Part shown: positions 1 to 64,000 of the stretch, piece after piece | How positions within the stretch are numbered: position 1 is the stretch's first letter | How the letters are laid out: the number at the start of each line of letters is the position of its first letter | IMG/VR virus record: IMGVR_UViG_3300024503_000485 | Coordinates: 62,001-126,000 of that record | Reading direction: 5' to 3' (one strand) | Length of the DNA: 64,000 nt | The notes under the pieces: generated by a model | Databases searched by the model: none | The model's input: only the letters and a program-made list of their open reading frames with translations | What the model was told of the DNA's origin: nothing | Position numbers and translations under genes: made by a program

Positions 1-557
1 CTTGTTTTTGCGATACGGAAATCTACACCGCGGAGGTAATCAGTTGGTAGTTCTTCCAACTCTGGGTCCATTAGTGCTGAACGAATGATTTGATAGATTT
101 GAGGACCGATGATGAATCTGCGAATTGGATTCTCTGGTGTTTTTTCTTCTTTGAGAGCATCTTCAACAACAAAGCCTTGGAAGATATATGAACGCTTTTT
201 CCAATATTTACGACCCATATCCTCTAATGATTTGTCTTTAAACCAACCACGCACTTCTGAAAGGATTGGACATACGGAACCATCGTTATACATTTCAACA
301 CAGGGAACCTGTACTTGAACTTTACGTGAATCGGTTTCGCCTTTAATTCCTGCGAATTCCAATTTGATCATTGCACGTTCAACCCAGAAAAATGTGTTGT
401 TAGAATTGCCATCTGGTAGGAAACGAACTACGGCTTCCTTGCCTTCTTGCATGTTCCAATGTGGGTAAATTGCGTTGTCGCCGCCGCTTGATGTTTGTCC
501 TGTGGACTTTGATTGTGCTTCTTGAAGTTTAGCACGAATTTCTGCTAATGTTGCCAT
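1..557 (-). CDS. gp32: Single-stranded DNA-binding protein, T4 gp32-like (5' part; runs off the window start; missing from ORF track)
   Basis: Manual translation from ATG at 557: MATLAEIRAKLQ...AVVRFLPDGNSNNTFFW...VPCVEMY...CPILSEVRGWFKD...RKYWKKRSYIFQGFVVED..PENPIRRFIIGPQIYQII; gp32-type motifs; AGGAGG SD upstream. Confidence 0.9.
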   Translation of the reverse strand, partial: MATLAEIRAKLQEAQSKSTGQTSSGGDNAIYPHWNMQEGKEAVVRFLPDGNSNNTFFWVERAMIKLEFAGIKGETDSRKVQVQVPCVEMYNDGSVCPILSEVRGWFKDKSLEDMGRKYWKKRSYIFQGFVVEDALKEEKTPENPIRRFIIGPQIYQIIRSALMDPELEELPTDYLRGVDFRIAKT

Positions 558-614
558 TTTATAGCCTCCTTATGCCTTTAATGTAAATGACTTTATGCCT
601 ATCGCATAACAACT

Positions 615-643
615 ATTATGCGCTTTTTATTTAGCAAGATCAA
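615..643 (-). promoter_or_regulatory. Sigma70-like promoter TTGATC-N17-CATAAT with an embedded late-type TAAATA, upstream of gp32
   Basis: Minus strand TTGATC (643-638), 17 nt, CATAAT (620-615); TAAATA at 633-628. Confidence 0.55.
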
Positions 644-682
644 GTCCTTTCTAAAAATTTATTTCACCAAAAAAAATCCACT

Positions 683-1087
683 CTATGAGTGGATTTGGTG
701 ATAACGAATCATAGCCGCTGTTCTTGCTAAAAATAATTTCCACCGGATTTCTTCAGTAATTAAACCTTCAGGATCATCCGGTGTTGGGTCTGTTTGAATT
801 CTTTGTAGATCTTTTCTTCGATAAGATGTAATGATATCGTCAACTTCAATAATGTTATCTTCGCTGTCATCTGCAAATAAAACAATTTTGTGAGGATTGC
901 CTGTAAAAATTTTAGGTTTTTGTATTTTGATAGATCTTGCAAGGACCGGTCCTTTTTTGATCGCAATCTGAGCTGGTGACTCTATAGTTGTAGGTCTCCC
1001 AAAGAGTTCTTTCCCATTGAGACTCGTATTTGCCTGGCTTGTCCCAATTAAACTCATCGCAGCTAAGATTACTGCTAACCTTTTCAT
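683..1087 (-). CDS. Hypothetical protein with N-terminal signal peptide
   Basis: MKRLAVILAAMSLIGTSQA signal-like N-terminus; GAGGA SD upstream. Confidence 0.7.
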   Translation of the reverse strand: MKRLAVILAAMSLIGTSQANTSLNGKELFGRPTTIESPAQIAIKKGPVLARSIKIQKPKIFTGNPHKIVLFADDSEDNIIEVDDIITSYRRKDLQRIQTDPTPDDPEGLITEEIRWKLFLARTAAMIRYHQIHS

Positions 1088-1105
1088 TTCTAGTCCTCAT
1101 TAACA

Positions 1106-1402
1106 TTATTGACAAGTCCTTGTAAGTGTTACACTACCGTCTGGATTGCGCACTTCAGTCCAAGGACTACATACTTGTTGTTGCGTATAAACGGGCGGTT
1201 GTTGAATAACCGCTGGCGGTTGTTGAACAACTACAGGACGAGTTGCGGCATATACCACAGCACCTCCAACTACAGCTGGAACTACCCAATTCCAACCTCT
1301 CCCATGATGCATATGGTGTCCGCCATGATAGCCATGATGTGGACCTGCTTGCGCACCAAAAGCAGATAAACCAATTAAACCTGCAATTAAGAGTTTTTTC
1401 AT
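1106..1402 (-). CDS. Small secreted/membrane His-Gly-rich, Pro/Val/Gln-rich protein
   Basis: Start reassigned to MKKLLIAG (ATG 1402, AAGGAGG SD); signal peptide ending AQA, HHGYHGGHH tract, hydrophobic segment, C-terminal Cys pair. Confidence 0.75.
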   Translation of the reverse strand: MKKLLIAGLIGLSAFGAQAGPHHGYHGGHHMHHGRGWNWVVPAVVGGAVVYAATRPVVVQQPPAVIQQPPVYTQQQVCSPWTEVRNPDGSVTLTRTCQ

Positions 1403-1424
1403 AAAACCCTCCTTGATATTATAG

Positions 1425-1452
1425 TAACGCCCCAATGCCAACTTTCGTTGAC
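1425..1452 (-). promoter_or_regulatory. ECF-sigma-like promoter motif GTCAACG-N15-GCGTTA (copy 1), overlapping a GAAA-loop hairpin
   Basis: Identical motif and spacing to the copy at 1691-1718. Confidence 0.5.
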
Positions 1453-1467
1453 AAGGGGCAACTAAAA

Positions 1468-1641
1468 TTACTTCTTAGCTTCTTCTTTCTTAGCAGGAGC
1501 TTTTGGAGCTTCCTTAGCAGCAGGTGCTGGCGCAGATGCAGCTGGTTTGGCTTCTGCTTTCTTTTCTTCTTTCTTAGGTGCATCTGCAGCGAAAGCGGAT
1601 ACTGCAAATAATGATGCTACTAAAGTTGCTACTAGTTTCAT
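1468..1641 (-). CDS. Small secreted Lys/Ala/Pro-rich low-complexity protein (57 aa)
   Basis: Start at MKLVATL (ATG 1641, AAGGA SD); signal peptide ending AFA, then a KEAP/AAK-rich tail. Confidence 0.75.
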   Translation of the reverse strand: MKLVATLVASLFAVSAFAADAPKKEEKKAEAKPAASAPAPAAKEAPKAPAKKEEAKK

Positions 1642-1690
1642 AGTAATTTCCTTTTTAAAAGCACAGACAATCAGTGCCTGTGTAATATTA

Positions 1691-1718
1691 TAACGCATTA
1701 ATAGGACCGAACGTTGAC
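1691..1718 (-). promoter_or_regulatory. ECF-sigma-like promoter motif GTCAACG-N15-GCGTTA (copy 2)
   Basis: Same bipartite motif and 15-nt spacer as 1425-1452. Confidence 0.5.
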
Positions 1719-1742
1719 TAAAAAGTTTAAATTATTTTGCCC

Positions 1743-1767
1743 AAAAGAAAGGGCACCTAAGTGCCCT
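1743..1767 (-). terminator. Intrinsic terminator
   Basis: AGGGCAC-loop-GTGCCCT hairpin followed by TTCTTTT on minus strand, just after stop at 1789. Confidence 0.8.
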
Positions 1768-1788
1768 AACTATTGTATTTTCTTTTTA

Positions 1789-3504
1789 TTATAGGCCTGC
1801 TAATTCTCTAACTCTTGCCAATTCTGCTAATTCAGGATTTTGTTCTGTTGATTGTTGTGGTGCCATTCTTTCTACAAATTTACGAGCAACTTGTTCTGCC
1901 TGCTCACCAAACTTCTTGCCTACCATTGTGCAAACACCCTCTGGGCCTTTAGGGAATGTATTAGATTCCTTATCATAGAAACTTGTGATAAACTCTGCAA
2001 GTTCTTGAACATTAATTGCTGTACGCTCTTTTCCTTGCTCATTGTCGTCACTGGCCATTTGAGGTTCGTCTTCGGGTGCTTCTTCGCCTCCTGCTTCGGG
2101 TTCTTCTTCTGAGTAGTCACCAAAATCTAATTGGCCGACTACATCTGGTGCGTTTTGTTCTAACCAATCTTTAACCAACCCTCTGCAACATGCCTCTGGA
2201 TCTTCTTTTGCCTTATCTTTAATGGCTTGGTCAAGTTTAGGATCTTCAATGATGCCTTTTAAACTTTCAATGGCATTGCTACCATCTACACCTGCTGGAA
2301 AATGTTGTCCAACTAATTCTTGTAATTCTTTAATCGCTGCGTCTTTTTGATCGGGATCTTGAATAGGGCTTGCTTCACCTAATTGATAAACCCAGTTTTC
2401 AAATTTTTCAAATGGATCATAATTTTCCATTTCAAATGTTTCTTCTTCGACAGCGGCATTGTTGGTCATTGCGACTATGTCGTCGTAGCCTATCGTGTTT
2501 CCTTCTTTCATTAGTCTATATAAGACCGGAAATACATTAGCAATGTCTTCTTTAAAATTTCTAACGGTAAATTTTTCTTTAAAATCTTCTACAACGTCTT
2601 GTGGTATTTCTTCACTATCGTATGCCTGGAAATTTTCTCTATATGCTTCGTAATGACTTTGTTTAGATAGTGCCTTAATTTGTTCACGTAGTCTATTTAG
2701 AGCCTCTCCGCTTCTTTCAACAATATTGTTTGTATCTGAATTCATTAAATCATTACGAACAACATAGTTGCTAAAACTTTTTAGTTGAGCAATTTCTTCG
2801 CTCATTTGTACAATTGATTTACCAATATCGTCGTATGGTACACCGCCATTAGCCACGTGACGTTGCATAGCACGAGCTCCTGCTAAATGAATGAAAGGAT
2901 ATTTAAATCTTTCACCGTCTTGGTTTTCAACAAATAATGCTGAAATATTACGTGTTCTAGCACCTGGTGCTTGATCGTCTGTTAATGCTTGACTATGTTT
3001 AATAATCAAACGTGTATCCATTAGTTTTTGATAGCTTACGGTCTTAGATCCGTACATTGTGCTTTCAGTAACATTCATTGTGCTTTCTCCGACTGGTGTT
3101 GGTTGTGTTGTAACCGCAGGTTCTGGTGAATTATGGCGGCTTAAAAATGCATAATCTCGTTTATCTAAATTGTCTTTAGTAATGTCACGAGTATCAAACG
3201 CCATTAACCTACGTTTAGCAAATAATCTTAATTCTCTTAAAAATCCAAACCAATTCTTCTTTTGAAGATCGTTCATTGATTCAGTAATTCCTGTACTGAA
3301 ATATACCTTCATAGAGTTTGGTTCAGCTAGGCTGATGCTAACATGGCCTACAGGTGTTTCACCTTCCATGTAATCAAAATCAAAAAATCTTGCTTCTTCT
3401 GGGTTTATTGTAATTTCGCTGGTTTCTGAACCTAGCTTTAACCCTTTAAAGCGGCTTCTAATTTTATAAAATAAATCTGTAGCAATATTGTTTGTAGCGT
3501 CCAT
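1789..3504 (-). CDS. Hypothetical protein, probable internal head/core protein (acidic C-terminal part)
   Basis: Long ORF; start reassigned to MDATNN (TAAATA 4 nt upstream); ends ELARVRELAGL like the scaffold C-terminus. Confidence 0.7.
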   Translation of the reverse strand: MDATNNIATDLFYKIRSRFKGLKLGSETSEITINPEEARFFDFDYMEGETPVGHVSISLAEPNSMKVYFSTGITESMNDLQKKNWFGFLRELRLFAKRRLMAFDTRDITKDNLDKRDYAFLSRHNSPEPAVTTQPTPVGESTMNVTESTMYGSKTVSYQKLMDTRLIIKHSQALTDDQAPGARTRNISALFVENQDGERFKYPFIHLAGARAMQRHVANGGVPYDDIGKSIVQMSEEIAQLKSFSNYVVRNDLMNSDTNNIVERSGEALNRLREQIKALSKQSHYEAYRENFQAYDSEEIPQDVVEDFKEKFTVRNFKEDIANVFPVLYRLMKEGNTIGYDDIVAMTNNAAVEEETFEMENYDPFEKFENWVYQLGEASPIQDPDQKDAAIKELQELVGQHFPAGVDGSNAIESLKGIIEDPKLDQAIKDKAKEDPEACCRGLVKDWLEQNAPDVVGQLDFGDYSEEEPEAGGEEAPEDEPQMASDDNEQGKERTAINVQELAEFITSFYDKESNTFPKGPEGVCTMVGKKFGEQAEQVARKFVERMAPQQSTEQNPELAELARVRELAGL

Positions 3505-3514
3505 TCTGTATTTA

Positions 3515-5101
3515 TCACATAAAGCCCGATACAAAGATCGGCATAGGCATTTGGTCTTCTGATAATTTATCAGTCATTTTTTCGTATACTTTAGGGTCCC
3601 AGTCCGCTAGTATGCTAGACATGCGAATTATTAACAATAATGCAGCCACTAAGTCGTCGTGTTCCCCAGATTTAGCTTTAAATCCAATTCCAGTAGCAAC
3701 GAATGTTTTTAACTCTGAAATTAAAGGTTTTGAACATAACTTCATTTTATGAGTTTCAATCATGTGTTTAAGTTGGCTACATGCAGAAATTTTTGTCTTA
3801 TGTGTAGTATTAAACCCTTTGCGGAATTTACGCACATGTCCTTTACGTATAGGCTCACTCAAGAATAATCCGGGGAAATTTTCCTCGCCAATATTTTGAA
3901 TACAAATTAAAGCAGCTTCACCTAAAGTGTTATTTTCAACACTATAATAAATTTGAGGATGACCGCCTTTTAATTCTCCCTGATCCTGGATATAAGAACA
4001 AATTTCTCTTAATATTTTTACTTGACTTTGTACTGGAGTTAAATTATGATACCATTCTGCTACTTGATCCATATGGGGCATTTCAAATACTTGAATAGCA
4101 CCATTGTCACCGCCTGTTCCTAAACTAGGATCTAATGCTACAAGATATGTTGCTTGCGGATTAATCTCTTTGTACCATCGTGTTTGTCCCATAGATAACA
4201 TAGGCTCAGTACCTTTTAATTCAGCAAGTTTAACTGAGTTAATTAACGTTTCGTCAAAGATCAAGAATTCACATTCAAATTCACGACGGAAACGTTCTTC
4301 TCCAATTTTTGCACGTTCTAATCTTGCCCATTCGTCATCTCGGTCTGGATGTTCGCTCCAGTGGGCAAAATAACTATGAAATCCGTTAACTCCTAATTTT
4401 TGTTCATTGCCAAATTCGTCAAATCTTTTGTTTGCTTCGGTCCAAATTAACGCAAACTGATCTTCGTCTGAGTTAGGTGTTGATGTAATGATACACTTAC
4501 CGCCTGTTGCTAGTGTAGGCGATAGGGCAGTCCAGAATTCTTTAGCTTTCTCGGGAGGTTGCACAAACGCAAACTCATCACAATAAATCAATGATAGAGA
4601 TTTACCACGACCAGTATTTTCTGTAGTTGTGGTTGCTTGTATACGAGCACCGTTATCGTATTCGATTGTATTTCTATTGTATGAATAAACACCTGCACGT
4701 ATAAAATCTGGAAGGTTTTCGTAACCATAACGGTAACGATCCATAATATCTTTTGCACCTTCGTATTTGTGTGCGGCAATAAGAACTTGACAATCAGGTA
4801 CAAACATTGTGTACCAGAGTAAGTAAGCAACGGCACATGTGGTCTTACCCATCTGACGAGGCAACATAGCAATACATTGTTTGTTGCCGTGATAGGCTTC
4901 AATTAACCGTTCTTGGTATTCGTACGGTTCAAAGGGAATACTACCTCGAACAGGATGTTGAATTTTAATAAAATTTTTAGCGAAATAAAGAGGACCTGTA
5001 ACAGGATCCATACACGCTTCGAGATGTTTAACTTCTTCAAGTGTGTATCGTTGCTGTTTATGCGCCTTCTTAATTAATACGCCATCTAATGATTTTGCCA
5101 T
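3515..5101 (-). CDS. gp17: Terminase large subunit (T4 gp17-like)
   Basis: YQ adenine-binding motif, Walker A PRQMGKT, Walker B LIYCDE, ITSTP motif III, nuclease ALD...HDDLV. Confidence 0.95.
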   Translation of the reverse strand: MAKSLDGVLIKKAHKQQRYTLEEVKHLEACMDPVTGPLYFAKNFIKIQHPVRGSIPFEPYEYQERLIEAYHGNKQCIAMLPRQMGKTTCAVAYLLWYTMFVPDCQVLIAAHKYEGAKDIMDRYRYGYENLPDFIRAGVYSYNRNTIEYDNGARIQATTTTENTGRGKSLSLIYCDEFAFVQPPEKAKEFWTALSPTLATGGKCIITSTPNSDEDQFALIWTEANKRFDEFGNEQKLGVNGFHSYFAHWSEHPDRDDEWARLERAKIGEERFRREFECEFLIFDETLINSVKLAELKGTEPMLSMGQTRWYKEINPQATYLVALDPSLGTGGDNGAIQVFEMPHMDQVAEWYHNLTPVQSQVKILREICSYIQDQGELKGGHPQIYYSVENNTLGEAALICIQNIGEENFPGLFLSEPIRKGHVRKFRKGFNTTHKTKISACSQLKHMIETHKMKLCSKPLISELKTFVATGIGFKAKSGEHDDLVAALLLIIRMSSILADWDPKVYEKMTDKLSEDQMPMPIFVSGFM

Positions 5102-5115
5102 ACTATTATTTACTG

Positions 5116-5143
5116 AAAAAAATAGGGCCTTGCGGCCCTATTT
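5116..5143 (-). terminator. Intrinsic terminator
   Basis: AAATAGGGCC-GCAA-GGCCCTATTT hairpin plus U tract on minus strand. Confidence 0.85.
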
Positions 5144-5158
5144 GACTATATTTGTAGA

Positions 5159-5515
5159 TTAAGCAACGGTAAAACTTGTACCTAATGTAACGTCAGTTCC
5201 ACGAACATCGACGCCGTTTGCACCTACTGAAGAACCCAAATTACGAATTCTAGTTTGTAGTTCGCTAGCATCGTTGATGTTTTTATCCATTACAACATAA
5301 ATTAACCCTGTAGCAGCATCTACGGTAAAGTAAGCCATAGGATTTAATTCTTTAACAATAACTTCTACTACTTCGTCAACTGCGTCATCTTCTGCGCGAA
5401 GATCAATGTTAGAGTTGCTGTTATTTTGAACTTGAATCTTAAACAAGTTGCAATTAGGAGAATACAATGTACCTACGGTTGCCTGTAAGCCATTAGTTCT
5501 TGTTACGCTTGCCAT
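5159..5515 (-). CDS. Hypothetical protein, possibly virion/head-associated
   Basis: 118 aa ORF coupled by TAATG overlap, followed by strong terminator. Confidence 0.6.
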   Translation of the reverse strand: MASVTRTNGLQATVGTLYSPNCNLFKIQVQNNSNSNIDLRAEDDAVDEVVEVIVKELNPMAYFTVDAATGLIYVVMDKNINDASELQTRIRNLGSSVGANGVDVRGTDVTLGTSFTVA

Positions 5516-6255
5516 TATTTCGCTCCTTTAGCTTCTGCTAATCGTTGCATTAGTTCTGCACGAATTTGAGATCTTAAATCGCCCTCAAATTTTTGTTTTT
5601 GCATTGGGTTATCGCCACCAGCAACTTTAGGATATGTTCCTTTTGATTTGTTTAAATCGTTGCCGTCGTGTGTTGAAAATGATGCATCTTTAGTTTCTGG
5701 CTCTGAACTTCCAACTGAATTACCAAATGCCTCATCTTCTTTATCTTCGTCGTCGTCTTTTTCTTCTTTGTCGTCCATTTCTTCTGGTTCAGGTTTTTCG
5801 CCTTCTGGACCTTCATGTTCAGGACTACCGTCTGGGCCGGGACCTTCTTTTTCTTTATCACCGTCAATATCGATATCGATAACTTTTGGTTCGTCACCAC
5901 CGCCGCCAAGGCCAGGTAATCCCGGAGGATTCATTTTGTCATCACCTGGTTTATCAAAGTCAGGTAACATTTTTAGTGGGGGTAATTCTGGTTTAATGCT
6001 AGCGATAGAAGGACCTGGAGGTGTTAAAGATGGTAAAGTTGGATCTGATTTAATTGTATCAGGATTGACTTTAGTAATTAACTTTAATAAGTCCTCAATA
6101 TTATCCATGCCTTGAGCATTTAGGTTAACACTCATGCTTGGAGGTGTCGTTGGAGGAGTTTGCATTGCTGGAGCAGGCATGTTCATTGGCTCACCGCACT
6201 CTTCAACTGGCCTGTCTAATTCTTGCATTTTTGTTAGCAATTCATGAAAATTCAT
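5515..6255 (-). CDS. Acidic Pro-rich disordered protein, possible prohead core/internal protein
   Basis: D/E/P-rich low complexity; located between TerS and TerL. Confidence 0.55.
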   Translation of the reverse strand: MNFHELLTKMQELDRPVEECGEPMNMPAPAMQTPPTTPPSMSVNLNAQGMDNIEDLLKLITKVNPDTIKSDPTLPSLTPPGPSIASIKPELPPLKMLPDFDKPGDDKMNPPGLPGLGGGGDEPKVIDIDIDGDKEKEGPGPDGSPEHEGPEGEKPEPEEMDDKEEKDDDEDKEDEAFGNSVGSSEPETKDASFSTHDGNDLNKSKGTYPKVAGGDNPMQKQKFEGDLRSQIRAELMQRLAEAKGAK

Positions 6256-6258
6256 TTT

Positions 6259-6843
6259 TTATCCTTTGACTGGGTTAGGGTTATCAACTTTACTCATAGG
6301 TGAGCTTGCACCCGCCTTGTCTTGTTTAAATTTAGGTAATTTGTATTCGACCTGTGTGCCGTTTTCTTTCTTTCTAGTCTTTGATGTTTTTTCTAGATCT
6401 TTTAAAAATCCTTTATTAAAATCATCACCGAAATAATCTTTAACCTTAATCTTGTCGTTTGACAATACTGGTTCTTCTAAAACAGCTTTACCACTTGGCT
6501 CAGAGTCAACAAATACTATGTCTGCTTCGTGAGAATCACCGCCGTTTCTAATACGGAAATGGCTCTCCGGTACAAAGTACTTGACATGTTCTGCAATTTC
6601 TGGTGCAGTAATAGGATATTCACAAACAACTTCAAATGTATGAACTTCCACATTACTTAATTCTGGAAAATCAATGGGTGATGCTTGTATAGGAGTTTTT
6701 GATTTTTCTACAATAGTAGGATTTGTTGCTCCCAAGCATTCTTTGAAATTTTTCTCAAAATTTTCAGGCAGTTCGCCAGCTACCCTTACTTTAAAAGGGT
6801 ACGATTTTTTGCTTTCAGCAAGGTATTCTCTAAAAGTCTTCAT
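6259..6843 (-). CDS. Hypothetical protein with capsid-targeting-like N-terminus
   Basis: N-terminus MKTFREYLAE resembles T4 internal protein CTS MKTYQEFIAE. Confidence 0.6.
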   Translation of the reverse strand: MKTFREYLAESKKSYPFKVRVAGELPENFEKNFKECLGATNPTIVEKSKTPIQASPIDFPELSNVEVHTFEVVCEYPITAPEIAEHVKYFVPESHFRIRNGGDSHEADIVFVDSEPSGKAVLEEPVLSNDKIKVKDYFGDDFNKGFLKDLEKTSKTRKKENGTQVEYKLPKFKQDKAGASSPMSKVDNPNPVKG

Positions 6844-6851
6844 AACTATAT

Positions 6852-7334
6852 TTATTCCTTTTGACCCAATTTCTTAAGAAGATCGTTGCGGTCTGTAATG
6901 ATGTAGCCCTGGCCTTGTAACACATCGTTTGGATCTTCGTTATTATCTTTATCAATCTTATACTTCTTAAGTTGAAGATCAATTGCTTTTAATTTTTTAT
7001 CAATTTTAGCAGTTTTAGCGTTAATAGCATTGCCCATCATGCTTGCTGCTACTTCAAAAATACGGCCGCTGTATCGTACTTCTACATTCATGCCCAAATC
7101 CATTAAATCGTCGTAGGCATCTTCTGCTTTCTTTGCTAGATTGTCAAGTTCTTTATCGTCTAATTCTTCTAACTCTTTGATAACAGGTAACCCTTTGGTT
7201 ATTTCTGCTACTGCTTTATAGCTATCTTCAAGAGAATTAACTTGTTCGTGCGAAACAACAGGAGCAGATTCTTCTGTTTTTTTCTCTGGTTCGGCAGAGT
7301 CTAAATTAAAAAGTTCTTCAAGTTTTTTGGTCAT
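6852..7334 (-). CDS. gp16: Terminase small subunit (T4 gp16-like)
   Basis: 160 aa helical protein with gp16-like RIFEVAASMM..AINAK segment and C-terminal RNDLLKKL; near TerL. Confidence 0.65.
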   Translation of the reverse strand: MTKKLEELFNLDSAEPEKKTEESAPVVSHEQVNSLEDSYKAVAEITKGLPVIKELEELDDKELDNLAKKAEDAYDDLMDLGMNVEVRYSGRIFEVAASMMGNAINAKTAKIDKKLKAIDLQLKKYKIDKDNNEDPNDVLQGQGYIITDRNDLLKKLGQKE

Positions 7335-7341
7335 ATATTAC

Positions 7342-7782
7342 TTATCTACGTTTTTTACCTTGATGAAAAATATCGCCTTCGTTTACAATACGAAATCTTA
7401 CACCTTGCTGTTTACACCACTTACTAGCAGCTTCCCATTTGGCCATATTTTTTACATATTGTTCCTGGTTATAAAGACTTTTTCCAACACTTTCTAATTT
7501 AGTTTGACTTTCCGGTTTTACTTCTACAACTTCTGCATGTTTATTTCCGTTCTTATCAACATAGACAATAAAAAAATCTGGGACATACACGGTATATTTT
7601 CCTGTTAAAGGATCTCGATAAGGTATTTGTATACTTTCGCTAGCCCAATTTTGAACGCCCTGATGTTCATCAAGCATTCTCATAAAAATAAATTCCCAGC
7701 TACTACGAGCTAACGGTGTTTTTTTCCCAACGTATTTGTCGGGATTTTTCATCTCAAACCTTCCTGATGCAAATTTAGGCAT
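7342..7782 (-). CDS. gp4: Head completion nuclease (T4 gp4-like, TnsA-type PD-(D/E)xK)
   Basis: KNPDKYVG, RSSWE, WASE, YVPDF, VEVKP, KWEAA motifs. Confidence 0.9.
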   Translation of the reverse strand: MPKFASGRFEMKNPDKYVGKKTPLARSSWEFIFMRMLDEHQGVQNWASESIQIPYRDPLTGKYTVYVPDFFIVYVDKNGNKHAEVVEVKPESQTKLESVGKSLYNQEQYVKNMAKWEAASKWCKQQGVRFRIVNEGDIFHQGKKRR

Positions 7783-8150
7783 TACGGTGATATATTTCTA
7801 AGAATTTCGGCTTTACTAATAGATAATGATCTATAGCCTAGTGTAGATGTTGATCGTCTATTATTATTCAATATTTCGCTTACGACAGCACTTAGCTCAA
7901 CACCATCAAAAGTTTTTAATGTATCTAATAATTTAAAAACAGAAACTCCATCTATTTTAGCTTGGTTTAATAATGTGTATGCTGTGGCGGTGCCCGCTTG
8001 GCCAGAAAATCCTTTTGACTCAAAAAAACCAATTGCTGCTGATACTTCGTTTGCAGAAAATTCTAAAGGACTGATTCCATACTGATCAAAAAATAATTTA
8101 GTAGCTTCTGCGCTATCTTCGATTATAGGTGCTGGTAGATTAGTTGACAT
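7782..8150 (-). CDS. Hypothetical protein (tail/baseplate region)
   Basis: 122 aa ORF with TAATG overlaps on both sides. Confidence 0.6.
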   Translation of the reverse strand: MSTNLPAPIIEDSAEATKLFFDQYGISPLEFSANEVSAAIGFFESKGFSGQAGTATAYTLLNQAKIDGVSVFKLLDTLKTFDGVELSAVVSEILNNNRRSTSTLGYRSLSISKAEILRNISP

Positions 8151-9241
8151 TATACTATGTTATCCCCGCCGGCCATTATTTTAGGGCTTGCTATTGTGGT
8201 ATCTGTATTGTTTGAATTCTTTGGAAATGTTGCTCCAACAATACCGCCAACGGTATTGATTGCTCCACGAATTGTTGCAGGACTACTTAAAATATTAATT
8301 GCTTCTTGTTTAAGTCCGTCTTTACTTAAACCTTTGATATTTTTAACGGTATTTGCAGCAGCAATGGCAGTTCCTAAGAAGCCGCCGATACTACCAAATG
8401 CAGTACCATCACCTACAGCACCAAACACTGATTCAAGACCGTCTAGAACACCTCCAGGTCCTGTTAATGTTGCAACACCTCCACCGGCAACACTTAATGG
8501 ACTTGGTGTGGTATCGTAGTGTAATGTAGCGAATCCCTTAGGACTTCCAATGGCTACTTGTCCTGAACTATATCTAACAGATTCATATTGAAAACTCATT
8601 GTGTTTTCTAATGCCTCACTGCTTGCCGAGTAATCAACATTACCGTGACTCCAGGATGTTATTTTTGGATTAATATATGTGTATCCGTTAAATCTTCTAC
8701 GACTCATAGTATACACAGAAATACTTTTAATAAAATCTGGGCCTCTGTTATTGTCAAATCCGTATTGGAAGTTGTCTAATCCTGTCTCAGTCTGTCTATA
8801 GTTTGTTTTAGAAAATGCCTGATCAGGAAGATTTCGATCAGCAATATAATATCCCATATACAATGCCCATAGTGCATTGATAATTCCTGCGCTGTCATCG
8901 TAGAATGTTAGATTAACAGGATCGTAAGTATAGTTTTTGTAAATTATTTTTTTACGATTATATTGATTTTTAGTAACAGATTCGATTGTGTACTTAGGCA
9001 AGTCGGTAGATTTTACTAAGAATCCAATTTCGTCGGCATGTCTATTTGTAAATTGAGGTGCTTTAATTGCAGTCTTATCTAATTCAAATCGAACATAAAA
9101 TAAGAACTTGGTTCTCGGAGCCAACCTCATTGTATCGTCTATATACAGACGAGTTGCGTGTTGCCAATTCCCCCAAACACCTTTTGGATTTGTTAGACCT
9201 TGACCGACACCTGTAAGGAAACGAGTAAATTTATTTGCCAT
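8150..9241 (-). CDS. Tail tube initiator/tube-fold baseplate protein (gp54/gp48-like)
   Basis: Tube-fold motifs VKSTDLPKY..E...NQYNRK..Y..YDPVNLTFYDD and TMSFQYE; adjacent to tube gene. Confidence 0.65.
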   Translation of the reverse strand: MANKFTRFLTGVGQGLTNPKGVWGNWQHATRLYIDDTMRLAPRTKFLFYVRFELDKTAIKAPQFTNRHADEIGFLVKSTDLPKYTIESVTKNQYNRKKIIYKNYTYDPVNLTFYDDSAGIINALWALYMGYYIADRNLPDQAFSKTNYRQTETGLDNFQYGFDNNRGPDFIKSISVYTMSRRRFNGYTYINPKITSWSHGNVDYSASSEALENTMSFQYESVRYSSGQVAIGSPKGFATLHYDTTPSPLSVAGGGVATLTGPGGVLDGLESVFGAVGDGTAFGSIGGFLGTAIAAANTVKNIKGLSKDGLKQEAINILSSPATIRGAINTVGGIVGATFPKNSNNTDTTIASPKIMAGGDNIV

Positions 9242-9258
9242 ACAAATATTTATGCCAC

Positions 9259-9289
9259 AAAAAAACCCGGAATATTTCCGGGCTCTTTT
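9259..9289 (-). terminator. Intrinsic terminator after tail tube gene
   Basis: CCCGGAA-loop-TTCCGGG hairpin with U7 on minus strand. Confidence 0.8.
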
Positions 9290-9304
9290 GACTCAAATGA
9301 GTTA

Positions 9305-9946
9305 TTATTGTGCGCCTGAACGTCCAGTAACAGCTTCGCCAATTGTACGACCAACAACTGCGCCAATACCACGATCTGTTCCGGAGCCGTTTGCTCCTGC
9401 AAACTGAATTGCGTTATCGAAACGAATTGTTAATGCCACGGTAGCATGTTCGTTAGTACCGTAGGCTAACTCGCCGTAGTCTGCATTTTGAACAAAGCAA
9501 CCATACATTTCAAATTTTTCAAGAACGTTTGCTTCGCTAGCACCGTTACCGCCGTCAAGTACTTCAACGTTAGTTTGGAACTTGTAGTCGATACCAGAAC
9601 GTGCAGATGCCTGTTCCATAAAGTCAAATTGTTTCTGAATTTGTTGACCAACAAGTTTTTGTACAAAACCAGATGCATCATCACGTAGTGTTAATGTAAC
9701 GGTTTCGAATGAGTACTTACCTGCTAGGTATACTTTTGAGTTGTAAACATCTAGTGTCATTTCTTCAAAAGATACTTTAGGTCTTGTAACGTCTTGAACC
9801 TGCTTAGTTAATTCTACGCTAGATTCAACACCGAAACCAAGTAATGTTACTCTAAAGCGATACTTTAGTTTTGGCATTAGCAACGCTGTGTTGCTGTTTG
9901 CACCTGATGGTGGAATAGAAAATCTATTCAGTGATGATAGTGCCAT
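9305..9946 (-). CDS. gp19: Tail tube protein (gp19-like)
   Basis: PKLKYRFRV, VTRPKVSFE, YLAGKYSFETVTLTLRDD, YGCF...TIRFDNA; directly downstream of sheath. Confidence 0.9.
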   Translation of the reverse strand: MALSSLNRFSIPPSGANSNTALLMPKLKYRFRVTLLGFGVESSVELTKQVQDVTRPKVSFEEMTLDVYNSKVYLAGKYSFETVTLTLRDDASGFVQKLVGQQIQKQFDFMEQASARSGIDYKFQTNVEVLDGGNGASEANVLEKFEMYGCFVQNADYGELAYGTNEHATVALTIRFDNAIQFAGANGSGTDRGIGAVVGRTIGEAVTGRSGAQ

Positions 9947-9948
9947 TT

Positions 9949-12900
9949 TTAAATCTCTCCTGTGTTCTTAACACGCAATGGAATGTAAATGAACTCAACT
10001 GCTTTCACTGGTTCAATTGCGATATCAACATAAAGTTCGTTACGATCGATTCTTGATGGTGTGTTATTACTTTCATCACAAACCACCGCAAAGTCGTATA
10101 GTGCTCTTAAGCCTACTAATTCAAGCAATAAACTTTCTACTGCGCCTTTAATTTCGTCTCTAGTGATTTTATCATTAGGTTCAAAAATGTATGGACGAGC
10201 TAGTTTGTTTAATTGGCTTCTCAGGTATACAACTAAACGTGCTACGTTAATTCTATCTAGTGCAGAAGCATTCTTTGCTCTTGTTTTTTGACCAAATGCT
10301 ACGTGTCCTACGCCAACAAAGAATGGAATTGGATTAATCTTTAGGTCATAAAGAACATCTCTCATACCTTCGTTTAGGAATACGGTTTGGAATTCTCCTG
10401 ATACAGAATCAATGTAACCAACTGATGTTGCATTAGTAATACCGCCACGTCTTGTACCTGCTGGTGCAAACCATGGATAAGAAACTTGATCGCTTAGTGC
10501 AATTGTCTTAAGCATCATGTGTGTTGCAGGAACAACTGCATTAACACCACTTAAGTCTGTTGTAAATCCATTTGGATACCACATTGCAGAATATTCATCA
10601 TAAGTTACAACACCTGCATCACCGTTGTCGGTTACTGCGTTTGCGTTTGTACCCCAATTAATAAGTTCTGTTGCGTTGCTCTTTAAGCGGAATGGAGTAT
10701 CTGCAAGAACAAATGCTGTCATGCCACGATCAATGTTTAGGTTAACTAGGTTGCTGTACACTTCTGAATATCCAGGTGCAGCAATTAAGTTAAAGTTTCT
10801 GCGCTCTTCATCGCGGATTTCTGAACTTGTATCAATTACACTCTTAAGTGCTTGAACAACAACTTTACGTTGTGCCTTGCGACCAAATGTACCAGAACCG
10901 TCTTCGTTATTACCAGATGCTGTTGTCCAACGATCTGTTACGTATAGTTCCATGCTTACATTGCCCATGCGTCCGTTGTCTGCTGTGACATCGATGTAAC
11001 TATTTCTATATTGTTTTACGTTACCGCCAGAACGACGTAGGTTCCATAGCAACATGCCTTTTGGATATAGTGCTGGATCTGGAGCGTCAAAGTCTAAGAA
11101 GTCACTGCTTAATAAATCAACAATTGTTGATGCTGCAAGAGTTGGACTTACAGATGTGTCGCCGCCGCTAGTTGCCCAACGTGCATCAGCAAATACAATT
11201 CCTTCTTCTGAAACTTGATCAGTCTTGTCAACTAAAACCCACTTATCGGTAATACCGCCTTGAATGTCATCATTAAAGCGATAAATTGTTGGGAAGTTTT
11301 CCATATCAGCTGTGCTGATCCACAAATCGTTAGTTACAAGAGATGTTACACCGTCTTGTTGTGTTGTTGGCATACTTGCACCTACATACGGACCTGCTGG
11401 ATCTGTTGAAGCAAATACGTTTTTGTAACCTTTCCATGTAGAACCATTGTGAACCATGATGTCAACATCGCTATAAACGTTGTTAAACCATAATTGGCCG
11501 TCTTCTGCTTCATTTAATGGAGCATCGCCACTTGCTGTAAATCCAGCAGTTGCTAGTGGTTGCCAGTAAGTTGCTAGATAACCGTCAGCTGCGCCAGGTG
11601 CTGCTGAGCTTAAATCTAACACATAAGCAGATGCACTGAATAATGTTGCAAATGCTGTGCTTGATGTATCTTTAAATCTAATTTCGCCGCCAGCTTTGTG
11701 TTTGATTACTAACTGGTTGTCTGCTGAAACACTTGCTTCAACATTGTTTGTAATTTCAACTAAGCCAGTTGAGTCATAAAATGTTAATGCGTTAATTGCT
11801 GCTGCAATTGTTTCTGCATCAGTGCTGTCGCCTGCTGCTGTAAATGTAACGGTAGCTGCTGTACTTAGAGCTGCATCACCTACAACAGATTGTTTAATTG
11901 TAAATGTCTTAGCACCACTTAGTGTTCCATTAGTAATTACTTTAGAAGTAATTGTTGTTGCACCTTTAACAGCACGTCTCCAAATTTTAAATTTAGAAGT
12001 TTCTAATGTAGTGTCAGTTGACGGAGTACCGTTTGGTGTTGAATAACTAAATTCTTCGTCGCTGTTAAATTGAACAAATAAAGAATCTTTGTCAATTGCT
12101 AAACCGCCATTTGAGCGATCTAAATAATAATCTGCGGAATGTGTTGTTCCATAGATTGGAGCAGAAATTGCTGTCCATGCTTGTGTAGCTGAACTATATT
12201 TCTTAACTCTCCAACGAGCACCATTTCCTGGCTCTGTAGTTTTAATCCATACAGAACCTGTTGGATATCCTTGTTTTGTTGAAGGATTATCTGTTCTCTT
12301 AAATGTTGGAACAGAAGTGTGTGGAGCGTGAACTAGTTTTGGTTGTAGGTATGTACCTGTTGCAATTCCTAGATCAGTTAGAACGGTTCCCGAACCTGTT
12401 GCAATTACAATAGCACCACTTAGTGTTGAATCGCCTGCTGTATCTGTAGAACCATCTGAGTATAGATATAATCTGCTGTTTGCTACTTTAGCACTCACAC
12501 CAGTAATGCCTAAGCCGTTAATATAACTTGCTGTTGCTGATAATCTTGCACTTACGCTGCCGCCTGATTGAACTGCAACTGATGTTCCATTGATTAAGAA
12601 TGTATCTGCTGCTGTTAACGCTGTCACGGCGCCACCGCTAACGGTTGGCCAACTTGCTGCCCAGTCATTGCTGCCTACTAAAACCCAGCTACCGGCTGTT
12701 ACACCAGCACCGCTGTTTCCAGGAGTCTTAAAGTATACTGCTGCTGGACCTGTTGATACTGCAACTACGGCATAATCTCCAATAGAACCAACTGATGCTA
12801 AAGGAACATCTGAACCGTCTAATTTTGATGTATCGTCATCGGATAAAACAATTGGAGTTTTTGCGGCAAACTTTTGTCCACCGTTTGGAACGGTTGCGCT

Positions 12901-13350
12901 GTTCCATTCTTGAATACCCCATGTTGTATTTTGTGTGTCTAGCCACCATGCGCCGTCTGTTGGATTTGCTCCCGGGGCGTCTGCTGTTGCTTCTAGTTGA
13001 TCAAGATCTATGTCTGCTCTTACAATGAAAGCTGCGTTCGATGCGCTTAGATAGCTATATGCTGCTAGTAGACCGTATTCGTTACGCTCTCCGCCATGGA
13101 TTGGTGATCCACTGGCTGTCTTTTCAAAGAACGGAACACCAAATGTATCTACCAAATCTTTCTGGCTTGTCATCTTATAAGCCTTACCAGCATTTGCTTT
13201 TAATGTTCCAGCAGCGGTGCCTGTGCCTGCTGCATTTGTTTTATTCTGTCCTGTGGCCACAACGATAAGCGGAGTTGTACCTGGTTCTGCAGGTGTGTAA
13301 AAACTCTCGTCAATTACCGTTACTTGTACGCCTGGTGATGTTAGTGCCAT
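9949..13350 (-). CDS. gp18: Contractile tail sheath protein (gp18-like), enlarged (1133 aa)
   Basis: SPGVQVTVIDES N-terminus; PWFAPAGTRRG, LYDLKINPI, GQKT, DRINVARL, FEPND, CDESNNTP...VEFIYIP C-terminus. Confidence 0.95.
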   Translation of the reverse strand: MALTSPGVQVTVIDESFYTPAEPGTTPLIVVATGQNKTNAAGTGTAAGTLKANAGKAYKMTSQKDLVDTFGVPFFEKTASGSPIHGGERNEYGLLAAYSYLSASNAAFIVRADIDLDQLEATADAPGANPTDGAWWLDTQNTTWGIQEWNSATVPNGGQKFAAKTPIVLSDDDTSKLDGSDVPLASVGSIGDYAVVAVSTGPAAVYFKTPGNSGAGVTAGSWVLVGSNDWAASWPTVSGGAVTALTAADTFLINGTSVAVQSGGSVSARLSATASYINGLGITGVSAKVANSRLYLYSDGSTDTAGDSTLSGAIVIATGSGTVLTDLGIATGTYLQPKLVHAPHTSVPTFKRTDNPSTKQGYPTGSVWIKTTEPGNGARWRVKKYSSATQAWTAISAPIYGTTHSADYYLDRSNGGLAIDKDSLFVQFNSDEEFSYSTPNGTPSTDTTLETSKFKIWRRAVKGATTITSKVITNGTLSGAKTFTIKQSVVGDAALSTAATVTFTAAGDSTDAETIAAAINALTFYDSTGLVEITNNVEASVSADNQLVIKHKAGGEIRFKDTSSTAFATLFSASAYVLDLSSAAPGAADGYLATYWQPLATAGFTASGDAPLNEAEDGQLWFNNVYSDVDIMVHNGSTWKGYKNVFASTDPAGPYVGASMPTTQQDGVTSLVTNDLWISTADMENFPTIYRFNDDIQGGITDKWVLVDKTDQVSEEGIVFADARWATSGGDTSVSPTLAASTIVDLLSSDFLDFDAPDPALYPKGMLLWNLRRSGGNVKQYRNSYIDVTADNGRMGNVSMELYVTDRWTTASGNNEDGSGTFGRKAQRKVVVQALKSVIDTSSEIRDEERRNFNLIAAPGYSEVYSNLVNLNIDRGMTAFVLADTPFRLKSNATELINWGTNANAVTDNGDAGVVTYDEYSAMWYPNGFTTDLSGVNAVVPATHMMLKTIALSDQVSYPWFAPAGTRRGGITNATSVGYIDSVSGEFQTVFLNEGMRDVLYDLKINPIPFFVGVGHVAFGQKTRAKNASALDRINVARLVVYLRSQLNKLARPYIFEPNDKITRDEIKGAVESLLLELVGLRALYDFAVVCDESNNTPSRIDRNELYVDIAIEPVKAVEFIYIPLRVKNTGEI

Positions 13351-13456
13351 TCCCTATTCTCCTGGTAATAGTTTTACTCAAAGTATTTAGCGGTAAAAGG
13401 TAAAAATACCTTCTTATAACATCAGAAAAAGGGGAAGAAAAGGTGTAAATATTTTT

Positions 13457-13795
13457 ATGAGACCACTTTGTAAGGCCTGTAATGAACGGCCTAGAGCATT
13501 AAATTATTATAAAGGTAAAAAACCTTATTATAGAACGCTCTGCGAAGCGTGTCTAGCTCACGGGTCTAAAGCACATATACCTCGTTGGAAACGTGCTGGA
13601 TACAAAATGAAATCGCAATGCGAAAAATGCGGATTTAAAAGTCCGCATTCTGAAGTATTTAGAGTATTTCACGTAGACGGCAATTTAGATAACTGCCGTC
13701 CTAGTAATCTAAAAACAATATGTTGTAATTGTTCTCAAGTTTTAAGCAAAGAGGGCATTACTTGGCGTCAAGGAGATTTGGTCTCTGACTACTAA
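13457..13795 (+). CDS. Zn-finger HNH-like protein (HNH motif degenerate)
   Basis: Four CxxC pairs; FHVDGNLDNCRPSNLKTICCNC; TAAATA 5 nt before ATG. Confidence 0.7.
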   Translation: MRPLCKACNERPRALNYYKGKKPYYRTLCEACLAHGSKAHIPRWKRAGYKMKSQCEKCGFKSPHSEVFRVFHVDGNLDNCRPSNLKTICCNCSQVLSKEGITWRQGDLVSDY

Positions 13796-14395
13796 TTCTG
13801 TCTGCTTAAATAGATCATCGATAGTTCCGTTATTATCTATAAAATGATCAAATTCTGTTCCTACCCATGCAGTTTCACTAGCATGAATTTTACGCATTTT
13901 TAATTCTTGGAACGCCCAGTTATGTCCTTGATTAGCGGCTAACGCTATATCATACCATTCGGGAAGTTCTCCTCTGCGTACCCATACAATTTTACCACCC
14001 GCATTTCTAATACTGCTAATTTCGTTGGGGAAACGACAATCTGAAATTACTACATTATCCTTAGAATTACGAAGTTTATTTTCTAATGATGCTATCCAAA
14101 TATCATCATGGAAGCCTTTGCGGCATACCTCTGTGCCCCAATATTGAAGTACCCACCTTGGAGTAAGTGTAGGCATTGCAAGTCTTTCTGCCCACCAAGG
14201 ATCAACTTGTTCGCGCCACTCTCTTGCTTCTTTGGTTCGACCTTCTAACATAGTTCGATCCCAACCAAACACAGAGCTTACTGCGTCTTTTAATGTATTA
14301 GCAAAAGACTCTCGTCTAAATTCGTGGAAATTAACTAGATAATCGGCAATAGTATCTTTGCCCGATCCAATAAACCCGCATACACCTATAATCAT
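13742..14395 (-). CDS. gp1: Deoxynucleoside monophosphate kinase (T4 gp1-like)
   Basis: GFIGSGKDT P-loop, SFANTLKD, TPRWVLQYWGTE, VVISDCRFPNE, HASE, NNGTIDDL. Confidence 0.92.
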   Translation of the reverse strand: MIIGVCGFIGSGKDTIADYLVNFHEFRRESFANTLKDAVSSVFGWDRTMLEGRTKEAREWREQVDPWWAERLAMPTLTPRWVLQYWGTEVCRKGFHDDIWIASLENKLRNSKDNVVISDCRFPNEISSIRNAGGKIVWVRRGELPEWYDIALAANQGHNWAFQELKMRKIHASETAWVGTEFDHFIDNNGTIDDLFKQTELVVRDQISLTPSNALFA

Positions 14396-14416
14396 AATAT
14401 CCTCCAGTTAAAGGAT

Positions 14417-14445
14417 ATTATACGTGAAATTTATTTGAAGGTCAA
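14417..14445 (-). promoter_or_regulatory. Sigma70 consensus-like (early) promoter of dNMP kinase
   Basis: TTGACC (14445-14440), 17 nt, TATAAT (14422-14417); GGAGG SD downstream. Confidence 0.8.
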
Positions 14446-15200
14446 CCAGTTATCCAGGTATAACCGGAGCCGCCTGGCACCAATTTCATTAGATCTTCAG
14501 TTAACTTATCAATTTCGGCTTGCCCTTCTGTTTTGAGTGCTGCTCCGTTTAATGAGCTTCCGCCGCCAGGACCGGCAATTTGAGCAAATTTTTCACGAGC
14601 TTGTCCTAGCATCATTTTGCAGTTAGCTAAAGCATAATCTTTAATCCATTGCCCAGAATAGGTATCGGTTATGATAGAGCTATCTGGTTTTGTGTTATAG
14701 ATTTGTAACATAACTGACTCATCAGTTCTTGGTCTTTGATGAATTATTAACTTTTTACTCTGCGGATGCCAAGTAAAATTAATAAATGCTCCAAACATTT
14801 TTCCTACAAGCTCTTGATATTGCGAAAAGAGTTCATAGGTTAACAAACCGCCCATATTTGTCGAGCTTAACAAATATGTATTAGTATAGGCTAAATTAAA
14901 AGGTTCAAATACCGTACCTCCGGTACCGCCTCCAGTTCTTGAACCAACGCTTCTTCTAAAAATTTGCCTAACCTGTTGTACTTCCTTAGGCAAAATATAT
15001 TCGTTAACATCGGTTTTTAGCACTAAAAAGGCATAGCTTTCTTCTACAGCATTATCTGAACGCTGACGGAAAACCGCTAGGGCACGATTAAGGGCTGTTT
15101 CGTAGTGGATTGGGTCTAACTCTACATCAACCATGCCGTCGCCTAGCATAGCTTTGCAGTAGTTATAAACCTCTTGTTTTACTTGATCAGTTGAGCTCAT
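14442..15200 (-). CDS. gp13: Neck/head-tail adaptor (T4 gp13-like)
   Basis: LGDGMVDVELD N-terminus; WIKDYALANCK.MLGQAREKF...GG.SLNG C-terminus. Confidence 0.88.
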   Translation of the reverse strand: MSSTDQVKQEVYNYCKAMLGDGMVDVELDPIHYETALNRALAVFRQRSDNAVEESYAFLVLKTDVNEYILPKEVQQVRQIFRRSVGSRTGGGTGGTVFEPFNLAYTNTYLLSSTNMGGLLTYELFSQYQELVGKMFGAFINFTWHPQSKKLIIHQRPRTDESVMLQIYNTKPDSSIITDTYSGQWIKDYALANCKMMLGQAREKFAQIAGPGGGSSLNGAALKTEGQAEIDKLTEDLMKLVPGGSGYTWITG

Positions 15201-15205
15201 GCTTG

Positions 15206-15226
15206 TATTTATCGTAGCGGTAAATA
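15206..15226. promoter_or_regulatory. Back-to-back late promoters (TAAATA on both strands) for divergent gp13 and gp14
   Basis: tattta 15206-15211 and taaata 15221-15226 in a 27-bp intergenic gap. Confidence 0.7.
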
Positions 15227-15227
15227 T

Positions 15228-16496
15228 ATGACTATGCCAAGACTTTCGCTATATCGTCCCGAAAAGGGCAACGACTACAAATTCATTGATAAAACCGTCT
15301 GGGAAATGTTCCAAGTTGGCGGTACAGATGTGCTTGTTCACAAGTATTTAGGGCCCGGTAGTTCTGTACAAGGAGATAATCCTAGTACTCCTACTTACGG
15401 AACCGATTCTGTGTCAAATATTCAAGATCTTTTATTTTTAGAAAATCGTGACCGAAAATATGATCCTGATGTTTATATTTTAAGAGGCGTATATAACCTG
15501 CAAGACATTGATTTTAATCTAAGTCAATTTGGTTTGTTCTTGCAAAATGATACAATTTTTATAACGTTTCATATTAATGATACCGTAGAAAAACTTGGTA
15601 GAAAAATTATATCAGGCGATGTGTTAGAATTGCCTCATTTAAAAGACGAATATGCACTTAACGATTTTAACTTTGCGTTAAAACGTTTTTATGTTATTGA
15701 AGAAGTTAGTCGTGCTGCGGAAGGTTTTTCAGTAACTTGGTATCCACATTTATATCGTGCTAAATGCAAACCTCTAGTAGATAGTCAAGAGTTTAAACAA
15801 ATTCTTGACGGCGTTGCAGGTGAAGGTACAAACCAAACATTACGCGACATTATGTCAACTTATGAAAAAGAAATGCAGATTACACAAGCAGTTCTTGACC
15901 AAGCTGAAGCAGATGCACCAAAGAGCGGATATGACACAAGCAAGTTTTATACTTTGCAGAAAAATTTAACTACAGGCGAAACTGAGCTAGTTACATCGGA
16001 TAACACACAATTAAATGTTTCTTTTGAAACTCAAGCCACTGATGAGACTGGAGATCCGTTGTTTGACGAGAACGGAGATCCAATTTATGTAGGTGCAACT
16101 GCTTCAACAATTTATAAGACTCCGGAATGGGAAGACTATGGCGGTTATATCACCGGTGACGGAATTCCTCCGAACGGAACACCGTTCTCAAGTGGTATTG
16201 CGTTTCCTTTAAATCCTGCAGAAGGACAATTTCATTTACGTACTGATTATTTTCCAAATAGATTGTTTAGATTTAACGGAGCACGATGGGTTAAATTTGA
16301 GGATAATATACGCATGACTATGAGCAATCTAGGTCCTTCCGATACAGAAATTGGCGCTACATTTGAAGGCAAGGATGATCGCAAGACGCAGAAGACTGGA
16401 TTTATTAATAATGAAACGGTTAATAAGATCAATAATAAAATGATCAAAGAAAGACAGAGTTTAAGTAAAGCTCTAAGACCAAAGGCGGATGAATAA
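15228..16496 (+). CDS. gp14: Neck/head closure protein (T4 gp14-like) with C-terminal extension
   Basis: DLLFLENRDRKY, LSQFGLFL.ND..FITFH, GDVLELPHL motifs; start may be ATG 15234. Confidence 0.75.
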   Translation: MTMPRLSLYRPEKGNDYKFIDKTVWEMFQVGGTDVLVHKYLGPGSSVQGDNPSTPTYGTDSVSNIQDLLFLENRDRKYDPDVYILRGVYNLQDIDFNLSQFGLFLQNDTIFITFHINDTVEKLGRKIISGDVLELPHLKDEYALNDFNFALKRFYVIEEVSRAAEGFSVTWYPHLYRAKCKPLVDSQEFKQILDGVAGEGTNQTLRDIMSTYEKEMQITQAVLDQAEADAPKSGYDTSKFYTLQKNLTTGETELVTSDNTQLNVSFETQATDETGDPLFDENGDPIYVGATASTIYKTPEWEDYGGYITGDGIPPNGTPFSSGIAFPLNPAEGQFHLRTDYFPNRLFRFNGARWVKFEDNIRMTMSNLGPSDTEIGATFEGKDDRKTQKTGFINNETVNKINNKMIKERQSLSKALRPKADE

Positions 16497-18004
16497 TGGA
16501 CTTCTTTTATGATGGGCAGATAAGACGCTATGTGACTCAGTTCATGCGCTTTTTTATTGGATTCAAGTATAAGGCCGGTGACGGCGAAGAACGCCATGTG
16601 CCAGTAATGTACGGTGATTTAACACGTCAAGTAGCTTCTATTATTAGAGATAACTCTGAAAATAAAATGCCTACCGTACCAAGAATTGCTTGTTATATTA
16701 CAGGTCTAGAGCTTGACATGACTAGACTAAGCGATGCTACCTTTGTAAGTAAAATCAATATTAGAGAAAGAAAATATTCAGACTTTGATGAAGCAGGTGA
16801 TCCTATATATGAAAGTACTCAAGGTGGTCATTATACTATAGAACGTTTAATGCCAACTCCGTATAAGTTAAGCATGAAAGCAGATATATGGACTTCAAAC
16901 ACTGATCAAAAATTGCAATTGTTAGAACAAATTCTTGTTTTCTTTAATCCAAGTTTCGAAATTCAAACCACTGATAACTTTGTTGATTGGACTAGTCTTA
17001 GTGTTGTAAATTTAAAAAATTTAACGTTTAGTTCTAGAACAATTCCGCAAGCAGCAGAAAGCGATATTGATATTTGTAGTATAGAATTTGATATGCCTAT
17101 CTTTATTACAGCTCCTGCTAAAGTTAAAAAACTTGGAGTTGTTAAAAACATTGTTACTAATATCTTTACTGAAGACGGTGATGTGCTAGGACTTGAAGAC
17201 TTAACAATGGACCTTGGAAAAGCCGGTACTCAGTTATTTAGAACCTATGATCAATACGGTGTCTTGTTATTAAAAAGTAATAACGGTCAATCCAATGACT
17301 ACGATTTATCTATTTTAGACGTTTATGAAGCCGTTCAGGCTGCAGGCCTTGATGTTCCAGTAAAATATGGAGATAGATTAGATTGGAATCTTGTGTTAGA
17401 ACATCACGGTGGTTATACTCCGGGATTAAGTATGGTCTACTTCTTACAGCCTAACGGTAATGAAATTCGAGGAACATTTACAATTAATCAGATAGATCCA
17501 ACATATCTTGTTGTAACAATTGAAGATAAACCTTCAAATACATCGATTCCCGGACCAGCAAGATCAAATAATAGTTGGACAACAATAGATGCAATTATCG
17601 ATCCTTATAAATTTAATCCAATCGAAGTGTTTGGTTCTGCATCGTTAATAACTCCTGGTATTAGATATTTGATGCTAGAAGATGTAAACCCTAGTGAAAA
17701 TAGAGGCGGAGTAATGCAATATGGCCAAAGTCCTGCAGACGGAAGCAGCGGAGATCCTTACGACGGTCCAGATGGATGGAAAGATGTAAACGGATATGAC
17801 CTATATCTTAAAGCAAATTCTATTATTGAATGGGATGGTACTACATGGGTAACCGTTTTTGATCCAGCTGCGGCTACTGAACTAACATATGTTACCAATT
17901 TAAAAACAGGTATTCAATATAAATGGGATTTAGAGCAGTGGCTCAAATCATTCGAAGGCGAATATGCTGCCGGAACGTGGAGATTTAACCTCGACGGAGA
18001 ATAA
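16496..18004 (+). CDS. gp15: Tail sheath stabiliser/terminator (T4 gp15-like) with C-terminal extension
   Basis: FFYDGQIRRY, VPVMYG, PTPYKL, QLLEQILVFFNPS motifs. Confidence 0.85.
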   Translation: MDFFYDGQIRRYVTQFMRFFIGFKYKAGDGEERHVPVMYGDLTRQVASIIRDNSENKMPTVPRIACYITGLELDMTRLSDATFVSKINIRERKYSDFDEAGDPIYESTQGGHYTIERLMPTPYKLSMKADIWTSNTDQKLQLLEQILVFFNPSFEIQTTDNFVDWTSLSVVNLKNLTFSSRTIPQAAESDIDICSIEFDMPIFITAPAKVKKLGVVKNIVTNIFTEDGDVLGLEDLTMDLGKAGTQLFRTYDQYGVLLLKSNNGQSNDYDLSILDVYEAVQAAGLDVPVKYGDRLDWNLVLEHHGGYTPGLSMVYFLQPNGNEIRGTFTINQIDPTYLVVTIEDKPSNTSIPGPARSNNSWTTIDAIIDPYKFNPIEVFGSASLITPGIRYLMLEDVNPSENRGGVMQYGQSPADGSSGDPYDGPDGWKDVNGYDLYLKANSIIEWDGTTWVTVFDPAAATELTYVTNLKTGIQYKWDLEQWLKSFEGEYAAGTWRFNLDGE

Positions 18005-18012
18005 GTAAAGGT

Positions 18013-18402
18013 ATGCAACAGCGTGCCGGACTACTATTTCTTGCCAAAAAAACAGAACGGATTTTGTTAATCTTAGAAGATTACAAATGGACCGTTCCTA
18101 CTTTTCCAAGACAAAATACTTTATTAGAAGATGCCCAGGGTCTTTTAAGAGATTATTCTCAGGGTAGAATATTACCTATTGAATTATATCTTAGCGAAGA
18201 TAAGGGGTTTGAATACGGCACTTATGTTTGTTTAGTTGAAGAAGAATTTTTAACAAGGGCTAGCCCAACAATATGTTGGAGCAGCATCGAATACTTGCCT
18301 AAAAATCTTCATAATGGTTTAAAAACCACACTAAATAATCAGCTTATTAAAACAAAAATTGAAACTATATTGGTCTTAGAAAATGATGAAAATACAAAAT
18401 AG
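18013..18402 (+). CDS. Nudix-fold-like protein lacking a canonical Nudix box
   Basis: AGLLFLA..RILLI..WTVP N-terminus and W...LP.NLH.GL C-terminus; no GX5EX7REUXEE. Confidence 0.45.
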   Translation: MQQRAGLLFLAKKTERILLILEDYKWTVPTFPRQNTLLEDAQGLLRDYSQGRILPIELYLSEDKGFEYGTYVCLVEEEFLTRASPTICWSSIEYLPKNLHNGLKTTLNNQLIKTKIETILVLENDENTK

Positions 18403-18679
18403 CGAACGCTTCAAACAGGAATATCAAAAATTTCAAGAAAGAATTTCTTTGGTAACTGATTCTGATCTACAGAAAAAAATGATCGACATGCTATTGACGA
18501 TCAAATCTAGAGTTCAAGCACTTGATCAACAGCATGATCATGTCTTTTTAACAGGCAAGGTTCCTAATGACATTACTGAAACTAGAAACGATCTAACCCA
18601 AGTAAGACGTGAGTTAGATCGTATGTTGACTAGTTGGGAATCTTCGATTAAGCCTGTGCCTCACCCCAACGAAGAATAA
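18383..18679 (+). CDS. Hypothetical helical protein
   Basis: 98 aa ORF converging on and overlapping the end of the 2153-aa gene. Confidence 0.55.
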   Translation: MMKIQNSERFKQEYQKFQERISLVTDSDLQKKMIDMLLTIKSRVQALDQQHDHVFLTGKVPNDITETRNDLTQVRRELDRMLTSWESSIKPVPHPNEE

Positions 18680-21600
18680 TTGATCCTGGCGTTGCGGTTC
18701 CTGTAACCTTATACACGTTAATAGCTAGTACGTCTGGCCCGTTCGGGAACGCACCTCTACCACCAATAGCTGTAGTTGTTAATTCTTTAAGTTCAGTTAA
18801 TGATATAGCTGTAGTGTTTCCTGGGTTAGCAACGAACGAGAATACCTGTTCACCCGGTAGCGCATACTGCGGATCACCAAACTGGAATGTAACCGTACCT
18901 GCTGCACTAATAGTTGCACTAGAAGTTTGTGTAAATGTAACACGCTGTACAATTGTTGTTCCTAATTGTCTTGATGTTACTGAACCTACAGAAGTACCAG
19001 CTGGGAATTGTGTATAGCTGGTTGCAATACGAGTTCCTACCGATGCACTTGATGCATTCCAAGTTGCTGATGTAAAGAACAAATAGTTAGTATTTGAGTA
19101 AGATGCTGCTGTACCTGCTGCCTGCACCGTTGTTGTTATGTTAGTGTTACCGGGAGATAAAGCATTACCATTGGCACTCATAACAATACGAGTATAAGCA
19201 GTTCCTGCAATAGTTACATATGAAGTAGTAACACTTGCTACGGTTTGACTACTAATAACATAAGTTGTAGCACTTAAAATATCACCAACTTGAAGTTTTG
19301 ATGCGGTATAATCTGCATTGGTTATTAAGAAATCGTTTCTAGCATTACTAAATGCACTAGCATAAGAAATAGATGCTGCGCTAGAAACGGTTATTGATAT
19401 ATTAGAACTTGCCGGACTGGTTGCGTTTGCACCAGAACTCATATCAATCCTAGTATAAATTGTTCCTAAATATCCTCTAGTAATACCGGATATAGATTGG
19501 CCACCGGTAATGTATGTTGCCGCTGCTAGTCGATCGCCAACACGTAATGGTGTTGTAGATAATAATGCATCATATGCAGTATTAAGAATATAGAACGTAA
19601 TGTTTCCTAACTGCAACGCATTAGCATATCCTGAAATTCCTGCAGGATTAGCAATAGCAGTAATTGTATTCGATACGGTAGTAAATCCTCTAGCACTAAT
19701 TGTTGTAGTTAATGCTCCTTGAACGGTAGCTGTTGTTGTAAACGGTGCAACACCACCCCAGTTAATAGAACCACCAAGTGCAATTTGTGCGAAGCTTGGT
19801 TGTCCACCAGATGCAGCACTGGATAAACCAGTCCAGGTAATCTTGGTAGGATCTGTTGGATAATTTCTTGGGTTTAAAATACCTTCAACAACAATAGCAC
19901 CCGTACCAGAGTCAGCAGTTAACGCAATTTCATTTAAGAGTAACTGCGCTCTGTTTAGCAGATCGCGTTCACCTAAATCTCCAACAATAGCGTTAGAAAC
20001 TGAAGGCGCTAGTCGAATCATAAATGCTGTTTGTTTTGATGTTGTAAAACTCAAACCAGTTGACGCATAGTTAAAAATGTAACCGCGGTCTGTATCAAAC
20101 ATACCGTCAGTTAGTAAAGCTGAACCCCAGTGACTAATTGTTGGGGTTGTTGTACAACTAATTAATTGAACTCCTGCATTTACTAAATGTGCTGCGGCTG
20201 TTCCTGCCGAGAAAGTTCTGTTTTGGCCTGCTGTAAAGGCTAAGAAAGAAGCATTTCTTGTACATCCTAGTAGTCTATTTCCAGATTTTCCAGAGTAAGA
20301 AATTAATTCGTTATCAACATATACGGTTCCAGTTGTTGGGAATCTTGATGCATCTGTAAGATCCATATAGTTTTGACCGGAATTCATAGCTGCTGATAAT
20401 TTGCTAACTGCTGATCTATTTTCAACTTCGTAGCGCACAGGCAAGTTAGCAGTACGCATATACGCTTCGGTATTTACGTTAGAGTTTCTTACCTTATGTA
20501 AGAATACAAATCTACCATCAGCTCCACGAAGCATCCATTCTACAAAACCAGCAGCATACCATGAGTATTGCATACCTAACATCTGCATACGCCATGGTAA
20601 CATTTCGTAACCACTTGGTCCTGTTCCGTCAATAGGATCAATGTTCCAGTCACGTTGAGGAATATACAATTCTGTAGTTACACAGACTCTTGCTCCTGTA
20701 ATAGAGTTTGCGCCGCGCCAGTCTGGAGCCATAGTCATTGATGTTTGACTTGCTATACTTGTTACAATATGGCTCATCCCACGAATAACAATTTTGTCTC
20801 CAACTTTTAATTGATCTTGGAACCTAGTATTTGTACCAGTTACGGTATTGCTGTCTAGTGTAATTGAAACGGTTCCTGTTAATTGGTTTGTACTTGATCG
20901 ACGAACCAACGCCATTTCTTGACCATCGTATTGATAGAATAAACCGTTTTGCTCATCAAATGCACCAATACGAACGGTTGATCCGTGCCAGCGTTTTAAA
21001 AGAACTTTGGCATCAGGTCCTAGTGTACCTGTGGTTGATGACAATGGTGCATTTGATCTAACACGGAATCTACGTGCATCAACAATACTTTCAACGGTAT
21101 AGTCACCATTAAATTCAAAATCTACCATACCAATAACTTCAATTTCTGCACCTGGTTGTAGTCCGTGGTCGTTGTCGTCACAGGTAAATGTAATATAACT
21201 ATTAATTACCGTGTCAGCTGCTGTAGCAGAGGCAAGTGTATAACTTGGTGCAAACAAACCACCGGTGGTATACATAATACCTTTACCAGATTGGTAACGA
21301 ATGTATTTTTTACTTTGACGAATTGCCTGTGCACCGTGACTTGGATTACCAGTACCTAGCTGAACACCGCCGTCAAATGGTCTATGTGTAAAGAAAGTAT
21401 CTGGACGAGCGTATAATACTCCGGTTAGTGCAGATGCTGAGGTATCGATTGTACCTGTTGTTCTAGCAGGAAATCTAATTTGAGTTGGTGTTGGAACTTG
21501 TGTTACTACATGAGGACCAGTTGCTAGTTGATGATTAGCTGATAACAAATCAATACTCATGGCGCTTGTACCGTTACCTACTACGGCAAATCTACCAATA

Positions 21601-24600
21601 CCTAAATATGTGGTATAGGCAATTTCTTCCCAAGTTGCTGTTCCTGTTGTAGTTCTTTCAGTAAATGAACCAGTTTCACCTGTAAATGATGTAAGTGCGC
21701 TGGTAGCACCGTCTGCAATAACAACAAAGTTGCTGTCACCGTAGGTACAATTATTCCAGTTTGCTCCAGAAGGTAATGTAACCGAAGTCCATGTTGTTCC
21801 AGTTGTTGAATAAGCTGCGGTTGCTGATCCTCTTGCTACTGCAAAGAATCTATTGTATCCGTAAGTTATTGAGCTCCATGTTGCTGAAGCAGGCAATGCT
21901 CCTGTAGCTGTCCATGTTAGTCCGTTATCAGCGGAATATGCTGCGGCTGTGCCGCCTGAAGCAATTGCCACAAAGTATGCTGACGATCCAATTAATCCTG
22001 CAGATACATCAGTCCATGTTGTCGAACTTGGTAATGCACCACCTGCTATCCAAGTTGCACCGTCTATCGAATATGCGGTTGCTGTGCCACCTGAAACAAT
22101 TGCTACAAAATATCCTCCATAGAATGATACTGATGACCAAGATCCGGAAGATGGCATTGTTGCAGCAGTCCATGTTGTGCCGCCGTTAGTAGAAAATGCT
22201 GCGGCTGTGCCTCCACTGGCAATTGCTACAAATACATCATTTGCACCAATGGTTCCTGCGGCTGTTGCAACCCAATTTCCGCTCGAAGGCAACGCTCCGC
22301 CTGCGCTCCATGATTGTCCATCTGTTGATCTTGCGGTGTTTGCAGAAGAACTACCTGTTGCAATGAACACGCCATTAAGAGCTGAAGTGCTTGACCATGT
22401 AATTGAAGTTGGTAACGTTCTTGCTGTAGCAGTAAATCCCGGTGCTGGCTGTGATGAAATACTTGTTAAAATTGTAGTGCCTGGCAATAATCCGTGATTA
22501 CTTGCAAAATCAACCTGAACGGTTGCAATAGCACCAACACTTAATGTTGTTCCGTCTGGAATTGCGCCAGTTAATGCTTCACTGATTGTTAATGTTGGAT
22601 AAACAGAAACCGTATCTCCTGCATAAGGAGTACCTGATGCAGATACTGCGCCAATTGTTCCTCCACCAGCCGAGGTAACGGTTAATATACAATCATTAGT
22701 AGTCGACGATCCATCTAAACTTGAACCAGAAATTAAAATTCTATTTCCTACATTATAACCTGATCCACCTGCACCTACACCAGCACTAACTACCGCTGAA
22801 TAAACACCATCTGTTCTTGTAACATCAAATATTGCGCCTACGCCTGATACAAGTTCATTTGTAGCTGAAGTAATGTTATAACTAGCATCGCCTGTTGCAC
22901 CAACGGGTGTTCCAATAAGTGTGTAGTCAACAATGCCGCCGGCAGTGACTCCATCTACACTAATTGTAATATCGTTATCTGGGCTTACACCGCCTAGGTC
23001 TGTTCCTGCCCATGTTACAAAATCTCCTTGAGCGTAATTATTACCCGGTGTTGAGAGAGTAATCTGATAAGCACCAGTACCACCTGTTCTTACAACATTA
23101 ATTTGAGCACCATTACCTGCGCCAGTTGTTGAAGATTGATTAATTGCAGTATATGTACCGCCGCCTGATATTCCTGTTCCAGAATATGTAAATCCAGTAA
23201 CACCTCCCTGACTATCTACACTAGATACGGTAACAATAATATCGTTGTCTGGGCTTGTGCCGCCTAGCGATGTTCCGAGAATTACAATTCTGTCTCCAAC
23301 AACATATCCGTCTCCGTTAATTGTACTATCGCCTAAGTCAGTTACGGTATAGACACCACCGGATCTTGAAACAGCAAAATGAGCATTTGCTCCTGTGCTT
23401 TGAATATTTGTTCCGGTAACTGCAAGGTTAGATCCGTTAGCACCTAATTTAGTTAAGCCTAAGGCTGCGGATAAGTCTACTTGATTTCCGCCAATTGCAT
23501 TAATAACTAACGCTGCACCAGAACCACTTGAAATAACCATGCCCTGTTGAACGCCTGTTAAATCAACTAATTCAATTGATGTGTCTGCAGGAGTTGTACT
23601 TTCTTTATATCTTGCAGTAACCGTTCCAGAACCAATAACACCAGATACAGATGTACCCGCAGCAATATTTGGAGATCCTGAAATTGGTGATCCAATGGTT
23701 GGACTAGTTCCGTTGAACGCTATTTGATATGATCCAGATGCTGTTGTAAATTTTGAGCTTACACTTAGGGTTGATCCGTTGCTATACACAGAAAACGTTG
23801 GTTGTCCAATTGATGCTCCGGTATAAAAACCTGCTTGTCTAATCTGAGCAAAACTTGTAAACAGACTTTCTCCGTTAGTTGTTCCTACTTTAGCACTTGC
23901 ATAATATGTAAATGACACAGAACTCGGTACACTATAAACTAAGAATGAACCTTCTGCACGAGCAAAACCGCTAACATTCGAACTAAGACCTTTTACCGTA
24001 ATAGGTTGTTGTACGCTAAAACCGTGAGCTCCGGTTGTTGTTACCGTAATTAAAGAAGAACCAAAATAACCAGTATTAATTGATGCATCTGTGGTTATAG
24101 CTGAAACACTTAGGTCAGTTCCAGGCACTTCGTAAATAGAAGGATACATTCGAATTAAACCTAGTGCCTGCCATTTAGTAGGTTGTAATCCGTACTCAAA
24201 GTCAGCGTCAAGCATGGCCTGCGGAGCAGCAACACGCATACGTTCAATAGCATCTGTACCAAATTGCCAAGGTCTAATTGTTTGGTATTCTTCTTCAACA
24301 AATATTTGTAGATTTGCCGATGATGTTAAATTTGATGTATCGTGAGACAAATAAATTGTAGTGATAGTATCAGTTGTTTGAAACCATGTTCTAAAATCAA
24401 CATCACTTAATAAGTTACCGTCACCGCTAGAACGTCCTTGTTTATATTCTACAGATAATGTTTCTGTGGCGTCGGCAAAATTATAGATAATTTCACCGTC
24501 GTCTACATTAGTAATTAACAATAATTCATCTGGTGTAAATTTTCCTAATAGTCTAATAGAACTTACACCTGGAATCTTCGATGGCATTGCAGGAATACCG

Positions 24601-25109
24601 TCCTCGATAACCGAGCTGAATACATTCCATAATGCTGTATTGGCAGAATCTGCTCCTTCTTCGGCAGGTGCAGAAGGATATTTAATTTGAACGGTTACAT
24701 TACCATATGATGGTGCAACCGTTTGATTTGTAAAAATATAATCATTAATAACATCTCTTAGATATTGTTGACCTGTTATCTCTGGGCTAACATCGCCTCG
24801 AATTTGAGGTTCGCCGTTAATCCAAAAATAATCTGCAACTTGACGACATTTAACATTCCCGCCATATCTTAAATCGTGTATTATCGAATCAATAAAATAT
24901 CCAACGTCTCTAAAACATTTGTCTGATGCATAAGAGTAACCAGAGTAAGGTGCAATATTATTAGTAATTTGATTATTAATAAACGCAACTACTTGATTTT
25001 GTAAAAATGTTTTATTTGCTGTTAGTAATGCTACCGCATTAGGAAACAGGTTATCATTTTTACTAATCCCCGGTTCAAAAATATATTTTTTTATCTGTCG
25101 TTTTGCCAT
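18648..25109 (-). CDS. Large virion structural/fibre protein (2153 aa) with beta-propeller-type repeats
   Basis: S/T/G-rich; DADFEYGLQPTKW and YIRYQSGKG blocks; repeated W..(V/I)..G...FVA....AAYS.DG.TW. Confidence 0.75.
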   Translation of the reverse strand: MAKRQIKKYIFEPGISKNDNLFPNAVALLTANKTFLQNQVVAFINNQITNNIAPYSGYSYASDKCFRDVGYFIDSIIHDLRYGGNVKCRQVADYFWINGEPQIRGDVSPEITGQQYLRDVINDYIFTNQTVAPSYGNVTVQIKYPSAPAEEGADSANTALWNVFSSVIEDGIPAMPSKIPGVSSIRLLGKFTPDELLLITNVDDGEIIYNFADATETLSVEYKQGRSSGDGNLLSDVDFRTWFQTTDTITTIYLSHDTSNLTSSANLQIFVEEEYQTIRPWQFGTDAIERMRVAAPQAMLDADFEYGLQPTKWQALGLIRMYPSIYEVPGTDLSVSAITTDASINTGYFGSSLITVTTTGAHGFSVQQPITVKGLSSNVSGFARAEGSFLVYSVPSSVSFTYYASAKVGTTNGESLFTSFAQIRQAGFYTGASIGQPTFSVYSNGSTLSVSSKFTTASGSYQIAFNGTSPTIGSPISGSPNIAAGTSVSGVIGSGTVTARYKESTTPADTSIELVDLTGVQQGMVISSGSGAALVINAIGGNQVDLSAALGLTKLGANGSNLAVTGTNIQSTGANAHFAVSRSGGVYTVTDLGDSTINGDGYVVGDRIVILGTSLGGTSPDNDIIVTVSSVDSQGGVTGFTYSGTGISGGGTYTAINQSSTTGAGNGAQINVVRTGGTGAYQITLSTPGNNYAQGDFVTWAGTDLGGVSPDNDITISVDGVTAGGIVDYTLIGTPVGATGDASYNITSATNELVSGVGAIFDVTRTDGVYSAVVSAGVGAGGSGYNVGNRILISGSSLDGSSTTNDCILTVTSAGGGTIGAVSASGTPYAGDTVSVYPTLTISEALTGAIPDGTTLSVGAIATVQVDFASNHGLLPGTTILTSISSQPAPGFTATARTLPTSITWSSTSALNGVFIATGSSSANTARSTDGQSWSAGGALPSSGNWVATAAGTIGANDVFVAIASGGTAAAFSTNGGTTWTAATMPSSGSWSSVSFYGGYFVAIVSGGTATAYSIDGATWIAGGALPSSTTWTDVSAGLIGSSAYFVAIASGGTAAAYSADNGLTWTATGALPASATWSSITYGYNRFFAVARGSATAAYSTTGTTWTSVTLPSGANWNNCTYGDSNFVVIADGATSALTSFTGETGSFTERTTTGTATWEEIAYTTYLGIGRFAVVGNGTSAMSIDLLSANHQLATGPHVVTQVPTPTQIRFPARTTGTIDTSASALTGVLYARPDTFFTHRPFDGGVQLGTGNPSHGAQAIRQSKKYIRYQSGKGIMYTTGGLFAPSYTLASATAADTVINSYITFTCDDNDHGLQPGAEIEVIGMVDFEFNGDYTVESIVDARRFRVRSNAPLSSTTGTLGPDAKVLLKRWHGSTVRIGAFDEQNGLFYQYDGQEMALVRRSSTNQLTGTVSITLDSNTVTGTNTRFQDQLKVGDKIVIRGMSHIVTSIASQTSMTMAPDWRGANSITGARVCVTTELYIPQRDWNIDPIDGTGPSGYEMLPWRMQMLGMQYSWYAAGFVEWMLRGADGRFVFLHKVRNSNVNTEAYMRTANLPVRYEVENRSAVSKLSAAMNSGQNYMDLTDASRFPTTGTVYVDNELISYSGKSGNRLLGCTRNASFLAFTAGQNRTFSAGTAAAHLVNAGVQLISCTTTPTISHWGSALLTDGMFDTDRGYIFNYASTGLSFTTSKQTAFMIRLAPSVSNAIVGDLGERDLLNRAQLLLNEIALTADSGTGAIVVEGILNPRNYPTDPTKITWTGLSSAASGGQPSFAQIALGGSINWGGVAPFTTTATVQGALTTTISARGFTTVSNTITAIANPAGISGYANALQLGNITFYILNTAYDALLSTTPLRVGDRLAAATYITGGQSISGITRGYLGTIYTRIDMSSGANATSPASSNISITVSSAASISYASAFSNARNDFLITNADYTASKLQVGDILSATTYVISSQTVASVTTSYVTIAGTAYTRIVMSANGNALSPGNTNITTTVQAAGTAASYSNTNYLFFTSATWNASSASVGTRIATSYTQFPAGTSVGSVTSRQLGTTIVQRVTFTQTSSATISAAGTVTFQFGDPQYALPGEQVFSFVANPGNTTAISLTELKELTTTAIGGRGAFPNGPDVLAINVYKVTGTATPGSIILRWGEAQA

Positions 25110-25119
25110 TTAATTTTCC

Positions 25120-25713
25120 TTATGCTCCAAATGCAATTGCAAAAGCAGTTACACGAGAGTCTACGTAATCTTTTCTTGTTGCATGATTATTTGCAGTAGG
25201 AGATGCACCCAATGTTACTACTCCTGTTATAGCAGTAGTTCCAGATACTTCTAAATCTTCTACGCTTGCTATACCCTGCACGGTTAGTTCTCCGGAACTA
25301 TCTCCGGGACCAATGTTTACTGATTTAAAATTTGCGTCGGCTGGTTCTCTTAACCCAATATCAATATTGTCTATTGAGCCAACATCATTGGCACTTTGTA
25401 TAAAAACGTTTCCGTTAACAATATTGATATAAGGAGTTGATCCTTGTGCGACCGTAAAATCGCCGTCAATATTTAAAAATTCAAGTGTTCCTACACGAGT
25501 TAGATAGCTGTATCTAATAATTTCAGAAAGAGAAATTGTTGAGTCAGATGCATCAATAACTGGGATTCCGTTAATTTCAAAATCACCGGTTGTACTAATG
25601 TTTCCAGATACGGTAATTGAGCCGGTTACGATTAGGTCCCCCAGTTCATTGACTAGAAAACCCGGGCTTTTAAAGCCGCTTTTTGATTCAAATGGTATGT
25701 AAGTTACTGACAT
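25120..25713 (-). CDS. Tail fibre-associated structural protein
   Basis: Beta-helix-like G/V/T repeats; HATRKDYVD motif; ends AFAIAFGA; perfect TATAAATA at 25768-25761. Confidence 0.65.
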   Translation of the reverse strand: MSVTYIPFESKSGFKSPGFLVNELGDLIVTGSITVSGNISTTGDFEINGIPVIDASDSTISLSEIIRYSYLTRVGTLEFLNIDGDFTVAQGSTPYINIVNGNVFIQSANDVGSIDNIDIGLREPADANFKSVNIGPGDSSGELTVQGIASVEDLEVSGTTAITGVVTLGASPTANNHATRKDYVDSRVTAFAIAFGA

Positions 25714-25778
25714 AAAGCCCTCGCTATCCCCCCGACTTCAACTGCTACAAAGACTATGTGTATTTATACGCAGCTTGA

Positions 25779-26216
25779 TTAAACTCTTGTAAGGTCGTTT
25801 AGGCTGTAAAAATAAGTGGCACTAAAAATCAACTTACCGCCTAATAAAAGGCTGGAATTGTCGTAAGTAGAACCGTCTGGACTAGACGCTGGCTGCGCCT
25901 TTAACTGAAGTTTTGACTCTGAAATTGTAGCTGTAATTTCCACTAAATTTTCGTTGATATTAGTTCTGCCGTAGATTGTAATATCTGCTTTACCCGATCC
26001 TGCAACCACCAAACATTTAATCATTTCTTTTCTAATATTGCTAACATCAACAACAATAGTGTACTCTGCCGCGGCAAAATCCCCAACATACCATTCGTCA
26101 ATTAGGGTATCTGACGTAACTGGTATCCAAGGTCCTTTGTAGGAGAAATTAACTCCGTTTTGTAATCTTAGAGTATTTTTTAAACCACGTAGAAAGTATT
26201 TTGCAAAATTTAGCAT
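25779..26216 (-). CDS. Hypothetical virion protein
   Basis: 145 aa beta-rich; resembles the C-terminal domain of 51537-52424 (ITIYG vs VTAYG). Confidence 0.55.
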   Translation of the reverse strand: MLNFAKYFLRGLKNTLRLQNGVNFSYKGPWIPVTSDTLIDEWYVGDFAAAEYTIVVDVSNIRKEMIKCLVVAGSGKADITIYGRTNINENLVEITATISESKLQLKAQPASSPDGSTYDNSSLLLGGKLIFSATYFYSLNDLTRV

Positions 26217-26238
26217 AGTAGTGTATTTATCAGATAGT

Positions 26239-26261
26239 AAAAAAGCCCCTTTCGGGGCTTT
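26239..26261 (-). terminator. Intrinsic terminator after carbamoyltransferase
   Basis: AAAGCCCC-GAAA-GGGGCTTT plus U tract. Confidence 0.85.
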
Positions 26262-26263
26262 GT

Positions 26264-28090
26264 TTATTTGTTAGCAATTTTAACTAGTTTGCCATATTCT
26301 GGCAAATATAGATACTCAATTTCGGACTGCTGTAAGGTCCACAAAGCATCTTCTAGTGTTTCGACTAACGGTTCACCGCCCAAGTTAAAGCTAGTATTGA
26401 ATAAAATAGGAATTCCTGTTTCTTCTTTAAATGCTTTAATTAGATTATAATAGTGTGTATTTTGCTCTTCTGTAACCGTTTGGATTCGACAAGTTCCGTC
26501 TACGTGAATAATACTTGGAATCTTTTCAGCAACTCCCGGTTGACAATTTACAGCATACATCATAAATGGGCTATCTTTCATCCCTCGAAGATCAAACCAC
26601 TCGTGTACATCATCTTGTAAAATTGTACCAGCAAATGGTCGGAAATATTCACGACGCTTAACCGTATTGACAAAATCCTTACCATCTTCAAATGTTGGAT
26701 CAAAGAGTACTGAACGATTTCCTAGGGCACGTGGACCGTTTTCCGAGCGTCCTTGGAAAATTGTAACAATATTTTTGTCACGTAACAGCTTAACAATATC
26801 TTTGTGTGTAGCGTCAGTAAGTTCTCCACCAAAATCTTCAACTTGTTTTTTAATTTCTTCGTTGGTGTAAGATTGTGGTGGTCCGAGATAAAGTGTTGTA
26901 CCTGGACGAATAGTTTCGTCATCTTGCATACCGTACCAGAACATGAGTGCTGCACCGATAGCAGTTCCAGCATCATTACTAATTGGTTCTACATAAATTT
27001 CAATACCGTCATTTTTTAGTGCTTCTAGGTAATGATAATTTGCTACACAATTAAGACCATATCCGCCGCTGATCACAACACGATTTTTTCCGCTTTTTTC
27101 AACAGCTTTTCTAATTAATTTTACTACTTGTTCTTGAGTTTGTGTTTGAACAGCATATGCTAAGTCTCGACGACTTTGCAGATACGTAACATCATCGGTT
27201 GGGTCTGCTGGGTACTCGTCAAGTTCGTCAAATAGTTGAGCATTAACCATTCCACTCATTGGATATTTTGGAACAATCACGTTTCTGTCTGTCAATGGAA
27301 TCCGTGATCTTTCATCAAATAATGGAGGAATTTTATCATTTGGTTTACCATACGGGAACAATCCCATGGTTTTGCCTGCTTCAATTGCAGAAAATCCACA
27401 ATACTCAGTTACTGCTTCATAGGCCTTAACAATACCTGCATGATCAGTAATCCATGCTTCATGGGTATCACCGTCTTCTCCTATTGCATTACTTGGAAAT
27501 TCTGGCGCATAATTAGCGGCTACTGCATCTCTTGCACCATAATGCTTATACAATGTTTTAAAATTTGCAGGATAATCGCAATCAACAATAGATTCGACTT
27601 CCCAAACCCAAATTCCGTTATCCCCGTAACTCATTGGATAAAATGTTCCTGCACCGTCAACAACTAACGAAACGGCATCTTTCCAACCCGAACGATAAAA
27701 TGCGCAGGCTGCGTGTAGTTTGTGGTGCATAAAACTTAGGTCAATAACCTGAGGATGGCGATGCAGGTCGGGAACTTTACGATTAATCAAACCTAATTTT
27801 CTTGCTAGGCCTGTATAAACGTCATCGCCTGTATAATCAACTTTACCTGCTGTTTCATACAAGTTCTGAGTATGTGCAATAATCAAATAATCTAACTTAT
27901 CTGTGTATTCTAAAATCTTTACCATTGAAGCAAACGGACCGCCATCGTATTTTTGACGACTTAGACGTTCTTCTTCAATGCTAAAAACAATTTCTCCATC
28001 TTTTAAAAGACACACTCCTGAGTTATGTCCTCGTGCAATAGCAGCAATCCAAACTGGTTTATCTGATTTACTAATTGATTTTACGGTCAT
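26264..28090 (-). CDS. O-carbamoyltransferase, CmcH/NodU/TobZ family
   Basis: EEERLSRQK, HHKLHA, VVDGAG, GKTMGL.PYG, SGGYGLNCVAN, DAGTAIGAA, GPRALGNRS, KRREYFRPFA, HVDGTCRIQTV, NTSFNLGGEPLV. Confidence 0.93.
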   Translation of the reverse strand: MTVKSISKSDKPVWIAAIARGHNSGVCLLKDGEIVFSIEEERLSRQKYDGGPFASMVKILEYTDKLDYLIIAHTQNLYETAGKVDYTGDDVYTGLARKLGLINRKVPDLHRHPQVIDLSFMHHKLHAACAFYRSGWKDAVSLVVDGAGTFYPMSYGDNGIWVWEVESIVDCDYPANFKTLYKHYGARDAVAANYAPEFPSNAIGEDGDTHEAWITDHAGIVKAYEAVTEYCGFSAIEAGKTMGLFPYGKPNDKIPPLFDERSRIPLTDRNVIVPKYPMSGMVNAQLFDELDEYPADPTDDVTYLQSRRDLAYAVQTQTQEQVVKLIRKAVEKSGKNRVVISGGYGLNCVANYHYLEALKNDGIEIYVEPISNDAGTAIGAALMFWYGMQDDETIRPGTTLYLGPPQSYTNEEIKKQVEDFGGELTDATHKDIVKLLRDKNIVTIFQGRSENGPRALGNRSVLFDPTFEDGKDFVNTVKRREYFRPFAGTILQDDVHEWFDLRGMKDSPFMMYAVNCQPGVAEKIPSIIHVDGTCRIQTVTEEQNTHYYNLIKAFKEETGIPILFNTSFNLGGEPLVETLEDALWTLQQSEIEYLYLPEYGKLVKIANK

Positions 28091-29022
28091 TCTTTTTTCC
28101 CTAATACGTGATTTACTACTAGTGTAGTTATGTCTTCGTTCATAGACATAATGTTTTCGTTTGATCTATTAATTCTTTCATCTGGGAAGATTCTAATAGG
28201 ATCGTATTCTCTGTTTACTTCTCCCATATCTAAAATATCAAAGTCAGGGCAGTTAGGGAACGATACGTTAATAGGGAAAGTCCCGCCAGTTACTACAACT
28301 GCTTCTTTATTCATAGAATATGCTAAATGCTGGCCCAAGCTATCGCAACCTAAAAACTTATCTGCATATTTGATAACTGCGGCCCACACTCTAATGTTTA
28401 CATTTTCTGGTACAGCAACTTCGTCTTTAAGTTTTGCATCAGAAAAATCAACTTTAAATTCGCTCATCATAATAACACCAAAGTCATTATTTTGCAATTT
28501 TTTAACAATTGATTTAACATCACGTAATTCAAAACTTCTTGAAGTTCTGTCAATTAGTGTTTCGTCGATGTATTCAATACCACGACCAAAAGGTTGAAAC
28601 ACAACTACTTTTTCTTTTTTAAGTTTTTTCTTAACATCACTGACCATTTGTCGGCCATATAGCATTTCTTCTTTGCTTAGACGCAGGGTTGGTCTAGGAA
28701 GATCTCTAATACCTTTATTGTTAACTTGAATGTCAAACGCTTGTGCAATTGAACATTGTTGATTGTAATATTCCCAAATTCTATATGGTTCTGTGGTAAC
28801 AATTTCGCGATCTTTTAAATAATCTTTAAAAAGATTTTTATGCCATACATCGTATGTTCTATTATCAAGGGTAGGATGACCCTTAAAAATATCTGTTCCA
28901 CCTTCGCAGACAATAATAAAATCTTTATCGTCTGATTCTTTTTCATATAGTTCAAAAGCAGGAATAGATGCAATCATTCTACCTGCTCCACCGTTAATAA
29001 AAAATGCTTTGGATCTGCTCAT
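28087..29022 (-). CDS. GT9 (heptosyltransferase)-like GT-B glycosyltransferase
   Basis: NGGAGR.IASIPA N-terminus, VVFQPFG, and AAVIKYADKFLGCDSLGQHLA...VVVTG GT9 signature. Confidence 0.75.
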   Translation of the reverse strand: MSRSKAFFINGGAGRMIASIPAFELYEKESDDKDFIIVCEGGTDIFKGHPTLDNRTYDVWHKNLFKDYLKDREIVTTEPYRIWEYYNQQCSIAQAFDIQVNNKGIRDLPRPTLRLSKEEMLYGRQMVSDVKKKLKKEKVVVFQPFGRGIEYIDETLIDRTSRSFELRDVKSIVKKLQNNDFGVIMMSEFKVDFSDAKLKDEVAVPENVNIRVWAAVIKYADKFLGCDSLGQHLAYSMNKEAVVVTGGTFPINVSFPNCPDFDILDMGEVNREYDPIRIFPDERINRSNENIMSMNEDITTLVVNHVLGKKE

Positions 29023-29031
29023 TTAAACTCC

Positions 29032-29086
29032 AAAAAAATAGCCTTGTACTTCATTATATAGTCATATAACGAAAAGCACAAGGCTA
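29032..29086 (-). terminator. Long terminator hairpin with U7 tract containing a sigma70-like promoter
   Basis: TAGCCTTGTGCT..TCGTTATAT-GACT-ATATAATGA-AGTACAAGGCTA-T7; TTGTGC-N17-TATAAT inside. Confidence 0.7.
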
Positions 29087-29105
29087 ATCTTGGTTTAAAT
29101 TTTAA

Positions 29106-29750
29106 TTATAGAGCAGGTTGAATTGGATAAGGAATTTTCCAATGATCTACGCCAGCATACTTTGTTTCAATTGTTCTTAAAAACTCAGCATGTTGCTCAA
29201 TCTTTTCTAGCTGTTCTGGCAAATAGTTACCTGAACTTGCAGCTTCCTCAAAAGTTTTTAATTGAGACTTTTGAGATTCAAAGAACGAAGCTCTAGTGAT
29301 AGCATGGTTTCTATATCTTGGCATTATCCAAGAACTAGTTGCTGCATCCCATTTTGCATCGTTGGTGTAAAATGGTTGTGTGCAACAGCCGTGCTCGTCA
29401 TCATAATGATATTCGTACTTTTCACCTGTTGGAAGTGTTTCTACATAGTTTGGTACAGGACTTTGCTCATATTCGTGAGTAATATAAGATGCTAAAAATG
29501 GATTTTGATCAGCGTCGAGTACAACTTGAATATGACCCTCTGGGTCTAGATTCTCTTGAGCAATTTTCCATTTTTCTAATGCTTCTAAGGTTTCTTCACC
29601 TTCGTCCCAAGCAAACACAGCACCCGTAGCTTTTACTACTCTGATGAGCAGATATCTAGGGCCTGTATAAACACAATCAACCGTTCTGTTTAATTTTGTT
29701 GTGGTCTTGTATGGCTCATCTGGCAATACTGCTTTAAATGCTTTTCTCAT
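29106..29750 (-). CDS. Hypothetical protein, possible tail fibre assembly chaperone
   Basis: Start reassigned to MRKAFK (ATG 29750, AAGGA SD); C-terminus FLRTI...WKIPYPIQP resembles Tfa-type chaperone ends; follows adhesin-like genes. Confidence 0.5.
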   Translation of the reverse strand: MRKAFKAVLPDEPYKTTTKLNRTVDCVYTGPRYLLIRVVKATGAVFAWDEGEETLEALEKWKIAQENLDPEGHIQVVLDADQNPFLASYITHEYEQSPVPNYVETLPTGEKYEYHYDDEHGCCTQPFYTNDAKWDAATSSWIMPRYRNHAITRASFFESQKSQLKTFEEAASSGNYLPEQLEKIEQHAEFLRTIETKYAGVDHWKIPYPIQPAL

Positions 29751-29754
29751 GTTT

Positions 29755-30747
29755 TTAATCCTTAGGTATAAAGTTAATTCTAACTGCACCCATGCCGCCT
29801 CTCCAACCGTTATCTCTAACGTCACCGCATGGTGTTGCTGGATGTCCGCCTATGCCAATTGGCCAAAATGGTTGACAACCTTGTACATCGTAGCATCCGC
29901 ACGATCTAATTGTAGTATAACAAGTAGTCCATGGAATACCTCTAACTGGGCTTCGACTCATGCCGTTAAGTGCATTAATAAACTGGTGATATCCCATTCC
30001 TGACCATTCAGAGAATCCATTATCACCTTCTGTTCCGTATGAAACAACGCCACCATCGCAGGCAAATAGTCCTGGAGGAACAGCTACGTGGTAATGAGTT
30101 GAACATGGGCAGTTACCATAACCAGTCCAGAATGTTACACAGCTAAATCCGCCGCGTTTATTAATATCTCCGCCGTAGGCTTCTGCACAACAGCTACCAG
30201 TTCCTGATCCATAATTACAAATAATACCACAACATCCGTTTGAATAGTTGGTATTACAGAAATTACCTGCTACAAAGCAACAGAACATAACGCCGGATGG
30301 GTTACAGAATGTTGTGCCTCCACGGCCGCCTTGTGTACAAATACATCCGTTAGTTGCTGCACCAGTTAATGGAACACGGCCAAACCAGCATAAGCAGGTT
30401 GCTTCTGAACAACCACGGAAACATAGTGTATCAGCATTGTTACAGCTCTTTCCAATGTATCCACAGACATAACAGCCTGCAACTACGCAGAAACATTTTC
30501 TTGCCCATGCTCCTGGATTTCCTGGAACACCGTGTCCACAGCAGCACATACGTGCTCCTGAACCACCAGCACCCCAAACGTCCATGATAACACGACCTGT
30601 TTGGCAGGCTACCCAGCAAAATCCGTTTACATAGTTATTGTATTCAGCTGACGGTGTATAAAACCAAATTTGTCCTTTTTCAAGATTTGATTCATCCCAT
30701 TCAATTTGGTTTAATTTATTTTCTACTAATGTTTTTAAGGTAGCCAT
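29755..30747 (-). CDS. Cysteine-rich glycine-rich-domain protein 3 (adhesin-like)
   Basis: DVWGAGGSGARMCCC...GGMGAVRI; 34 Cys in 330 aa by manual count; start MATLKT. Confidence 0.75.
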   Translation of the reverse strand: MATLKTLVENKLNQIEWDESNLEKGQIWFYTPSAEYNNYVNGFCWVACQTGRVIMDVWGAGGSGARMCCCGHGVPGNPGAWARKCFCVVAGCYVCGYIGKSCNNADTLCFRGCSEATCLCWFGRVPLTGAATNGCICTQGGRGGTTFCNPSGVMFCCFVAGNFCNTNYSNGCCGIICNYGSGTGSCCAEAYGGDINKRGGFSCVTFWTGYGNCPCSTHYHVAVPPGLFACDGGVVSYGTEGDNGFSEWSGMGYHQFINALNGMSRSPVRGIPWTTCYTTIRSCGCYDVQGCQPFWPIGIGGHPATPCGDVRDNGWRGGMGAVRINFIPKD

Positions 30748-30748
30748 A

Positions 30749-31978
30749 TTAGTACGCATTGCCTCCGTCAGTTGGAATGTATTTAATTCTTACCATACCC
30801 ATACCACCTCTCATAGCATGGTCACGAACACCCGGACATGGGTGAGGTGCTGCACCAGGTACTCCGTAAGGAACATAATGCATACATCCTTCCATTTCGT
30901 AGCATCCGCAAGCACGGTCTGAACGCCAGCAACGAATATTTACTAGGTGTCCAGGTTGTCTAGATAAACCAGTTAATCCGTTTAGGTGATGTGGTTTAGT
31001 GCTTCCTGACCAGTTAACCATTGGTGAATCATTTTCAGTTGTGTATGTATATGATCCGCCGTCGTTGGCAAAAATACCCGGAGATGTAGTAATGTGATAC
31101 TGGAACATACATGTACACATTGGTAAACATCCTTGCCAGCTTACACAGCTAAATCCGCCACAGCAGTTAATATCGCCGCCGTAGCCGCAGGCTTGGAATG
31201 AAGCTGAACTGGGCCAATCACTTGGATTCCAGTTACAGATCATACCGCAAGCAGAGCGAGAAATATCACACATATTGTGTTGTGTACTTAATTTTGTTCC
31301 GCACCATGCGTTGGTTATGTAGCAAGAGTATGGTGATTTATCATCAATACAATAACTAATACCACCACGACCACCCTGAGAACATAAACAGCCATTTGAT
31401 GCACCTGCTGCACAGCAAATACCCCAGTTAGCGCAGCCTTGGCCGCCATAACGTCCACATTGGCCGCCTTCAAATTGAATGCCGCCACCGGCATTGCCGT
31501 ACGGATCGCCTGCCATTGGGTTTCCGCCACCTTGGCCCCATCCCCACGGATTGTTGCCTCTAAATGATTCTTGTCTATTTGGTTCTTGTCCGCCTTCCCA
31601 TACAGGTTTAGGAGCACAACCAAACCAGCATACGCAGGTTGCTTCCGAACATCCTCTAAAACAAAGTGCTGAAGAGTTGTTGCATGAACGACCTACATAC
31701 CCGCAAACATAGTTTGAAGGACATACACAAATACATTTTTTTACATAGGCTGCTGGGTTTCCAGGTAATCCCACACCGCAGCAACACATTTGTGCGCCTG
31801 ATCCAGACGCACCCCAAATTTCAATAATTGCTTTACCGCATCCTGGTGGTTTCCAACAGAAACCATTACAGAATGATGTGTACATATTGCCGTCTGAGTA
31901 AACCCAGATACGACCTTTTTCTAAGTTATCTTCCCAGGCTAATTCACGATTACCTAATAATTGTGTTAATGTTGACAT
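30749..31978 (-). CDS. Cysteine-rich glycine-rich-domain protein 2 (adhesin-like, with Gly-rich insertion)
   Basis: EIWGASGSGAQMCCC...GGMGMVRI; 40 Cys in 409 aa; start MSTLTQ by TAATG overlap. Confidence 0.75.
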   Translation of the reverse strand: MSTLTQLLGNRELAWEDNLEKGRIWVYSDGNMYTSFCNGFCWKPPGCGKAIIEIWGASGSGAQMCCCGVGLPGNPAAYVKKCICVCPSNYVCGYVGRSCNNSSALCFRGCSEATCVCWFGCAPKPVWEGGQEPNRQESFRGNNPWGWGQGGGNPMAGDPYGNAGGGIQFEGGQCGRYGGQGCANWGICCAAGASNGCLCSQGGRGGISYCIDDKSPYSCYITNAWCGTKLSTQHNMCDISRSACGMICNWNPSDWPSSASFQACGYGGDINCCGGFSCVSWQGCLPMCTCMFQYHITTSPGIFANDGGSYTYTTENDSPMVNWSGSTKPHHLNGLTGLSRQPGHLVNIRCWRSDRACGCYEMEGCMHYVPYGVPGAAPHPCPGVRDHAMRGGMGMVRIKYIPTDGGNAY

Positions 31979-33006
31979 TAGTAACCGCCTCCTAGTCTTG
32001 AGCAATTCTGTTCATATATTCCAGAACCTCTATATGTTAATCTAATTGCACCGTGGCCGCCTCGTCTGCCGTGGTCACGAACGTCTGGACATGGAAACGG
32101 AGGTCCACCGGCTACACCATACGGCATATGAACTTGACAACCGTTTTGTTCATAACATCCACATGATTGAGTGCCTGAATAGCAAGTGTGCCATGGCATA
32201 CCGCCACTTGGCCATTTACCTACGTTGTTAATTGCATATTGTTGATTGTAGTTACCCATTCCTGACCATTCAGAATATTCTGGGTCTGCATCGTTAATAT
32301 ACGATAAGTAACCACCTTGTGTACTATACACGCCAGCAGCAAAAGGAATGTAAACTTCAGTTTGGCAAGGACATGATGGATAGCAACCTTTAAAGTGTAC
32401 ATATCCAACGCAACCGCAGCAGTTAATGTCGCCACCGTAGCCGCAGGCAATCCATGCGCCTGGACATTGGTTACACACAATTGCGCAGTTATCGCAACCT
32501 GTTGGAGAATTATAACGTGTTGTACAGAATGTACAATATAGATAACAGCAATAAGCAGATGTTGAAGTTGAGCATATAGCAATGCCTCCACGTCCGCCTT
32601 GAGCACACATACATCCGCCGGTATAACCGCAAAGGTCTCGAGCATTACCCCATCTTAGATATGACGGGTCGCTGCATCCTGAAAAACATAAGCTGTGAGA
32701 GTTACAAGACATTGATGGACAAGCACAAATATAGCTGCCACAAAAAACTGCAATAGTCTTTTTAGAATATGCCGGAGCATTTCCTGGAAGGCCAAAGCCA
32801 CAACAGCACATACGAGCGCCGCTGCCTGCTGCACCCCACATCTCAATAGTTAGTGTTCCACAACCAGGTGATGTCCAGCAGTACAACATGTCAGATCTAA
32901 TACATGAATACATGCCGGTGGGTGAGACCGTCCAGACCTTGCCTTTTTCAAGATTATCCTGATTGGCTGTAATCTCTCTTGTAGATAATAGGTCTGATAA
33001 TTTCAT
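31978..33006 (-). CDS. Cysteine-rich glycine-rich-domain protein 1 (adhesin-like)
   Basis: EMWGAAGSGARMCCC...GGHGAIRL; 37 Cys in 342 aa. Confidence 0.75.
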   Translation of the reverse strand: MKLSDLLSTREITANQDNLEKGKVWTVSPTGMYSCIRSDMLYCWTSPGCGTLTIEMWGAAGSGARMCCCGFGLPGNAPAYSKKTIAVFCGSYICACPSMSCNSHSLCFSGCSDPSYLRWGNARDLCGYTGGCMCAQGGRGGIAICSTSTSAYCCYLYCTFCTTRYNSPTGCDNCAIVCNQCPGAWIACGYGGDINCCGCVGYVHFKGCYPSCPCQTEVYIPFAAGVYSTQGGYLSYINDADPEYSEWSGMGNYNQQYAINNVGKWPSGGMPWHTCYSGTQSCGCYEQNGCQVHMPYGVAGGPPFPCPDVRDHGRRGGHGAIRLTYRGSGIYEQNCSRLGGGY

Positions 33007-33019
33007 TTGTTTTCCCTAA

Positions 33020-33346
33020 TTATGGTCCAATAAATACCCAACCAAATGTTGAGCCTGAATAAATCATTGTTACCGCAGCATTGTTAAGGTTTAAAACTAA
33101 ATCTTCTGATAAGTTTTGAATTTTATTACCATTTCTGCCAATGGTTACGTTGTTAGTAGCAAAGTTTCCTGCTACGTCAATAATTTGAATTGTATCACCT
33201 ACTGATGGTGATGCTGGTAAAGTAAGAGTAAAAGCTGTTGATGTTGCATCAGCAAAAATTCTTTCTCCAGAATTCAATGTTGTTGATGAAGTTAACGTTC
33301 TGTTAGTTACTGCATCTGTTCCGAAGGATGATACCTGTCTTCCCAT
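33020..33346 (-). CDS. Small tail-fibre domain protein
   Basis: TLTLPASPSVGD.IQIID..G.F..NNVTI.RNG..I....DL......GW module typical of T4-like fibre/baseplate proteins. Confidence 0.7.
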   Translation of the reverse strand: MGRQVSSFGTDAVTNRTLTSSTTLNSGERIFADATSTAFTLTLPASPSVGDTIQIIDVAGNFATNNVTIGRNGNKIQNLSEDLVLNLNNAAVTMIYSGSTFGWVFIGP

Positions 33347-33366
33347 TTTATGTTATCTCCTAATAA

Positions 33367-33687
33367 TTAAGTTGTAGATGTCTCAATACCAAACGCATTC
33401 ACTGATACGTTTGCATTGCTGGCATAAACAACTAAATTTTTACCAGCATTCATCATAATACCTGTTCTCTCTAGCACACCGTTTGCACCAACTTGCACAT
33501 CATATTCAATGTATTCTGCGTTTGTCGGAGTCGAAGTTGCAGCTAGAGCCATTCTAATACTCACTGCTGTTGTTCCTCTATTCAAAACGTTAATTGATAG
33601 TACGGTGAAATAACCAGTTGGAACGGTATAGACTACGGTATTGGTAGCTGATGCTAACGCTGATTGTCCTAATAATCCTGTTGCCAT
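33367..33687 (-). CDS. Small beta-rich virion protein (paralog family with 48863 and 52968)
   Basis: VYTVP...INVLN...YIEYD.......LERTGI pattern. Confidence 0.65.
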   Translation of the reverse strand: MATGLLGQSALASATNTVVYTVPTGYFTVLSINVLNRGTTAVSIRMALAATSTPTNAEYIEYDVQVGANGVLERTGIMMNAGKNLVVYASNANVSVNAFGIETSTT

Positions 33688-33701
33688 TTATAAATTCTCC
33701 A

Positions 33702-36700
33702 TTATTTGTTCAATAAAAAGTAGTTCAATACCAGTGGATCGCCAGCAATACCGCCTTTGAAATTCACCTTAGTATTTATGTTGATTTGAACATTCGTAGT
33801 AGTAGCGATGGTCTGACCAGCTATGTATACAACGCCCGCTGTTAGGGTGTTTACGTTCAAACTAGAACCGCCGCCACCAATTTGGCTTGTTATATATGCT
33901 TTAATAGCACGTTGAGTTGGAATAACAGAGTCCGAATCTTGTGTAAAGAACGGATCTGTTGAAAATTCAGAAATTGTTGCTCCTGAACCGCCCAATGCTA
34001 CAGAACCCAGCGAAAGTTCGTTCAACCCTGCAATATTAAATGCGTCAGCATTCAATGTTGCAACACCAGTTGATTGCTCAACGTTGAATAATCCACCAAC
34101 TCTAAAGTTACCGTCTTGGTCAGTACTTGTGTAGAACACACGACCGCCTTCTGAGCCAACGGTTTCGTTAGCAGGAACTGGATCTTGTAACGGCAAGTCT
34201 GGGTAATTTGTTTGTGTTTTATTACCTGTTCCCACGTCTAAGAAATCATGTCCTGTTAAACGAACCTGTGAATAACGTCTACGAATTGAAATTGCTGTTT
34301 CATGATCCGGTGCTTCGGCAGCTCCCAATGCTGGACTTAGTTGTAGAGTTGCATTGTAAGTACCGTCAGTATTTGGTATTAATCCAGTTACGGTAACTAG
34401 TCTATACCAAACATCGTTAATTCCTGCGATCTGAACGTTTGAACCTGCTCTTGGAACATCGGTTAGATTCTTAAATCCAACATATGAACTTACTTGATAG
34501 TTGTCAGCATATCCGTCGCCTGTTACGGTTGCAGATGCTGCGGTATAACCTGTTCCTCTATTGGTCCAAATTGGTTGACTTAATGCTCCATCTCCTACTC
34601 TAATTTCGACGGTTGCATCTGATCCTGTGTTATTAGGATCAGTGATAGTCATAGTTGGAGCACTTGAGTAACCACTACCTGGTTCGTGAATCCAAATTTC
34701 AGTAATTTGGTTATTTGTTACATAAGCTCTGGCTCTAGTCTTGGCGCCAGCAACTACGCCTTGTGCTTTTGGACTTGTTGGAGCAAGTACCATCCATTTT
34801 GGACTTCCAGAAATACTTCCTAATGCAGATGCTACGTATTCTTTAGCCACTACCGCTGTCATTGTTCCAGATGCCGCTGAAAGAACTAGGGCGGATCCGC
34901 CTTTAGATGTAGATACTGAGAATTGTGTAGTATTTGTAGATTCAACACTAATTACCCAATAGTATGTGTCATTTCTAACACCACCAAATGTAGTGCCTGT
35001 GAATCTTACACGATCATTTACACTAATATTTGCTGTTGTATCAGATGTTGTTATTAAATTTGTATTCAATACAAAATTAATGCTTGCAGCACCACTCGAT
35101 GCTGTAGTTGGAAGTGCTACATTTCTATTATTTCCATAGGCCGCAGCATTCCAGTTACGTGTTGCAGGTAGTGCTGGACCTTCTACCCATGTAATACCAT
35201 CTGTAGAATATGCTGTTCTTGTAGAGTTATAAGCAAAAGCTGTATAAGCTCCGCCACCATAAACAACTCTATACCAACGTGCTGCTGCACCCGGCATAGT
35301 TGCCGATGTCCATGATGTACCGTTTGATGAGTAAGCAGCCTTAGTTGAAGTTCCATTTGGTCCTCCAGCTACCGTTACAAACTTACCATTGCCATAAACT
35401 ACTGAACTCCAGTAGTCTGCACTTGGCAATGTATTACCTGCGGTCCAAGTAATACCGTCTGTAGAATAAGCACTTAATTGGCTAGTTGCTGTAATACCTG
35501 TTACTACAACATAATATGCTGTTGCTCCTGGCTGACCGTATGCAATACTTGTATATTCTGTTGAGCTAGCACTAATTGTGCCGTTTAACCATGTTACCCC
35601 ATCTGTTGAGTAAGCGGTTCTATTTTGTCCACCGCTAATTGCAACATATTTGCTGCCAGCATAGATCATATCTGACCACTGGCCTTGAGTTGGAATAGCG
35701 TTAGTAGTTCCTGTCCATGTTACTCCATCTGTAGATGTAGCAAGATGACGTGTATTTGCTATAACAGCAATATACTGATTAGAACCGTTATATGCAATTG
35801 CTGTATATTCCCATGAACTCGATGGTGTTGCTAGTGTAACAGATGTCCATGTTTCGCCGTCTGTACTTGAAGCAGCATATGGAGTTGCTACGTTATCGTG
35901 ACCAACTGCAACAAATTTGCTGCCTGTCCAGATAACATCTTGCCAATATGCACTTGCAGGCAATGTTCTTGCAGTATATGATCCAGGATTAGTATCTTTA
36001 GCTGTTGTTGAAATTGCTAGGCTAGCATGTGAACCGTCACGTAGTGTCCACGTTACACCATCTTCAGATGTTGCTGCGTAATCACCGTACGATGTTACGT
36101 AGAATACACCGCCGCCATAGTTAATAGAACTCCACTCATATATTCCTGGAAGTGTGCTGGCTGTCCATGTTGCGCCATCAAATGAGTAAGCTGCATTTCC
36201 AGAGCTGTCTGAAATTGCCACATAACGTCCGTTACCATAAGCAACGTCAATCCAATTTGATGTAGTTGAGTCATTGTTAGCTGGTAGGCTAGTTGCTCCA
36301 ACGGTCCATGTTGATCCATCTGTTGAATAAGCACTTGCTCTGCTGAAGCCGCCACCGATCATAACAAATCTATTATAACCGTATGTAACTGCTACTGCAT
36401 CAACGCTCTGTGTTGAAGTTGACCATGAAGTTCCTGTTGTACTTACAGAGTAATAAGCAGAACCAGATGTTCTAGAAACAGCAACAAACTTTTGATTACC
36501 GTAGGTAACATCTGACCATGAAGCTGATGTTCCTAAACTTGCGCTAGTCCAATTAATACCATCTGTTGAGTATGCAGCACTTGTGCCACCACTTGCTACT
36601 GCTACAAAGTAACTAACTCCTGTGCTAACTTGGCCGTAGGCAATAGCGGTCCATGTTGCAGATGCTGGTAAAGTCATTGCAGTCCATGTTGATCCGTCTG

Positions 36701-39700
36701 CGGAATAAGCACCACTGGCTGTTCCACTAGCTATGGCTACGTATTTTGGTGTTACAGCAGTACCAGATACTGACACGCTTGTAATTCCACCACTTACACC
36801 GGATACGGTTGACACGGTGATTGTTAAATTATTAGTTGGCGTGGTACCACCTAAACTTGCACCTAAAATTGTAACGGTATCACCAACTGCATATAATACA
36901 CCCGGCGAATTGATAGTTACACTATAAACTCCATTTCTTCTAGAAACATCAAATGTTGCTAGATTTCCTGAACCGCTTGTAGTTCCAGATAGTCCGGTGT
37001 AAGTTGAATAACCATCGCCAAATGCAATGTCTGTCCAGGTAGAACTTGCTGGAAGAGTTGATAATGATTTAGTAAATGCAGGTGCTGTAAATGATAGTCT
37101 TGGAGTAATAACATAAGTTGATGTTAAACTTAGCGAGCTAGCAATTGCAGTTCCTGGAACAACGTGATCCCAACCTGCTGTACCTGTTGATTCTTTATAA
37201 ACGGTAGCTACTTTTGAACCAGCGTTATAAGAATTAATATAACCGTATTGTCCTGCACCTGTACCTGCTGTAATATAAACAGCCATTCCAACGTATGCAG
37301 AACTTGTTGCTGTATCTGCTGCGGCAAGTGTAATTTGAGTTGTGTTTCCTGCCTGAGCTTGGTTAGAAGCAGTGACATAACCAGTGCCGCCTGTTCCGGA
37401 GCTATCGCCTGGATCAGTTAATCTAACTTGGAACACTCCGTTATCGCGGAATTCTCCCATTCTAGTTGCTGCACTATAGCCTGCACCGGATATTGAATAC
37501 GACCCTGTATGATAATCGCTACCAGCGTTTCCATATTCTAATAATAAAATATTGTTACCGTCAGTAATAACGTTTCTAATATCTGCTTCTGTTGAACGGT
37601 TATTGATTAAACCGGTAATTGGTGTTTCAGTAACATCAACGCCTTCTGCTACAGCACCATAGTCGCCGTAAGAGTTGTTACCGTTTGTTCCGCGAATTTT
37701 ACCGCCGTTTTCTGCTAGATAGCCAACGTGTGCATAGTAAGTAAAGATCGAAACAAGTTCTGCACGACCTAAGTTAGTTACCCATGCGCCAATTCCATCG
37801 CTAATAACTTGAGTAAAGTCATTAGACACCATCGAATCAACACCGCCATTGTGTAATGAGCCGTCAATCTTCTGACCAACAGCCGCTGTACCAAAGGTTG
37901 TAACGTTTTGTGTATATGTTGATTTGTTAGTTACCCACACGCGGTCATCGTTTGGTCCCCAACCATAGTCTAGAGAAACATAAGAACCTGCTAATGGACG
38001 TTGTGTACCAAATTCGTTTGCTGGTAATAGGCCTGTTGCGCTTACTGGGTTAGCTCCAGGTGTTGTTCCGTCTGAGCTTCCGTCAAGGCCTAGTAATGTT
38101 TGATTTCTAACTCCACAACCGTTTCTAACTAGATACATATCTTCTAGTTTTGAACCAGTTAATGCGTTTCTGTAATAACGAGCTGCTAATGCAGATTTGT
38201 AGTTTCCTGTATATTTTAAATCGTAAGCTAGTGCTTCAACGTAATTTCTAATATCGTTTTGGCAGTAAGAGCTTAGATAGTAGAATGTCATAGTCATTGA
38301 TCCAGAGGCTGCTGATAAATCAAGAGCTCCTGTCAATGATTCTGAAGTACTGATCTTAAATTGTGTTGCACTTATAATGCTATAAATGTAATATGTTGTT
38401 CCTGTTGAAACACCACCAAATGTAGTACCAGTAAATCTTACAGCATCTCCGACTTGCATCCATGCTGTGCTTGAGCAAGTTAGTTTATCATCTGAAGTTG
38501 TTGCTGTTACGGTTGCTTTGTAAGTGTTGTTGATATAAGCTGTTGCTTCTGCGGCTAAAAATTCTTTGTTTAGTAGTAGAATTTCTGCAGCATTTAACAC
38601 ATCTAAATCTTTTGTTGGAACATTTGTTCCAGTAACAATTGGAAGTGCTCCTGAATTTGCATATCCGATGATGTTTGAAAGTAAAATTTCTACTTGAGAA
38701 ACTGCATCGCCGGCAGCAACTAGCGCAGAACGAACTCCAATAAAGTCAATAATTCTACTAGTTGCTTCTAACTGGCTAGCAAGAACAACACCAGTTGAAG
38801 AAAGGCCTCTTTGATATGCCATTCCGTTTTGAATCGATAAGAAGTTTGATCCAAACATCATATCGTAGCCTAGTGCATCTACAATATACCCAACGTCTCG
38901 TGAACATAATGTTTCGTCAAAGTCTAATGTTGCAAATTCTCTCTTAATATGTTGAACCGCATCAGTTTGAATAGATGTTTTAGCTGCTTGTAATGTTGTA
39001 TTAGCGGCAGAAAGTGTTGCACTTACCCATGTTGTTTCTGGGGCAACACTAGATGGTGTTGTGCCAGTATTGATAGTGTCACGTATTTCTGTTAAACGTG
39101 TTGCTGCATAAGTACCAGCTGTTGAACTTCCTGCTGTGCCTGTTGTATCTTGAGTAGCAGCATTTCCTGTTGTCTTTGTCCAGCTACCTGTATTACCTTG
39201 TGCAATGTAAGTAATAATTGCAATTAAACGATTTTGCACAGCAATAGCAGCAGTTTTCTCGGATGAAGGTTCAACAAATGTTCCATTACTATAATATGAA
39301 CGTGCAGCAATAACGGTTGCTAGGTTACCACCATACATTAAATCATAATACAATGCTTCAACAATATATCCAATGTCTCTTGTACATGCTGTTTGTCCAG
39401 ATACTCCTAAACTAGTCCATAAAGAACTATAGTTTAAAACCATATATGCTGTAACTTCAGCTTGTAAAAATGATTTGTTAGCAAGAATTAATCTTGCGGC
39501 ATTGTAATAACCTGAAGTATAACCATAAGTTCCGCCGGTTGGTGTTGGACGAACATAAGAATCTGCATAAGCAAGACCGTTGTTAAGAACATCTTTAATT
39601 TCTCTTGCATTGTTTACAATAGAAAGTGCAGAAGTAGATAGTCTTAATTGTTCTTGAACTTTAGCAAAGATAAAATCTACGGTTGCTAAGGTTGGAGCAA

Positions 39701-42700
39701 GTTGGCTATTTAAAACAACCTGTGTTGATGTGATTCCTCTTCTATATGAACTTGCGGTTTTAATAGACATATAATTAGAACCAAACAAGAAGTCATAGTA
39801 TAATGCATCAATAATATATCCTGTATCTCTCTTACATAGAGTTTCATCATATGATAGAGTTGGGAAATATTCGTTAATATATTCGATTGTTTCTGTTTGA
39901 ATATATGATTTTGCAGCAAGAATTTTAGCACCAGCAGTTAACAAACCTGCGGCTGGCCATGTAATATCTGGAGCAACGGTTGTTGGTGCTGTTCCAGTGT
40001 TGATTGTGTCATAAATTTCTTGAACACGAGTCTGTGCAGTTGTCGCTGCACCTGCTGAGCCAGCTGTACCTGAAGTATCTTGTGTAGATGTGTTTCCTGT
40101 AGACTTAGTCCATCCGCCAGTATTACCAGTTGCAATATTGTCAATAATGTCTTTGATTCTATTAACGGTGGCTAATAGTGCTGTTTTTTGACCTGCTGGT
40201 TCTACTAATACTCCGTTACTATAATAAGCACGAGCGGCAATTACGGTTTGTAGATTACCGCCGTATGTTAAATCGTATACAAGAGCGTCTACAATGTAGC
40301 CCATATCACGAGTACATTTTGCTTTATCTCCTGCGCTTAATGCTGTCCAAACAGCATTATAGTTTGTATTCATATATGCTGAAACTTCGTCTTGAATAAA
40401 AGACTTGTTAGCAAGAATTAAACGAGCCGCATTTAGATAGCCTGCATCTGAAGCATTGTTAGATCCGCCTGTTGGAGTTGGATATACAAATGCTGATGCA
40501 TACGAATCTCCAAGTTCAATTACTTTCTTCATTTCTAAGATATTACTATCTGTGAATAAAGTAGCTGCTCCGGTGCCTGTGCCTGCTCTTTGTCCTGTTG
40601 TATTCTGTGTTTCGCTGTTTCCTGTTGTAGGTGTCACAGCAGTATTTGTAATAATATCATCAACAATAGATTGAATACGTTGAAGAGCTGATATAGATTT
40701 AGTTTTTTCATTAGCTGAAATTACACTTGGTGATGCTTCAGTTCTTGTTCCACGTAATTCATCTCCAACCACTGCGGTATTTGCAGGTACGATAATTGGT
40801 AATGTTTCATAATAATGGCCGGTTTTAACAAAAATTGTAAAGTGTGGAATTTCTTCTGCTGGAAGAGAATCTGTATCTCCGGCTGTGATTGCATCTGTTA
40901 CTATAGAAACTAAAGACGAAACTAAGTCTGATGCATCGGTTTCGGCTGTATAGTTTGTGTCAATTACCTGTTTAATTCTGTTTCCTACAGAAATACCATT
41001 CAATGTTTGATAATTTGCAGCAGGTGCAGCATTAGATAAAATGCTATCCATCAAACTTACACCGTAATTAATTGCAGCAACGGTCTGAGCTTCTTGTCCG
41101 CTAATATAGCTTGCGCCTAATGTTGTAAAATAGGCTTGAGCAGCTTCTATAGTTTTACCATTTCCTGTATGAGAAATATCATAGACAATAGCATCTACTA
41201 ATAGACCCATATCTCTTTGGCAAATAGTTTTATCATATGAGAAACCTGACCAAATTCCTGTGCCTGCGGTAATTTGATAATCAACCCATTCAACAATTTC
41301 TTTCTGAATAAATGTTCTGTTGATAGAAAGTAGATATTTTGCATTTGGGTATTCAGTACCTGCTTCAACTTGTTGAGCAGCATATCTTACACTTGCCCAT
41401 GGTTGGTCAATGGTTAGACCAAATGTTGGAGCAGGAGTGTTTGTTCCGTGAGGGGCAACATAATAAACTTTTGATACACGACCAAAGTATGCCCATGCTG
41501 GATAACCACCATCTACTGAAAGTACCTGACCTTCGTCGCCTATTGGTAATCTTGTTGGGCCAGATCCTGAATAATAAACTAAGTCGCCAGCAGTAGTAAG
41601 TACGCTTTCTTCGTTACCTGCTGTTAATAAATTCCAATAAGTTCCAAGAGTGTCGTTATCTGGACGGCTTGGTGTTGATGCTGTGTGGGCTTGAACACAA
41701 ATATAAGAATTTGGTCCATACTTAACTGCGTCGCCTAAAATATAAGCCGTTGAAGTTACCCATGTGCTTCTCCACTTGATACCTTCGTTTAATAAACTCC
41801 AATACGATGCGTTTGGCGGTCTTTGGTTTGAATTATCGGCTGTGGCAACATAGGTAAAACCGCCGTTACGAACAATTTCGCCAACTTTATAAGATGCACC
41901 AGACGACCAATCGCCAGCAAGTCTAAATCCTGTTGTAAACAAATCCCAATCTGTTGAATTAGTTGACGGTGCAAATCCGCCAGCAGATACATGATCTGTT
42001 TTTGCAATATAAGTATTTCCACCGTAGCGAACAATATCGCCGGGTTGATATGTTGTACCTGAAGTCCAATCGCTTTCAAATTCAACACCTTCAACAAATT
42101 GATTCCATTTAGCAACATCGGTTACAAAACTTGCTGCTGCTGTGTGGTCAGTAATACAAATATAAACGCCACCGCCATTTTTAACTAGGTCGTTGACCTT
42201 GTATCTTGTTGCTGTAGTCCATGCACCTTTGTATTCAACGCCTTGATTAAAATAATCCCACTTGCTTTGATCAGCTTCTAATCCAAGAGCAACGGTAGCA
42301 GCTGATGTATGATATTCGTTACATACATATGTTGTACCGCCGTACTTGATAACATCGCCTAGTTTATATCTAGTAGATGATGTCCATGCACCTTTCCAAT
42401 CAAGTCCTTTAGAAAATAAATCCCACTTGCTTTGATCAGCTTCTAATCCAAGAGCATTTGTACCTGCGGCAGTATGTGCGGTGTTACATAGGTAGGTGTA
42501 ACCACCGTACTTAACAATATCATTTACTTTATATGTTGTTCCAGCGACCCATGCACTCTTCCAATCAAAACTTTCTGCAAATAAATCCCAATCGCTTTGA
42601 TTATCTTCTAATGTCGAATCACTAGTATGTCCATTATTACAAATATAAACATAACCACCGTACTTAACGATGTCGTTTTCTTTGTAAAGTGTTGTTGCAG

Positions 42701-42917
42701 TCCAATCACCTTTCCAAACTTGACCGTCTGCAAACAAATTCCATTTAGTTGGAATATTATCTAAGTCTGTATAGAAATCAGCTGCTGCTGTGTGACCGAC
42801 TACGCAAAGATATGTACGTCCGCCATATGCAATAATGTCGTCTTTATAGTATGTAGTACCGGTTGTCCAGTCATCTTTCCATACAAATCTAATTCTACCT
42901 AATTTAAACTCTGCCAT
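33702..42917 (-). CDS. Giant tail fibre/virion protein (3071 aa)
   Basis: N-terminal ~50-aa W.G.W...Y..GD.V.YGG..Y.C...H repeats (CBM5/12-like), helical C.RD.GY repeats, beta-helix-like region, many AYS.DG.TW propeller repeats, conserved GRVFYTSTDQDGNFRVG C-terminus. Confidence 0.8.
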   Translation of the reverse strand: MAEFKLGRIRFVWKDDWTTGTTYYKDDIIAYGGRTYLCVVGHTAAADFYTDLDNIPTKWNLFADGQVWKGDWTATTLYKENDIVKYGGYVYICNNGHTSDSTLEDNQSDWDLFAESFDWKSAWVAGTTYKVNDIVKYGGYTYLCNTAHTAAGTNALGLEADQSKWDLFSKGLDWKGAWTSSTRYKLGDVIKYGGTTYVCNEYHTSAATVALGLEADQSKWDYFNQGVEYKGAWTTATRYKVNDLVKNGGGVYICITDHTAAASFVTDVAKWNQFVEGVEFESDWTSGTTYQPGDIVRYGGNTYIAKTDHVSAGGFAPSTNSTDWDLFTTGFRLAGDWSSGASYKVGEIVRNGGFTYVATADNSNQRPPNASYWSLLNEGIKWRSTWVTSTAYILGDAVKYGPNSYICVQAHTASTPSRPDNDTLGTYWNLLTAGNEESVLTTAGDLVYYSGSGPTRLPIGDEGQVLSVDGGYPAWAYFGRVSKVYYVAPHGTNTPAPTFGLTIDQPWASVRYAAQQVEAGTEYPNAKYLLSINRTFIQKEIVEWVDYQITAGTGIWSGFSYDKTICQRDMGLLVDAIVYDISHTGNGKTIEAAQAYFTTLGASYISGQEAQTVAAINYGVSLMDSILSNAAPAANYQTLNGISVGNRIKQVIDTNYTAETDASDLVSSLVSIVTDAITAGDTDSLPAEEIPHFTIFVKTGHYYETLPIIVPANTAVVGDELRGTRTEASPSVISANEKTKSISALQRIQSIVDDIITNTAVTPTTGNSETQNTTGQRAGTGTGAATLFTDSNILEMKKVIELGDSYASAFVYPTPTGGSNNASDAGYLNAARLILANKSFIQDEVSAYMNTNYNAVWTALSAGDKAKCTRDMGYIVDALVYDLTYGGNLQTVIAARAYYSNGVLVEPAGQKTALLATVNRIKDIIDNIATGNTGGWTKSTGNTSTQDTSGTAGSAGAATTAQTRVQEIYDTINTGTAPTTVAPDITWPAAGLLTAGAKILAAKSYIQTETIEYINEYFPTLSYDETLCKRDTGYIIDALYYDFLFGSNYMSIKTASSYRRGITSTQVVLNSQLAPTLATVDFIFAKVQEQLRLSTSALSIVNNAREIKDVLNNGLAYADSYVRPTPTGGTYGYTSGYYNAARLILANKSFLQAEVTAYMVLNYSSLWTSLGVSGQTACTRDIGYIVEALYYDLMYGGNLATVIAARSYYSNGTFVEPSSEKTAAIAVQNRLIAIITYIAQGNTGSWTKTTGNAATQDTTGTAGSSTAGTYAATRLTEIRDTINTGTTPSSVAPETTWVSATLSAANTTLQAAKTSIQTDAVQHIKREFATLDFDETLCSRDVGYIVDALGYDMMFGSNFLSIQNGMAYQRGLSSTGVVLASQLEATSRIIDFIGVRSALVAAGDAVSQVEILLSNIIGYANSGALPIVTGTNVPTKDLDVLNAAEILLLNKEFLAAEATAYINNTYKATVTATTSDDKLTCSSTAWMQVGDAVRFTGTTFGGVSTGTTYYIYSIISATQFKISTSESLTGALDLSAASGSMTMTFYYLSSYCQNDIRNYVEALAYDLKYTGNYKSALAARYYRNALTGSKLEDMYLVRNGCGVRNQTLLGLDGSSDGTTPGANPVSATGLLPANEFGTQRPLAGSYVSLDYGWGPNDDRVWVTNKSTYTQNVTTFGTAAVGQKIDGSLHNGGVDSMVSNDFTQVISDGIGAWVTNLGRAELVSIFTYYAHVGYLAENGGKIRGTNGNNSYGDYGAVAEGVDVTETPITGLINNRSTEADIRNVITDGNNILLLEYGNAGSDYHTGSYSISGAGYSAATRMGEFRDNGVFQVRLTDPGDSSGTGGTGYVTASNQAQAGNTTQITLAAADTATSSAYVGMAVYITAGTGAGQYGYINSYNAGSKVATVYKESTGTAGWDHVVPGTAIASSLSLTSTYVITPRLSFTAPAFTKSLSTLPASSTWTDIAFGDGYSTYTGLSGTTSGSGNLATFDVSRRNGVYSVTINSPGVLYAVGDTVTILGASLGGTTPTNNLTITVSTVSGVSGGITSVSVSGTAVTPKYVAIASGTASGAYSADGSTWTAMTLPASATWTAIAYGQVSTGVSYFVAVASGGTSAAYSTDGINWTSASLGTSASWSDVTYGNQKFVAVSRTSGSAYYSVSTTGTSWSTSTQSVDAVAVTYGYNRFVMIGGGFSRASAYSTDGSTWTVGATSLPANNDSTTSNWIDVAYGNGRYVAISDSSGNAAYSFDGATWTASTLPGIYEWSSINYGGGVFYVTSYGDYAATSEDGVTWTLRDGSHASLAISTTAKDTNPGSYTARTLPASAYWQDVIWTGSKFVAVGHDNVATPYAASSTDGETWTSVTLATPSSSWEYTAIAYNGSNQYIAVIANTRHLATSTDGVTWTGTTNAIPTQGQWSDMIYAGSKYVAISGGQNRTAYSTDGVTWLNGTISASSTEYTSIAYGQPGATAYYVVVTGITATSQLSAYSTDGITWTAGNTLPSADYWSSVVYGNGKFVTVAGGPNGTSTKAAYSSNGTSWTSATMPGAAARWYRVVYGGGAYTAFAYNSTRTAYSTDGITWVEGPALPATRNWNAAAYGNNRNVALPTTASSGAASINFVLNTNLITTSDTTANISVNDRVRFTGTTFGGVRNDTYYWVISVESTNTTQFSVSTSKGGSALVLSAASGTMTAVVAKEYVASALGSISGSPKWMVLAPTSPKAQGVVAGAKTRARAYVTNNQITEIWIHEPGSGYSSAPTMTITDPNNTGSDATVEIRVGDGALSQPIWTNRGTGYTAASATVTGDGYADNYQVSSYVGFKNLTDVPRAGSNVQIAGINDVWYRLVTVTGLIPNTDGTYNATLQLSPALGAAEAPDHETAISIRRRYSQVRLTGHDFLDVGTGNKTQTNYPDLPLQDPVPANETVGSEGGRVFYTSTDQDGNFRVGGLFNVEQSTGVATLNADAFNIAGLNELSLGSVALGGSGATISEFSTDPFFTQDSDSVIPTQRAIKAYITSQIGGGGSSLNVNTLTAGVVYIAGQTIATTTNVQININTKVNFKGGIAGDPLVLNYFLLNK
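34094..34145. repeat. 52-nt exact repeat, copy A (copy B at 43365-43416)
   Basis: caccaactctaaagttaccgtcttggtcagtacttgtgtagaacacacgacc identical in both paralogs. Confidence 0.9.
42254..42456. repeat. 38-nt exact direct repeat, 165 nt apart (42254-42291 and 42419-42456)
   Basis: aatcccacttgctttgatcagcttctaatccaagagca twice; encodes ALGLEADQSKWD. Confidence 0.9.
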
Positions 42918-42972
42918 TTATAGCTCCGTTATGCAAGTATTAATATTTATTCAATCCGTAAATGCTAGGTTT

Positions 42973-45900
42973 TTAAGTTCCTGATAAGAACTTAGATGCC
43001 ACTAACATAGTTCCGTCTATTCCTCGTTTAAAGTTTACTTTTGATGTAAAAATTAACTCATCCCCTGTAGTTGTGCCAAGTGCCTGTGGTCCAACTTGAA
43101 CAATACCAGCAACAAGTTGGGCTGTAACTGCGTCTGCACCACCTCCAGAAACACGTCTTTGAATATACGCTTTAATTGCTCTCTGTGTTGGTACAACATT
43201 GTTTGAATCTGCTGTAAACGTTATGTCTGTTGAAAATTCTCTAACGACAACGCCTGATCCACCAACGGTAACACCACCCAACCTCAATTCTTCTAGACCT
43301 TGTAGTTCAAAGAATTGAGCATTTAATGTAACCGTGCCCGTTGCCTGTTCAACTGAGAATAATTCACCAACTCTAAAGTTACCGTCTTGGTCAGTACTTG
43401 TGTAGAACACACGACCTCCATCGCGTTCTCTAACTTCATCTTCTGGAGCAAGAACGGTTCCGTTTGGATTTAATGTATCCGGGTAGTTAGTTGAATAGAA
43501 TCCTCCAAGACCGATATCTAAAAAGTCATGTCCAGTTAAACGAACCTGCGAATATTGCTGACGAATTTCAACCGATGTTCCGTGTTCTGGGCTTTCTTCT
43601 CTTCCTAGATCTTTAGCAATGGTTAATCTTGCGGTATAGTTTCCAATTGATCCGCTTAAGATTGTTGCTGTTAATAATTTATAAGTGTAATCGTCAATTC
43701 CAGCAATGTTTAAGTTATCGCCCGGTCCTGGAATTCTAGTCAAGTTATTAACAACTAAAGAGTCTCCAATTTGATATTGATCTTTATACCCGTCTCCTGA
43801 TACGGTTAATACGGTACTAGAAGTTTCGTAACCTGTACCTGCATTAATAATTGTAGGATTACCTAAAACTCCATTACCAATTCTAACTGCTGTAGAAACA
43901 TCTGAGCTGTTACTTGGATCTGTAATGGTCATTGCTGGTGCTGATGTGTATCCGCTACCAGGTTCCCAAATATTAATACTAGAAATTCTTCCTGCAACAA
44001 CTCTTGCTCTTGCCTGTGCTTGTACACCAGTGCTGATTAATCTACCAACATTGCTGTTAGTCGAGAATCCTGCAATTGCTAAGAATTTTCCTGGTTTCAT
44101 TGGGTTTCCAAAACATACTGCTGCCCAAGGTGCTGTTGTGCTTATCGATTGATAAGTCCAATTATAACCATCTTTTGATATTGCTATAGTATTTGTACCG
44201 GTTGCAACGGCAACAAACAGACCTTGACCATAAGTTACCTGTTGCCAGTTAGCCGCAGTTAGTGTTGATTCATACCATGTTGAACCGTTAAAACTAATTG
44301 AAACTTCGGTAGCACCTGCATAACCGCCTGATAGTGCTACCCAGCGATTGTTACCAAAGGCTAGGCTAATTGCACCTTGTGGTATGCTTGTGGCTGTCCA
44401 CGCTGTTCCATTTGTTGAATATGCAACCGCAGCACCTGCTGTTGAAGAATCACTAGCGGCTACTATAACAAATTTTCCCGAACCGTATTCGATAGCGTTC
44501 CAGTCAGCACCTTCTGGTAACGAAGATGTAGTCCATGTTGTTAGATCCAATGATGTAGCAACAATATTTTTGCTTCCAGAAATTGCTACCCATGTAGAAT
44601 TTCCATATGATACATCTCTCCAGTCTGTTGATCCCGGAATAGTCACCGATGACCAAGATGTGCCGTTAGTTGATTTTGCTACATAACCTCCTGTAGCAAA
44701 AGCTAATAATACTCCTCCAGTATATTTTATTTTTGTCCATAGTGCGGTTACTGGAAGTGTGCCGTTAGTCCAGGTTACCCCGTCGGCTGAATAAGCAGCA
44801 ACGTTGCTGTCAATAGCTACCGCTACCCAATATGTTCCATTGAATGCCAAACTACTCCATTGTCTGCTGTTTGGTAATGTAGTTGATGCTGACGTAAATC
44901 CCGGACTAGTAAATGTAATTCGTGGTTCAATTGCATAATTTGCTGTTGTGTTCAACGATGTTTGTATAGGAGTACCCTCAACAAGATGTTCCCACCCTGC
45001 TGCATGTAATAAGAATGAACCTGTAGCGTTAATTAGACCATATACTGAACCGCCTGACGATGTGCTAACTTTAATTTTGTTGTTTAATGAATCAATAGTA
45101 TGAACAAAATAAACAACATAATTAGCAATGTTTCCTATAGTTGTTCCAGAAAATACCACTGGTTGATTTACACTTAATGTTGTGGTGTCTAAAAGTGTAA
45201 TCCAGTTTCCTGATGAAGATGTTGCCGAACATGATATTGGGCTTGTAGATTCTTTAGCTACATAAACAACTTTTCCTGTTGCATCATAATCGGCAATATA
45301 TCCATATTGGCCAACACCTTGACCAGATGGAATTAAAATTCTCATTGTTTTATAAGTTGCAGCATCGTTTTCGTCTGATCCTGCAATTACAAATGTATAT
45401 GCATCAGTTGTACCTTGGCCGGCGTTGGTTGTAAACACATATCCAGAACCTCCTTCTGCAGACGAATCGCCTCTATTTGTAATTCTTACTTCGTAAACTC
45501 CACCATCTCTAATTTCATTACCTGAAACTTGTGCATTAATTCCAGAACCAACAATAGAGTATGAAGCACTAGAATAACCGTTACCGGCATGAGAATAAAA
45601 GACCTTCATTAATCCTTGGTCGTCGTTAACCATAGTCTGATACACATCTGCATCATAGTATCTATTGTTTACGGTGCAGGTAATTGGATCTTCTGTGGTA
45701 TTATATTTTTCAGATACAGCACCATAGGTTCCGTAAGAGCAGTTTCCGTTGGTTCCTCGGATCTTACCACCGTTTGTACATAGATAACCAATGTGGCAAT
45801 AATATGTAAAGATCGAAACACATTCTGTTCGGCCTTCACCGTTGGCCCATACACCAATACCGTCACTTAAAATTTGTGTGAAGTCGTTAGCAACCATTGT

Positions 45901-48471
45901 TTGATTGCCACCGGCATGAAGGTCTCCATCAATCTTAAATCCAACACAGCCTGTACCAAACGTAGTGCAGTTAACTACGAACGGTGACTTAGTTCCTACC
46001 CATACACTAGTATCAGTTGGTCCCCATCCCGGATCTAGAGAAGCATAAGCCCCCGCAGACGGTCTTCTTGTTCCGTATTCATTAATTTCACCGAGTGTTC
46101 CTTCGAGCCCAATTAATGTTGCATTTCTTAAACCGGTTCCGTCTTGTAACAAGAACATGTTTGAAGTTTTGTTCATTTCTGCATTGTTGCCGTTGATAAA
46201 AAAGTTTGCAGCATTAATGGTATAGAAATTTCCAGGATATCCTATATCGTGAATCAATGCTTCAACAATCCTAGTAACATCTTGCGTCCATCTAGCAGGA
46301 AGTTCTGCTAGAGTAGAATCAACAAAATTTGCTTCAATGTATGATGTTGTTTCACTAATAATAAACTCTTTATTATTAACTAGCTGATTATATGCATTTA
46401 ATCTTGCAGAAATTGCTGTTAATGTGTTTGTTCCAGAAAAAGTTACTGGGTTATAACTTTCAACTCTATTTTTAAATTGAGTTACTAAAGAGGTAATTGC
46501 TAACACTTCGTCGTCACCGCCAGGTGAACCACTGAAGTCTTGTGGAAGATGGCCATATACTCTAGTACCGAATGCTGGACTTTCTTCGTCAGTATCTCCT
46601 ATTACATCTTCTTTTACTATCAATGATGCAATAATTCCTATGTAATCAACAGCATCTAAAATTCTACTAATATAATCATTGCTGAATATATTTTCAGCAG
46701 GCTTAATAATAGTTCCACGAAGTTCGTCACCGACAATGGCTACAAATGCAGGAATTCTAATAGGTAAAATTTCTTCAAATACGCCTGTTCTTGCAAAAAT
46801 TGTTGCATAGCCTGTAACATTTTCTGTTGCATATCTAAGTGTTTTCCAAGGTTTTTGTGGAGATGTACCAGAACTTGCATCATCAGATCCGTGAGGTGCA
46901 ACATAATAAACCTTGTTTGATTCGAACATATTTTTCCAAGTTGGAAGGCCGTTCTCAACTTGTAAAACTTGTCCCTGTTCGCCAACTGGCAATCTAGTGT
47001 ATCCAACGGTACTGCCATCTTCTGTTGGGCCAAACATTCTTATGTCGCCTAGATTTTTTAATCGATTGTTTTTATTTCCGTCGGTAATTTTTTCCCAATA
47101 ACGGCCGTGTAAGGTACTTCCATCCTCAGCATCGTCGTCCGGTCTGTTTGTTTGATCGGATTCGTGATTGTCTAAGCATCTGTAAGAGCTAGAAACCCAA
47201 ACTACCGTATCACCTGCACGATAAAAAATGTTCGGAGTCCATACACCAACCCAACGAGAGCCGGGAATAACTAAATCCCAATATGCAGAATTTGTTGAGC
47301 TTCCGTCATTAAGAATATCAGGATCTTGGCCAATGCTATCTGAAAATGCTAGATATAAATTTCCGCCTCTTCGAACAACATCTCCAATTTTATATTGAAT
47401 AAATGCATCCCATGTTCCGGCAATTCTTGTGCTTTGAAATAATAATTGCCATGCTGTTGTCTGTGTTGATGGGTTTTGTCCGACTACGCTACTGCTCAAT
47501 GCAACATATAAGTTTCCACCGTATCTAACAATATCGCCTTGTTGATAATTTGTTGTTGATGACCAATTTACATCGTATTCTGCTCCAGGGCAAAATATAG
47601 ACCAATTACTAATATCAAAATTTGTAGCAGATAAATGAAATGTTGTGCAATAGTACAGATAAGAACCGTATTTTACTACATCATTAAGTTTATAGGTAAC
47701 GCTATCTTCCCATGTACCGACATATTCGTATCCGTTATGTAAAATACTCCATTTACCGTAATCAGCATTTAACCCTAGTGTATCAGAACCTGCTGCTTTA
47801 TGACCAACGGTACATTTGTAAGTAACACCACCATATTTGACAACATCATTTACTTTATATCGTGTGTTAATAGTCCAAGTTCCTTGCCAATCTAGAGAAT
47901 CATTAACTACGTCCCAAAAACTTTGACTATTTTCTAAACCAGATTCAAATGATCCGGCTGACAGGTGTGAGGAATTACAACGATAAGCAATACCACCATA
48001 ACGAACTACATCGTTTAATTTATAATATGTTGATGGTGCCCAATCTTCTGCCCAATTTTTTGAAGTGATTTGAATTGTCCATTTATCAGCATCTGCTGAA
48101 AAATATGAATCTAAAGTTGCAGAAGTTGGATTTTCAGGATCTGGGGCAGAAGAAGTATGACCTTCTACGCATAGATAAGTTGTTCCGCCAAACTTAACAA
48201 GGTCACCAACTTTATAATATGTATCGGTTTCCCAGTCTCCTAACCAGCTGACACCGTCTGCTACCAATTCCCATCTTGGAACTAATAATGGAGGAATATC
48301 ATTATTATAAAATTCTAAGTCAGCATAAAAATCAAAATTTGAAACGTGTGTTGTTAAACAGGTGAAAGATTTTCCACCGTAACTTACAATGTCATCAGGA
48401 TTATATCTTGTTGCAGGAGCCCATTCGCCCTGCCAAGTATATCTAAATCTACTTAATTTAAAATCTGCCAT
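42973..48471 (-). CDS. Large tail fibre/virion protein (1832 aa), paralog of the 3071-aa protein
   Basis: MADFKLSRFRYTW vs MAEFKLGRIRFVW; same N-terminal repeats, KVYYVAPHG, YSQVRLTGHDFLD, VPTQRAIKAYI. Confidence 0.8.
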   Translation of the reverse strand: MADFKLSRFRYTWQGEWAPATRYNPDDIVSYGGKSFTCLTTHVSNFDFYADLEFYNNDIPPLLVPRWELVADGVSWLGDWETDTYYKVGDLVKFGGTTYLCVEGHTSSAPDPENPTSATLDSYFSADADKWTIQITSKNWAEDWAPSTYYKLNDVVRYGGIAYRCNSSHLSAGSFESGLENSQSFWDVVNDSLDWQGTWTINTRYKVNDVVKYGGVTYKCTVGHKAAGSDTLGLNADYGKWSILHNGYEYVGTWEDSVTYKLNDVVKYGSYLYYCTTFHLSATNFDISNWSIFCPGAEYDVNWSSTTNYQQGDIVRYGGNLYVALSSSVVGQNPSTQTTAWQLLFQSTRIAGTWDAFIQYKIGDVVRRGGNLYLAFSDSIGQDPDILNDGSSTNSAYWDLVIPGSRWVGVWTPNIFYRAGDTVVWVSSSYRCLDNHESDQTNRPDDDAEDGSTLHGRYWEKITDGNKNNRLKNLGDIRMFGPTEDGSTVGYTRLPVGEQGQVLQVENGLPTWKNMFESNKVYYVAPHGSDDASSGTSPQKPWKTLRYATENVTGYATIFARTGVFEEILPIRIPAFVAIVGDELRGTIIKPAENIFSNDYISRILDAVDYIGIIASLIVKEDVIGDTDEESPAFGTRVYGHLPQDFSGSPGGDDEVLAITSLVTQFKNRVESYNPVTFSGTNTLTAISARLNAYNQLVNNKEFIISETTSYIEANFVDSTLAELPARWTQDVTRIVEALIHDIGYPGNFYTINAANFFINGNNAEMNKTSNMFLLQDGTGLRNATLIGLEGTLGEINEYGTRRPSAGAYASLDPGWGPTDTSVWVGTKSPFVVNCTTFGTGCVGFKIDGDLHAGGNQTMVANDFTQILSDGIGVWANGEGRTECVSIFTYYCHIGYLCTNGGKIRGTNGNCSYGTYGAVSEKYNTTEDPITCTVNNRYYDADVYQTMVNDDQGLMKVFYSHAGNGYSSASYSIVGSGINAQVSGNEIRDGGVYEVRITNRGDSSAEGGSGYVFTTNAGQGTTDAYTFVIAGSDENDAATYKTMRILIPSGQGVGQYGYIADYDATGKVVYVAKESTSPISCSATSSSGNWITLLDTTTLSVNQPVVFSGTTIGNIANYVVYFVHTIDSLNNKIKVSTSSGGSVYGLINATGSFLLHAAGWEHLVEGTPIQTSLNTTANYAIEPRITFTSPGFTSASTTLPNSRQWSSLAFNGTYWVAVAIDSNVAAYSADGVTWTNGTLPVTALWTKIKYTGGVLLAFATGGYVAKSTNGTSWSSVTIPGSTDWRDVSYGNSTWVAISGSKNIVATSLDLTTWTTSSLPEGADWNAIEYGSGKFVIVAASDSSTAGAAVAYSTNGTAWTATSIPQGAISLAFGNNRWVALSGGYAGATEVSISFNGSTWYESTLTAANWQQVTYGQGLFVAVATGTNTIAISKDGYNWTYQSISTTAPWAAVCFGNPMKPGKFLAIAGFSTNSNVGRLISTGVQAQARARVVAGRISSINIWEPGSGYTSAPAMTITDPSNSSDVSTAVRIGNGVLGNPTIINAGTGYETSSTVLTVSGDGYKDQYQIGDSLVVNNLTRIPGPGDNLNIAGIDDYTYKLLTATILSGSIGNYTARLTIAKDLGREESPEHGTSVEIRQQYSQVRLTGHDFLDIGLGGFYSTNYPDTLNPNGTVLAPEDEVRERDGGRVFYTSTDQDGNFRVGELFSVEQATGTVTLNAQFFELQGLEELRLGGVTVGGSGVVVREFSTDITFTADSNNVVPTQRAIKAYIQRRVSGGGADAVTAQLVAGIVQVGPQALGTTTGDELIFTSKVNFKRGIDGTMLVASKFLSGT
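43365..43416. repeat. 52-nt exact repeat, copy B
   Basis: Identical to 34094-34145. Confidence 0.9.
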
Positions 48472-48477
48472 TTATTA

Positions 48478-48852
48478 TTATTCCTCTGATGATCCGTTAT
48501 CATAGACATAACCTTCATTAACACGAACAACTAATTCACCTTCTTCATTAATATAATAGAACATTGGACGATCGTCCCATCTATACTGAGTATAGTTTAA
48601 ATTTTCGTAAACAGGGTTATGGTTAACATCTATGCCTTCAAAAAAATCTACACCAGTTTCAAAATCTGTGTAATTATTTTCTTCTAAACCTGGATTATTA
48701 ATTGTAATAATTCCTTTATCTTTAACTTGGTCAACCCTAGCTAAAAATAAACTTCCATTTTCATTTTTTCTTAGTCCGTAGAAAAATCTAGGAGTGTCGC
48801 CTAGGCGTGATACCGGATCATCGCCTAAATAATAATTATTTCCGCCTGCCAT
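48478..48852 (-). CDS. Hypothetical virion protein
   Basis: 124 aa; FFYGLR...QYRWDD..FYYINEEGELVVR; GGAG SD. Confidence 0.65.
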   Translation of the reverse strand: MAGGNNYYLGDDPVSRLGDTPRFFYGLRKNENGSLFLARVDQVKDKGIITINNPGLEENNYTDFETGVDFFEGIDVNHNPVYENLNYTQYRWDDRPMFYYINEEGELVVRVNEGYVYDNGSSEE

Positions 48853-48862
48853 CTTCTACTCC

Positions 48863-49195
48863 TTATGATATCTCAACGTAACTTACTACTGCGTCAACGC
48901 TTGTTTCGGTATCGCTGACAATTCTTAATCCTGCTGTTTCTGGTAATATTAATTTTTCTCCGTTAGTAATTAACTTTACCGATGAGTTTGGAGGTATTGG
49001 TAGTCCTTTGATATAGACTGCTTCAACACTATCCTCACTAACTACATAAACGTCAACAACGCAAACATCGTAGTCAGTTGTGTTTGCTAGATTACATCCG
49101 ATCACGGTAATTCTATAACCGATAGGGGTTTGTAATACGTCAACTGGTGATGTTCCTATTCCTGTGTTAACTGCATGTTTAAACGTGGTTGGCAT
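48863..49195 (-). CDS. Small beta-rich virion protein (paralog family)
   Basis: TVIGCNLAN...IPPNSS....GEKLIL......DAVVSYVEI. Confidence 0.7.
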   Translation of the reverse strand: MPTTFKHAVNTGIGTSPVDVLQTPIGYRITVIGCNLANTTDYDVCVVDVYVVSEDSVEAVYIKGLPIPPNSSVKLITNGEKLILPETAGLRIVSDTETSVDAVVSYVEIS

Positions 49196-49202
49196 TTTAT
49201 TC

Positions 49203-50258
49203 TTATCCTAATGTCAATGCATATTTGATTGCAATGTCGTTTGCTGTACCTTCAGAAACAGCACCAATGGTACCTGCCGGACTGGCCCAAACTAATCCGT
49301 CCCAAATTTCTAAAGCCTTGGAGTCAGTATTATAACGAGTCATACCAACTTCTAGATAAGGTGCTACTGGTCTTTGTCCAGAAGTTCCTTTAGGTGGAAC
49401 AAACGCATTTGTTCCTGTGATTTTAAAATACCCTGCACCAGATTGTACAAATTCAGTAACAGAATTTGAAACCGTATTTGTAATTACATTATCTCTAATA
49501 GAAAAATTACCAACTCTTAACGCACCAGAGCCGTTTGGATCTAAAATTAAATCTTGCCCTGATGTTGTGGTGATTGTATTATCAAATATTGTTATGCTTC
49601 CAACATCAAAAGTGTTTAAATTTAAAGTATTAGCATAAAAATTATTAGCATAGATATCTTTCCATCTATTTCCTGATGAACCGATATCATAAGTATTATC
49701 TGTTTCTGGTACTAGGTCGCTTTTAATACTAGCGTTAATTGTAACGGTATCGAATAAACTATCACCGATTACTAAATTGCCGCCAATTGTAACATTTCCT
49801 GTAGCATTTATGTTTCCGCCAATTGTAACATTTCCTGTAATGTTTGCAGAACTTTGAATGTCAACTATTCCTGTTCCGTTAGGGCGTAATTCTAAATTTG
49901 AATTAGAAACGGTTGTTGAAATAGTGTTATTATTAAGTTCTAGATCATTAACAATTAGTCTAGAATGGTATGCTGTTGCCTCACCGCCTGATGCGGTAAA
50001 GCTAATAGTTGGAAGTGTGCTGTTGATTGTGTTACCAGAAATGGTAAAGTTACCAATATCAAATTGATTAGTAACTTCTAAATCTGTTGTTCTGGTTGTA
50101 CCTACTACGTCTAGGGCGAATTGTGGATCAGCAGAGTTTATGCCAATCTTGGAGTTGACTACATCAAGATACAGAAGGTCGGTCTCAAAAGCCAAATTCA
50201 CACCATCTCTAATGAGATTGGCTTTTAAGAGCGGCCCGGAAATACGACCAATCGCCAT
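49203..50258 (-). CDS. Tail fibre-like structural protein
   Basis: Start MAIGRISG (ATG 50258, GGGGAG SD); LLYLDV.N.KIGIN, L.L.PNG.G repeats, P.GT..QRP..GM.RYNTD; ends YALTLG. Confidence 0.75.
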   Translation of the reverse strand: MAIGRISGPLLKANLIRDGVNLAFETDLLYLDVVNSKIGINSADPQFALDVVGTTRTTDLEVTNQFDIGNFTISGNTINSTLPTISFTASGGEATAYHSRLIVNDLELNNNTISTTVSNSNLELRPNGTGIVDIQSSANITGNVTIGGNINATGNVTIGGNLVIGDSLFDTVTINASIKSDLVPETDNTYDIGSSGNRWKDIYANNFYANTLNLNTFDVGSITIFDNTITTTSGQDLILDPNGSGALRVGNFSIRDNVITNTVSNSVTEFVQSGAGYFKITGTNAFVPPKGTSGQRPVAPYLEVGMTRYNTDSKALEIWDGLVWASPAGTIGAVSEGTANDIAIKYALTLG

Positions 50259-50370
50259 ACGCTCTCCCCTAGACACCGTGTTTCACGGATAACCACTTTT
50301 TCAGCTGTTCGCTCTATGCGGGTTTACCACAGGTTAATTTTACAAGAAAATTGGTCTTCTCTTGCAATTA
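50259..50370 (-). promoter_or_regulatory. Structured ~110-nt 5' leader (candidate cis-regulatory RNA) after late promoter TAAATA at 50380-50375
   Basis: Stems TTGCAAGAGAA/TTTTCTTGTAA, TAACC/GGTTA enclosing TGTGG/CCGCA, and CCGTG-AAA-CACGG before the SD. Confidence 0.5.
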
Positions 50371-50394
50371 GTAGTATTTAGTCGTATAGGAAAA

Positions 50395-51534
50395 TTAACC
50401 CACTACAAGGGCCCAAAGATTAGTAAGCTCTTCCATGATAGGTAATGTAACTACAACGCCACCACCAGTGGCTACGGTATAAACATTACCATCAAAACAC
50501 TCTAAATAACCTTTTTCGGTATTCCAGCGAGTGTCACCTTCTTCAATGTATGGACGCTGAGAATTATTACCTACAGGAACAACTACACCAGTATCTGTAT
50601 TAAATTTTGTCCATCCAGCGGCAGTTTGTGTAATAGTAATTGGGGTATTTTCTAAGTTTGTTATAACACCAGCGTTTATATTAATCTTTTCTAATGTTAT
50701 ATTCCCAGATGCTGAGTCAAGTACAAGATCGTCGTTGCTTTGAATTGTTGATATTGTATGTCCTGTTATTAGTGTTTGCCCACTAATAATTAAATTTGTT
50801 GTATTAATGCTTGTAACGCCCGGATCGTCATAAAACCAAAATTCTGCCCAGCGTTTGTTTGGTTTTCCAAGATCGTACAGGTTGTTATCTCCAGGAATAA
50901 TACTTTGTGTAAAGTCCGGAGATACAACAACGGTATCAACAGCGTTATCGCCAATGGTTAGTGTACCGTTAAATTGTAAATTACCTGCGGCACTGATATT
51001 TCCTCCTACAGACAAATTATTATTAATATTAACACTTGACTGAAAATCAACTATTCCTGTTCCGTGAGGATCTAATATTAAACTTGTATTTGTAGTTGTA
51101 ACATTAATGTAATTGTCTTTTAATTCTAATTTAGGATTTGTAACTTTTCCATATTCAACATACGGATTACTACCTTGAGGTTCAATAATAATAGGACCCA
51201 CGGTAGAAGTTATTGAGCCTGTAGAATTAAAAACAATATTATCAAATGTAGCTGTGGTTCCGCTGGCTATAAAATTATCTGAAACTTTAGTTTTTCCAAT
51301 AACTTCAAGTGCAAAATTTGGATTTTCTTTGTTAATACCAATCCTATTGTTATTAACATCAATATATAAAAGATCAGGATCGGTTGATGTATTTCTAAAT
51401 GTAAGATCTACACCGTTTCTTAAAAGATTTTCTTTTAATAATTTTCCACTAATTCGCCCTAGGGCAGAGGCAGGATTATATTCATCGCCACCAAACCCTT
51501 CGCTAAATCCACCATCTGAAATAATATCTGACAT
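50395..51534 (-). CDS. Tail fibre-like structural protein, paralog of 49203-50258
   Basis: LGRISGKLLKENLLRNGVDL, LLYIDVNNNRIGIN, QRP..EGDTRWNT. Confidence 0.75.
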   Translation of the reverse strand: MSDIISDGGFSEGFGGDEYNPASALGRISGKLLKENLLRNGVDLTFRNTSTDPDLLYIDVNNNRIGINKENPNFALEVIGKTKVSDNFIASGTTATFDNIVFNSTGSITSTVGPIIIEPQGSNPYVEYGKVTNPKLELKDNYINVTTTNTSLILDPHGTGIVDFQSSVNINNNLSVGGNISAAGNLQFNGTLTIGDNAVDTVVVSPDFTQSIIPGDNNLYDLGKPNKRWAEFWFYDDPGVTSINTTNLIISGQTLITGHTISTIQSNDDLVLDSASGNITLEKININAGVITNLENTPITITQTAAGWTKFNTDTGVVVPVGNNSQRPYIEEGDTRWNTEKGYLECFDGNVYTVATGGGVVVTLPIMEELTNLWALVVG

Positions 51535-51536
51535 AA

Positions 51537-52424
51537 TTAATCAGTTCCAAACATTTCTAATACATTAACTCGAACATTAGCATTAACCGTTGATGTTATT
51601 GTAATTTCTATACTTCCAGCAACATAATTTCCATCAAATGTTGCCAACGGGGTTGCTCCAGTATAAATTAATCCATAAGCCGTTACATAAACATTACCAC
51701 TTAACTGATCGTAGATAGCCAATAAATCATTTGCTTGCGAGGCATATGGACTAAAAGATTCAACAAATACTACTAATTTAACTGCTCGAATGTATCTTCC
51801 ATTGCTGCTGTATATACTAGTTTCAATTCCAGAATTTACCGTTTGATATTCGCTAGAGATACTAATTGAGGAATCTAAATTTAATCTTCCAGAGGTATCT
51901 AATGCAAACGTATGTCCGTTGTTTGCAAGCTCTACACTTTGTCCTGAGCTAGAAATTGTAATAGAGTCTGAAACAGCATTAGTTGTTATACTAACTCCGG
52001 TTCCGGCTATTAAAGTTAATGTATCGGTTGAGCTGTCAGCAGAAACGGTGGATTGTCCTGATACTGCTATGTATTTGAAGCTGTCAGTGGTGCTGCCCCC
52101 GCCACCGACAAGATAACTTTCTGCAAGGCTTGACGGAAATGTCACTGAAACATTTTTGCCGCCTACTGGAAAATTAACTAAAGAATTATTGTTAGATGAA
52201 GATACAATCGTATCTCGTGTTAGACTAGAAGTGATTGTAAAATAAGTACCGCGACCTACTTCCCAATTACCTGCATTATCTATAATAAGATAATAAGTTT
52301 CGTTTCCGTCACCGATAGCATCATTAAAACTCTGAAAACCAGGATAAGTTGTGGTCAAGATGAAATCACCCGTTCCTGTGCTATGTGAACGAACTTTAAC
52401 TCTATCTGCTAAAACAAAAGCCAT
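51537..52424 (-). CDS. Virion structural protein (fibre-related)
   Basis: LADRVKV...GTG N-terminal module, WEVGRG, V.ADS.TDTLTL.AG.G..ITT segment. Confidence 0.65.
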   Translation of the reverse strand: MAFVLADRVKVRSHSTGTGDFILTTTYPGFQSFNDAIGDGNETYYLIIDNAGNWEVGRGTYFTITSSLTRDTIVSSSNNNSLVNFPVGGKNVSVTFPSSLAESYLVGGGGSTTDSFKYIAVSGQSTVSADSSTDTLTLIAGTGVSITTNAVSDSITISSSGQSVELANNGHTFALDTSGRLNLDSSISISSEYQTVNSGIETSIYSSNGRYIRAVKLVVFVESFSPYASQANDLLAIYDQLSGNVYVTAYGLIYTGATPLATFDGNYVAGSIEITITSTVNANVRVNVLEMFGTD

Positions 52425-52470
52425 TTACGTATCTCCGCTCCATTGATACGTATATTTAACCGTTTTAATA

Positions 52471-52971
52471 TTAGTTTGCGAAACCGAAATATATGGTTAT
52501 TGACTTATCTAATGGTACTGCACTAGTAAACACAATATAAGCATCTCCTGAACCCAAGTGATTATAGGATATATTGTAGTTTGTTACCGAAATTTGAATT
52601 ACGTTTTCAACTAGGACAATAATATTATCATCGGCTGCAGGAATAGAATACAGCGGGCCAAATGTTGTTTCAATATCGTCGCCTGGTCCTAACGTTTGTT
52701 TGTATATTGATGTTGCGCCCGGCGCTCTAACTACTTCCCAAACGCCGCTAATTAATGCTTCTATAGAATTTGTGTCTGTGTTATATCTAATAAATCCGTC
52801 AGCTCCTTCCGGATTTCTTACACTAGATGTTTGCGGTCTTTGAGCTTCTGTTCCTTTAGGAAGTCTAAGACCACCGGTTAGATCCATAACTGCACGACCA
52901 TAGTGATTAGTAAACAAAGTGTTATCACTAGGACTATATTTGCTAATAGTTTTTTGTTTAAGAAATCTCAT
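52471..52971 (-). CDS. Virion structural protein
   Basis: LRLPKGTEAQRP...GFIRYNTD motif; IVLVENVIQ module. Confidence 0.65.
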   Translation of the reverse strand: MRFLKQKTISKYSPSDNTLFTNHYGRAVMDLTGGLRLPKGTEAQRPQTSSVRNPEGADGFIRYNTDTNSIEALISGVWEVVRAPGATSIYKQTLGPGDDIETTFGPLYSIPAADDNIIVLVENVIQISVTNYNISYNHLGSGDAYIVFTSAVPLDKSITIYFGFAN

Positions 52972-53336
52972 ACTGCCAATGTGCTCACGGTTATACTTAA
53001 TAGATTTGCTGCGCTTGCAGTCATTCTAATTGTATCTCCTGCATCTAGAACAATTTTTTCATCGCTGAAAAATACGGTTTCTCCTGCAGGTATAATTAAA
53101 TTTTTAACAATTGTATTAGTATCAGAAGCACTACCGCCACCTGCACATAAATTAATTGTTATTGTAGAACTATTGACGGTTTCGTCTGTTAAATTTGGAG
53201 TCCCTGTGTTGCAGATGATAATCGATGTAACTGCATTTTCTTGTCCTAATACAGGACCTGCAATTGGAGCCCCAGTTGTACTACTGGTGTATACTAGTGT
53301 ATCGCTAGTTGTTGTTAGTCTGGTGCTATATATCAT
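52968..53336 (-). CDS. Small beta-rich virion protein (paralog family)
   Basis: AVTSIIICN...IPAGET....EKIVLDAGD. Confidence 0.65.
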   Translation of the reverse strand: MIYSTRLTTTSDTLVYTSSTTGAPIAGPVLGQENAVTSIIICNTGTPNLTDETVNSSTITINLCAGGGSASDTNTIVKNLIIPAGETVFFSDEKIVLDAGDTIRMTASAANLLSITVSTLAV

Positions 53337-53349
53337 GTTTTTCTATCTC

Positions 53350-54366
53350 TTAAAATATTACGCTGTATAAAAAGGCTTTTCTTTTACTTATTAATTCGTC
53401 TGTGGTAGATGTATTAACAAAATATAAACCTGTTTTACCTGTTCCAATTGTTCCGCCGTATAGCAATGTAGCATTATCAACCGAAGCTGGTGTTACTCCG
53501 TTGTCGTCTAATTGCAACGCATAGGTAATTTCAACTTTACCTGTGCTGTTTGTTTCTAATTTAATATTACCACTTGAACTTGTAGTTTGAATAACAGCGG
53601 CATCTGCTGTACCAAATGGTGCTCCCGGGGCGGCGTCTTCAGTAAAGAAATTTAAACCCGCAAAGCGAATTTGTGATCTAGAAAATGCTGCAACTTCAAA
53701 ATCGTCTACTAAAATAGAAACTAAACTTTCGCTCGGCTGTGAAATATAAGGTCCGATAGAATTTGATAATGATAAAGAAGGTATCAACGGATCATTAGCA
53801 TCAAATGCTACAACACGAGTATCATCTCTTCTTAATTGATATGTTGGATTATTCAAAATTGCATAATCAACATAATCTTTATTTGGAATGTCATCTGGAT
53901 CGGTAACTTGTAAACGATAGTTGTCAGTACCTAATACTTTAACAACTCCTGTTCCAAATCCAATTAATGTTAAATCGCCATCATCAGTGTCAGCGTTAGT
54001 TAAAACTTCTTTAAGTCTTAACCTGCTATCATTGTAATCATATCCACTTTCGGGTGTTCCGTTACCAATGTTCCAGGTATCATCATTTTCGTCATAGATA
54101 ATAGCAGTTTTGTTTTCTGTACCTCTATCAACTTCCATGCCTGAATAGCGCAGGGTCACCCCTGCGCCAGTTTCACCATAGTTTAATGTGATCAAATTAT
54201 CCTGAACCTGCAAGTTTTCTGCAGATACGGTTAATGTATCTCCGTCTACTACTAGGTTTCCAGTGACCCTAACTTCTCCCACACCCGGTCCGGTATTTAA
54301 AGTTACCTTCCCACCAGTTTTGGTTTTTATATTATAGTCACCGTTGACTTGGATATATTGACCCAT
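53350..54366 (-). CDS. Virion structural protein (fibre/baseplate-related)
   Basis: GNLVVDG...VQDNLITLN.GE...SGMEVDRG; PNKDYVD; ends KAFLYSVIF. Confidence 0.65.
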   Translation of the reverse strand: MGQYIQVNGDYNIKTKTGGKVTLNTGPGVGEVRVTGNLVVDGDTLTVSAENLQVQDNLITLNYGETGAGVTLRYSGMEVDRGTENKTAIIYDENDDTWNIGNGTPESGYDYNDSRLRLKEVLTNADTDDGDLTLIGFGTGVVKVLGTDNYRLQVTDPDDIPNKDYVDYAILNNPTYQLRRDDTRVVAFDANDPLIPSLSLSNSIGPYISQPSESLVSILVDDFEVAAFSRSQIRFAGLNFFTEDAAPGAPFGTADAAVIQTTSSSGNIKLETNSTGKVEITYALQLDDNGVTPASVDNATLLYGGTIGTGKTGLYFVNTSTTDELISKRKAFLYSVIF

Positions 54367-54382
54367 GAATACTTCCTAAAAA

Positions 54383-54766
54383 TTAAACTGCTGTTAGAAC
54401 AATATAATCTGCAGATGAATCAGACTCTAAGTACCATGTATAACGATTGCCGCTAAAGTCTGTAAAAATACGCTTAGTAATTTTTGCGCAATTTACTAGG
54501 TTAGCATCTAACATTCCAGATGTTGAACCAGTGATTTGCATTTCACCGCCTGCACTTGGTGTTCCGTTTGTTAAAACACAAGTATAGATAGTTGTTGGGG
54601 AACCTCTTCTAGCAACAACAAAAGTTTTTGCACCACGTTGTTTAATGATGATTCCGTCTGTTCTTAATGAGCTACCGTCATGAAATTTTACGGTAATACC
54701 AGTATCGCTAACTGGTGTGTTAATTACGTCAGTACCTCTGACATCTTTTCTTAATGGACGTCCCAT
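54383..54766 (-). CDS. Hypothetical protein, possible head decoration/fibre protein
   Basis: MGRPL start, IIKQRG..TFV; strong AAAGGAG SD; near MCP. Confidence 0.6.
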   Translation of the reverse strand: MGRPLRKDVRGTDVINTPVSDTGITVKFHDGSSLRTDGIIIKQRGAKTFVVARRGSPTTIYTCVLTNGTPSAGGEMQITGSTSGMLDANLVNCAKITKRIFTDFSGNRYTWYLESDSSADYIVLTAV

Positions 54767-54833
54767 TTGTTTTCTCCTTTGAATGACGTTCTGGGTCTAC
54801 GCGGTGGGTACCGCATAAATCATTACGATACTT
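54767..54833 (-). promoter_or_regulatory. Structured 5' leader after late promoter TAAATA (54839-54834)
   Basis: AATGAT/GTCATT outer stem and TTATGCGGT-ACCC-ACCGCGTAG inner hairpin immediately upstream of the SD. Confidence 0.5.
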
Positions 54834-54839
54834 TATTTA

Positions 54840-55106
54840 TCAGCGACCAAGTAATGCCATTAGCTCTAATTTTTCTACTAATTCGATTACTCTGTTAATT
54901 TCGTCTATTTCTGCTTGCGCTCTTTCTAAATATTGTCTTTGATGCGTTTGTCTATAGTGTACTCCAGCAATTGCAAAATTTTGTATGTGATTTTCTATAA
55001 TTTGTTCGATTCGATTAACATCATGAGTAAACATAGGAAAACGACTACGCCATGCTTGAATATGCTTGCGTAGTAAAGAAAAATCTTTTTCTCCTTCAAT
55101 TCGCAT
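54840..55106 (-). CDS. Hypothetical helical protein
   Basis: Start reassigned to MRIEGE (ATG 55106; TAAATA 5 nt upstream; the track start lies in the terminator). Confidence 0.6.
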   Translation of the reverse strand: MRIEGEKDFSLLRKHIQAWRSRFPMFTHDVNRIEQIIENHIQNFAIAGVHYRQTHQRQYLERAQAEIDEINRVIELVEKLELMALLGR

Positions 55107-55124
55107 ACCAATATTTAAGTCAAA

Positions 55125-55150
55125 CAAAAAGCCCCTTGCGGGGCTTTTTG
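55125..55150 (-). terminator. Intrinsic terminator after major capsid gene
   Basis: CAAAAAGCCCC-GCAA-GGGGCTTTTTG. Confidence 0.9.
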
Positions 55151-55174
55151 AATTTCGCTTATGAAATTTACTAA

Positions 55175-56344
55175 TTAAGCAAACTTCAAGTTAGCTGTTG
55201 TAACAGCAACTTTAGCTAGGTAGTCAGCTGCATTACCTAGAGAAGAAGCTGTGTTAGTTAGTTCTACATAACCATAACGTGTCATGAAGCTAACTACTGG
55301 TTCAAATGTTGATGGATCCAATACAACACCGCTGCTCATCAATGGAATGTATGGGCAGTAGAATGCTGGAGCATCAGATTCGCTAGAACCTTTGTAACCA
55401 ATTAGAACGTCATCGCTTGTAGCGTATGTGTTAACAAACACTCTCATTGCGCCGTTCAATGTACCAACAAACTTAGTGTTTGTAGGTGCTTCGAATGTAC
55501 CTTCTGTTGTTCTTGCGAAAGCAGAAGTTGTAGCACTTTGTAGAAGTGTCAATGTTGTTGGGCTAACAACTGCATAGTTACCAGCACCACGACGTGTACG
55601 CTGAGCGATTAGGTTAGAAGCACGGTTGATTTGAACAGCTAGAGCAGCGTGTTCGTCACCAACGAATGTAGCAGTACCAGAAACGCTGTTTTGATCGTAT
55701 GTTAATACGGTACCAGCTAGGCTGTTTAAGCTACCAATAACTTCTTGATCAATCTCAGCAGTAATTTCTTGTGCCAATGCGGCCATGATTTCTGCTTCGA
55801 TATCAATACCTTGTTGAGCTTGTGCATCTTGTGCAGCTTCGAAAGTCCAGCGAGCTGATAACTTACGAGTTTTAGCTTCAACGGTTTGTTTCAAGATTTG
55901 AATGCTTAGTCTGTTACCAGCTACGCCTTCAAGAGCTGCTGTAGAAGCTGCCTTGTCGTTAGCTGCACCAGAATAGCCTTCAGCAATCTTGAATGGGCTT
56001 AGTGCTTCGTCACCGGCTGTAATATCAGTACCACTTGTGCTGTTAAAGCTATCTGCATAGCGAACACGCAATGTGTGGATCTGACCAACTGGTCCAGTCA
56101 TAGGCTGTACGCCTACCAACTCGTTAGCAATAACGGTTGGCATAACACGTCTGATTACTGGAAGAATGACGCGATTTAGTGTTGCAACGTTACCGGCGGA
56201 AGTAGCACCAGCTGTAGCACTTTCTGCTAGATACTTGCGAGTATTTTCTAGAGTAGTTGCCATAACGGTACGCTTGTTACCTTGTAGGCCTTCTAATAGT
56301 GCCTCTTTGGTTTCCGACCAGCGTGACTCGAGTAGTTGTGACAT
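55175..56344 (-). CDS. gp23: Major capsid protein (T4 gp23-like)
   Basis: GVQPMTGPVG, VEAKTRKLSARW, LAQEITAEIDQE, IAQRTRRGAGN, FYCPYIPL, FMTRYG. Confidence 0.97.
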   Translation of the reverse strand: MSQLLESRWSETKEALLEGLQGNKRTVMATTLENTRKYLAESATAGATSAGNVATLNRVILPVIRRVMPTVIANELVGVQPMTGPVGQIHTLRVRYADSFNSTSGTDITAGDEALSPFKIAEGYSGAANDKAASTAALEGVAGNRLSIQILKQTVEAKTRKLSARWTFEAAQDAQAQQGIDIEAEIMAALAQEITAEIDQEVIGSLNSLAGTVLTYDQNSVSGTATFVGDEHAALAVQINRASNLIAQRTRRGAGNYAVVSPTTLTLLQSATTSAFARTTEGTFEAPTNTKFVGTLNGAMRVFVNTYATSDDVLIGYKGSSESDAPAFYCPYIPLMSSGVVLDPSTFEPVVSFMTRYGYVELTNTASSLGNAADYLAKVAVTTANLKFA

Positions 56345-56354
56345 ATAGTTCTCC

Positions 56355-57452
56355 TTAAACTTTTAGTCCCGCAAGCCTGCGGATGTCAAATATTTCAGCG
56401 GTTTTCTCTTCGCTTCCGCTGATTGATTGTGCCTTTTCTTTATTGCCTGTAACTTCTTTAGCCTCTGTGAGTGCTTTCTTCGCCGGTGCTCCACCATCCA
56501 TAACGGCTGGTAGATACTTGTCGAAAGCTCCATGTAATTTCTCAGTTTGAACTGATTCTAGTAGTTCGCGCATAACTTCTCGCTTATCACCTGATAATGG
56601 GCCAAGCAATTCGCTCATAACGTCCTTGCGTTTAGCTTCATTAACGATTTTAGCAATTTGTGCTTCTTTGCTCTCTACTAGTTTTTGTGATTCTGCAACA
56701 ACTTTAGCTGCTTCTTCAACTTCTTTAGTTTTTTGTTCAACAACTTTTAGAAGTTTAGCTGTCTCTGATTTCTCATTGAGATAGCTCGTTGCAAATTCGC
56801 TAGCAAAACTTTCAAAAATTCTGCGACCAAAGTCATTCTTGCGGGCTGCTTCGATGTCTTCACGTAACTGAGTCATTTCAGAACGTAGGCCTTTGCTTAC
56901 GGTTTCTTCAATGATTTTAGCTGAACGTGCAATAAATTCCTTGCGAACTTGTTCAAACTTAGCCTTGCTTTCGCGGACTAGTTTAACTTTAGTTTCTGCA
57001 AGATCTTTCTTATCTTGATGGAATTCTGCAATTTCCTTTGCTAGAGCATCAACGATAAATGATTCTAATTTAGAGACATTTTCTGCAACTGACTTGCGAT
57101 CTGCGTGTAGTTCTGACACTTCCTTTTGTAGATTGTTAAAAATAAATGACTCAAATGCTTTCGCATCAGTAGTCATTTTCTTAACGTACTTGGCTTTAGC
57201 TTCAATCAATCCTTGACGATCTTCTGCAAGTTCTGATAACTCAGCTTGTAAACGATCAACTAACATCGATTCAACGGCTTCAACCATTGCGGACTTGTCA
57301 TGCTCATATTTTTGAGCAAACTCTTCACGTAGTGCAGCAGTGACTTGTTCACGGTTTTCTTGAATTCTGCTATCCCAAGCAGCTTCAATTTCCGATTTAA
57401 TTTCTTCGGAAATCACATTGTTCTCAAACAATTGTTTTACGATATCTAGCAT
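56355..57452 (-). CDS. gp22: Prohead scaffold/core protein (gp22-like)
   Basis: Coiled-coil, E/K-rich; FGRRIFESF motif; between protease and MCP. Confidence 0.85.
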   Translation of the reverse strand: MLDIVKQLFENNVISEEIKSEIEAAWDSRIQENREQVTAALREEFAQKYEHDKSAMVEAVESMLVDRLQAELSELAEDRQGLIEAKAKYVKKMTTDAKAFESFIFNNLQKEVSELHADRKSVAENVSKLESFIVDALAKEIAEFHQDKKDLAETKVKLVRESKAKFEQVRKEFIARSAKIIEETVSKGLRSEMTQLREDIEAARKNDFGRRIFESFASEFATSYLNEKSETAKLLKVVEQKTKEVEEAAKVVAESQKLVESKEAQIAKIVNEAKRKDVMSELLGPLSGDKREVMRELLESVQTEKLHGAFDKYLPAVMDGGAPAKKALTEAKEVTGNKEKAQSISGSEEKTAEIFDIRRLAGLKV

Positions 57453-57468
57453 GTGATTCTCCTACTGG

Positions 57469-58095
57469 TTATTTGAGCCTTGCGATTATTCGCTTTAGGC
57501 TCTCTGCTAAGTATTTCTGTGCCTTTGGGTCGCCTTTAACTTCTTGTGCTATTCTATAAGCCTGATATCCACCTGTATTGTTCATCAAGTGTTCATAAAC
57601 TGGTGTTGGATAAGCGCCTGGTGCGCTTGGTTGTGCTACTACATCAACCGTAATAATTTCAAATCCTTGAACGTTTCCGCTGTTATCAACTTCTCCAGAT
57701 CCACGACTTGAAACTCCAAGTTTAACTCCCGACTCCAACATAGTCTTAACTAATTGACCCATTGGAGTAGGAAGAATTTTTAGTTTTCCGTAGCCGTTAG
57801 GGCCGTCCATCCACATTTTAGTAATCATGTGTGATACACGGTCGAGGTTGATACGTAAATCCTGAGGATGATCAACTTCCCCTAGCACGGAGTATCCGCC
57901 AGAGATTTGTTCGTTGAGCGTCTTGACAGCCCTGCCAATTTCTTGAGAAGAATAAACACGCTGATTTGCATTTCGGATATCGCCCTGGATGCAAATCCCG
58001 TTTAGGAAGAGCGACTTTTTGTCGCCCTCACCTTCGCTCTCTAAGACAATCTTAGCCTGGTCAAAACTCAGATGTTCTGCTAAGGTAGTTTTCAC
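57469..58095 (-). CDS. gp21: Prohead protease (gp21-like)
   Basis: GICIQGDIRNANQRVY, GEVDHP, VSH, LPTPMG, GVSSRGSG, DVVAQPSAPGA; GTG start. Confidence 0.95.
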   Translation of the reverse strand: MKTTLAEHLSFDQAKIVLESEGEGDKKSLFLNGICIQGDIRNANQRVYSSQEIGRAVKTLNEQISGGYSVLGEVDHPQDLRINLDRVSHMITKMWMDGPNGYGKLKILPTPMGQLVKTMLESGVKLGVSSRGSGEVDNSGNVQGFEIITVDVVAQPSAPGAYPTPVYEHLMNNTGGYQAYRIAQEVKGDPKAQKYLAESLKRIIARLK

Positions 58096-58109
58096 CTATT
58101 TGTCCTCAA

Positions 58110-59000
58110 TTATCTACGACCACGGAAAAGGCTTTGCTTGTTATCGGCGCTTTCGCCGGAACCTTTTTTCTCAGCACCATGACCTGGTTCTTTTGATTTG
58201 AAACCAGTTTTACCAGCGTTACCGCCTGGTACATTCACGTTGCCTTTAGCATCTGGATTGTCGCTTACCTTACCTTTTTCAAGACCATTGCCTTTTAATG
58301 CGCCTTGGTTAGCGTAAGTAGCTGCATCTTCTTTAGAAGAAAGGATGTTAGCAGTTGTACCGCCCATATCATTCTTCATGTTGTCGATTGTAGACTTTGT
58401 GTTGTCAGATTTTTCAGCAGCACCTTTCTTTTCAGCACCGTGACCTGCTGGAACTTTTTCTACATATTCACGAACGGTTTCTAAATCAAAACCTTCTTCT
58501 TCAGGCATATCGTCACTGCCTTCTTCGTCACCAAACTCGCCTTGGGCTTCTTCTTCGCCTTTTAGCTGCGCAAATTTAGCTTGTAGTTCGTCAACAATAG
58601 ACTCTAAATCTTGCATAATTTCTTCTTCAGATTGCTCGCCGCCTTCTTCGTCACCCATTTCTAGGTCACCTTCTAGGTCGTCTGTTGGATCACCGCCCAT
58701 TTCAGGCTCGTCGCCACCTTCAAAAGCAACATCTTCGAAGTTTTCATCTAGATCATCTTCGTCGCTATCTTCTTCGGAAGCTTCGTCAACTTTGTCTTCT
58801 TCTGCATCATCATCTTGTGCAGCTTCGTCCATGTCTTCGTCTTCTTTATCTTCTTCTTCTGCGATTTCAGATTCAATTAAATTTTCGTAGATTTCGCGTG
58901 ATGCTTGTACTACGTATTCGTGGAAAAGCTCATCAGCTTTTGCTTGATCGTCGTTAACCAAATGCTCTAGCATTTGGCTTAATAAATTCTTATCTGCCAT
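58110..59000 (-). CDS. Highly acidic prohead core protein (gp67/gp68 position)
   Basis: D/E-rich disordered; position between portal and protease; TAAATA at 59044-59039 and AAGGAG SD. Confidence 0.65.
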   Translation of the reverse strand: MADKNLLSQMLEHLVNDDQAKADELFHEYVVQASREIYENLIESEIAEEEDKEDEDMDEAAQDDDAEEDKVDEASEEDSDEDDLDENFEDVAFEGGDEPEMGGDPTDDLEGDLEMGDEEGGEQSEEEIMQDLESIVDELQAKFAQLKGEEEAQGEFGDEEGSDDMPEEEGFDLETVREYVEKVPAGHGAEKKGAAEKSDNTKSTIDNMKNDMGGTTANILSSKEDAATYANQGALKGNGLEKGKVSDNPDAKGNVNVPGGNAGKTGFKSKEPGHGAEKKGSGESADNKQSLFRGRR

Positions 59001-59066
59001 GTTAAATTCTCCTTCAAGGTATGGTTAGGCTGTGTTTTTATTTACTGCGTAGATTAAAAAAAGGGG

Positions 59067-59765
59067 TTAAATGACGTTTTTTTGATTCGTTTGGTCAGAA
59101 TATATAGTTCCGGGGAACTTTTTTTCAAATTCTTCAAAACTTATATGTTTTAAATTTGGTAATGTAGGGCCAAGTTTTTCTGGAATAAATGATCCCGATT
59201 CTACTACTCTGTAAAACTGATTACCTCTCCAATCTCTAATCGTTTTTTCTGTTTGACTTAGCCAATTACCGTGGTAAGTGGGCGGTTCAAAACTCTTTTT
59301 ATAGTTATATGTATCGGCATAAACATTGTTAAATTTACCTTCTATGCCTTCATAATCAAATCCAAAAATATATATGTCTTTGTGGCCGCAATCGCAAGCA
59401 AAATAAAGAGCTGTTGGACCGCTACTCCATCCCCTATGCGGATGGAAAAAGTTAACTCCGGACTTAGTATTAACTCCTTTGTTTGGATTTGTCCATACAG
59501 AATGTGTTCTGTGATACCCGCTGGCTATAATTTCGTTGACCATTTTTACGTCAACTGCAATTAAAAAATCGGGTTCAAATTCTCTGTAAAGTGCGTTACA
59601 ACCAAATGTAGTGCCGTATTCTGGCAGGGCAGCATGATTTAATCTTAGTCTGCTACGCCCATTACCAAGTACGAAAGCTGGTTCATTCCGCGGGTTGCTG
59701 TGCTTCAACTGGAGTACCGTACATCTGTTGTATAAACGAACGCTCTGATTGTTCTTCCATTTCAT
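59067..59765 (-). CDS. Maf/DUF115-like (sialyltransferase-fold) putative glycosyltransferase
   Basis: AFVLGNGRSR, TFGCNALYR..PDFLIAVD, SSGPTAL..A...G.KDIYIFGFD; true start uncertain (possibly TTG 59708). Confidence 0.6.
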   Translation of the reverse strand: MKWKNNQSVRLYNRCTVLQLKHSNPRNEPAFVLGNGRSRLRLNHAALPEYGTTFGCNALYREFEPDFLIAVDVKMVNEIIASGYHRTHSVWTNPNKGVNTKSGVNFFHPHRGWSSGPTALYFACDCGHKDIYIFGFDYEGIEGKFNNVYADTYNYKKSFEPPTYHGNWLSQTEKTIRDWRGNQFYRVVESGSFIPEKLGPTLPNLKHISFEEFEKKFPGTIYSDQTNQKNVI

Positions 59766-59931
59766 GAGCTTCGCTTTGTTGGCGCAGTTGGTTGATTTGT
59801 CGTAAAGTTAATCGAATTTTACGAGTATCTGATTTTTTTAAGACAGAACTATCTCTGGAAGCGTCATATCTTTGATCGTTTCCAAAGTCGTTTGTATTGT
59901 CGTTAAAATAGAAAAATTCACGTAGAAGCAT
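59683..59931 (-). CDS. Small hypothetical head-module protein
   Basis: MLLREF start; DTRK.RLTLRQINQLR; TAAATA 5 nt before ATG. Confidence 0.7.
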   Translation of the reverse strand: MLLREFFYFNDNTNDFGNDQRYDASRDSSVLKKSDTRKIRLTLRQINQLRQQSEAHEMEEQSERSFIQQMYGTPVEAQQPAE

Positions 59932-59948
59932 AATAATATTTACCTAAG

Positions 59949-61646
59949 TTAGGCTGCTGGAGCAGCTTCAGGTTCAGCCCCTGGTTCAGCTGCTTGTGCT
60001 GCTAAATCGTCGGGTGCTTCTGCGTCTTGTCCACCCGCTTCTGCCGCCATACCTCCCGGTGTTACGCCAGCCGATCTTAAGTCTCCAGCAGCATCATCCG
60101 TAGGTGTTAGGTTAGAACCATTTTCTTCGCGCCATAATGATTCATTTTCTTTAATTTCTTCTTCAGTTAATCCTAAGAAGCGTTTTAGTGCAAAACGTTT
60201 GCTTAGATGAGGAATTTGTGAAACTTGTGAATATGTTGCTGCTCTTGCTGTGTCAAGTTCTGATTGACGATAAGCAGCAAAGTTTTGTGGAGTATTAAAT
60301 TTTAATTCAAATAAACTATTGTCAATGTTTACGCCCTGCGCAGCCATCCAAAGTTTAAATTCAACATCAAATGTTTGCGCTATCATTGATTGTAAACGTT
60401 TGCAATATTCATTAAATCGTAATTCTTGAATATATGCCGTTCCAACTTTTCCGTCGGCAATAGTATTACTTGCTTCTTCAATACCTGTTGGCAAGTATGC
60501 TGCTGGTATTCTTAAAGCACGGAAAAGTTTGTTTGTAAAGAATCGTAAATCTGTAATTTCACCTAGATTAGTACCACCCGGTAGTGTTTCAACTTTAGAA
60601 CCACGACCTTCAGCAGTTTGTGGGAAGAAGTAATCTTCGTTTACACTTAGTGGATTATAACTAGCGTCAACTAAATTATTGCCACCACCGCTGGCGCTAG
60701 GAATACGTCTTTGTTGGATTTCGTTTTTAACACGTTCAACAAAGCTCATAGCCATGTGTGCTGGCATATTTCCAACGTCTACATAGAAAATACGTCTTTC
60801 TGGAGCACGTTGTATACGATAGATAATAATAGCATCTTCAAGCAATTCTTTTTGCTTGTAGACTTTGAATACAGATTCTAAAATTGAATTGCCAAAAGGA
60901 TAATTGTTGTCTAATCCTTCGCTTAAACTAATATGCACAACATTTTTTGCATCAACCGTTATTTCGTTTACTTGATTGTGAAATCTAGTGCCAGGAGGTC
61001 TTGCTGCATCCCCAACAAATCCTCTACCAAATCCACCGCCCGATACGGTATAACTACCAGTACCACTAGGTTGTGTATTTGATGTAGCATGAGGAGTTGT
61101 TGCAATTAGATTTGCAAAGTTAAAATTAATATCTTTTAAAACATATTGCTCGGGAATTTTTCCTTCGCTTTCGTTAACGATAATTTTTGTAACCTTAGCA
61201 GGATCAACATACAACCATTTTTTAGTTTCTGGATCTCTAACAAAGAAACAATCTCCGTATTTGAAAGAATTTCGAACTATACGAAAAATTCTTGTGTCAA
61301 ATTGATTTTGTTTTGCCCACTTCTGTAGGCTTTCTTTAATTAACTTAACTTCGGTTCCGGTTGGTTTGCCTTTAAATGATAGTTGAAACGCTGTTCCATT
61401 TTCTCTATCTTTTTGTGTACAAAATTCAGCTAAGATATCTAGAGCTGCGTTAACTTCGCTGTCCATATCCATAGTGTCATATTGCATATATCGTTCGACA
61501 CGATTTGGATTACCTGCATATACGTCAGGCAAGAATGATGAATAATTAGTTCTTGCAGGTCCTGGTCGCCCTCTACTGCCAATAGGACTCATTGTTCCTT
61601 GTTGGTTATCGATGTTGACAGGAGTAAAATATTTTTTCCAACTCAT
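59949..61646 (-). CDS. gp20: Portal protein (gp20-like)
   Basis: EDAIIIYRIQRAPERRIFYVDVGNMP, EDYFFP..EGRGS.VETLPGG.NLGEI.D, ELRF motifs. Confidence 0.96.
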   Translation of the reverse strand: MSWKKYFTPVNIDNQQGTMSPIGSRGRPGPARTNYSSFLPDVYAGNPNRVERYMQYDTMDMDSEVNAALDILAEFCTQKDRENGTAFQLSFKGKPTGTEVKLIKESLQKWAKQNQFDTRIFRIVRNSFKYGDCFFVRDPETKKWLYVDPAKVTKIIVNESEGKIPEQYVLKDINFNFANLIATTPHATSNTQPSGTGSYTVSGGGFGRGFVGDAARPPGTRFHNQVNEITVDAKNVVHISLSEGLDNNYPFGNSILESVFKVYKQKELLEDAIIIYRIQRAPERRIFYVDVGNMPAHMAMSFVERVKNEIQQRRIPSASGGGNNLVDASYNPLSVNEDYFFPQTAEGRGSKVETLPGGTNLGEITDLRFFTNKLFRALRIPAAYLPTGIEEASNTIADGKVGTAYIQELRFNEYCKRLQSMIAQTFDVEFKLWMAAQGVNIDNSLFELKFNTPQNFAAYRQSELDTARAATYSQVSQIPHLSKRFALKRFLGLTEEEIKENESLWREENGSNLTPTDDAAGDLRSAGVTPGGMAAEAGGQDAEAPDDLAAQAAEPGAEPEAAPAA

Positions 61647-61660
61647 TTAATTAATGATCC

Positions 61661-64000
61661 TTAAGCAGAATATACATTGCCCGTCATAGACTTTTGTGTA
61701 GTAAGCTGCTTGTCGTTAACTTCTAATAATTTTCGATTTATCATAACTAATAGATCCATCTTAGTATTTAATAGCGATAACTGCGATTCAGCTGTTTCTT
61801 GAGTTGCCTTAGCGGGTGTAGGTGTTGTTGCACCAGTTCTTGGTTGAGCAGTTGCTGCCGCTGGTGCTGGCGCTGCTGGTTGTTGTGATACACTAGTTTG
61901 AGCTGTTGAGGTCGATGGAGTTACGCTGCCACCTTTGGCAAATTGTCCAGAATAAGAATTTACTTTTCCTAAAATTTCTTCTCCAATTGCGCCTTTTCGT
62001 CTTATGTCTCCACCGGCAATTTGGCTTGTTGCTAACAAGTTTGCTTGTTCTTGAGATAATCCAGAAGTGCCCATACCAAGTTTGCTAGCCATTCCGGCTT
62101 GACCTTTTTTCATATACCAAGCACTAACTTCCGCAGCAACCTGTGGATCGTTAACTAAATCTGGATTTTTAACTAATCTATCATCACCGTAGATGGCTTT
62201 TGATGCAGCGGCATAATTATTTTTACCAGTTAACTGAATAAAACCTCTGCCTCTATATTTCCATCCATCTCCGGGTTCCGTATTCCCCATTTGACGACCC
62301 ATTGCTGTGCCGGAACCATACATCATTTCGCCCATTTTTTGCTGGTCGCCTTTGATAGCATTTAGTTCTGCATCGGATTTTCCAGCAGCCCTACTACCAA
62401 ATATTTTTCTAATACGATCGTTAGATGTATTAGCATAATTCATATTTTCAGAAATACTCTTACCGCCAGTTTCTTTCATTATGTTGCCTTTGACAGCAGC
62501 AACATAAGCAGGATCAGTAATTCCTTGTTTTTTAAGAGCTGCTTCAACTAGAGCCATGTTTTTCTGTTGATCTTGATTTAACGGTCCAGCAGCTCCTGGG
62601 GCCGGTCCTCCTGTTGGTGCAGCGGGTGCAGTAGCAGGTGTGGCAGGTGAAGGAGCTCCTCCTCCCATAGTTTTTCTTTCTTTAAAGGCTTTAAATGTTT
62701 CTTCAGGACTTGTGTAATTAATTTTCTTCTGTGCTTCTACTTGAGCTTCTGTTGTTTTAGTTGCCTCTTGAGCCGCAGCGGTAGCAGCTTGTGTTGTTTT
62801 AGTATGTTCTTGAGTAGCTTTCTTATCTTCCTCGTAAGTTCCACGTTCTATTGCTTTTTGTTTTCTCTTATCGTCTCTATCTTTTTCTTTAGCGTCAAGT
62901 TCTTTACGTTGGTCATCCCTTAAGGCTCTACGTCTATCAGCTTCTGCTTTACTAATACCACCAATTGCATTTGGTATTTTCTCTAATAAAGAATCCATCC
63001 AATCTTGCAAAGTCATCCATAAACGTTGGAAATTATCTTTTAAAGCATCAATAATTGTTCCAAATGTCCAACCACTATCATATAATTTCTTAAAGAGATA
63101 AACAACACCTGCAACCGCTGCCGCTACTGCAATAAATGGCGCTGCGGCCGCTAGTACAGGAGCTACGGTTGCCCATACTGCTGATGCCAGTGCTGTTAAA
63201 CCTAAAACATTAACTGCTTGAACTAAATTTGCAGCAGCAGTAATGGCGCTTGAAACTACTATAAGTCCACCTAGTATTCCCATTCCTATAGCTACTTCTT
63301 TTGCATGGTCTGCCACCCAAGTCAATCCTTCAATTAATATAGGAGTTAGTTCTTCTATGGCCGCTGTAAATGACTGCAACATTTTATCTAACAACGGACT
63401 ATTAGCCAATGCTGCCATAAATTTATTTGAAAGGTCAGCTAACTTTTCCATGTTACTTTTCATTTTAGCAGGATCAAGACCTTTGGCGCCTTCTGTTAAT
63501 TGTTTTTGTCTGTCTAATTCTTGTTGTGCCGCTTGTGCTCTTAGACTTCCGTTATCTTTTTCTGCCCTGTTGGCTCGATCTAAATTAGAAACAATACCCT
63601 TGCCCCATTTTTCAGCATCATACGTGGCCAACGTTACTTGAGCAGCATTTTTTTGACTAGCAATAGCACCAGCATTGAATGCTTCGTCAATCTTAAATGC
63701 TCCTTCTCTAGTCATTGTTCCTGATTGTCTAATATCACGAGAAGCCTGTAGCAATGCTTTTGCGGCCTGCGGATTTGTAATCATTAATTGCTGAGCTGCT
63801 TCGCTGTTTAATGATCCTGTGGCTAAAATAGTTTGTGCTGCTTGTTTTTCAGATTCACTCATGCTATCCATTAGCATGTTTAAATTTTTAGCACCTTCTT
63901 TTCCAACTTTAGCCTGTAATATTCTAAACTGCGCATCGGCTTGTCTTGCTTCTTGTTCTCTTTGAAGTATTTCTTTATTCTTACCAGTAAGTTTTGAAAC
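61661..64000 (-). CDS. Tape-measure-like protein with GH19 (chitinase/lysozyme-like) domain; 5' end outside window
   Basis: Frame open to 64000; helical region, hydrophobic TM-like segments, then KETGG...GDGWKYRGRGFIQLTGKNNY...NPDLV GH19 motifs. Confidence 0.8.
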   Translation of the reverse strand, partial: VSKLTGKNKEILQREQEARQADAQFRILQAKVGKEGAKNLNMLMDSMSESEKQAAQTILATGSLNSEAAQQLMITNPQAAKALLQASRDIRQSGTMTREGAFKIDEAFNAGAIASQKNAAQVTLATYDAEKWGKGIVSNLDRANRAEKDNGSLRAQAAQQELDRQKQLTEGAKGLDPAKMKSNMEKLADLSNKFMAALANSPLLDKMLQSFTAAIEELTPILIEGLTWVADHAKEVAIGMGILGGLIVVSSAITAAANLVQAVNVLGLTALASAVWATVAPVLAAAAPFIAVAAAVAGVVYLFKKLYDSGWTFGTIIDALKDNFQRLWMTLQDWMDSLLEKIPNAIGGISKAEADRRRALRDDQRKELDAKEKDRDDKRKQKAIERGTYEEDKKATQEHTKTTQAATAAAQEATKTTEAQVEAQKKINYTSPEETFKAFKERKTMGGGAPSPATPATAPAAPTGGPAPGAAGPLNQDQQKNMALVEAALKKQGITDPAYVAAVKGNIMKETGGKSISENMNYANTSNDRIRKIFGSRAAGKSDAELNAIKGDQQKMGEMMYGSGTAMGRQMGNTEPGDGWKYRGRGFIQLTGKNNYAAASKAIYGDDRLVKNPDLVNDPQVAAEVSAWYMKKGQAGMASKLGMGTSGLSQEQANLLATSQIAGGDIRRKGAIGEEILGKVNSYSGQFAKGGSVTPSTSTAQTSVSQQPAAPAPAAATAQPRTGATTPTPAKATQETAESQLSLLNTKMDLLVMINRKLLEVNDKQLTTQKSMTGNVYSA

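What the first reader, a model, noticed from the sequence alone, without database searches (positions are those of the whole stretch)
1425..1718. Twin GTCAACG-N15-GCGTTA motif: ECF-sigma-like promoters on small secreted proteins
Seen: the identical bipartite motif with the same 15-nt spacer precedes two consecutive genes (1712-1718/1691-1696 and 1446-1452/1425-1430), each followed shortly by TAATAT; the spacers are unrelated. Established: ECF sigma promoters typically have AAC in -35 and CGT in -10. Inference: this is a third promoter class, read by a host envelope-stress ECF sigma or a phage-encoded sigma, driving exported proteins.
Basis: partly seen in the sequence, partly recalled or inferred. 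Interest (0 to 1): 0.65.

Follow-up and report, generated by a model that had tools for sequence, protein, structure and literature searches.

The report
Host ECF-sigma promoters in a phage
Two promoters in a freshwater jumbo phage carry the exact recognition sequence of a bacterial stress sigma-factor family (ECF37, the family of Acinetobacter SigAb), so the host's envelope or metal stress alarm probably switches on the phage's small exported proteins.

Summary
GTCAACG-N15-GCGTTA stands twice on the minus strand (1691-1718, 1425-1452), and nowhere else in the 219-kb phage record.

It is a conserved promoter, not chance. In about 35 distinct sites of related metagenomic phages the two blocks are kept (tGTCAAC, then 16-17 nt, then CGTTATATA) while the spacers differ freely.

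The motif equals the experimentally defined promoter of the Acinetobacter ECF sigma SigAb (-35 GTCAAC, -10 CGTT, 17-nt spacer). It also equals the ECF Hub consensus for family ECF37 (GTCAAC / CGTTAT).

No sigma gene was found in six phage records, so a host sigma is the likely reader. That sigma family (NCBIfam NF006550) scores over its cut-off in 119 of 151 Burkholderiales genomes.

Burkholderiales chromosomes carry look-alikes of phage gene A, and one of gene B, behind the same motif. 247 Acinetobacter genomes do not. The host is therefore probably a freshwater betaproteobacterium.

River metatranscriptome contigs cover the cassette but not its first promoter or the upstream terminator.

The promoter class is known; its use by a large, probably lytic phage is a new setting. 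The start site and sigma dependence remain untested.

The parts
1750..1767 (-). Intrinsic terminator hairpin (followed by a T-run) that ends the upstream 581-aa virion-protein gene and insulates the cassette
   Evidence: Terminator scan. The hairpin is conserved in nearly all relatives. No RNA contig crosses it in four metatranscriptomes.
1691..1718 (-). Promoter P1 of ECF37/SigAb type: -35 GTCAAC at 1713-1718, 17-nt spacer, -10 CGTT at 1692-1695, extended to CGTTATAAT at 1687-1695. Predicted start near 1681-1684.
   Evidence: Blocks conserved with free spacers in relatives. Identical to the SigAb/ECF37 consensus. The start position is inferred, not mapped.
1662..1682 (-). Stem-loop at the very 5' end of the predicted gene A mRNA (7 pairs, 7-nt loop)
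   Evidence: Read from the sequence. In 21 relatives the stem begins 9-10 nt after CGTT, and all 6 predicted pairs show compensatory changes.
1468..1641 (-). Gene A: 57 aa, signal peptide followed by an Ala/Pro/Lys/Glu-rich low-complexity tail
   Evidence: Start at 1641 behind a Shine-Dalgarno sequence, conserved in relatives. 67% identity over 27 aa to a Burkholderiales chromosomal protein that has the same promoter type. No Pfam, NCBIfam or PHROG family.
1425..1452 (-). Promoter P2 of the same type: -35 GTCAAC at 1447-1452, 17-nt spacer, -10 CGTT at 1426-1429. Predicted start near 1416-1419, giving a short leader with AGGAGG.
   Evidence: The same site is conserved in L007 and L073. In L038, L055, L057 and L067 a gene-B-type gene is headed directly by the motif.
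1106..1402 (-). Gene B: 98 aa, signal peptide, His-rich stretch, hydrophobic helix, Pro/Val/Gln-rich stretch, and a C-terminal hairpin between two Cys
   Evidence: 331 metagenomic homologues, none named. The AlphaFold model is mostly low-confidence.
683..1087 (-). Gene C: 134 aa, signal peptide, largely disordered, conserved C-terminal helix. It starts 18 nt after gene B with no promoter of its own.
   Evidence: In L035 a gene-C-type gene follows the motif directly.
674..696 (-). Intrinsic terminator that closes the cassette, ahead of the gp32-like gene's own sigma-70-like promoter (615-643)

Best explanation
The two motifs are promoters read by the host RNA polymerase carrying an ECF sigma factor of the ECF37 family. 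This is NCBIfam NF006550, the family of Cupriavidus RpoR and Acinetobacter SigAb. Sigma region 4 would bind GTCAAC at -35, and region 2 would bind CGTT(AT) at -10 across a 16-17-nt spacer. Transcription would start about 8-10 nt further on.

The promoters head a self-contained cassette: terminator, P1, gene A, P2, gene B, gene C, terminator. The cassette sits between a virion-protein gene and the gp32-like gene and encodes three small exported proteins. In bacteria this sigma is held by a membrane anti-sigma factor and released on envelope or metal stress. The cassette is therefore probably switched on when the infected cell raises that alarm, independently of the phage's early (sigma-70-like) and late (T4-like) programmes.

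Genes A and B resemble small exported proteins that betaproteobacteria express from the same promoter type. The phage has therefore captured, or copies, part of its host's ECF37 regulon. The host is most likely a freshwater member of the Burkholderiales.

Shown: the motif, its conservation, its identity with the known consensus, its bacterial counterparts, and RNA coverage of the cassette. Inferred: which sigma reads it, the start site, the trigger, and what the proteins do.
For: Motif identity:
- SigAb's promoter was defined by saturating mutagenesis, reporters and ChIP-seq as -35 GTCAAC, -10 CGTT and a 17-nt spacer. A 16-nt spacer is tolerated; 18 nt gives 3-fold less activity.
- The ChIP-validated sigAb and sabS promoters read TGTCAAC-N17-CGTTATATA; the third, relA, reads TGTCAAC-N16-CGTTACACA. 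The first two equal the phage consensus.
- The ECF Hub consensus for ECF37 is GTCAAC / CGTTAT.

Conservation:
- 35 distinct sites downstream of the 581-aa gene in 80 related loci keep both blocks with unrelated spacers. The spacer is 17 nt in 31 sites and 16 nt in 4.
- An IMG/VR scan for the 18-base form found at least 120 contigs. Of 80 fetched, 59 have a gene-A-like ORF and 8 a gene-B-like ORF just downstream.

Not sigma-70: the scan calls nothing at either site on the coding strand.

Host rather than phage sigma:
- No Sigma70_r2 or r4_2 hit over threshold in G000-G005; r4 was searched in G000 only and was also negative.
- There are only 1-2 sites per phage genome.
- Each of the two Acinetobacter genomes checked has exactly two, in front of sigAb and sabS.

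Bacterial counterparts:
- 17 of 30 fetched Burkholderiales loci that hit the gene A profile have GT[CA]AAC-N16/17-CGT 45-95 nt upstream of a gene-A-like gene. L236-L238 show the same, and L235 shows it for a gene-B-like gene.
- SigAb and a Methylophilaceae ECF both exceed the NF006550 cut-off. Both are followed by a DUF3106 gene.
- NF006550 is over its cut-off in 119 of 151 Burkholderiales genomes and in 0 of 14 control genomes.

Expression: in four river metatranscriptomes, contigs cover 708-1656 and 1788-2100 but never 1657-1787.

Leader: the covarying hairpin starts 9-10 nt after CGTT.
Against: - No transcription start has been mapped. Logan contigs cannot show starts, and a hole in them proves nothing.
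- The one discrete RNA end seen is followed by adapter sequence and comes from an L073-type strain. It lies in the hairpin loop, 20 nt after CGTT, about 11 nt beyond the predicted start. It may be a processing site or a reverse-transcriptase stop.
- The host is unknown, so it cannot be shown that it encodes this sigma.
- The phage records are 31-80% complete, so a phage sigma in a missing part, or one too diverged for Pfam, is not excluded.
- In bacteria the base after GTCAAC is usually C. In the phage sites it is mostly G, T or A. Burkholderiales sites also vary at this position.
- Similarity between genes A and B and the bacterial proteins is partly compositional. E-values run from 1e-4 to 2e-8 for A; for B the best is 4e-13 (most 1e-4 to 1e-6), and most of the bacterial gene-B-like hits have different C-terminal ends.
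- In C. metallidurans, ECF37 promoter assignments were judged prone to false positives, and rpoR itself was read by RpoD.
Confidence: 0.8

Rival explanations
1. The promoters are read by a sigma factor encoded by the phage itself, either in the part of the genome not held or too diverged to detect.
For: The records are incomplete: 62% for G000 and at most 80% for G001. Some phages do encode ECF-like sigmas (general knowledge; mentioned in PMC7318152).
Against: No Sigma70_r2 or r4_2 hit over threshold in six records totalling about 1.1 Mb. A dedicated sigma for one or two promoters per genome would be uneconomical. The identical extended motif is used on bacterial chromosomes by a known host sigma family, in front of look-alike genes.
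Confidence: 0.06
2. They are sigma-70 promoters that use TATAAT/TATATA as the -10 box, with GTCAAC as the binding site of an activator, in the manner of T4 MotA/AsiA middle promoters.
For: TATAAT follows both sites in the window. The phage is T4-like in its late promoters and its gp32. Its relative PA5oct depends on host RNA polymerase.
Against: The distance from GTCAAC to TATAAT is 20 nt at site 1 and 23 nt at site 2, so the supposed -10 box is not in register with the conserved blocks. The sigma-70 scan finds no match there. In relatives, CGTT is kept at a fixed 16-17 nt from GTCAAC, while only an A/T-rich tail is conserved after it. A middle class would have many members, and there are two. 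In high-GC bacteria the same blocks occur with no TATAAT at all.
Confidence: 0.08
3. The motif is an operator for a dimeric DNA-binding protein (AACG...CGTT reads as a short inverted repeat), or some other non-promoter signal.
For: AACG and CGTT are reverse complements in the two window copies.
Against: The G after AAC is not conserved: it is G in 20 of 35 sites. The two blocks are asymmetric (tGTCAAC against CGTTATATA). The spacer varies between 16 and 17 nt. Position and orientation relative to genes are always those of a promoter.
Confidence: 0.03
4. The two copies are a chance repeat, or the leftover of a local duplication with no function.
For: There are only two copies in 219 kb.
Against: 0.05 copies are expected by chance. 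The spacers and flanks are unrelated, so this is not a duplication. The blocks are conserved in phages whose neighbouring protein is only 68-78% identical.
Confidence: 0.01

Closest known systems
SigAb-dependent promoters of Acinetobacter baumannii (P_sigAb, P_sabS, P_relA; mBio 2025, PMC12153292)
   Same: Same -35 (TGTCAAC), same -10 with its tail (CGTTATATA), same preferred 17-nt spacer with 16 tolerated, and an A/T-rich region upstream.
   Different: The Acinetobacter promoters drive the sigma operon, relA and a small RNA, not exported proteins. The base after GTCAAC is C there and variable in the phage. Profiles of genes A and B find nothing convincing in 247 Acinetobacter genomes, so Acinetobacter is probably not the host.
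ECF37 family of ECF sigma factors (ECF Hub classification; RpoR of Cupriavidus metallidurans; NCBIfam NF006550)
   Same: The predicted family consensus is -35 GTCAAC and -10 CGTTAT. The operon is sigma, then a membrane protein, then a DUF3106 protein, as in sigAb-aabA-aabB.
   Different: For this family the consensus is a database prediction. In C. metallidurans no ECF37-dependent start was confirmed. The phage sites lie on a virus, not next to the sigma gene.
Burkholderiales chromosomal genes for small exported Ala/Pro/Lys-rich proteins behind GTCAAC-N16/17-CGTT (found here: L242-L250, L253, L254, L256, L260, L269, L270, L236-L238)
   Same: Same promoter type at the same distance, and the same protein build as gene A. 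L243 is 67% identical over 27 aa. L235 is the counterpart for gene B.
   Different: They are chromosomal and single, and often lie in high-GC DNA where the -10 tail is not A/T-rich. I found no published description or family name.
Phage morons (for example lambda bor/lom and the HK97 morons): extra genes with their own promoter and terminator set between conserved genes
   Same: A promoter-genes-terminator unit sits between two conserved genes. It is present, absent or differently composed among close relatives. Eight relatives lack it, and L026 shows a deletion scar.
   Different: Classical morons sit in temperate phages and use sigma-70 promoters expressed from the prophage (my own knowledge). 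This one sits in a large T4-like, probably lytic phage and uses an alternative, stress-gated sigma.
Pseudomonas jumbo phage PA5oct (Arenbergviridae), the nearest cultured relative
   Same: Large terminase subunit 55% identical, similar gene order around it, and dependence on host RNA polymerase with sigma-70-like promoters.
   Different: It has no cassette at this place and no GTCAAC-N16/17-CGTT anywhere in its 286,783 bp.
E. coli acid shock protein Asr (a periplasmic, disordered, Lys/Ala/His-rich protein)
   Same: Similar size, a signal peptide and similar composition. It was the nearest named Atlas cluster for gene A, at a score of 0.80, which is a lead only.
   Different: Neither the phage nor the bacterial proteins hit Pfam Asr even at E = 5. 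This is an analogy, not membership.

Membership tests
ECF37 / SigAb-type (NF006550) promoter | -35 element GTCAAC | tested here: met
   Exact at 1713-1718 and 1447-1452. Of 35 related sites, 26 have GTCAAC and the rest GTAAAC, GTTTAC or GTTAAC. Defined.
ECF37 / SigAb-type (NF006550) promoter | -10 element CGTT (family consensus CGTTAT) | tested here: met
   CGTTAT at site 1 and CGTTAC at site 2. P_relA also reads CGTTAC. In relatives, A follows CGTT in 33 of 35 sites and T comes next in 32 of 35.
ECF37 / SigAb-type (NF006550) promoter | Spacer of 17 nt between the elements (16 tolerated, 18 weaker) | tested here: met
   17 nt at both window sites. Relatives: 31 sites with 17 and 4 with 16. IMG/VR sample: 76 with 17 and 4 with 16.
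ECF37 / SigAb-type (NF006550) promoter | A/T-rich UP-like stretch upstream of the -35 element | tested here: inconclusive
   Site 1 is preceded by an A/T-rich run. Site 2 is preceded by the end of gene A and a short C-run. No functional test was possible.
ECF37 / SigAb-type (NF006550) promoter | Transcription starts a few nt downstream of the -10 element | tested here: inconclusive
   RNA contigs cover the genes and leader up to 1656 and leave 1657-1787 empty in four runs. One discrete RNA end lies 20 nt after CGTT in a variant strain. Contigs cannot show starts.
ECF37 / SigAb-type (NF006550) promoter | Activity depends on the cognate sigma factor | not testable with these tools
   This needs reporters or in vitro transcription.
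ECF37 / SigAb-type (NF006550) promoter | The cell in which it works encodes the sigma | not testable with these tools
   The host is unknown. The sigma scores over its cut-off in 119 of 151 Burkholderiales genomes, is present in Acinetobacter, and is absent from six phage records.
Sigma-70 (housekeeping) promoter | TTGACA-like and TATAAT-like hexamers 16-18 nt apart | tested here: not met
   The scan finds none at either site on the minus strand. TATAAT lies 20 and 23 nt from GTCAAC.
T4-type late promoter | TATAAATA-like box just upstream of the start, with no -35 element | tested here: not met
   This phage's late-type box ATAAATA (31 in the genome, 23 upstream of genes) is absent from both regions.
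T4 MotA-type middle promoter | Activator box at a fixed distance (about 12 nt) from a sigma-70 -10 box, with many copies per genome | tested here: not met
   The distance from box to TATAAT is variable (20 and 23 nt), and there are only two sites per genome. MotA and AsiA homologues were not searched for.
Phage moron | Own promoter and terminator, inserted between conserved genes, variable among relatives | tested here: met
   Terminators at 1750-1767 and 674-696. The cassette is absent in L011, L026, L029, L031, L053, L054, L063 and L079, and consists of A only, B only, C only or A+B+C in others.
Asr (acid shock protein, PF06392), for gene A | Match to the family profile | tested here: not met
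   No hit at E up to 5. Only a feature-space lead at 0.80.

The most novel reading that the evidence does not exclude
A widespread module in freshwater phages, made of an ECF37-type promoter plus a small exported disordered protein, is a copy of the core of the betaproteobacterial ECF37 stress regulon. Through it, large, probably lytic phages would use their host's envelope or metal stress sigma as a sensor of infection or of the surroundings. They would top up, or interfere with, the host's periplasmic stress response, for example by protecting the envelope until lysis or by excluding other phages. As a by-product, the data name the first conserved protein target of this poorly known sigma family, and they show that the 'Acinetobacter-specific' SigAb belongs to a family common across beta- and gammaproteobacteria.
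Probability: 0.45. Interest if true: 0.72.

Novelty: new member of a known kind. Interest (0 to 1): 0.6.

Why it matters
Phage gene expression is usually described as sigma-70 early genes followed by phage-directed middle and late classes. Here a large T4-like phage appears to hand a small set of genes to a host stress sigma factor. That is a different control logic: expression gated by the state of the host envelope, not by the phage clock.

The module is common in lake and river viromes (at least 120 IMG/VR contigs), so it is probably ecologically relevant.

The motif also works as a host marker. It points to hosts with an NF006550/ECF37 sigma for a clade that has no cultured member.

For bacterial physiology, the result links three things that were known separately. 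These are SigAb of Acinetobacter (a copper and nickel stress sigma with only three known direct promoters), RpoR/ECF37 of Cupriavidus, and a family of unnamed small exported proteins that seems to be the regular ECF37 target in Burkholderiales. All of this can be tested with existing reporter strains.

Tried and rejected
- Megablast of 6 kb against cultured phages found no match. Only protein-level kinship to PA5oct was seen.
The sites were then collected from the loci by pattern instead.
- The one-mismatch third site, at G000 150343-150370, lacks CGT and scores below 10 bits on the weight matrix.
- An extra pattern hit in G002 lies antisense inside coding sequence and has no A/T tail, so it is chance.
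- Acinetobacter was my first host guess after the SigAb match. It was downgraded for three reasons. Gene B as a single protein, the gene B profile and the gene A profile found nothing convincing in 247 genomes. N17 spacing is also used in Burkholderiales. The samples are river and lake water.
- Pattern counts of TGTCAAC-N16/17-CGTT in five small Burkholderiales genomes equal the reversed-pattern control. Only context showed which sites are real.
- Betaproteobacterial ECF genes contain a GTCAAC...CGTT match inside their coding sequence, in region 4. This is a trap, not a promoter. I did not find the motif upstream of those three sigma genes.
- AlphaFold models of B and C were low-confidence (mean pLDDT 66 and 64), so no fold search was made.
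- Pfam, NCBIfam and PHROG gave nothing for A, B or C. The Atlas leads (PXPV, BA14K, Asr) stayed below 0.9.
- No DUF3106 (anti-sigma partner) was found in five phage records.
- The gene C homologue recorded at NCBI lies on a phage-like contig of a bulk metagenome assembly and gives no host clue.
- Read laying was given 1,541 letters.
Full report
**Setting.** The window is bases 62,001-126,000 of a 219,444-bp IMG/VR virus record. The record is estimated 62% complete and has 37.8% G+C. The nearest cultured relatives are jumbo myoviruses. Pseudomonas phage PA5oct has a large terminase subunit 55% identical; Sinorhizobium phage Phosso and Agrobacterium phage Atu_ph07 follow. All genes around the finding lie on the minus strand, in this order:
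- large terminase, 3515-5101;
- a 581-aa virion-protein homologue, 1789-3534 (phrog_13484);
- three small genes, here called A (1641-1468, 57 aa), B (1402-1106, 98 aa) and C (1087-683, 134 aa);
- a gp32-like gene from 557 downwards.

A, B and C all begin with typical signal peptides.

**The observation.** GTCAACG-N15-GCGTTA stands at 1691-1718 and 1425-1452 on the minus strand, with unrelated spacers.
- The core GTCAAC-N17-CGTTA occurs twice in the window against 0.05 expected.
- These are the only exact copies in the 219 kb.
- Both are followed by TATAATAT, but at offsets that differ by 3 nt.
- A sigma-70 consensus scan calls no promoter at either place on the coding strand.
- The same scan finds intrinsic terminators at 1750-1767 and 674-696, so the three genes form a bracketed unit.

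**Conservation.** A search of IMG/VR with the 581-aa neighbour returned 80 loci at 68-100% amino-acid identity.
- In most of them the same two blocks follow that gene's terminator by a few dozen bases. The spacers differ freely. The consensus is tGTCAAC, then 16-17 nt, then CGTTATATATA.
- There are 35 distinct sites. The spacer is 17 nt in 31 of them and 16 nt in 4.
- A weight matrix from these sites scores the two window sites at 29.4 and 29.0 bits. Nothing else in the 219 kb scores above 11.2, and shuffled genomes reach 9-18.
- Five large relatives (110-282 kb) have one such place each. One further hit is a chance match inside a gene.
- The cassette is variable. Some relatives have gene A alone. 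In others a B-type or C-type gene sits directly behind the motif. Eight relatives have no cassette at all, and L026 keeps a deletion scar inside the spacer.

This is the behaviour of a promoter that belongs to a mobile gene unit. It is not a general phage promoter class. The general classes are present and distinct. TTGAC-N17-19-TAYAAT occurs 28 times, 24 of them upstream of genes, mostly at 9.8-34 kb. ATAAATA occurs 31 times, 23 of them within 45 nt of a start codon.

**Identity of the motif.** A full-text search for the two blocks led to the study of SigAb, an ECF sigma factor of Acinetobacter baumannii (mBio 2025, PMC12153292).
- Saturating mutagenesis, reporters and ChIP-seq define its promoter as -35 GTCAAC, -10 CGTT and a 17-nt spacer. 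A 16-nt spacer is tolerated, and 18 nt is 3-fold weaker.
- Two of the three validated promoters, in front of sigAb and sabS, read TGTCAAC-N17-CGTTATATA. The relA promoter reads TGTCAAC-N16-CGTTACACA.
- That is the phage consensus, base for base, including the T before the -35 block and the A/T tail after CGTT.
- Independently, a 2026 paper on Cupriavidus metallidurans lists the ECF Hub consensus for family ECF37 (its RpoR) as GTCAAC / CGTTAT.

SigAb and betaproteobacterial sigmas are one family. SigAb scores 224 bits and a Methylophilaceae sigma 273 bits against NCBIfam NF006550, whose cut-off is 173. Both are followed by a small membrane protein and a DUF3106 protein.

**Whose sigma?**
- Six records of this phage clade, together about 1.1 Mb, show no Sigma70_r2 or r4_2 hit over threshold; r4 was searched in G000 only. 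Five of them show no DUF3106.
Of the 80 loci shown, 32 are Acinetobacter and 2 are Alkanindiges. In the Acinetobacter loci the hit lies upstream of sigAb or of the small RNA sabS. Each of the two Acinetobacter genomes checked has exactly two.
- Several other gammaproteobacterial MAGs carry the motif, with a 16-nt spacer, in front of a sigma gene 37-43% identical to SigAb.
- Betaproteobacterial MAGs carry it in front of genes for exported proteins (L119, L146, L155). They also encode the sigma.
- NF006550 scores over its cut-off in 119 of 151 sampled Burkholderiales genomes and in none of 14 control genomes.

A host sigma of this family is therefore the economical reader.

**Bacterial counterparts of the cassette genes, and the host.**
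- A profile of the gene B family found 11 of 401 Burkholderiales genomes and 0 of 247 Acinetobacter genomes (single-protein search).
- One gene-B-like gene, in a 2.1-Mb genome of 46% G+C, has TGTCAACC-N17-CGTT 45 nt upstream.
- While looking at motif hits in small Burkholderiales genomes, I found three gene-A-like genes 68-92 nt behind the motif (L236-L238).
- A profile of gene A then hit 37 of 401 Burkholderiales genomes. In Acinetobacter it hit 3 of 247, all marginal and none with the motif.
- In 17 of the 30 fetched Burkholderiales loci, a gene-A-like gene lies 45-95 nt downstream of GT[CA]AAC-N16/17-CGT. By rough arithmetic, such a match within 160 nt is expected in fewer than 1 locus in 100.
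- The best case, L243, is 67% identical to phage A over the signal peptide and the start of the mature part.

The similarity is partly compositional, and most gene-B-like proteins have other C-terminal ends. I therefore call these look-alikes with the same build and the same promoter, not proven orthologues. The phage comes from riverine metagenomes, and most relatives come from what I take, from their IMG sample numbers, to be lake and river samples. I put the host in the Burkholderiales at about 0.6, and in Acinetobacter or another gammaproteobacterium with this sigma at about 0.25. G+C content is no guide here: PA5oct, as I recall, has about 33% against about 66% in its host.

**Expression.** Six river metatranscriptomes hold the stretch. 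Four were laid on 560-2100.
- In all four, contigs tile from about 708-723 up to at least 1575. This covers genes C and B, the P2 region and gene A. In two runs the contigs reach 1656, within the leader.
- In three runs, contigs also cover the 3' end of the upstream gene from 1788-1806.
- No contig lies on 1657-1787, which holds P1 and the upstream terminator. DNA contamination would be expected to fill that gap. The tool warns, however, that holes prove nothing and that contigs cannot show starts.
- In two runs the leader contig switches to the sequence of an L073-type strain and ends, followed by adapter letters, at a G in the loop of the leader hairpin. This is 20 nt after CGTT. It is a discrete RNA end close to the predicted start, possibly a processing site or a reverse-transcriptase stop.

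**Leader.** In 21 gene-A-type relatives a stem-loop begins 9-10 nt after CGTT. All six predicted pairs show compensatory changes. In the window it is 1682-1662. A hairpin at the very 5' end is a common way to stabilise an mRNA (general knowledge). Its fixed position fits a start at about 1681-1684. P2 would give a short leader of about 15 nt ending in AGGAGG.

**The proteins.**
- A is a signal peptide plus an Ala/Pro/Lys/Glu-rich tail.
- B has a His-rich stretch, a hydrophobic helix, a Pro/Val/Gln-rich stretch and a small hairpin between two Cys.
- C is mostly disordered with a confident C-terminal helix.

None has a named family. The Atlas puts them in many virus-only clusters. It offers PXPV and BA14K for B and Asr for A, as leads only. 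Their function is open. SigAb responds to copper and nickel stress, and B is His-rich, so a periplasmic role in metal or envelope protection is a reasonable guess. Exclusion of other phages is another. Neither was tested.

**Reach.** A scan of IMG/VR for the 18-base form stopped at 120 contigs. Of 80 fetched, 59 have a gene-A-like and 8 a gene-B-like gene 25-56 nt downstream. Fourteen of these sit in loci with at least 3 kb on both sides and no terminase, 581-aa or gp32 homologue. The module therefore also lies in other genome contexts, or in other phages. PA5oct has neither the cassette nor a single GTCAAC-N16/17-CGTT.

**Verdict.** These are promoters of the ECF37/SigAb class, almost certainly read by a host sigma, and they drive a moron-like cassette of small exported proteins. 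The promoter class is known. Its presence in a large T4-like phage, together with look-alikes of the host's own targets, is a new setting for it. The start sites, the sigma dependence, the trigger, the host and the function of the proteins remain to be shown.

Noticed in passing
L098, L150, L153, L165 (genome-contig loci); L211-L213: Sigma genes 37-43% identical to SigAb sit behind the same TGTCAACC-N16-CGTTATATA motif in non-Acinetobacter gammaproteobacterial MAGs. NF006550-type sigmas score over the cut-off in 119 of 151 Burkholderiales genomes. SigAb is therefore a member of a widespread family, not an Acinetobacter-only invention as the paper's title suggests.
   Followed up: partly
L242-L250, L253, L254, L256, L260, L269, L270, L236-L238: An unnamed family of 46-110-aa exported Ala/Pro/Lys(His)-rich proteins in Burkholderiales is regularly preceded by GTCAAC-N16/17-CGTT. 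It is a candidate core target of the ECF37 sigma.
   Followed up: partly
L155 1832-2251 (MAG 'uncultured beta proteobacterium' Loclat bin): Two divergent ECF37-type promoters stand back to back. One faces a secreted zinc-metalloprotease-like gene (HEIGH motif) and the other a 379-aa lipoprotein-like gene.
   Followed up: no
window 600-660 (-), and the same place in L011, L026, L029, L031, L053, L054: The leader of the gp32-like gene is almost invariant among relatives. It holds a TTGATC-N17-CATAAT promoter and then a hairpin around 603-622. This may be a translational operator like the one on T4 gene 32 mRNA.
   Followed up: no
whole record G000, e.g. 9.8-34 kb and upstream of structural genes: There are two clean promoter classes. 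A block of about 20 strong TTGACA-N17-TATAAT promoters sits in front of small early genes. T4-like ATAAATA boxes lie within 45 nt of 23 starts, 4 of them in the window. A gp55-like late sigma was not searched for.
   Followed up: partly
L026, about 60-90 nt after the 581-aa gene: The -35 block and the first half of the spacer of a relative's promoter (as in L020/L023) are joined directly to the sequence upstream of gp32. This looks like a deletion scar from loss of the cassette.
   Followed up: no
window 1656/1657; L073 7280: RNA contigs of two runs end, followed by Illumina adapter letters, at one base in the loop of the 5' hairpin of a variant strain. It may be an RNase cut or a reverse-transcriptase stop.
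   Followed up: partly
P0096, P0101, P0113, P0118, L057 (gene B family): Gene B comes with at least three different C-terminal ends behind the same N-terminal part. One, the Cys-Asn-Cys type, resembles the end of chromosomal proteins in two Burkholderiales genomes (L219, L220).
   Followed up: no
L211-L213, inside the sigma genes: The coding sequence for the conserved region-4 stretch of these sigma genes itself reads GTCAACG-N-GCGTT. Pattern scans for the promoter pick it up, so it is a source of false positives.
   Followed up: yes
L073 / L072-L077, about 1.5 kb after the 581-aa gene: In this sub-clade the same A-B cassette, with both promoters, lies about 1.5 kb further downstream, behind an extra gene. 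The unit therefore moves as a block.
   Followed up: no

What the first reader, a model, noticed from the sequence alone, without database searches (positions are those of the whole stretch)
3502..59942. Systematic leaderless late mRNAs: TAA(A/G)TA sits 5 nt before ATG with no Shine-Dalgarno
Seen: motif-to-ATG spacers are 5 nt at ATG 5101, 6843, 9241, 13457, 15200, 18013 (TAAGTA), 55106 and 59931; 4 nt at 3504 and 7334 (TAAGTA); 7 nt at 26216 and 15234. None has room for an SD. Sheath (motif at 13384), the 3071-aa fibre (42944), prohead core (59039) and the genes at 50258, 52424 and 54766 have the same motif followed by a leader with an SD. Established: the T4 gp55 late promoter TATAAATA spans about -13 to -6, so a 5-nt spacer puts +1 on the A of ATG. 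Inference: there is a two-tier late programme in which low-copy proteins (TerL, TerS, gp13, tube initiator) are leaderless and high-copy ones are SD-led. This could set stoichiometry or bypass host translation defences.
Basis: partly seen in the sequence, partly recalled or inferred. Interest (0 to 1): 0.75.

Follow-up and report, generated by a model that had tools for sequence, protein, structure and literature searches.

The report
Late promoters abutting start codons
In this uncultured freshwater giant phage and its relatives, a T4-like late promoter box (TAAATA) sits exactly 4-7, mostly 5, bases before the ATG of a fixed subset of late genes, so those messages probably start at the start codon and are translated without a ribosome-binding site; the start sites themselves are not yet mapped.

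Summary
In the 219-kb contig, 22 of 144 TAAATA copies lie 4-7 nt before the first ATG of a long ORF. Other A4T2 hexamers do so in 0.5% of copies (p=2e-22).

The spacing is bimodal: 4-7 nt without a Shine-Dalgarno (SD) sequence, or at least 14 nt, mostly with one. Nothing lies at 8-13 nt. T4 has no case at 4-7 nt.

The arrangement is conserved gene by gene in many IMG/VR relatives, down to 40% protein identity. The terminator stems and the spacer letters vary; the box and the spacing do not.

TAAATA behaves as a gp55-type late promoter core:
- A gp55-like sigma gene is present.
- The box is depleted elsewhere in the genome.
- Sheath RNA contigs end just downstream of the box.

The base before the ATG is a pyrimidine in 47 of 54 such genes, a start-site signature.

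So leaderless late mRNAs are the best reading, at about 0.7. No transcription start is mapped, and one metatranscriptome has contigs that overrun two predicted starts. The "low-copy versus high-copy" idea is only loosely supported. I rate this a new variant of known kinds: T4 late promoters, and leaderless late genes of Thermus phages.

The parts
3502..3514 (-). TAAATA (3509-3514) + 4 nt + ATG (3502-3504) of a 571-aa virion structural protein; the box starts right after the TerL stop codon
   Evidence: 33 of 38 distinct orthologous upstream regions have a 5-nt spacer and 4 have 4 nt.
5099..5112 (-). TAAATA + 5 nt + ATG of the large terminase
   Evidence: About 40 of 44 distinct orthologous upstream regions are terminator + TAAATA + 4-6 nt (mostly 5) + ATG.
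5116..5143 (-). Hairpin + U-run terminator ending 3 nt before the TerL TAAATA box
   Evidence: -16.4 kcal/mol, z = -5.35. The stems co-vary in relatives.
6841..6854 (-). TAAATA + 5 nt + ATG of a 194-aa protein of unknown function; the TAA is also the stop codon of the upstream gene
   Evidence: 44 of 69 orthologues keep 5 nt; about 19 have the box 16-23 nt upstream instead.
7332..7344 (-). TAAGTA variant + 4 nt + ATG of the TerS-like protein; the TAA is the stop codon of the upstream gene
   Evidence: TAAGTA and the 4-5 nt spacing are conserved in most relatives of 71-96% identity.
9239..9252 (-). TAAATA + 5 nt + ATG of a 363-aa tube-like paralogue (not the main tube)
   Evidence: 34 of 37 distinct orthologous upstream regions, down to 40% aa identity, have exactly 5 nt. 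The main tube is 9305-9946.
9258..9290 (-). Terminator hairpin + U-run, 5 nt upstream of the TAAATA box
   Evidence: -20.1 kcal/mol, z = -5.41. Conserved by compensatory changes in relatives.
13384..13389 (-). TAAATA late promoter of the sheath gene, with a 33-nt leader carrying AGGAG
   Evidence: RNA contigs of 4 runs end at 13371, 13354, 13349 and 13348, and none crosses the box. The spacing is 30-35 nt (58-59 in three) in all but one of 31 relatives, with a conserved SD.
13446..13459 (+). TAAATA + 5 nt + ATG of an HNH endonuclease-like gene
   Evidence: Orthologues: 30 at 5 nt, 14 at 4 nt.
15198..15211 (-). TAAATA + 5 nt + ATG of the head-tail adaptor (gp13-like)
   Evidence: 38 of 39 distinct orthologous upstream regions have exactly 5 nt.
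15221..15236 (+). Divergent TAAATA + 7 nt + ATG (15234) of a 420-aa virion protein; the ATG at 15228 is not conserved
   Evidence: spacer 7 nt in 36 of 45 (counting the 19 with the extra ATG), 8 nt in 5, 5 nt in 3.
18002..18015 (+). TAAGTA + 5 nt + ATG of a 129-aa protein; the TAA is the stop codon of the upstream gene
   Evidence: TAAGTA + 4-5 nt is conserved in most of the relatives shown. An RNA contig (17341-18029) spans the junction.
26214..26229 (-). TAAATA + 7 nt + ATG of a 145-aa protein of unknown function
   Evidence: Same 7-nt spacer in G001.
26239..26261 (-). Terminator hairpin + U-run, 9 nt upstream of the box
   Evidence: -14.2 kcal/mol, z = -3.6.
55104..55117 (-). TAAATA + 5 nt + ATG of an 88-aa protein downstream of the major capsid gene
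   Evidence: In relatives, terminator + TAAATA + 5 nt in 8 of 15 and 7-8 nt in 3.
55125..55150 (-). Terminator hairpin + U-run after the major capsid gene, 7 nt before the box
   Evidence: -18.5 kcal/mol, z = -4.44.
59929..59942 (-). TAAATA + 5 nt + ATG of an 82-aa protein just after the portal gene
   Evidence: 52 of 54 orthologous upstream regions have 4-6 nt (30 at 5, 20 at 4).
59039..59044 (-). TAAATA promoter with a 38-nt SD-bearing leader (prohead core/scaffold operon leading to the protease and major capsid genes)
   Evidence: The spacing varies from 24 to 52 nt in relatives, with a conserved AGGAG.
42944..42949 (-). TAAATA promoter with a 26-nt leader (GGAG) before the 3071-aa fibre gene
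52453..52458 (-). TAAATA promoter with a 28-nt leader (GGAG) before the 295-aa gene
54834..54839 (-). TAAATA 67 nt before ATG 54766, leader with AAGGAG
50375..50380 (-). TAAATA about 116 nt before ATG 50258, leader with a GGAG-type SD

Best explanation
TAAATA is the core of a gp55-type late promoter, equivalent to positions -11 to -6 of T4's TATAAATA. The phage's own late sigma, bound to host RNA polymerase, would read it.

In a fixed subset of genes the box sits 5 nt (range 4-7) before the ATG. This subset is about 22 sites in the 219-kb contig and 34 in a near-complete 353-kb relative. With that spacing, transcription should begin on or within 1-2 nt of the A of AUG. The mRNA would then have no leader and no Shine-Dalgarno. 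It would be translated by the leaderless route: a ribosome with initiator tRNA binds the 5'-terminal AUG.

The other TAAATA-driven genes keep leaders of at least 14 nt, mostly with AGGAG.

Inferred consequences:
- A leaderless gene is translated only from transcripts started at its own late promoter. Read-through RNA carries an internal AUG without an SD.
- Expression of these genes is therefore locked to late time and is probably modest.

Shown: the motif, the spacing, its conservation and the sigma gene. Inferred: the exact start site and the mode of translation.
For: 1. **Spacing peak.** 22 of 144 TAAATA copies lie at 4-7 nt, against 0.5% for control hexamers (p=2e-22). TAAATA is the top hexamer at that position.
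2. **Bimodal spacing.**

| Genome | 4-7 nt | 8-13 nt | 14-45 nt |
|---|---|---|---|
| G000 | 22 | 0 | 30 |
| G001 | 34 | 4 | 53 |
| T4 (TAAATA) | 0 | 5 | 34 |
| T4 (TATAAATA) | 0 | 1 | 20 |

. This fits "either no leader, or a leader long enough for an SD".
3. **T4 numbering.** The review of T4 late transcription numbers the first base of the 8-bp late box as -13, so the box spans -13 to -6 (PMC2988020). A 5-nt spacer therefore puts +1 on the A.
4. **Late sigma.** A gp55-like gene lies at G000 135206-136054 (phrog_12791 E=1.8e-82, phrog_234 E=6.5e-23; T4 gp55 E=1.2e-5).
5. **RNA boundary.** Sheath RNA contigs in four metatranscriptomes end 13-36 nt downstream of the box and never cross it.
6. 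**Terminators.** Strong hairpin + U-run terminators end 3-9 nt before the box at four genes. That leaves no room for another promoter downstream of the terminator.
7. **Conservation of the spacing.**
   - TerL: about 40 of 44.
   - Tube paralogue: 34 of 37, down to 40% identity.
   - Adaptor: 38 of 39.
   - g3504: 37 of 38.
   - g59931: 52 of 54.
   - In the same loci the leadered promoters drift: sheath 30-35 nt, prohead core 24-52 nt.
8. **Stable classes.** Between two genomes at a median 67% aa identity, the pairs are 13 leaderless-leaderless, 19 leadered-leadered, 95 none-none and 8 switches.
9. **No SD.** An SD-like 4-mer is present in 5 of 54 leaderless-type genes and 54 of 86 leadered genes.
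10. **Start-site signature.** The base before the ATG is a pyrimidine in 47 of 54 (23 of 23 with a 5-nt spacer) against 46% elsewhere (p=1.3e-9). This Y(-1)R(+1) preference belongs to transcription initiation, not to ribosome binding.
11. **N-termini.** tblastn alignments of orthologues begin at residue 1, so the first ATG is the real start.
Against: - No 5' end was mapped at any leaderless candidate.
- In the deepest RNA run (X15), contigs cover 14855-15235 and 15219-15604. They overrun the predicted starts at 15200 and 15231-15234 by 35 and about 12-15 nt. The other three runs stop 18-63 nt inside the genes. The cause may be DNA carry-over, antisense RNA or extra upstream starts; I could not tell which.
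- An RNA contig spans the 18004/18013 junction.
- At 6843, 7334 and 18013 the TAA of the motif is the upstream stop codon, so termination-reinitiation could contribute there.
- With 4-nt spacers the base before the ATG is not pyrimidine-biased.
- With 7-8 nt spacers a 1-3 nt leader would remain.
- No gp33 or gp45 homologue was found, so the T4 start-site geometry is borrowed, not shown.
- The host is unknown, so its ability to translate leaderless mRNA is unknown.
Confidence: 0.7

Rival explanations
1. TAAATA is a late promoter, but the abutting genes are mostly translated from longer polycistronic or read-through RNAs. Translation would then use SD-independent internal initiation or termination-reinitiation. 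The tight spacing would only reflect genome compaction, or promoters that serve genes further downstream.
For: - X15 contigs run across the predicted starts at 15200 and 15234, and a contig bridges 18004/18013.
- The TAA of the motif is the upstream stop codon at 6843, 7334 and 18013.
- About 45% of all called genes have no SD-like 4-mer either.
Against: - Compaction does not predict a sharp mode at 5 nt with an empty 8-13 nt zone.
- It does not predict a pyrimidine before the ATG in 23 of 23 genes with a 5-nt spacer.
- It does not predict conservation of the exact spacing down to 40% identity while leadered promoters drift by tens of nt.
- Four sites follow strong terminators.
Confidence: 0.15
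2. At the abutting sites UAAAUA acts in the RNA as a non-SD ribosome recruitment element. It occupies the place of an SD and might be read by ribosomes modified by the phage.
For: - The hexamer occupies -11 to -6, the SD position.
- A 98%-complete relative encodes ribosomal protein bS21 and IF1 homologues.
Against: - The same hexamer stands 14-116 nt upstream of SD-led late genes.
- It matches the T4 late box, and a gp55-like sigma is present.
- Sheath RNA does not include it.
- Terminators 3-9 nt upstream leave no promoter that could put it into RNA.
- The Y(-1)R(+1) bias is a transcription signature.
- No 16S or S1 logic for this exact hexamer is known (my own knowledge).
Confidence: 0.08
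3. The pattern is a chance product of AT-rich intergenic DNA and TAA stop codons.
For: - The genome is 38% G+C.
- Three sites reuse the TAA as a stop codon.
Against: - Enrichment is 30-fold or more over same-composition hexamers (p=2e-22).
- TAAATA is depleted overall.
- T4, with a similar G+C content, has no such case.
- The arrangement is conserved per gene.
Confidence: 0.01

Closest known systems
Bacteriophage T4 late promoters (gp55-RNA polymerase, TATAAATA at -13 to -6)
   Same: - Same TAAATA core, no -35 element, location upstream of structural genes.
- A phage gp55-like sigma is encoded.
- The box is found on either strand.
   Different: - Positions -13 and -12 are not conserved here: only 5 of 144 copies are TATAAATA.
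- No gp33 or gp45 homologue was found.
- In T4 none of 225 TAAATA or 32 TATAAATA copies sits 4-7 nt before a gene start. T4 late genes have leaders.
Late-gene motif ATAAATA of the cultured jumbo relatives CBB and GAP32 (Rak2-like group) and PA5oct
   Same: - Related capsid and terminase proteins (44-72% aa).
- An ATAAATA motif before structural genes, a gp55-like sigma, and no gp33/gp45 (PMC5259590).
   Different: - The TerL genes of PA5oct, Phosso and GAP32 lack TAAATA-N5-ATG.
- TAAATA-N5-ATG is not enriched over a reversed-pattern control in those genomes: 15 vs 12, 3 vs 2 and 5 vs 8. In relative G001 it is 20 vs 5.
Thermus phage phiYS40 (and P23-45): leaderless middle/late transcripts
   Same: A lytic phage whose later genes are expressed from promoters that give leaderless mRNAs (PMC3594737).
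   Different: - There, most middle and late transcripts are leaderless, in a host phylum where leaderless genes are common, and the promoters are host-sigma type.
- Here only a conserved minority is leaderless, beside SD-led late genes. The promoter is gp55-type and the host is unknown.
-10 region adjacent to ORFs in Deinococcus-Thermus (TANNNT motif), and leaderless genes of actinobacteria
   Same: A -10 element at a fixed short distance from the start codon, beside a second class of genes with GGAG-type ribosome-binding sites. A spacing requirement was shown by experiment (PMC12340547).
   Different: That is a cellular, sigma-70-type system. Here it is a viral late regulon with its own sigma.
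Lambda cI mRNA from the PRM promoter
   Same: The classic phage leaderless mRNA, starting at the A of AUG (my own knowledge; cited within PMC12340547).
   Different: That is a single regulatory gene, not a conserved set of 20-35 genes.

Membership tests
T4-type (gp55-dependent) late promoter | AT-rich -10 box with a TAAATA core and no conserved -35, upstream of late/structural genes | tested here: met
   The TAAATA core is invariant and the 12 nt upstream show no conservation. The box lies before the sheath, fibre, prohead core, TerL and adaptor genes. It is depleted elsewhere and 36% of copies are intergenic.
T4-type (gp55-dependent) late promoter | Full 8-bp consensus TATAAATA | tested here: not met
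   Only 5 of 144 TAAATA copies are TATAAATA, and positions -13 and -12 are variable. Variation at these two positions is known in Aeromonas phage Aeh1 (PMC2988020).
T4-type (gp55-dependent) late promoter | Phage-encoded gp55 late sigma | tested here: met
   A 282-aa ORF at G000 135206-136054 matches phrog_12791 (E=1.8e-82), phrog_234 (E=6.5e-23) and T4 gp55 (E=1.2e-5). It lies outside the window.
T4-type (gp55-dependent) late promoter | gp33 co-activator and gp45 sliding-clamp activator | tested here: not met
   T4 gp33, T4 gp45 and Pfam PF02916 gave no match above the family cut-off in G000 or in the 98%-complete G001. The same is reported for CBB. Distant analogues cannot be excluded.
T4-type (gp55-dependent) late promoter | Transcription starts about 6 nt after the last A of the box | tested here: inconclusive
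   The sheath RNA contigs end at 13371 at most, that is within 13 nt downstream of the box, and none crosses it. Contigs cannot give the exact base.
Leaderless mRNA | Primary 5' end at the A of AUG, or a leader of at most a few nt | tested here: inconclusive
   three runs stop inside the genes. One run has contigs that overrun the predicted starts at 15200 and 15234. There is no strand or 5'-end information.
Leaderless mRNA | AUG start codon, no Shine-Dalgarno, and a -10 element at a fixed short distance | tested here: met
   All sites have ATG. SD-like 4-mers occur in 5 of 54. The spacing mode is 5 nt with an empty 8-13 nt zone. A pyrimidine precedes the ATG in 47 of 54.
Leaderless mRNA | Translation from a 5'-terminal AUG (70S/IF2 route, kasugamycin-tolerant) | not testable with these tools
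   This needs toeprinting, reporters or ribosome profiling.
phiYS40-type leaderless late programme | Most middle and late transcripts are leaderless | tested here: not met
   Only 22 of about 52 gene-proximal TAAATA sites are of the abutting type, about 8% of genes. The major structural genes are SD-led.
phiYS40-type leaderless late programme | Shift of host initiation factors (IF2 up, IF3 down) | not testable with these tools
   One related fact only: relative G001 encodes IF1 and bS21 homologues and no IF3_C domain.

The most novel reading that the evidence does not exclude
This clade of freshwater jumbo phages runs its late regulon in two translation modes chosen by promoter placement.
- One mode is SD-led, for bulk virion proteins.
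- The other is "promoter-locked" and leaderless, for about 20-35 conserved genes. These would be translatable only from transcripts started at their own gp55-type promoter.
- The phage's own translation genes (IF1 and bS21 in the complete relative) would tune host ribosomes so that both modes work late in infection.
Probability: 0.2. Interest if true: 0.85.

Novelty: new variant of a known kind. Interest (0 to 1): 0.62.

Why it matters
If the starts are confirmed, this would be the first T4-superfamily lineage in which the gp55-type late promoter is systematically fused to start codons. I found no report of this in the paper library.

- **Expression logic.** It would show that a phage can sort late genes into SD-dependent and leaderless translation simply by where it places a 6-bp box, and keep that sorting gene by gene over deep divergence.
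- **Clean test case.** It allows direct questions about what leaderless initiation is for: dose control, insulation from read-through, or independence from the anti-SD.
- **Annotation.** Start codons in this large environmental clade can be fixed by the box. One example is 15234 rather than 15228. Gene finders that expect an SD will mis-call these starts.

Tried and rejected
- **Near-identical DNA in cultured phages:** none found.
- **PA5oct omics paper:** it reports only sigma-70-like motifs and has nothing on late starts.
- **Cultured relatives PA5oct, Phosso and GAP32:** the TerL upstream regions lack the arrangement, so none is an experimental stand-in.
- **Host inference from the relative's IF1:** the best hits are 51-61% identical and spread over many phyla, so it is uninformative. 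The host remains unknown.
- **tRNAs in the window:** none.
- **5' structure of the coding starts:** only weakly lower in the leaderless class (-1.70 against -2.68 kcal/mol, p=0.004 against unclassified genes; not significant against leadered genes). I treat this as minor.
- **A second motif (TAYGCA before TAAATA):** seen in distant relatives but has only one clear copy in this contig. Not pursued.
- **RNA evidence:** The terminator-preceded sites at 5101 and 9241 could therefore not be examined in RNA.
- **Pfam:** no hits for the gp55-like, tube, adaptor or TerS-like proteins. PHROGs did give hits.

Full report
**What the window is.** The window is bases 62001-126000 of a 219,444-bp IMG/VR viral contig. 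The contig comes from riverine metagenomes, has 37.8% G+C and is rated 62% complete.
- It carries a T4-like structural module:
  - large terminase, sheath, tube-like paralogue and adaptor;
  - portal and major capsid protein;
  - main tube;
  - prohead protease and giant fibre proteins.
- Its capsid and terminase proteins are closest (44-72% aa) to the Rak2/GAP32/CBB/PA5oct/Phosso group of jumbo myoviruses. No cultured phage matches at the DNA level.
- A 353-kb relative, G001, is 98% complete with a median protein identity of 67%. I used it as a replicate.

**Observation.** All 12 motif-ATG pairs are at the stated coordinates with the stated spacers. The leadered examples also exist.
- Genome-wide, 144 TAAATA copies give 6, 11, 3 and 2 cases at spacers 4, 5, 6 and 7 before the first ATG of an ORF of at least 50 aa. 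There are none at 8-13 nt and 30 at 14-45 nt. G001 gives 11, 14, 6 and 3, then 4, then 53.
- Same-composition hexamers give 28 of 5258 against 22 of 144 (p=2e-22). Among all 4096 hexamers, TAAATA ranks first at that position, ahead of AAGGAG and AGGAGA.
- TAAATA is the rarest A4T2 permutation. It is half as common as its Markov expectation, and 36% of copies lie in the 4.3% of the DNA that is intergenic. In the window, TAARTA is found 80 times against 146±12 expected. This is the footprint of a signal that is avoided where it is not wanted.

**What TAAATA is.** It is most likely a gp55-type late promoter core.
- The review of T4 late transcription numbers the first base of the 8-bp late box (TATAAATA, as quoted) as -13, so the box spans -13 to -6. 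It notes relatives whose first two positions differ (PMC2988020).
- CBB and GAP32, relatives of this phage, have ATAAATA before structural genes, a gp55-like sigma, and no gp33 or gp45 (PMC5259590).
- This contig encodes a 282-aa gp55-like protein (phrog_12791 E=1.8e-82; T4 gp55 E=1.2e-5). I found no gp33 or gp45.
- In four metatranscriptomes the abundant sheath RNA contigs end at 13371, 13354, 13349 and 13348. That is just downstream of the box at 13384-13389, and none crosses it.

**Why leaderless is the best reading.**
- With the T4 numbering, a 5-nt spacer puts +1 on the A of ATG, and 5 nt is the mode.
- The spacing is bimodal with an empty zone at 8-13 nt. That zone would give leaders too short for an SD yet not leaderless.
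- SD-like 4-mers occur in 5 of 54 abutting genes against 54 of 86 leadered ones.
- Strong hairpin + U-run terminators end 3-9 nt before the box at 5101, 9241, 26216 and 55106. The only promoter that can serve these genes is the box itself.
- The base before the ATG is a pyrimidine in 47 of 54 abutting genes, and in 23 of 23 with a 5-nt spacer. Elsewhere it is 46% (p=1.3e-9). This is the pyrimidine(-1)/purine(+1) preference of RNA polymerase start sites, and ribosome binding gives no reason for it.

**Conservation of the arrangement.** The abutting sites keep their spacing while the surrounding letters change:

| Gene | Distinct upstream regions that keep the spacing |
|---|---|
| TerL | about 40 of 44 (terminator + box + 4-6 nt, mostly 5) |
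| Tube paralogue | 34 of 37 at exactly 5 nt, down to 40% identity |
| g3504 | 37 of 38 |
| Adaptor | 38 of 39 at exactly 5 nt |
| HNH | 44 of 50 |
| g59931 | 52 of 54 |

- Terminator stems and spacer letters change freely in these loci.
- In the same loci the leadered promoters drift. The sheath box lies 30-35 nt (58-59 in three) and the prohead-core box 24-52 nt from the ATG, each keeping AGGAG.
- Gene classes are stable between G000 and G001, with 8 switches in 135 pairs.
- T4 has no abutting case. PA5oct, Phosso and GAP32 show no enrichment, and their TerL genes lack the arrangement.

**What speaks against it, or is open.**
- No start site is mapped.
- In the deepest RNA run the contigs 14855-15235 and 15219-15604 overrun the predicted divergent starts. 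They overlap each other by 17 nt and are not joined. The other three runs stop 18-63 nt inside the genes. Contigs carry no strand, depth there is only about 6, and DNA carry-over is possible. I leave this unexplained.
- A contig bridges 18004/18013.
- At 6843, 7334 and 18013 the TAA is the upstream stop codon, so reinitiation may add to expression. Even so, TAAGTA as a whole is conserved at 7334 and 18013, which suggests a weaker box variant.
- Spacers of 7-8 nt (15234, 26216) would leave 1-3 nt of leader.

**The two-tier idea.**
- SD-led genes include the sheath with the main tube behind it, the prohead core-protease-capsid operon, and the fibres.
- Abutting genes include TerL, the TerS-like protein, the adaptor and a tube paralogue. 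They also include a 571-aa and a 420-aa virion protein, an HNH nuclease, a 2OG-oxygenase-like protein and many small unknowns.
- RNA depth is 11-23 for the sheath against about 2-6 for the neighbouring abutting genes. The difference is therefore at least partly transcriptional.
- The trend fits "bulk proteins are SD-led" but it is not a clean copy-number rule.
- My added inference is that a leaderless gene is silent on read-through RNA, so its expression is locked to its own late promoter.

**Comparison and novelty.**
- Leaderless late genes are known in Thermus phage phiYS40 (PMC3594737).
- A -10 box adjacent to ORFs is now documented, with spacing experiments, in Deinococcus-Thermus (PMC12340547).
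- Lambda cI is the classic single case.
- I found no report of this for gp55-type promoters or T4-like phages, and T4 itself lacks it.
- I therefore rate it a new variant of known kinds. It is well supported by sequence statistics and comparative evidence and awaits 5'-end mapping.

Noticed in passing
L193:1471-1707 and L194:1483-1701 (G001 33352-33510 and 66617-66811): The 98%-complete relative G001 encodes a ribosomal protein bS21 homologue (PF01165, 68.5 bits) and an IF1 homologue (PF01176, 68 bits). It has no IF3_C domain. Neither gene is in the 62%-complete contig that holds the window. They may bear on how the phage handles translation initiation.
   Followed up: partly
L108-L160 (distant tube-paralogue loci); window 59045-59054: In relatives at 40-47% identity, a second conserved word (about TATACGCAC, TATCTACGT or ATCTGCGTA) lies 15-25 nt upstream of the TAAATA box, between the terminator and the box. 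In the window a similar ATCTACGCAG directly precedes the box at 59039-59044. It could be a second promoter or a regulator site.
   Followed up: partly
window about 11059 (inside the sheath gene 9949-13350): The sheath RNA contigs of all four runs have lengths that place their far end at the same base, about 11059. This suggests a strain-variable or repeated stretch that breaks the assembly there.
   Followed up: no
window 15790-15952 and 14337-14396: RNA contigs of runs X17, X18 and X20 carry clustered substitutions, a 70-nt skip (15790 to 15861) and loose ends. Related strains of the phage co-occur in the river samples.
   Followed up: no
window 13457-13795 (+) and 13742-14395 (-): An HNH endonuclease-like gene and a deoxynucleoside monophosphate kinase gene (phrog_139, E=1.7e-50) sit between the sheath and adaptor genes, inside the structural module. 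The HNH gene has almost no RNA coverage in three of the four runs.
   Followed up: no
window 26264-28090 (-): A Nol-like carbamoyltransferase (phrog_1601, E=1.8e-170) lies among virion genes. It may modify a glycan or the virion.
   Followed up: no
window 18648-25109, 33702-42917, 42973-48471 (-): Three giant ORFs of 2153, 3071 and 1832 aa. The first matches virion structural protein families and the third tail-fibre families; the second was not scanned.
   Followed up: partly
window 15228 against 15234 (+): The longest-ORF start at 15228 is not conserved: relatives read ACT where this phage has ATG. The conserved start is ATGCCA at 15234. Automatic annotation would probably pick the wrong start.
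   Followed up: yes
L-series loci of g6843: About 19 of 69 orthologues of the 194-aa gene carry the TAAATA box 16-23 nt upstream instead of 5 nt. These are natural switches between the leaderless and leadered forms of one gene, and would make a useful comparative set.
   Followed up: no

What the first reader, a model, noticed from the sequence alone, without database searches (positions are those of the whole stretch)
14394..14445. dNMP kinase RBS hidden in a 10-bp hairpin whose 5' arm is the -10 box
Seen: ATAATATCCT...AGGATATTAT perfect inverted repeat (14421-14412 / 14403-14394) covering part of the SD and the AUG; the 5' arm overlaps TATAAT of a TTGACC-N17-TATAAT promoter. Established: T4 uses promoter-dependent RBS-sequestering hairpins (e, soc, 49, I-TevI) to silence late genes on early RNA. 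Inference: this is the reverse logic, where late read-through from gp13 is translationally silenced and the early transcript, lacking the 5' arm, is translated. It could also be an operator palindrome.
Basis: partly seen in the sequence, partly recalled or inferred. Interest (0 to 1): 0.6.

Follow-up and report, generated by a model that had tools for sequence, protein, structure and literature searches.

The report
Promoter-gated hairpin masking an early gene's start
In an uncultured giant phage, a conserved RNA hairpin hides the ribosome-binding site of a nucleotide kinase gene on messages that read in from the upstream late neck gene. The gene's own early-type promoter sits inside the hairpin's first arm, so its messages lack that arm: the mirror image of a classic phage T4 trick.

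Summary
On the minus strand, TTGACC-N17-TATAAT (14445-14417) precedes the dNMP kinase gene (14395-13742). The perfect 10-bp repeat extends to a 13-bp RNA stem (14422-14410 / 14405-14393, -12.4 kcal/mol) covering the whole GGAGG and the AUG. Its 5' arm begins with the -10 box.

In 66 distinct upstream sequences from related IMG/VR contigs:
- The promoter is kept while the spacer varies freely.
- The inner stem covaries: 69 double-sided changes against 34±5 in shuffles.
- The stem is far more stable on the mRNA strand (-9.1 vs -4.6 kcal/mol; 20% G·U pairs). That argues for an RNA structure, not a DNA operator.
- One subgroup masks the SD with a different fold but the same geometry.

The upstream neck gene carries a T4-type late promoter (ATAAATA, 5 nt before its ATG, in about 80 relatives). 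The genome encodes a gp55-type late sigma factor. No terminator separates the two genes.

Best reading (about 0.7): late read-through mRNA cannot translate the kinase, and the short early transcript can. This is a new variant of a known kind (T4 e/soc/49/I-TevI; IS10 fold-back inhibition) with reversed temporal polarity. No transcript or translation data exist.

The parts
14442..15200 (-). Neck protein / head-tail adaptor Ad2 gene (252 aa), the presumed late gene whose transcript reads into the kinase gene
   Evidence: ORF; phrog_211 E = 2.9e-35; homologues annotated as neck protein in PA5oct, 121Q and CBB
15206..15212 (-). ATAAATA, a T4-type late-promoter motif 5 nt before the neck ATG, with no SD; predicts a leaderless late mRNA
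   Evidence: Sequence. The heptamer is 21-fold enriched upstream of genes outside the early region. It sits exactly 5 nt before the neck ATG in all but one of the roughly 80 relatives examined (42 distinct upstream sequences), while the 5-nt spacer varies
14440..14445 (-). -35 hexamer TTGACC, overlapping the neck gene's TGA stop
   Evidence: TTGAC kept in 63 of 66 distinct relatives, including those where the stop codon lies elsewhere
14417..14422 (-). -10 hexamer TATAAT, which is also the first six bases of the hairpin's 5' arm
   Evidence: TATAAT in 50 and TATACT in 11 of 66 relatives; spacer of 17 nt (50) or 18 nt (16)
14408..14410 (-). Predicted transcription start of the kinase gene's own promoter (7-9 nt after the -10), at the last arm base or in the loop. 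Inferred, not mapped
   Evidence: Standard sigma-70 geometry applied; the distance from the -10 end to the ATG is 18-23 nt (mode 20) in all relatives
14410..14422 (-). 5' arm of the RNA hairpin (UAUAAUAUCCUUU)
   Evidence: perfect 10-bp core
14406..14409 (-). Loop AACU
14393..14405 (-). 3' arm (GGAGGAUAUUAUG): the whole Shine-Dalgarno GGAGG (14405-14401), the spacer and the AUG (14395-14393)
   Evidence: opening a 30S-sized footprint costs 13.1 kcal/mol in the long RNA and 4.7 in the short RNA
13742..14395 (-). dNMP kinase gene (217 aa)
   Evidence: PF21448 49.1 bits; phrog_139 E = 1.7e-50; weak match to 1DEK
14383..14392 (-). Codons 2-4 (AUUAUAGGUG), which can pair with ACGUAUAAU (14426-14417) as an alternative when the main stem is opened
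   Evidence: I6; forced-open fold
13457..13795 (+). Convergent 112-aa HNH-like ORF overlapping the kinase gene's 3' end by 54 nt; context, not part of the switch
   Evidence: phrog_2255 E = 5e-7; a gap of the same size is conserved in 27 relatives

Best explanation
This is a promoter-gated translational insulator. The dNMP kinase gene is an early-type gene lying inside a late structural operon (neck, kinase, sheath). Early in infection, host sigma-70 RNA polymerase is predicted to start at TTGACC-N17-TATAAT, about 14410-14408. The resulting mRNA has a leader of about 13-15 nt that begins in the hairpin loop. It lacks the 5' arm, so its GGAGG and AUG are free and the kinase is made. Late in infection, polymerase carrying the phage's gp55-type sigma factor starts at the ATAAATA motif of the neck gene. 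With no terminator in the way, it reads across the 46-nt junction. On that long RNA the former -10 box and the bases after it pair with the SD, the spacer and the AUG (13 bp, -12.4 kcal/mol), so ribosomes cannot initiate on the kinase cistron. The neck stop codon lies 20 nt before the stem, so a terminating ribosome should not melt it. Shown here: the anatomy, its conservation and covariation, its strand specificity, the two promoter classes, and the absence of a terminator. Inferred: the transcript ends, the timing, and the size of the translational effect.
For: Anatomy and stability.

Conservation: 66 distinct upstream sequences from IMG/VR relatives (76-100% kinase protein identity; 51 distinct over the 39-nt hairpin segment) keep TTGAC, a 17/18-nt spacer and TATAAT or TATACT. 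Information is 1.4-2 bits at the hexamer positions other than the last base of the -35, against 0.1-1.0 bits in the spacer.

Covariation:
- MAFFT alignment: 84.5% of cells paired against 78.0±0.9 in shuffles, and 64 double-sided changes against 31.8±5.2 (0 of 500 shuffles reach this). Slid controls pair at 44-61%.
- Model-based alignment of 88 hits: 86.7% paired, 69 double-sided changes against 34±4.8, and 5 of 7 inner pairs compensatory.
- Switches recur many times on the kinase-gene tree, for example 22 Fitch changes at one pair and 8 independent neighbour pairs with a double-sided switch.
- Each 5' arm folds best with its own 3' arm: -9.1 against -5.9 kcal/mol for chimeras, p = 9e-15.

Strand test: the sense strand is more stable in 50 of 51 sequences (-9.1 against -4.6 kcal/mol), and 122 of 604 pairs are G·U.

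A subgroup (L088, L118, L056, L130, L142) uses another fold. UUCUCC, lying upstream of the -10, pairs with the GGAGAA SD. This gives the same outcome by different means.

Opening a 30S footprint (-12 to +14) costs 13.9 kcal/mol in long RNAs and 3.3 in short ones across the family, and 13.1 against 4.7 in the window.

Promoter classes: 22 TTGACA-N17-TA(T/C)AAT promoters cluster at 2.6-37 kb of the genome. ATAAATA is enriched 21-fold upstream of other genes. It is fixed 5 nt before the neck ATG in about 80 relatives. A gp55-type sigma factor is present.

No terminator lies in the junction (and the sequence itself).

Where an extra gene sits between neck and kinase, the module stays with the kinase gene.

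Cultured relatives separate the same two genes by intrinsic terminators instead (121Q, Hallingskeid, Atu_ph07). Their neck genes carry the T4-polarity version of the same device.

The T4 precedent gives about 100-fold repression for gene e (PMC3014915).
Against:
- 'Early' and 'late' rest on analogy with T4 and on motif distribution.
- With a narrow footprint (-12 to +3), the window's own sequence shows only a 2.2 kcal/mol difference. The freed 5' arm can re-pair with codons 2-4.
- PA5oct couples the kinase gene directly to the neck gene (4-nt gap), and the kinase was detected by mass spectrometry of virions. Late kinase synthesis is therefore tolerated in a relative.
- Several relatives have weak stems, about -4 to -6 kcal/mol (L092 type, L128, L125).
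- The outer five pairs never vary, so they say nothing either way.
- The junction is so short that any hairpin there would overlap the promoter and the ribosome-binding site.
Confidence: 0.7

Rival explanations
1. The hairpin serves the upstream neck mRNA. It would be a 3'-end stabiliser, a processing site or a weak terminator of the late transcript, and its overlap with the kinase ribosome-binding site is a by-product of a 46-nt junction.
For: Cultured relatives have a stem-loop (an intrinsic terminator) at the same place, directly after the neck stop. The junction is very compact.
Against: There is no U-tract after the stem, and the stem is AU-rich. In every variant the 3' arm is exactly the SD, spacer and AUG. 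The subgroup with a different fold still targets the SD with an anti-SD UUCUCC. A stem of 13 bp is too short for RNase III (general knowledge). Where an extra late gene is inserted, the module stays with the kinase gene, not with the neck gene.
Confidence: 0.1
2. The hairpin forms on all kinase transcripts and simply keeps kinase translation low. In this reading the real start site is upstream, or the TTGACC/TATAAT pair is not the working promoter.
For: No start site has been mapped. Stems that damp translation at ribosome-binding sites are common.
Against: The two hexamers are conserved at 1.4-2 bits in all but the last base of the -35, while the spacer is at 0.1-1.0 bits. They match the genome's early promoter class and the TTGAC/TATAATA promoters identified around transcription start sites in PA5oct (PMC7318152). 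The -10 is always the start of the 5' arm, an arrangement that has no purpose if the promoter is unused.
Confidence: 0.12
3. The repeat is a DNA operator palindrome for a dimeric repressor sitting over the -10 and the start site.
For: The window's core is a perfect 10-bp palindrome that overlaps the -10.
Against: The sequence of the inner arms changes freely while the pairing is kept. About 20% of pairs are G·U, which would be A·C mismatches on the other strand. The antisense fold is weaker in 50 of 51 sequences.
Confidence: 0.03
4. The repeat is a chance inverted repeat in AT-rich sequence.
For: The stem is AU-rich. TATAAT is by nature complementary to AUUAUG-like start contexts.
Against: The window holds 6 such repeats against 0.8 expected, the fold has z = -3.3, and above all the structure is conserved with compensatory changes in more than 50 distinct sequences.
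Confidence: 0.01

Closest known systems
Phage T4 genes e (lysozyme), soc, 49 and I-TevI: RBS-sequestering hairpins with a late promoter in or next to the 5' arm (reviewed in PMC3014915)
   Same: The SD and/or AUG are buried in a helix. The gene's own promoter lies in the DNA that encodes the 5' arm, so its transcripts lack that arm and are translated, while read-through transcripts are silent. The device is conserved among related phages. The lineage is T4-like (gp55-type sigma factor, TATAAATA-like late promoters).
   Different: The polarity is reversed. Here the gating promoter is a sigma-70 -35/-10 (early) type and the silenced read-through RNA comes from a late gene. In T4 the gating promoter is the late TATAAATA and the silenced RNAs are early or middle ones. 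The gated gene is a nucleotide-metabolism enzyme, not a late function or a homing endonuclease.
IS10/Tn10 'fold-back inhibition' (Davis, Simons & Kleckner 1985, cited in PMC13181058), with similar arrangements in other insertion sequences
   Same: Transcripts entering from outside carry a segment upstream of the element's own start site. That segment pairs with the transposase ribosome-binding site. Transcripts from the element's own promoter lack it. The purpose is insulation from foreign read-through. This rests on my own knowledge of the 1985 paper; only the citation and the sequestered translation signals were seen in the library.
   Different: That is a mobile element, not a phage operon. 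There is no temporal programme, and no homology.
Aeromonas phage Aeh1 mobE and T4 segB hairpins (PMC3014915)
   Same: An RNA hairpin at the ribosome-binding site of a gene embedded among differently regulated genes of a T4-like phage.
   Different: Those are homing-endonuclease genes, gated by late or middle promoters.
Neck genes of cultured relatives CBB, XbC2 and Hallingskeid (found here)
   Same: Same phage group and same locus. A hairpin whose 5' arm contains the promoter motif and whose 3' arm contains the SD-like sequence, with covariation between phages (CCCC/GGGG against CCUC/GAGG).
   Different: There the promoter motif in the arm is the late type (CTAAATA) and the gated gene is the neck gene, so that is the classical T4 polarity.

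Membership tests
Promoter-gated RBS-sequestering hairpin (T4 e/soc/49/I-TevI type) | SD and/or start codon lie inside an RNA helix | tested here: met
   A 13-bp stem covers GGAGG and AUG, -12.4 kcal/mol. The same holds in nearly all of 64 distinct relatives.
Promoter-gated RBS-sequestering hairpin (T4 e/soc/49/I-TevI type) | The gene's own promoter lies in the DNA encoding the 5' arm, so its transcript lacks that arm | tested here: inconclusive
   Met at sequence level: the -10 is the first six bases of the arm, and the predicted start is at the loop in all relatives. The start site has not been mapped.
Promoter-gated RBS-sequestering hairpin (T4 e/soc/49/I-TevI type) | The gating promoter is a T4 late promoter (TATAAATA), and the silenced RNAs are early or middle ones | tested here: not met
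   The gating promoter is TTGACC-N17-TATAAT. The upstream gene carries the late-type ATAAATA. The element works like the family, but with opposite polarity.
Promoter-gated RBS-sequestering hairpin (T4 e/soc/49/I-TevI type) | Long transcripts are translated much less than short ones | not testable with these tools
   Only a thermodynamic estimate is available: opening cost of 13.1 against 4.7 kcal/mol in the window, and 13.9 against 3.3 across the family.
Conserved cis-regulatory RNA structure | Pairing is maintained by compensatory changes, more than in controls | tested here: met
   0 of 500 shuffles reach the observed value; slid controls are lower; many independent switches; own arms against chimeric arms.
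Conserved cis-regulatory RNA structure | Strand specificity (G·U pairs tolerated on the transcribed sense strand) | tested here: met
   The sense strand is more stable in 50 of 51 sequences; 122 of 604 pairs are G·U.
Intrinsic (rho-independent) terminator | A GC-rich stem followed directly by a U-tract | tested here: not met
   The stem has 3 G-C pairs out of 13 and is followed by AUUAUAGGUG. The terminator scan does not report it.
DNA operator palindrome | Conserved half-site sequence, symmetric on both strands | tested here: not met
   The inner arms vary in sequence and covary; G·U pairs break the DNA symmetry.
Known RNA families (Rfam 15) | A match at or near a family's gathering score | tested here: not met
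   Only a chance-level hit elsewhere in the region (SAM-SAH, 17.3 bits against 40, E = 0.86).
dNMP kinase (T4 gp1 family) | Pfam DNMK above its cut-off, with an N-terminal P-loop | tested here: met
   PF21448 49.1 bits against 27.1; phrog_139 E = 1.7e-50; GxxGxGKD at residues 7-14; the best PDB hit is 1DEK, weak at E = 0.005. Enzyme activity was not tested.

The most novel reading that the evidence does not exclude
The reversed gate is functional and is one half of a wider grammar in this clade of uncultured jumbo phages. In this reading, late genes such as the neck gene are transcribed as leaderless mRNAs (ATAAATA-N5-AUG, no SD), and an SD-led early gene embedded in the late operon is masked on late RNA. 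The 5' end chosen by each sigma factor, rather than termination, would then decide which cistrons of one DNA stretch are translated at each stage. Both polarities of promoter-in-arm hairpins occur in the group: the kinase gene here, and the neck genes of CBB and Hallingskeid.
Probability: 0.25. Interest if true: 0.75.

Novelty: new variant of a known kind. Interest (0 to 1): 0.55.

Why it matters
Since the 1980s, promoter-dependent unmasking of a ribosome-binding site has been known in T4 only in one direction: late genes kept silent on early RNA. This element would show that the same device is used the other way round, to keep an early enzyme gene silent while late polymerase drives through it. 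That would explain how an early gene can sit inside a late structural operon without a terminator.

The comparative signal is unusually clean for a 39-nt element: more than 50 distinct sequences, recurrent compensatory changes, and a second fold with the same logic. It could serve as a compact natural 'read-through insulator' for synthetic operons. It also gives a simple sequence rule for annotating temporal classes in uncultured jumbo phages.

Tried and rejected
1. Megablast of the locus against GenBank phages found no match. Relatives were reached only through proteins and IMG/VR.

No reads were laid, so there is no expression evidence.

3. Mean unpaired probability of the RBS proved a poor measure. 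It scored the long and short RNAs of the window alike (0.40 against 0.41). A narrow forced-open footprint (-12 to +3) gave only 2.2 kcal/mol for the window, because the freed arm re-pairs with codons 2-4. A 30S-sized footprint was used instead.

4. I asked whether the device is general in this genome. A scan of 263 called starts found no other clean case. Two early-region candidates (genome 25313 and 28990) are not conserved in relatives at 67-81% (28990) and 38% (25313) protein identity, so they have no support.

5. The covariance model R1 found exactly one site in the window and one per related locus. It found none in PA5oct, Hallingskeid or 121Q, the three cultured relatives included in the search.

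6. Rfam gave nothing.

7. The operator-palindrome, terminator and chance readings were considered and rejected, as set out under the rival explanations.

8. Translational coupling to the neck gene was considered. The stop codon lies 20 nt before the stem, too far for a terminating ribosome to open it (inference). PA5oct, by contrast, is coupled through a 4-nt gap.

Full report
**What is there.** The window is bases 62001-126000 of a 219-kb IMG/VR virus record, estimated 62% complete. By protein similarity it is a jumbo myovirus of the group that holds PA5oct, 121Q/Rak2-like phages, CBB and Atu_ph07. It has no close DNA relative among GenBank phages.

On the minus strand the gene order is:
- neck protein / head-tail adaptor Ad2 (15200-14442);
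- a 46-nt junction;
- dNMP kinase (14395-13742);
- a convergent 112-aa HNH-like ORF on the plus strand;
- tail sheath (13350-9949).

The junction reads TTGACC (14445-14440, overlapping the neck TGA stop), 17 nt, TATAAT (14422-14417), then ATCCTTTAACTGGAGGATATTATG.

As RNA it extends to 13 bp with three G·U pairs (14422-14410 with 14405-14393, loop AACU), at -12.4 kcal/mol and z = -3.3. The 3' arm is exactly the SD GGAGG, the 5-nt spacer and the AUG. The 5' arm begins with the -10 hexamer. Perfect repeats of this size are rare in the window (6 against 0.8 expected), and at least three of the other five look like terminators.

**Comparative evidence.** Two IMG/VR scans returned 80 loci each. From these I took 66 distinct sequences of the 110 nt upstream of the kinase start.
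- The promoter is kept. The -35 is TTGAC in 63 of 66. The spacer is 17 nt (50) or 18 nt (16). The -10 is TATAAT (50) or TATACT (11). The distance from the -10 end to the ATG is 18-23 nt.
- Information content is 1.4-2 bits at the hexamer positions other than the last base of the -35, and 0.1-1.0 bits in the spacer.
- Nearly every sequence folds into a hairpin in the same place, but with different inner arms: ATCC/GGAT, ATTC/GAAT, GTC/GAC, TGTC/GACA, AGTC/GACT.
- On a MAFFT alignment of 51 distinct 39-mers, 84.5% of cells pair against 78.0±0.9 in shuffles. There are 64 cells changed on both sides against 31.8±5.2. None of 500 shuffles reaches this, and all slid controls pair at 44-61%.
- A covariance model found one hit per locus (88 hits). 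Its alignment gives 86.7% paired, 69 double-sided cells against 34±4.8, and compensatory changes at 5 of the 7 inner pairs.
- The outer five pairs (UAUAA with UUAUG) never vary and are uninformative.
- On a tree of the kinase genes the pair states switch many times. One pair shows 22 Fitch changes, and 8 independent neighbouring leaf pairs show a double-sided switch. The signal is therefore not one inherited event.
- Without any alignment, each 5' half folds better with its own 3' half than with those of other sequences: -9.1 against -5.9 kcal/mol, p = 9e-15.

**RNA or DNA?** The fold is stronger on the mRNA strand than on the complementary strand in 50 of 51 sequences (mean -9.1 against -4.6 kcal/mol). 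In addition, 122 of 604 predicted pairs are G·U. A protein-binding DNA palindrome would be strand-symmetric and conserved in sequence. This element is neither, so the operator reading is very unlikely.

**A second solution with the same logic.** Five relatives (L088, L118, L056, L130, L142) lack the standard stem. In them UUCUCC, lying upstream of a TATACT -10 box, pairs with the SD GGAGAA around a small nested hairpin. Again the masking segment lies upstream of the predicted start. This points to masking of the SD on read-through RNA as the selected property, rather than one particular helix.

**Which transcripts carry the arm.**
- The genome has two promoter classes. Twenty-two TTGACA-N17-TA(T/C)AAT sites lie on one strand at 2.6-37 kb, in front of small ORFs. 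The rest of the genome has about ten, one of them at the kinase gene. Shuffles give about 11 per genome.
- PA5oct promoters identified around transcription start sites have the same TTGAC and TATAATA motifs (PMC7318152).
- The heptamer ATAAATA is 21-fold enriched upstream of other genes.
- A gp55-type late sigma factor is encoded next to a gp47-like gene (phrog_12791, E = 1.8e-82).
- The neck gene has ATAAATA exactly 5 nt before its ATG, with no SD, in all but one of the roughly 80 relatives examined (42 distinct upstream sequences), while the 5 nt vary freely.
- The junction has no terminator: no U-tract, and only 3 G-C pairs in the stem.

Late transcripts from the neck promoter should therefore read into the kinase gene with the full hairpin. 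Transcripts from the kinase gene's own promoter should begin at about 14410-14408 and lack the 5' arm. This follows from standard sigma-70 geometry and has not been mapped.

**Size of the effect.** Forcing a 30S-sized footprint (-12 to +14) open costs 13.1 kcal/mol in a 100-nt read-through RNA of the window and 4.7 in the short RNA. The family means are 13.9 and 3.3. With a narrow footprint the window's difference shrinks to 2.2 kcal/mol, because the freed arm re-pairs with codons 2-4. That alternative would itself be covered by a bound ribosome. A difference of 8-10 kcal/mol is of the order that gave about 100-fold repression at T4 gene e (PMC3014915). This comparison is an inference.

**Context in relatives.**
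- The order neck, (0-6 small genes), kinase, sheath is kept across the whole group.
- Where an extra gene is inserted after the neck gene and coupled to it by TAATG, the promoter-hairpin module stays directly in front of the kinase gene.
- Cultured relatives solve the boundary in other ways. 121Q, Hallingskeid and Atu_ph07 have an intrinsic terminator right after the neck stop. 121Q then has a TATAAT-containing stretch before its next gene.
- PA5oct joins the two genes with a 4-nt gap, and its kinase was detected by virion mass spectrometry. Insulation is therefore common but not universal, and late kinase synthesis is not lethal in itself.
- The neck genes of CBB/XbC2 and of Hallingskeid carry the classical T4-polarity device. 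A 13-bp or 10-bp stem has a 5' arm that holds the late-type CTAAATA and a 3' arm that holds the SD-like AGGGG or AGAGG, with covariation between the phages. The lineage evidently uses promoter-in-arm hairpins.

**Comparison with what is known.** The architecture is that of T4 e, soc, 49 and I-TevI (PMC3014915) and, in purpose, of IS10 fold-back inhibition (Davis et al. 1985, cited in PMC13181058). It fails one defining feature of the T4 set: the gating promoter is early-type and the silenced RNA is late. I therefore file it as a new variant of a known kind, not as a member. Searches of the held literature found no description of the reversed polarity in a phage. That shows only that the library holds no such report. 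Rfam has no matching family.

**Limits.** The phage is uncultured and its host is unknown. No RNA data could be obtained. Timing classes rest on analogy with T4. The hairpin is weak in some relatives. Two further candidates in the same genome did not survive a conservation test, so this is a single conserved locus, not a genome-wide habit.

**Verdict.**
- Confidence that the hairpin is a selected RNA structure is about 0.9.
- Confidence that it silences the kinase cistron on late read-through RNA while the gene's own transcript is translated is about 0.7.

Noticed in passing
window 15198-15212 (-), 9239-9253 (-), 6841-6855 (-); genome-wide list: Late-type ATAAATA motifs often end only 4-7 nt before the ATG of structural genes that have no SD. 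At the neck gene the spacing is exactly 5 nt in all but one of the roughly 80 relatives examined, while the spacer varies. With T4 geometry this predicts leaderless late mRNAs. Cultured relatives (PA5oct, CBB, Hallingskeid, Atu_ph07, Phosso) instead have the motif 24-33 nt before the neck ATG (read from the sequences), i.e. leaders of roughly 20-30 nt.
   Followed up: partly
genome G000:C1 2.6-37 kb (outside the window): A putative early region: 22 near-consensus TTGACA-N17-TA(T/C)AAT promoters, all on one strand, each 6-50 nt before a small ORF.
   Followed up: partly
L159:32-66 and L159:863-895 (CBB); L161:34-68 (XbC2); L155:607-646 (Hallingskeid): The neck genes of cultured relatives have hairpins whose 5' arm holds the late-type CTAAATA and whose 3' arm holds the SD-like AGGGG or AGAGG (-18.1 and -14.3 kcal/mol). 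CCCC/GGGG against CCUC/GAGG covary. This is the classical T4 polarity in cultivable phages. CBB_202 also has TATAAATA followed by a 14-bp stem.
   Followed up: partly
L088, L118, L056, L130, L142 (about 45 nt before the kinase ATG): A subgroup replaces the standard stem by an anti-SD UUCUCC, upstream of a TATACT -10 box, that pairs with GGAGAA around a nested CUGUAUA/UAUACAG hairpin.
   Followed up: partly
L109:2680-3000: The standard promoter, the hairpin and the first 8 kinase codons are cut off by an insertion of about 240 nt that carries a 78-aa antisense ORF. A second TTGACA-N17-TATAAT and a new start (MAIIGVVGF) drive the rest of the kinase gene, without a hairpin.
   Followed up: no
window 13457-13795 (+): A 112-aa HNH-like ORF (phrog_2255, E = 5e-7) converges on the kinase gene and overlaps it by 54 nt. 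It is preceded by GTAAATA-N5-ATG. The 350-400-nt gap that holds it is conserved in all 27 relatives checked, so it is a resident gene, not a recent insertion. A sigma-70-like TAGACA-N17-TATAAT lies antisense inside it at 13555-13527.
   Followed up: partly
L154:1496-1501 (PA5oct): In PA5oct the neck and kinase genes are separated by only 4 nt, and the kinase is flagged 'ESI-MS/MS', meaning it was detected in virion preparations. This is unexpected for a nucleotide kinase.
   Followed up: no
window 9949-13350 (-): The tail sheath protein is unusually long, 1133 aa. Its C-terminal sheath domain occupies 1029-1127, and phrog_10581 matches its full length.
   Followed up: no
window 44674-44701: Another perfect 10-bp inverted repeat with an 8-nt loop. 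On the minus strand the loop reads GGAGGTTA followed by TG. It is not at a called gene start.
   Followed up: no
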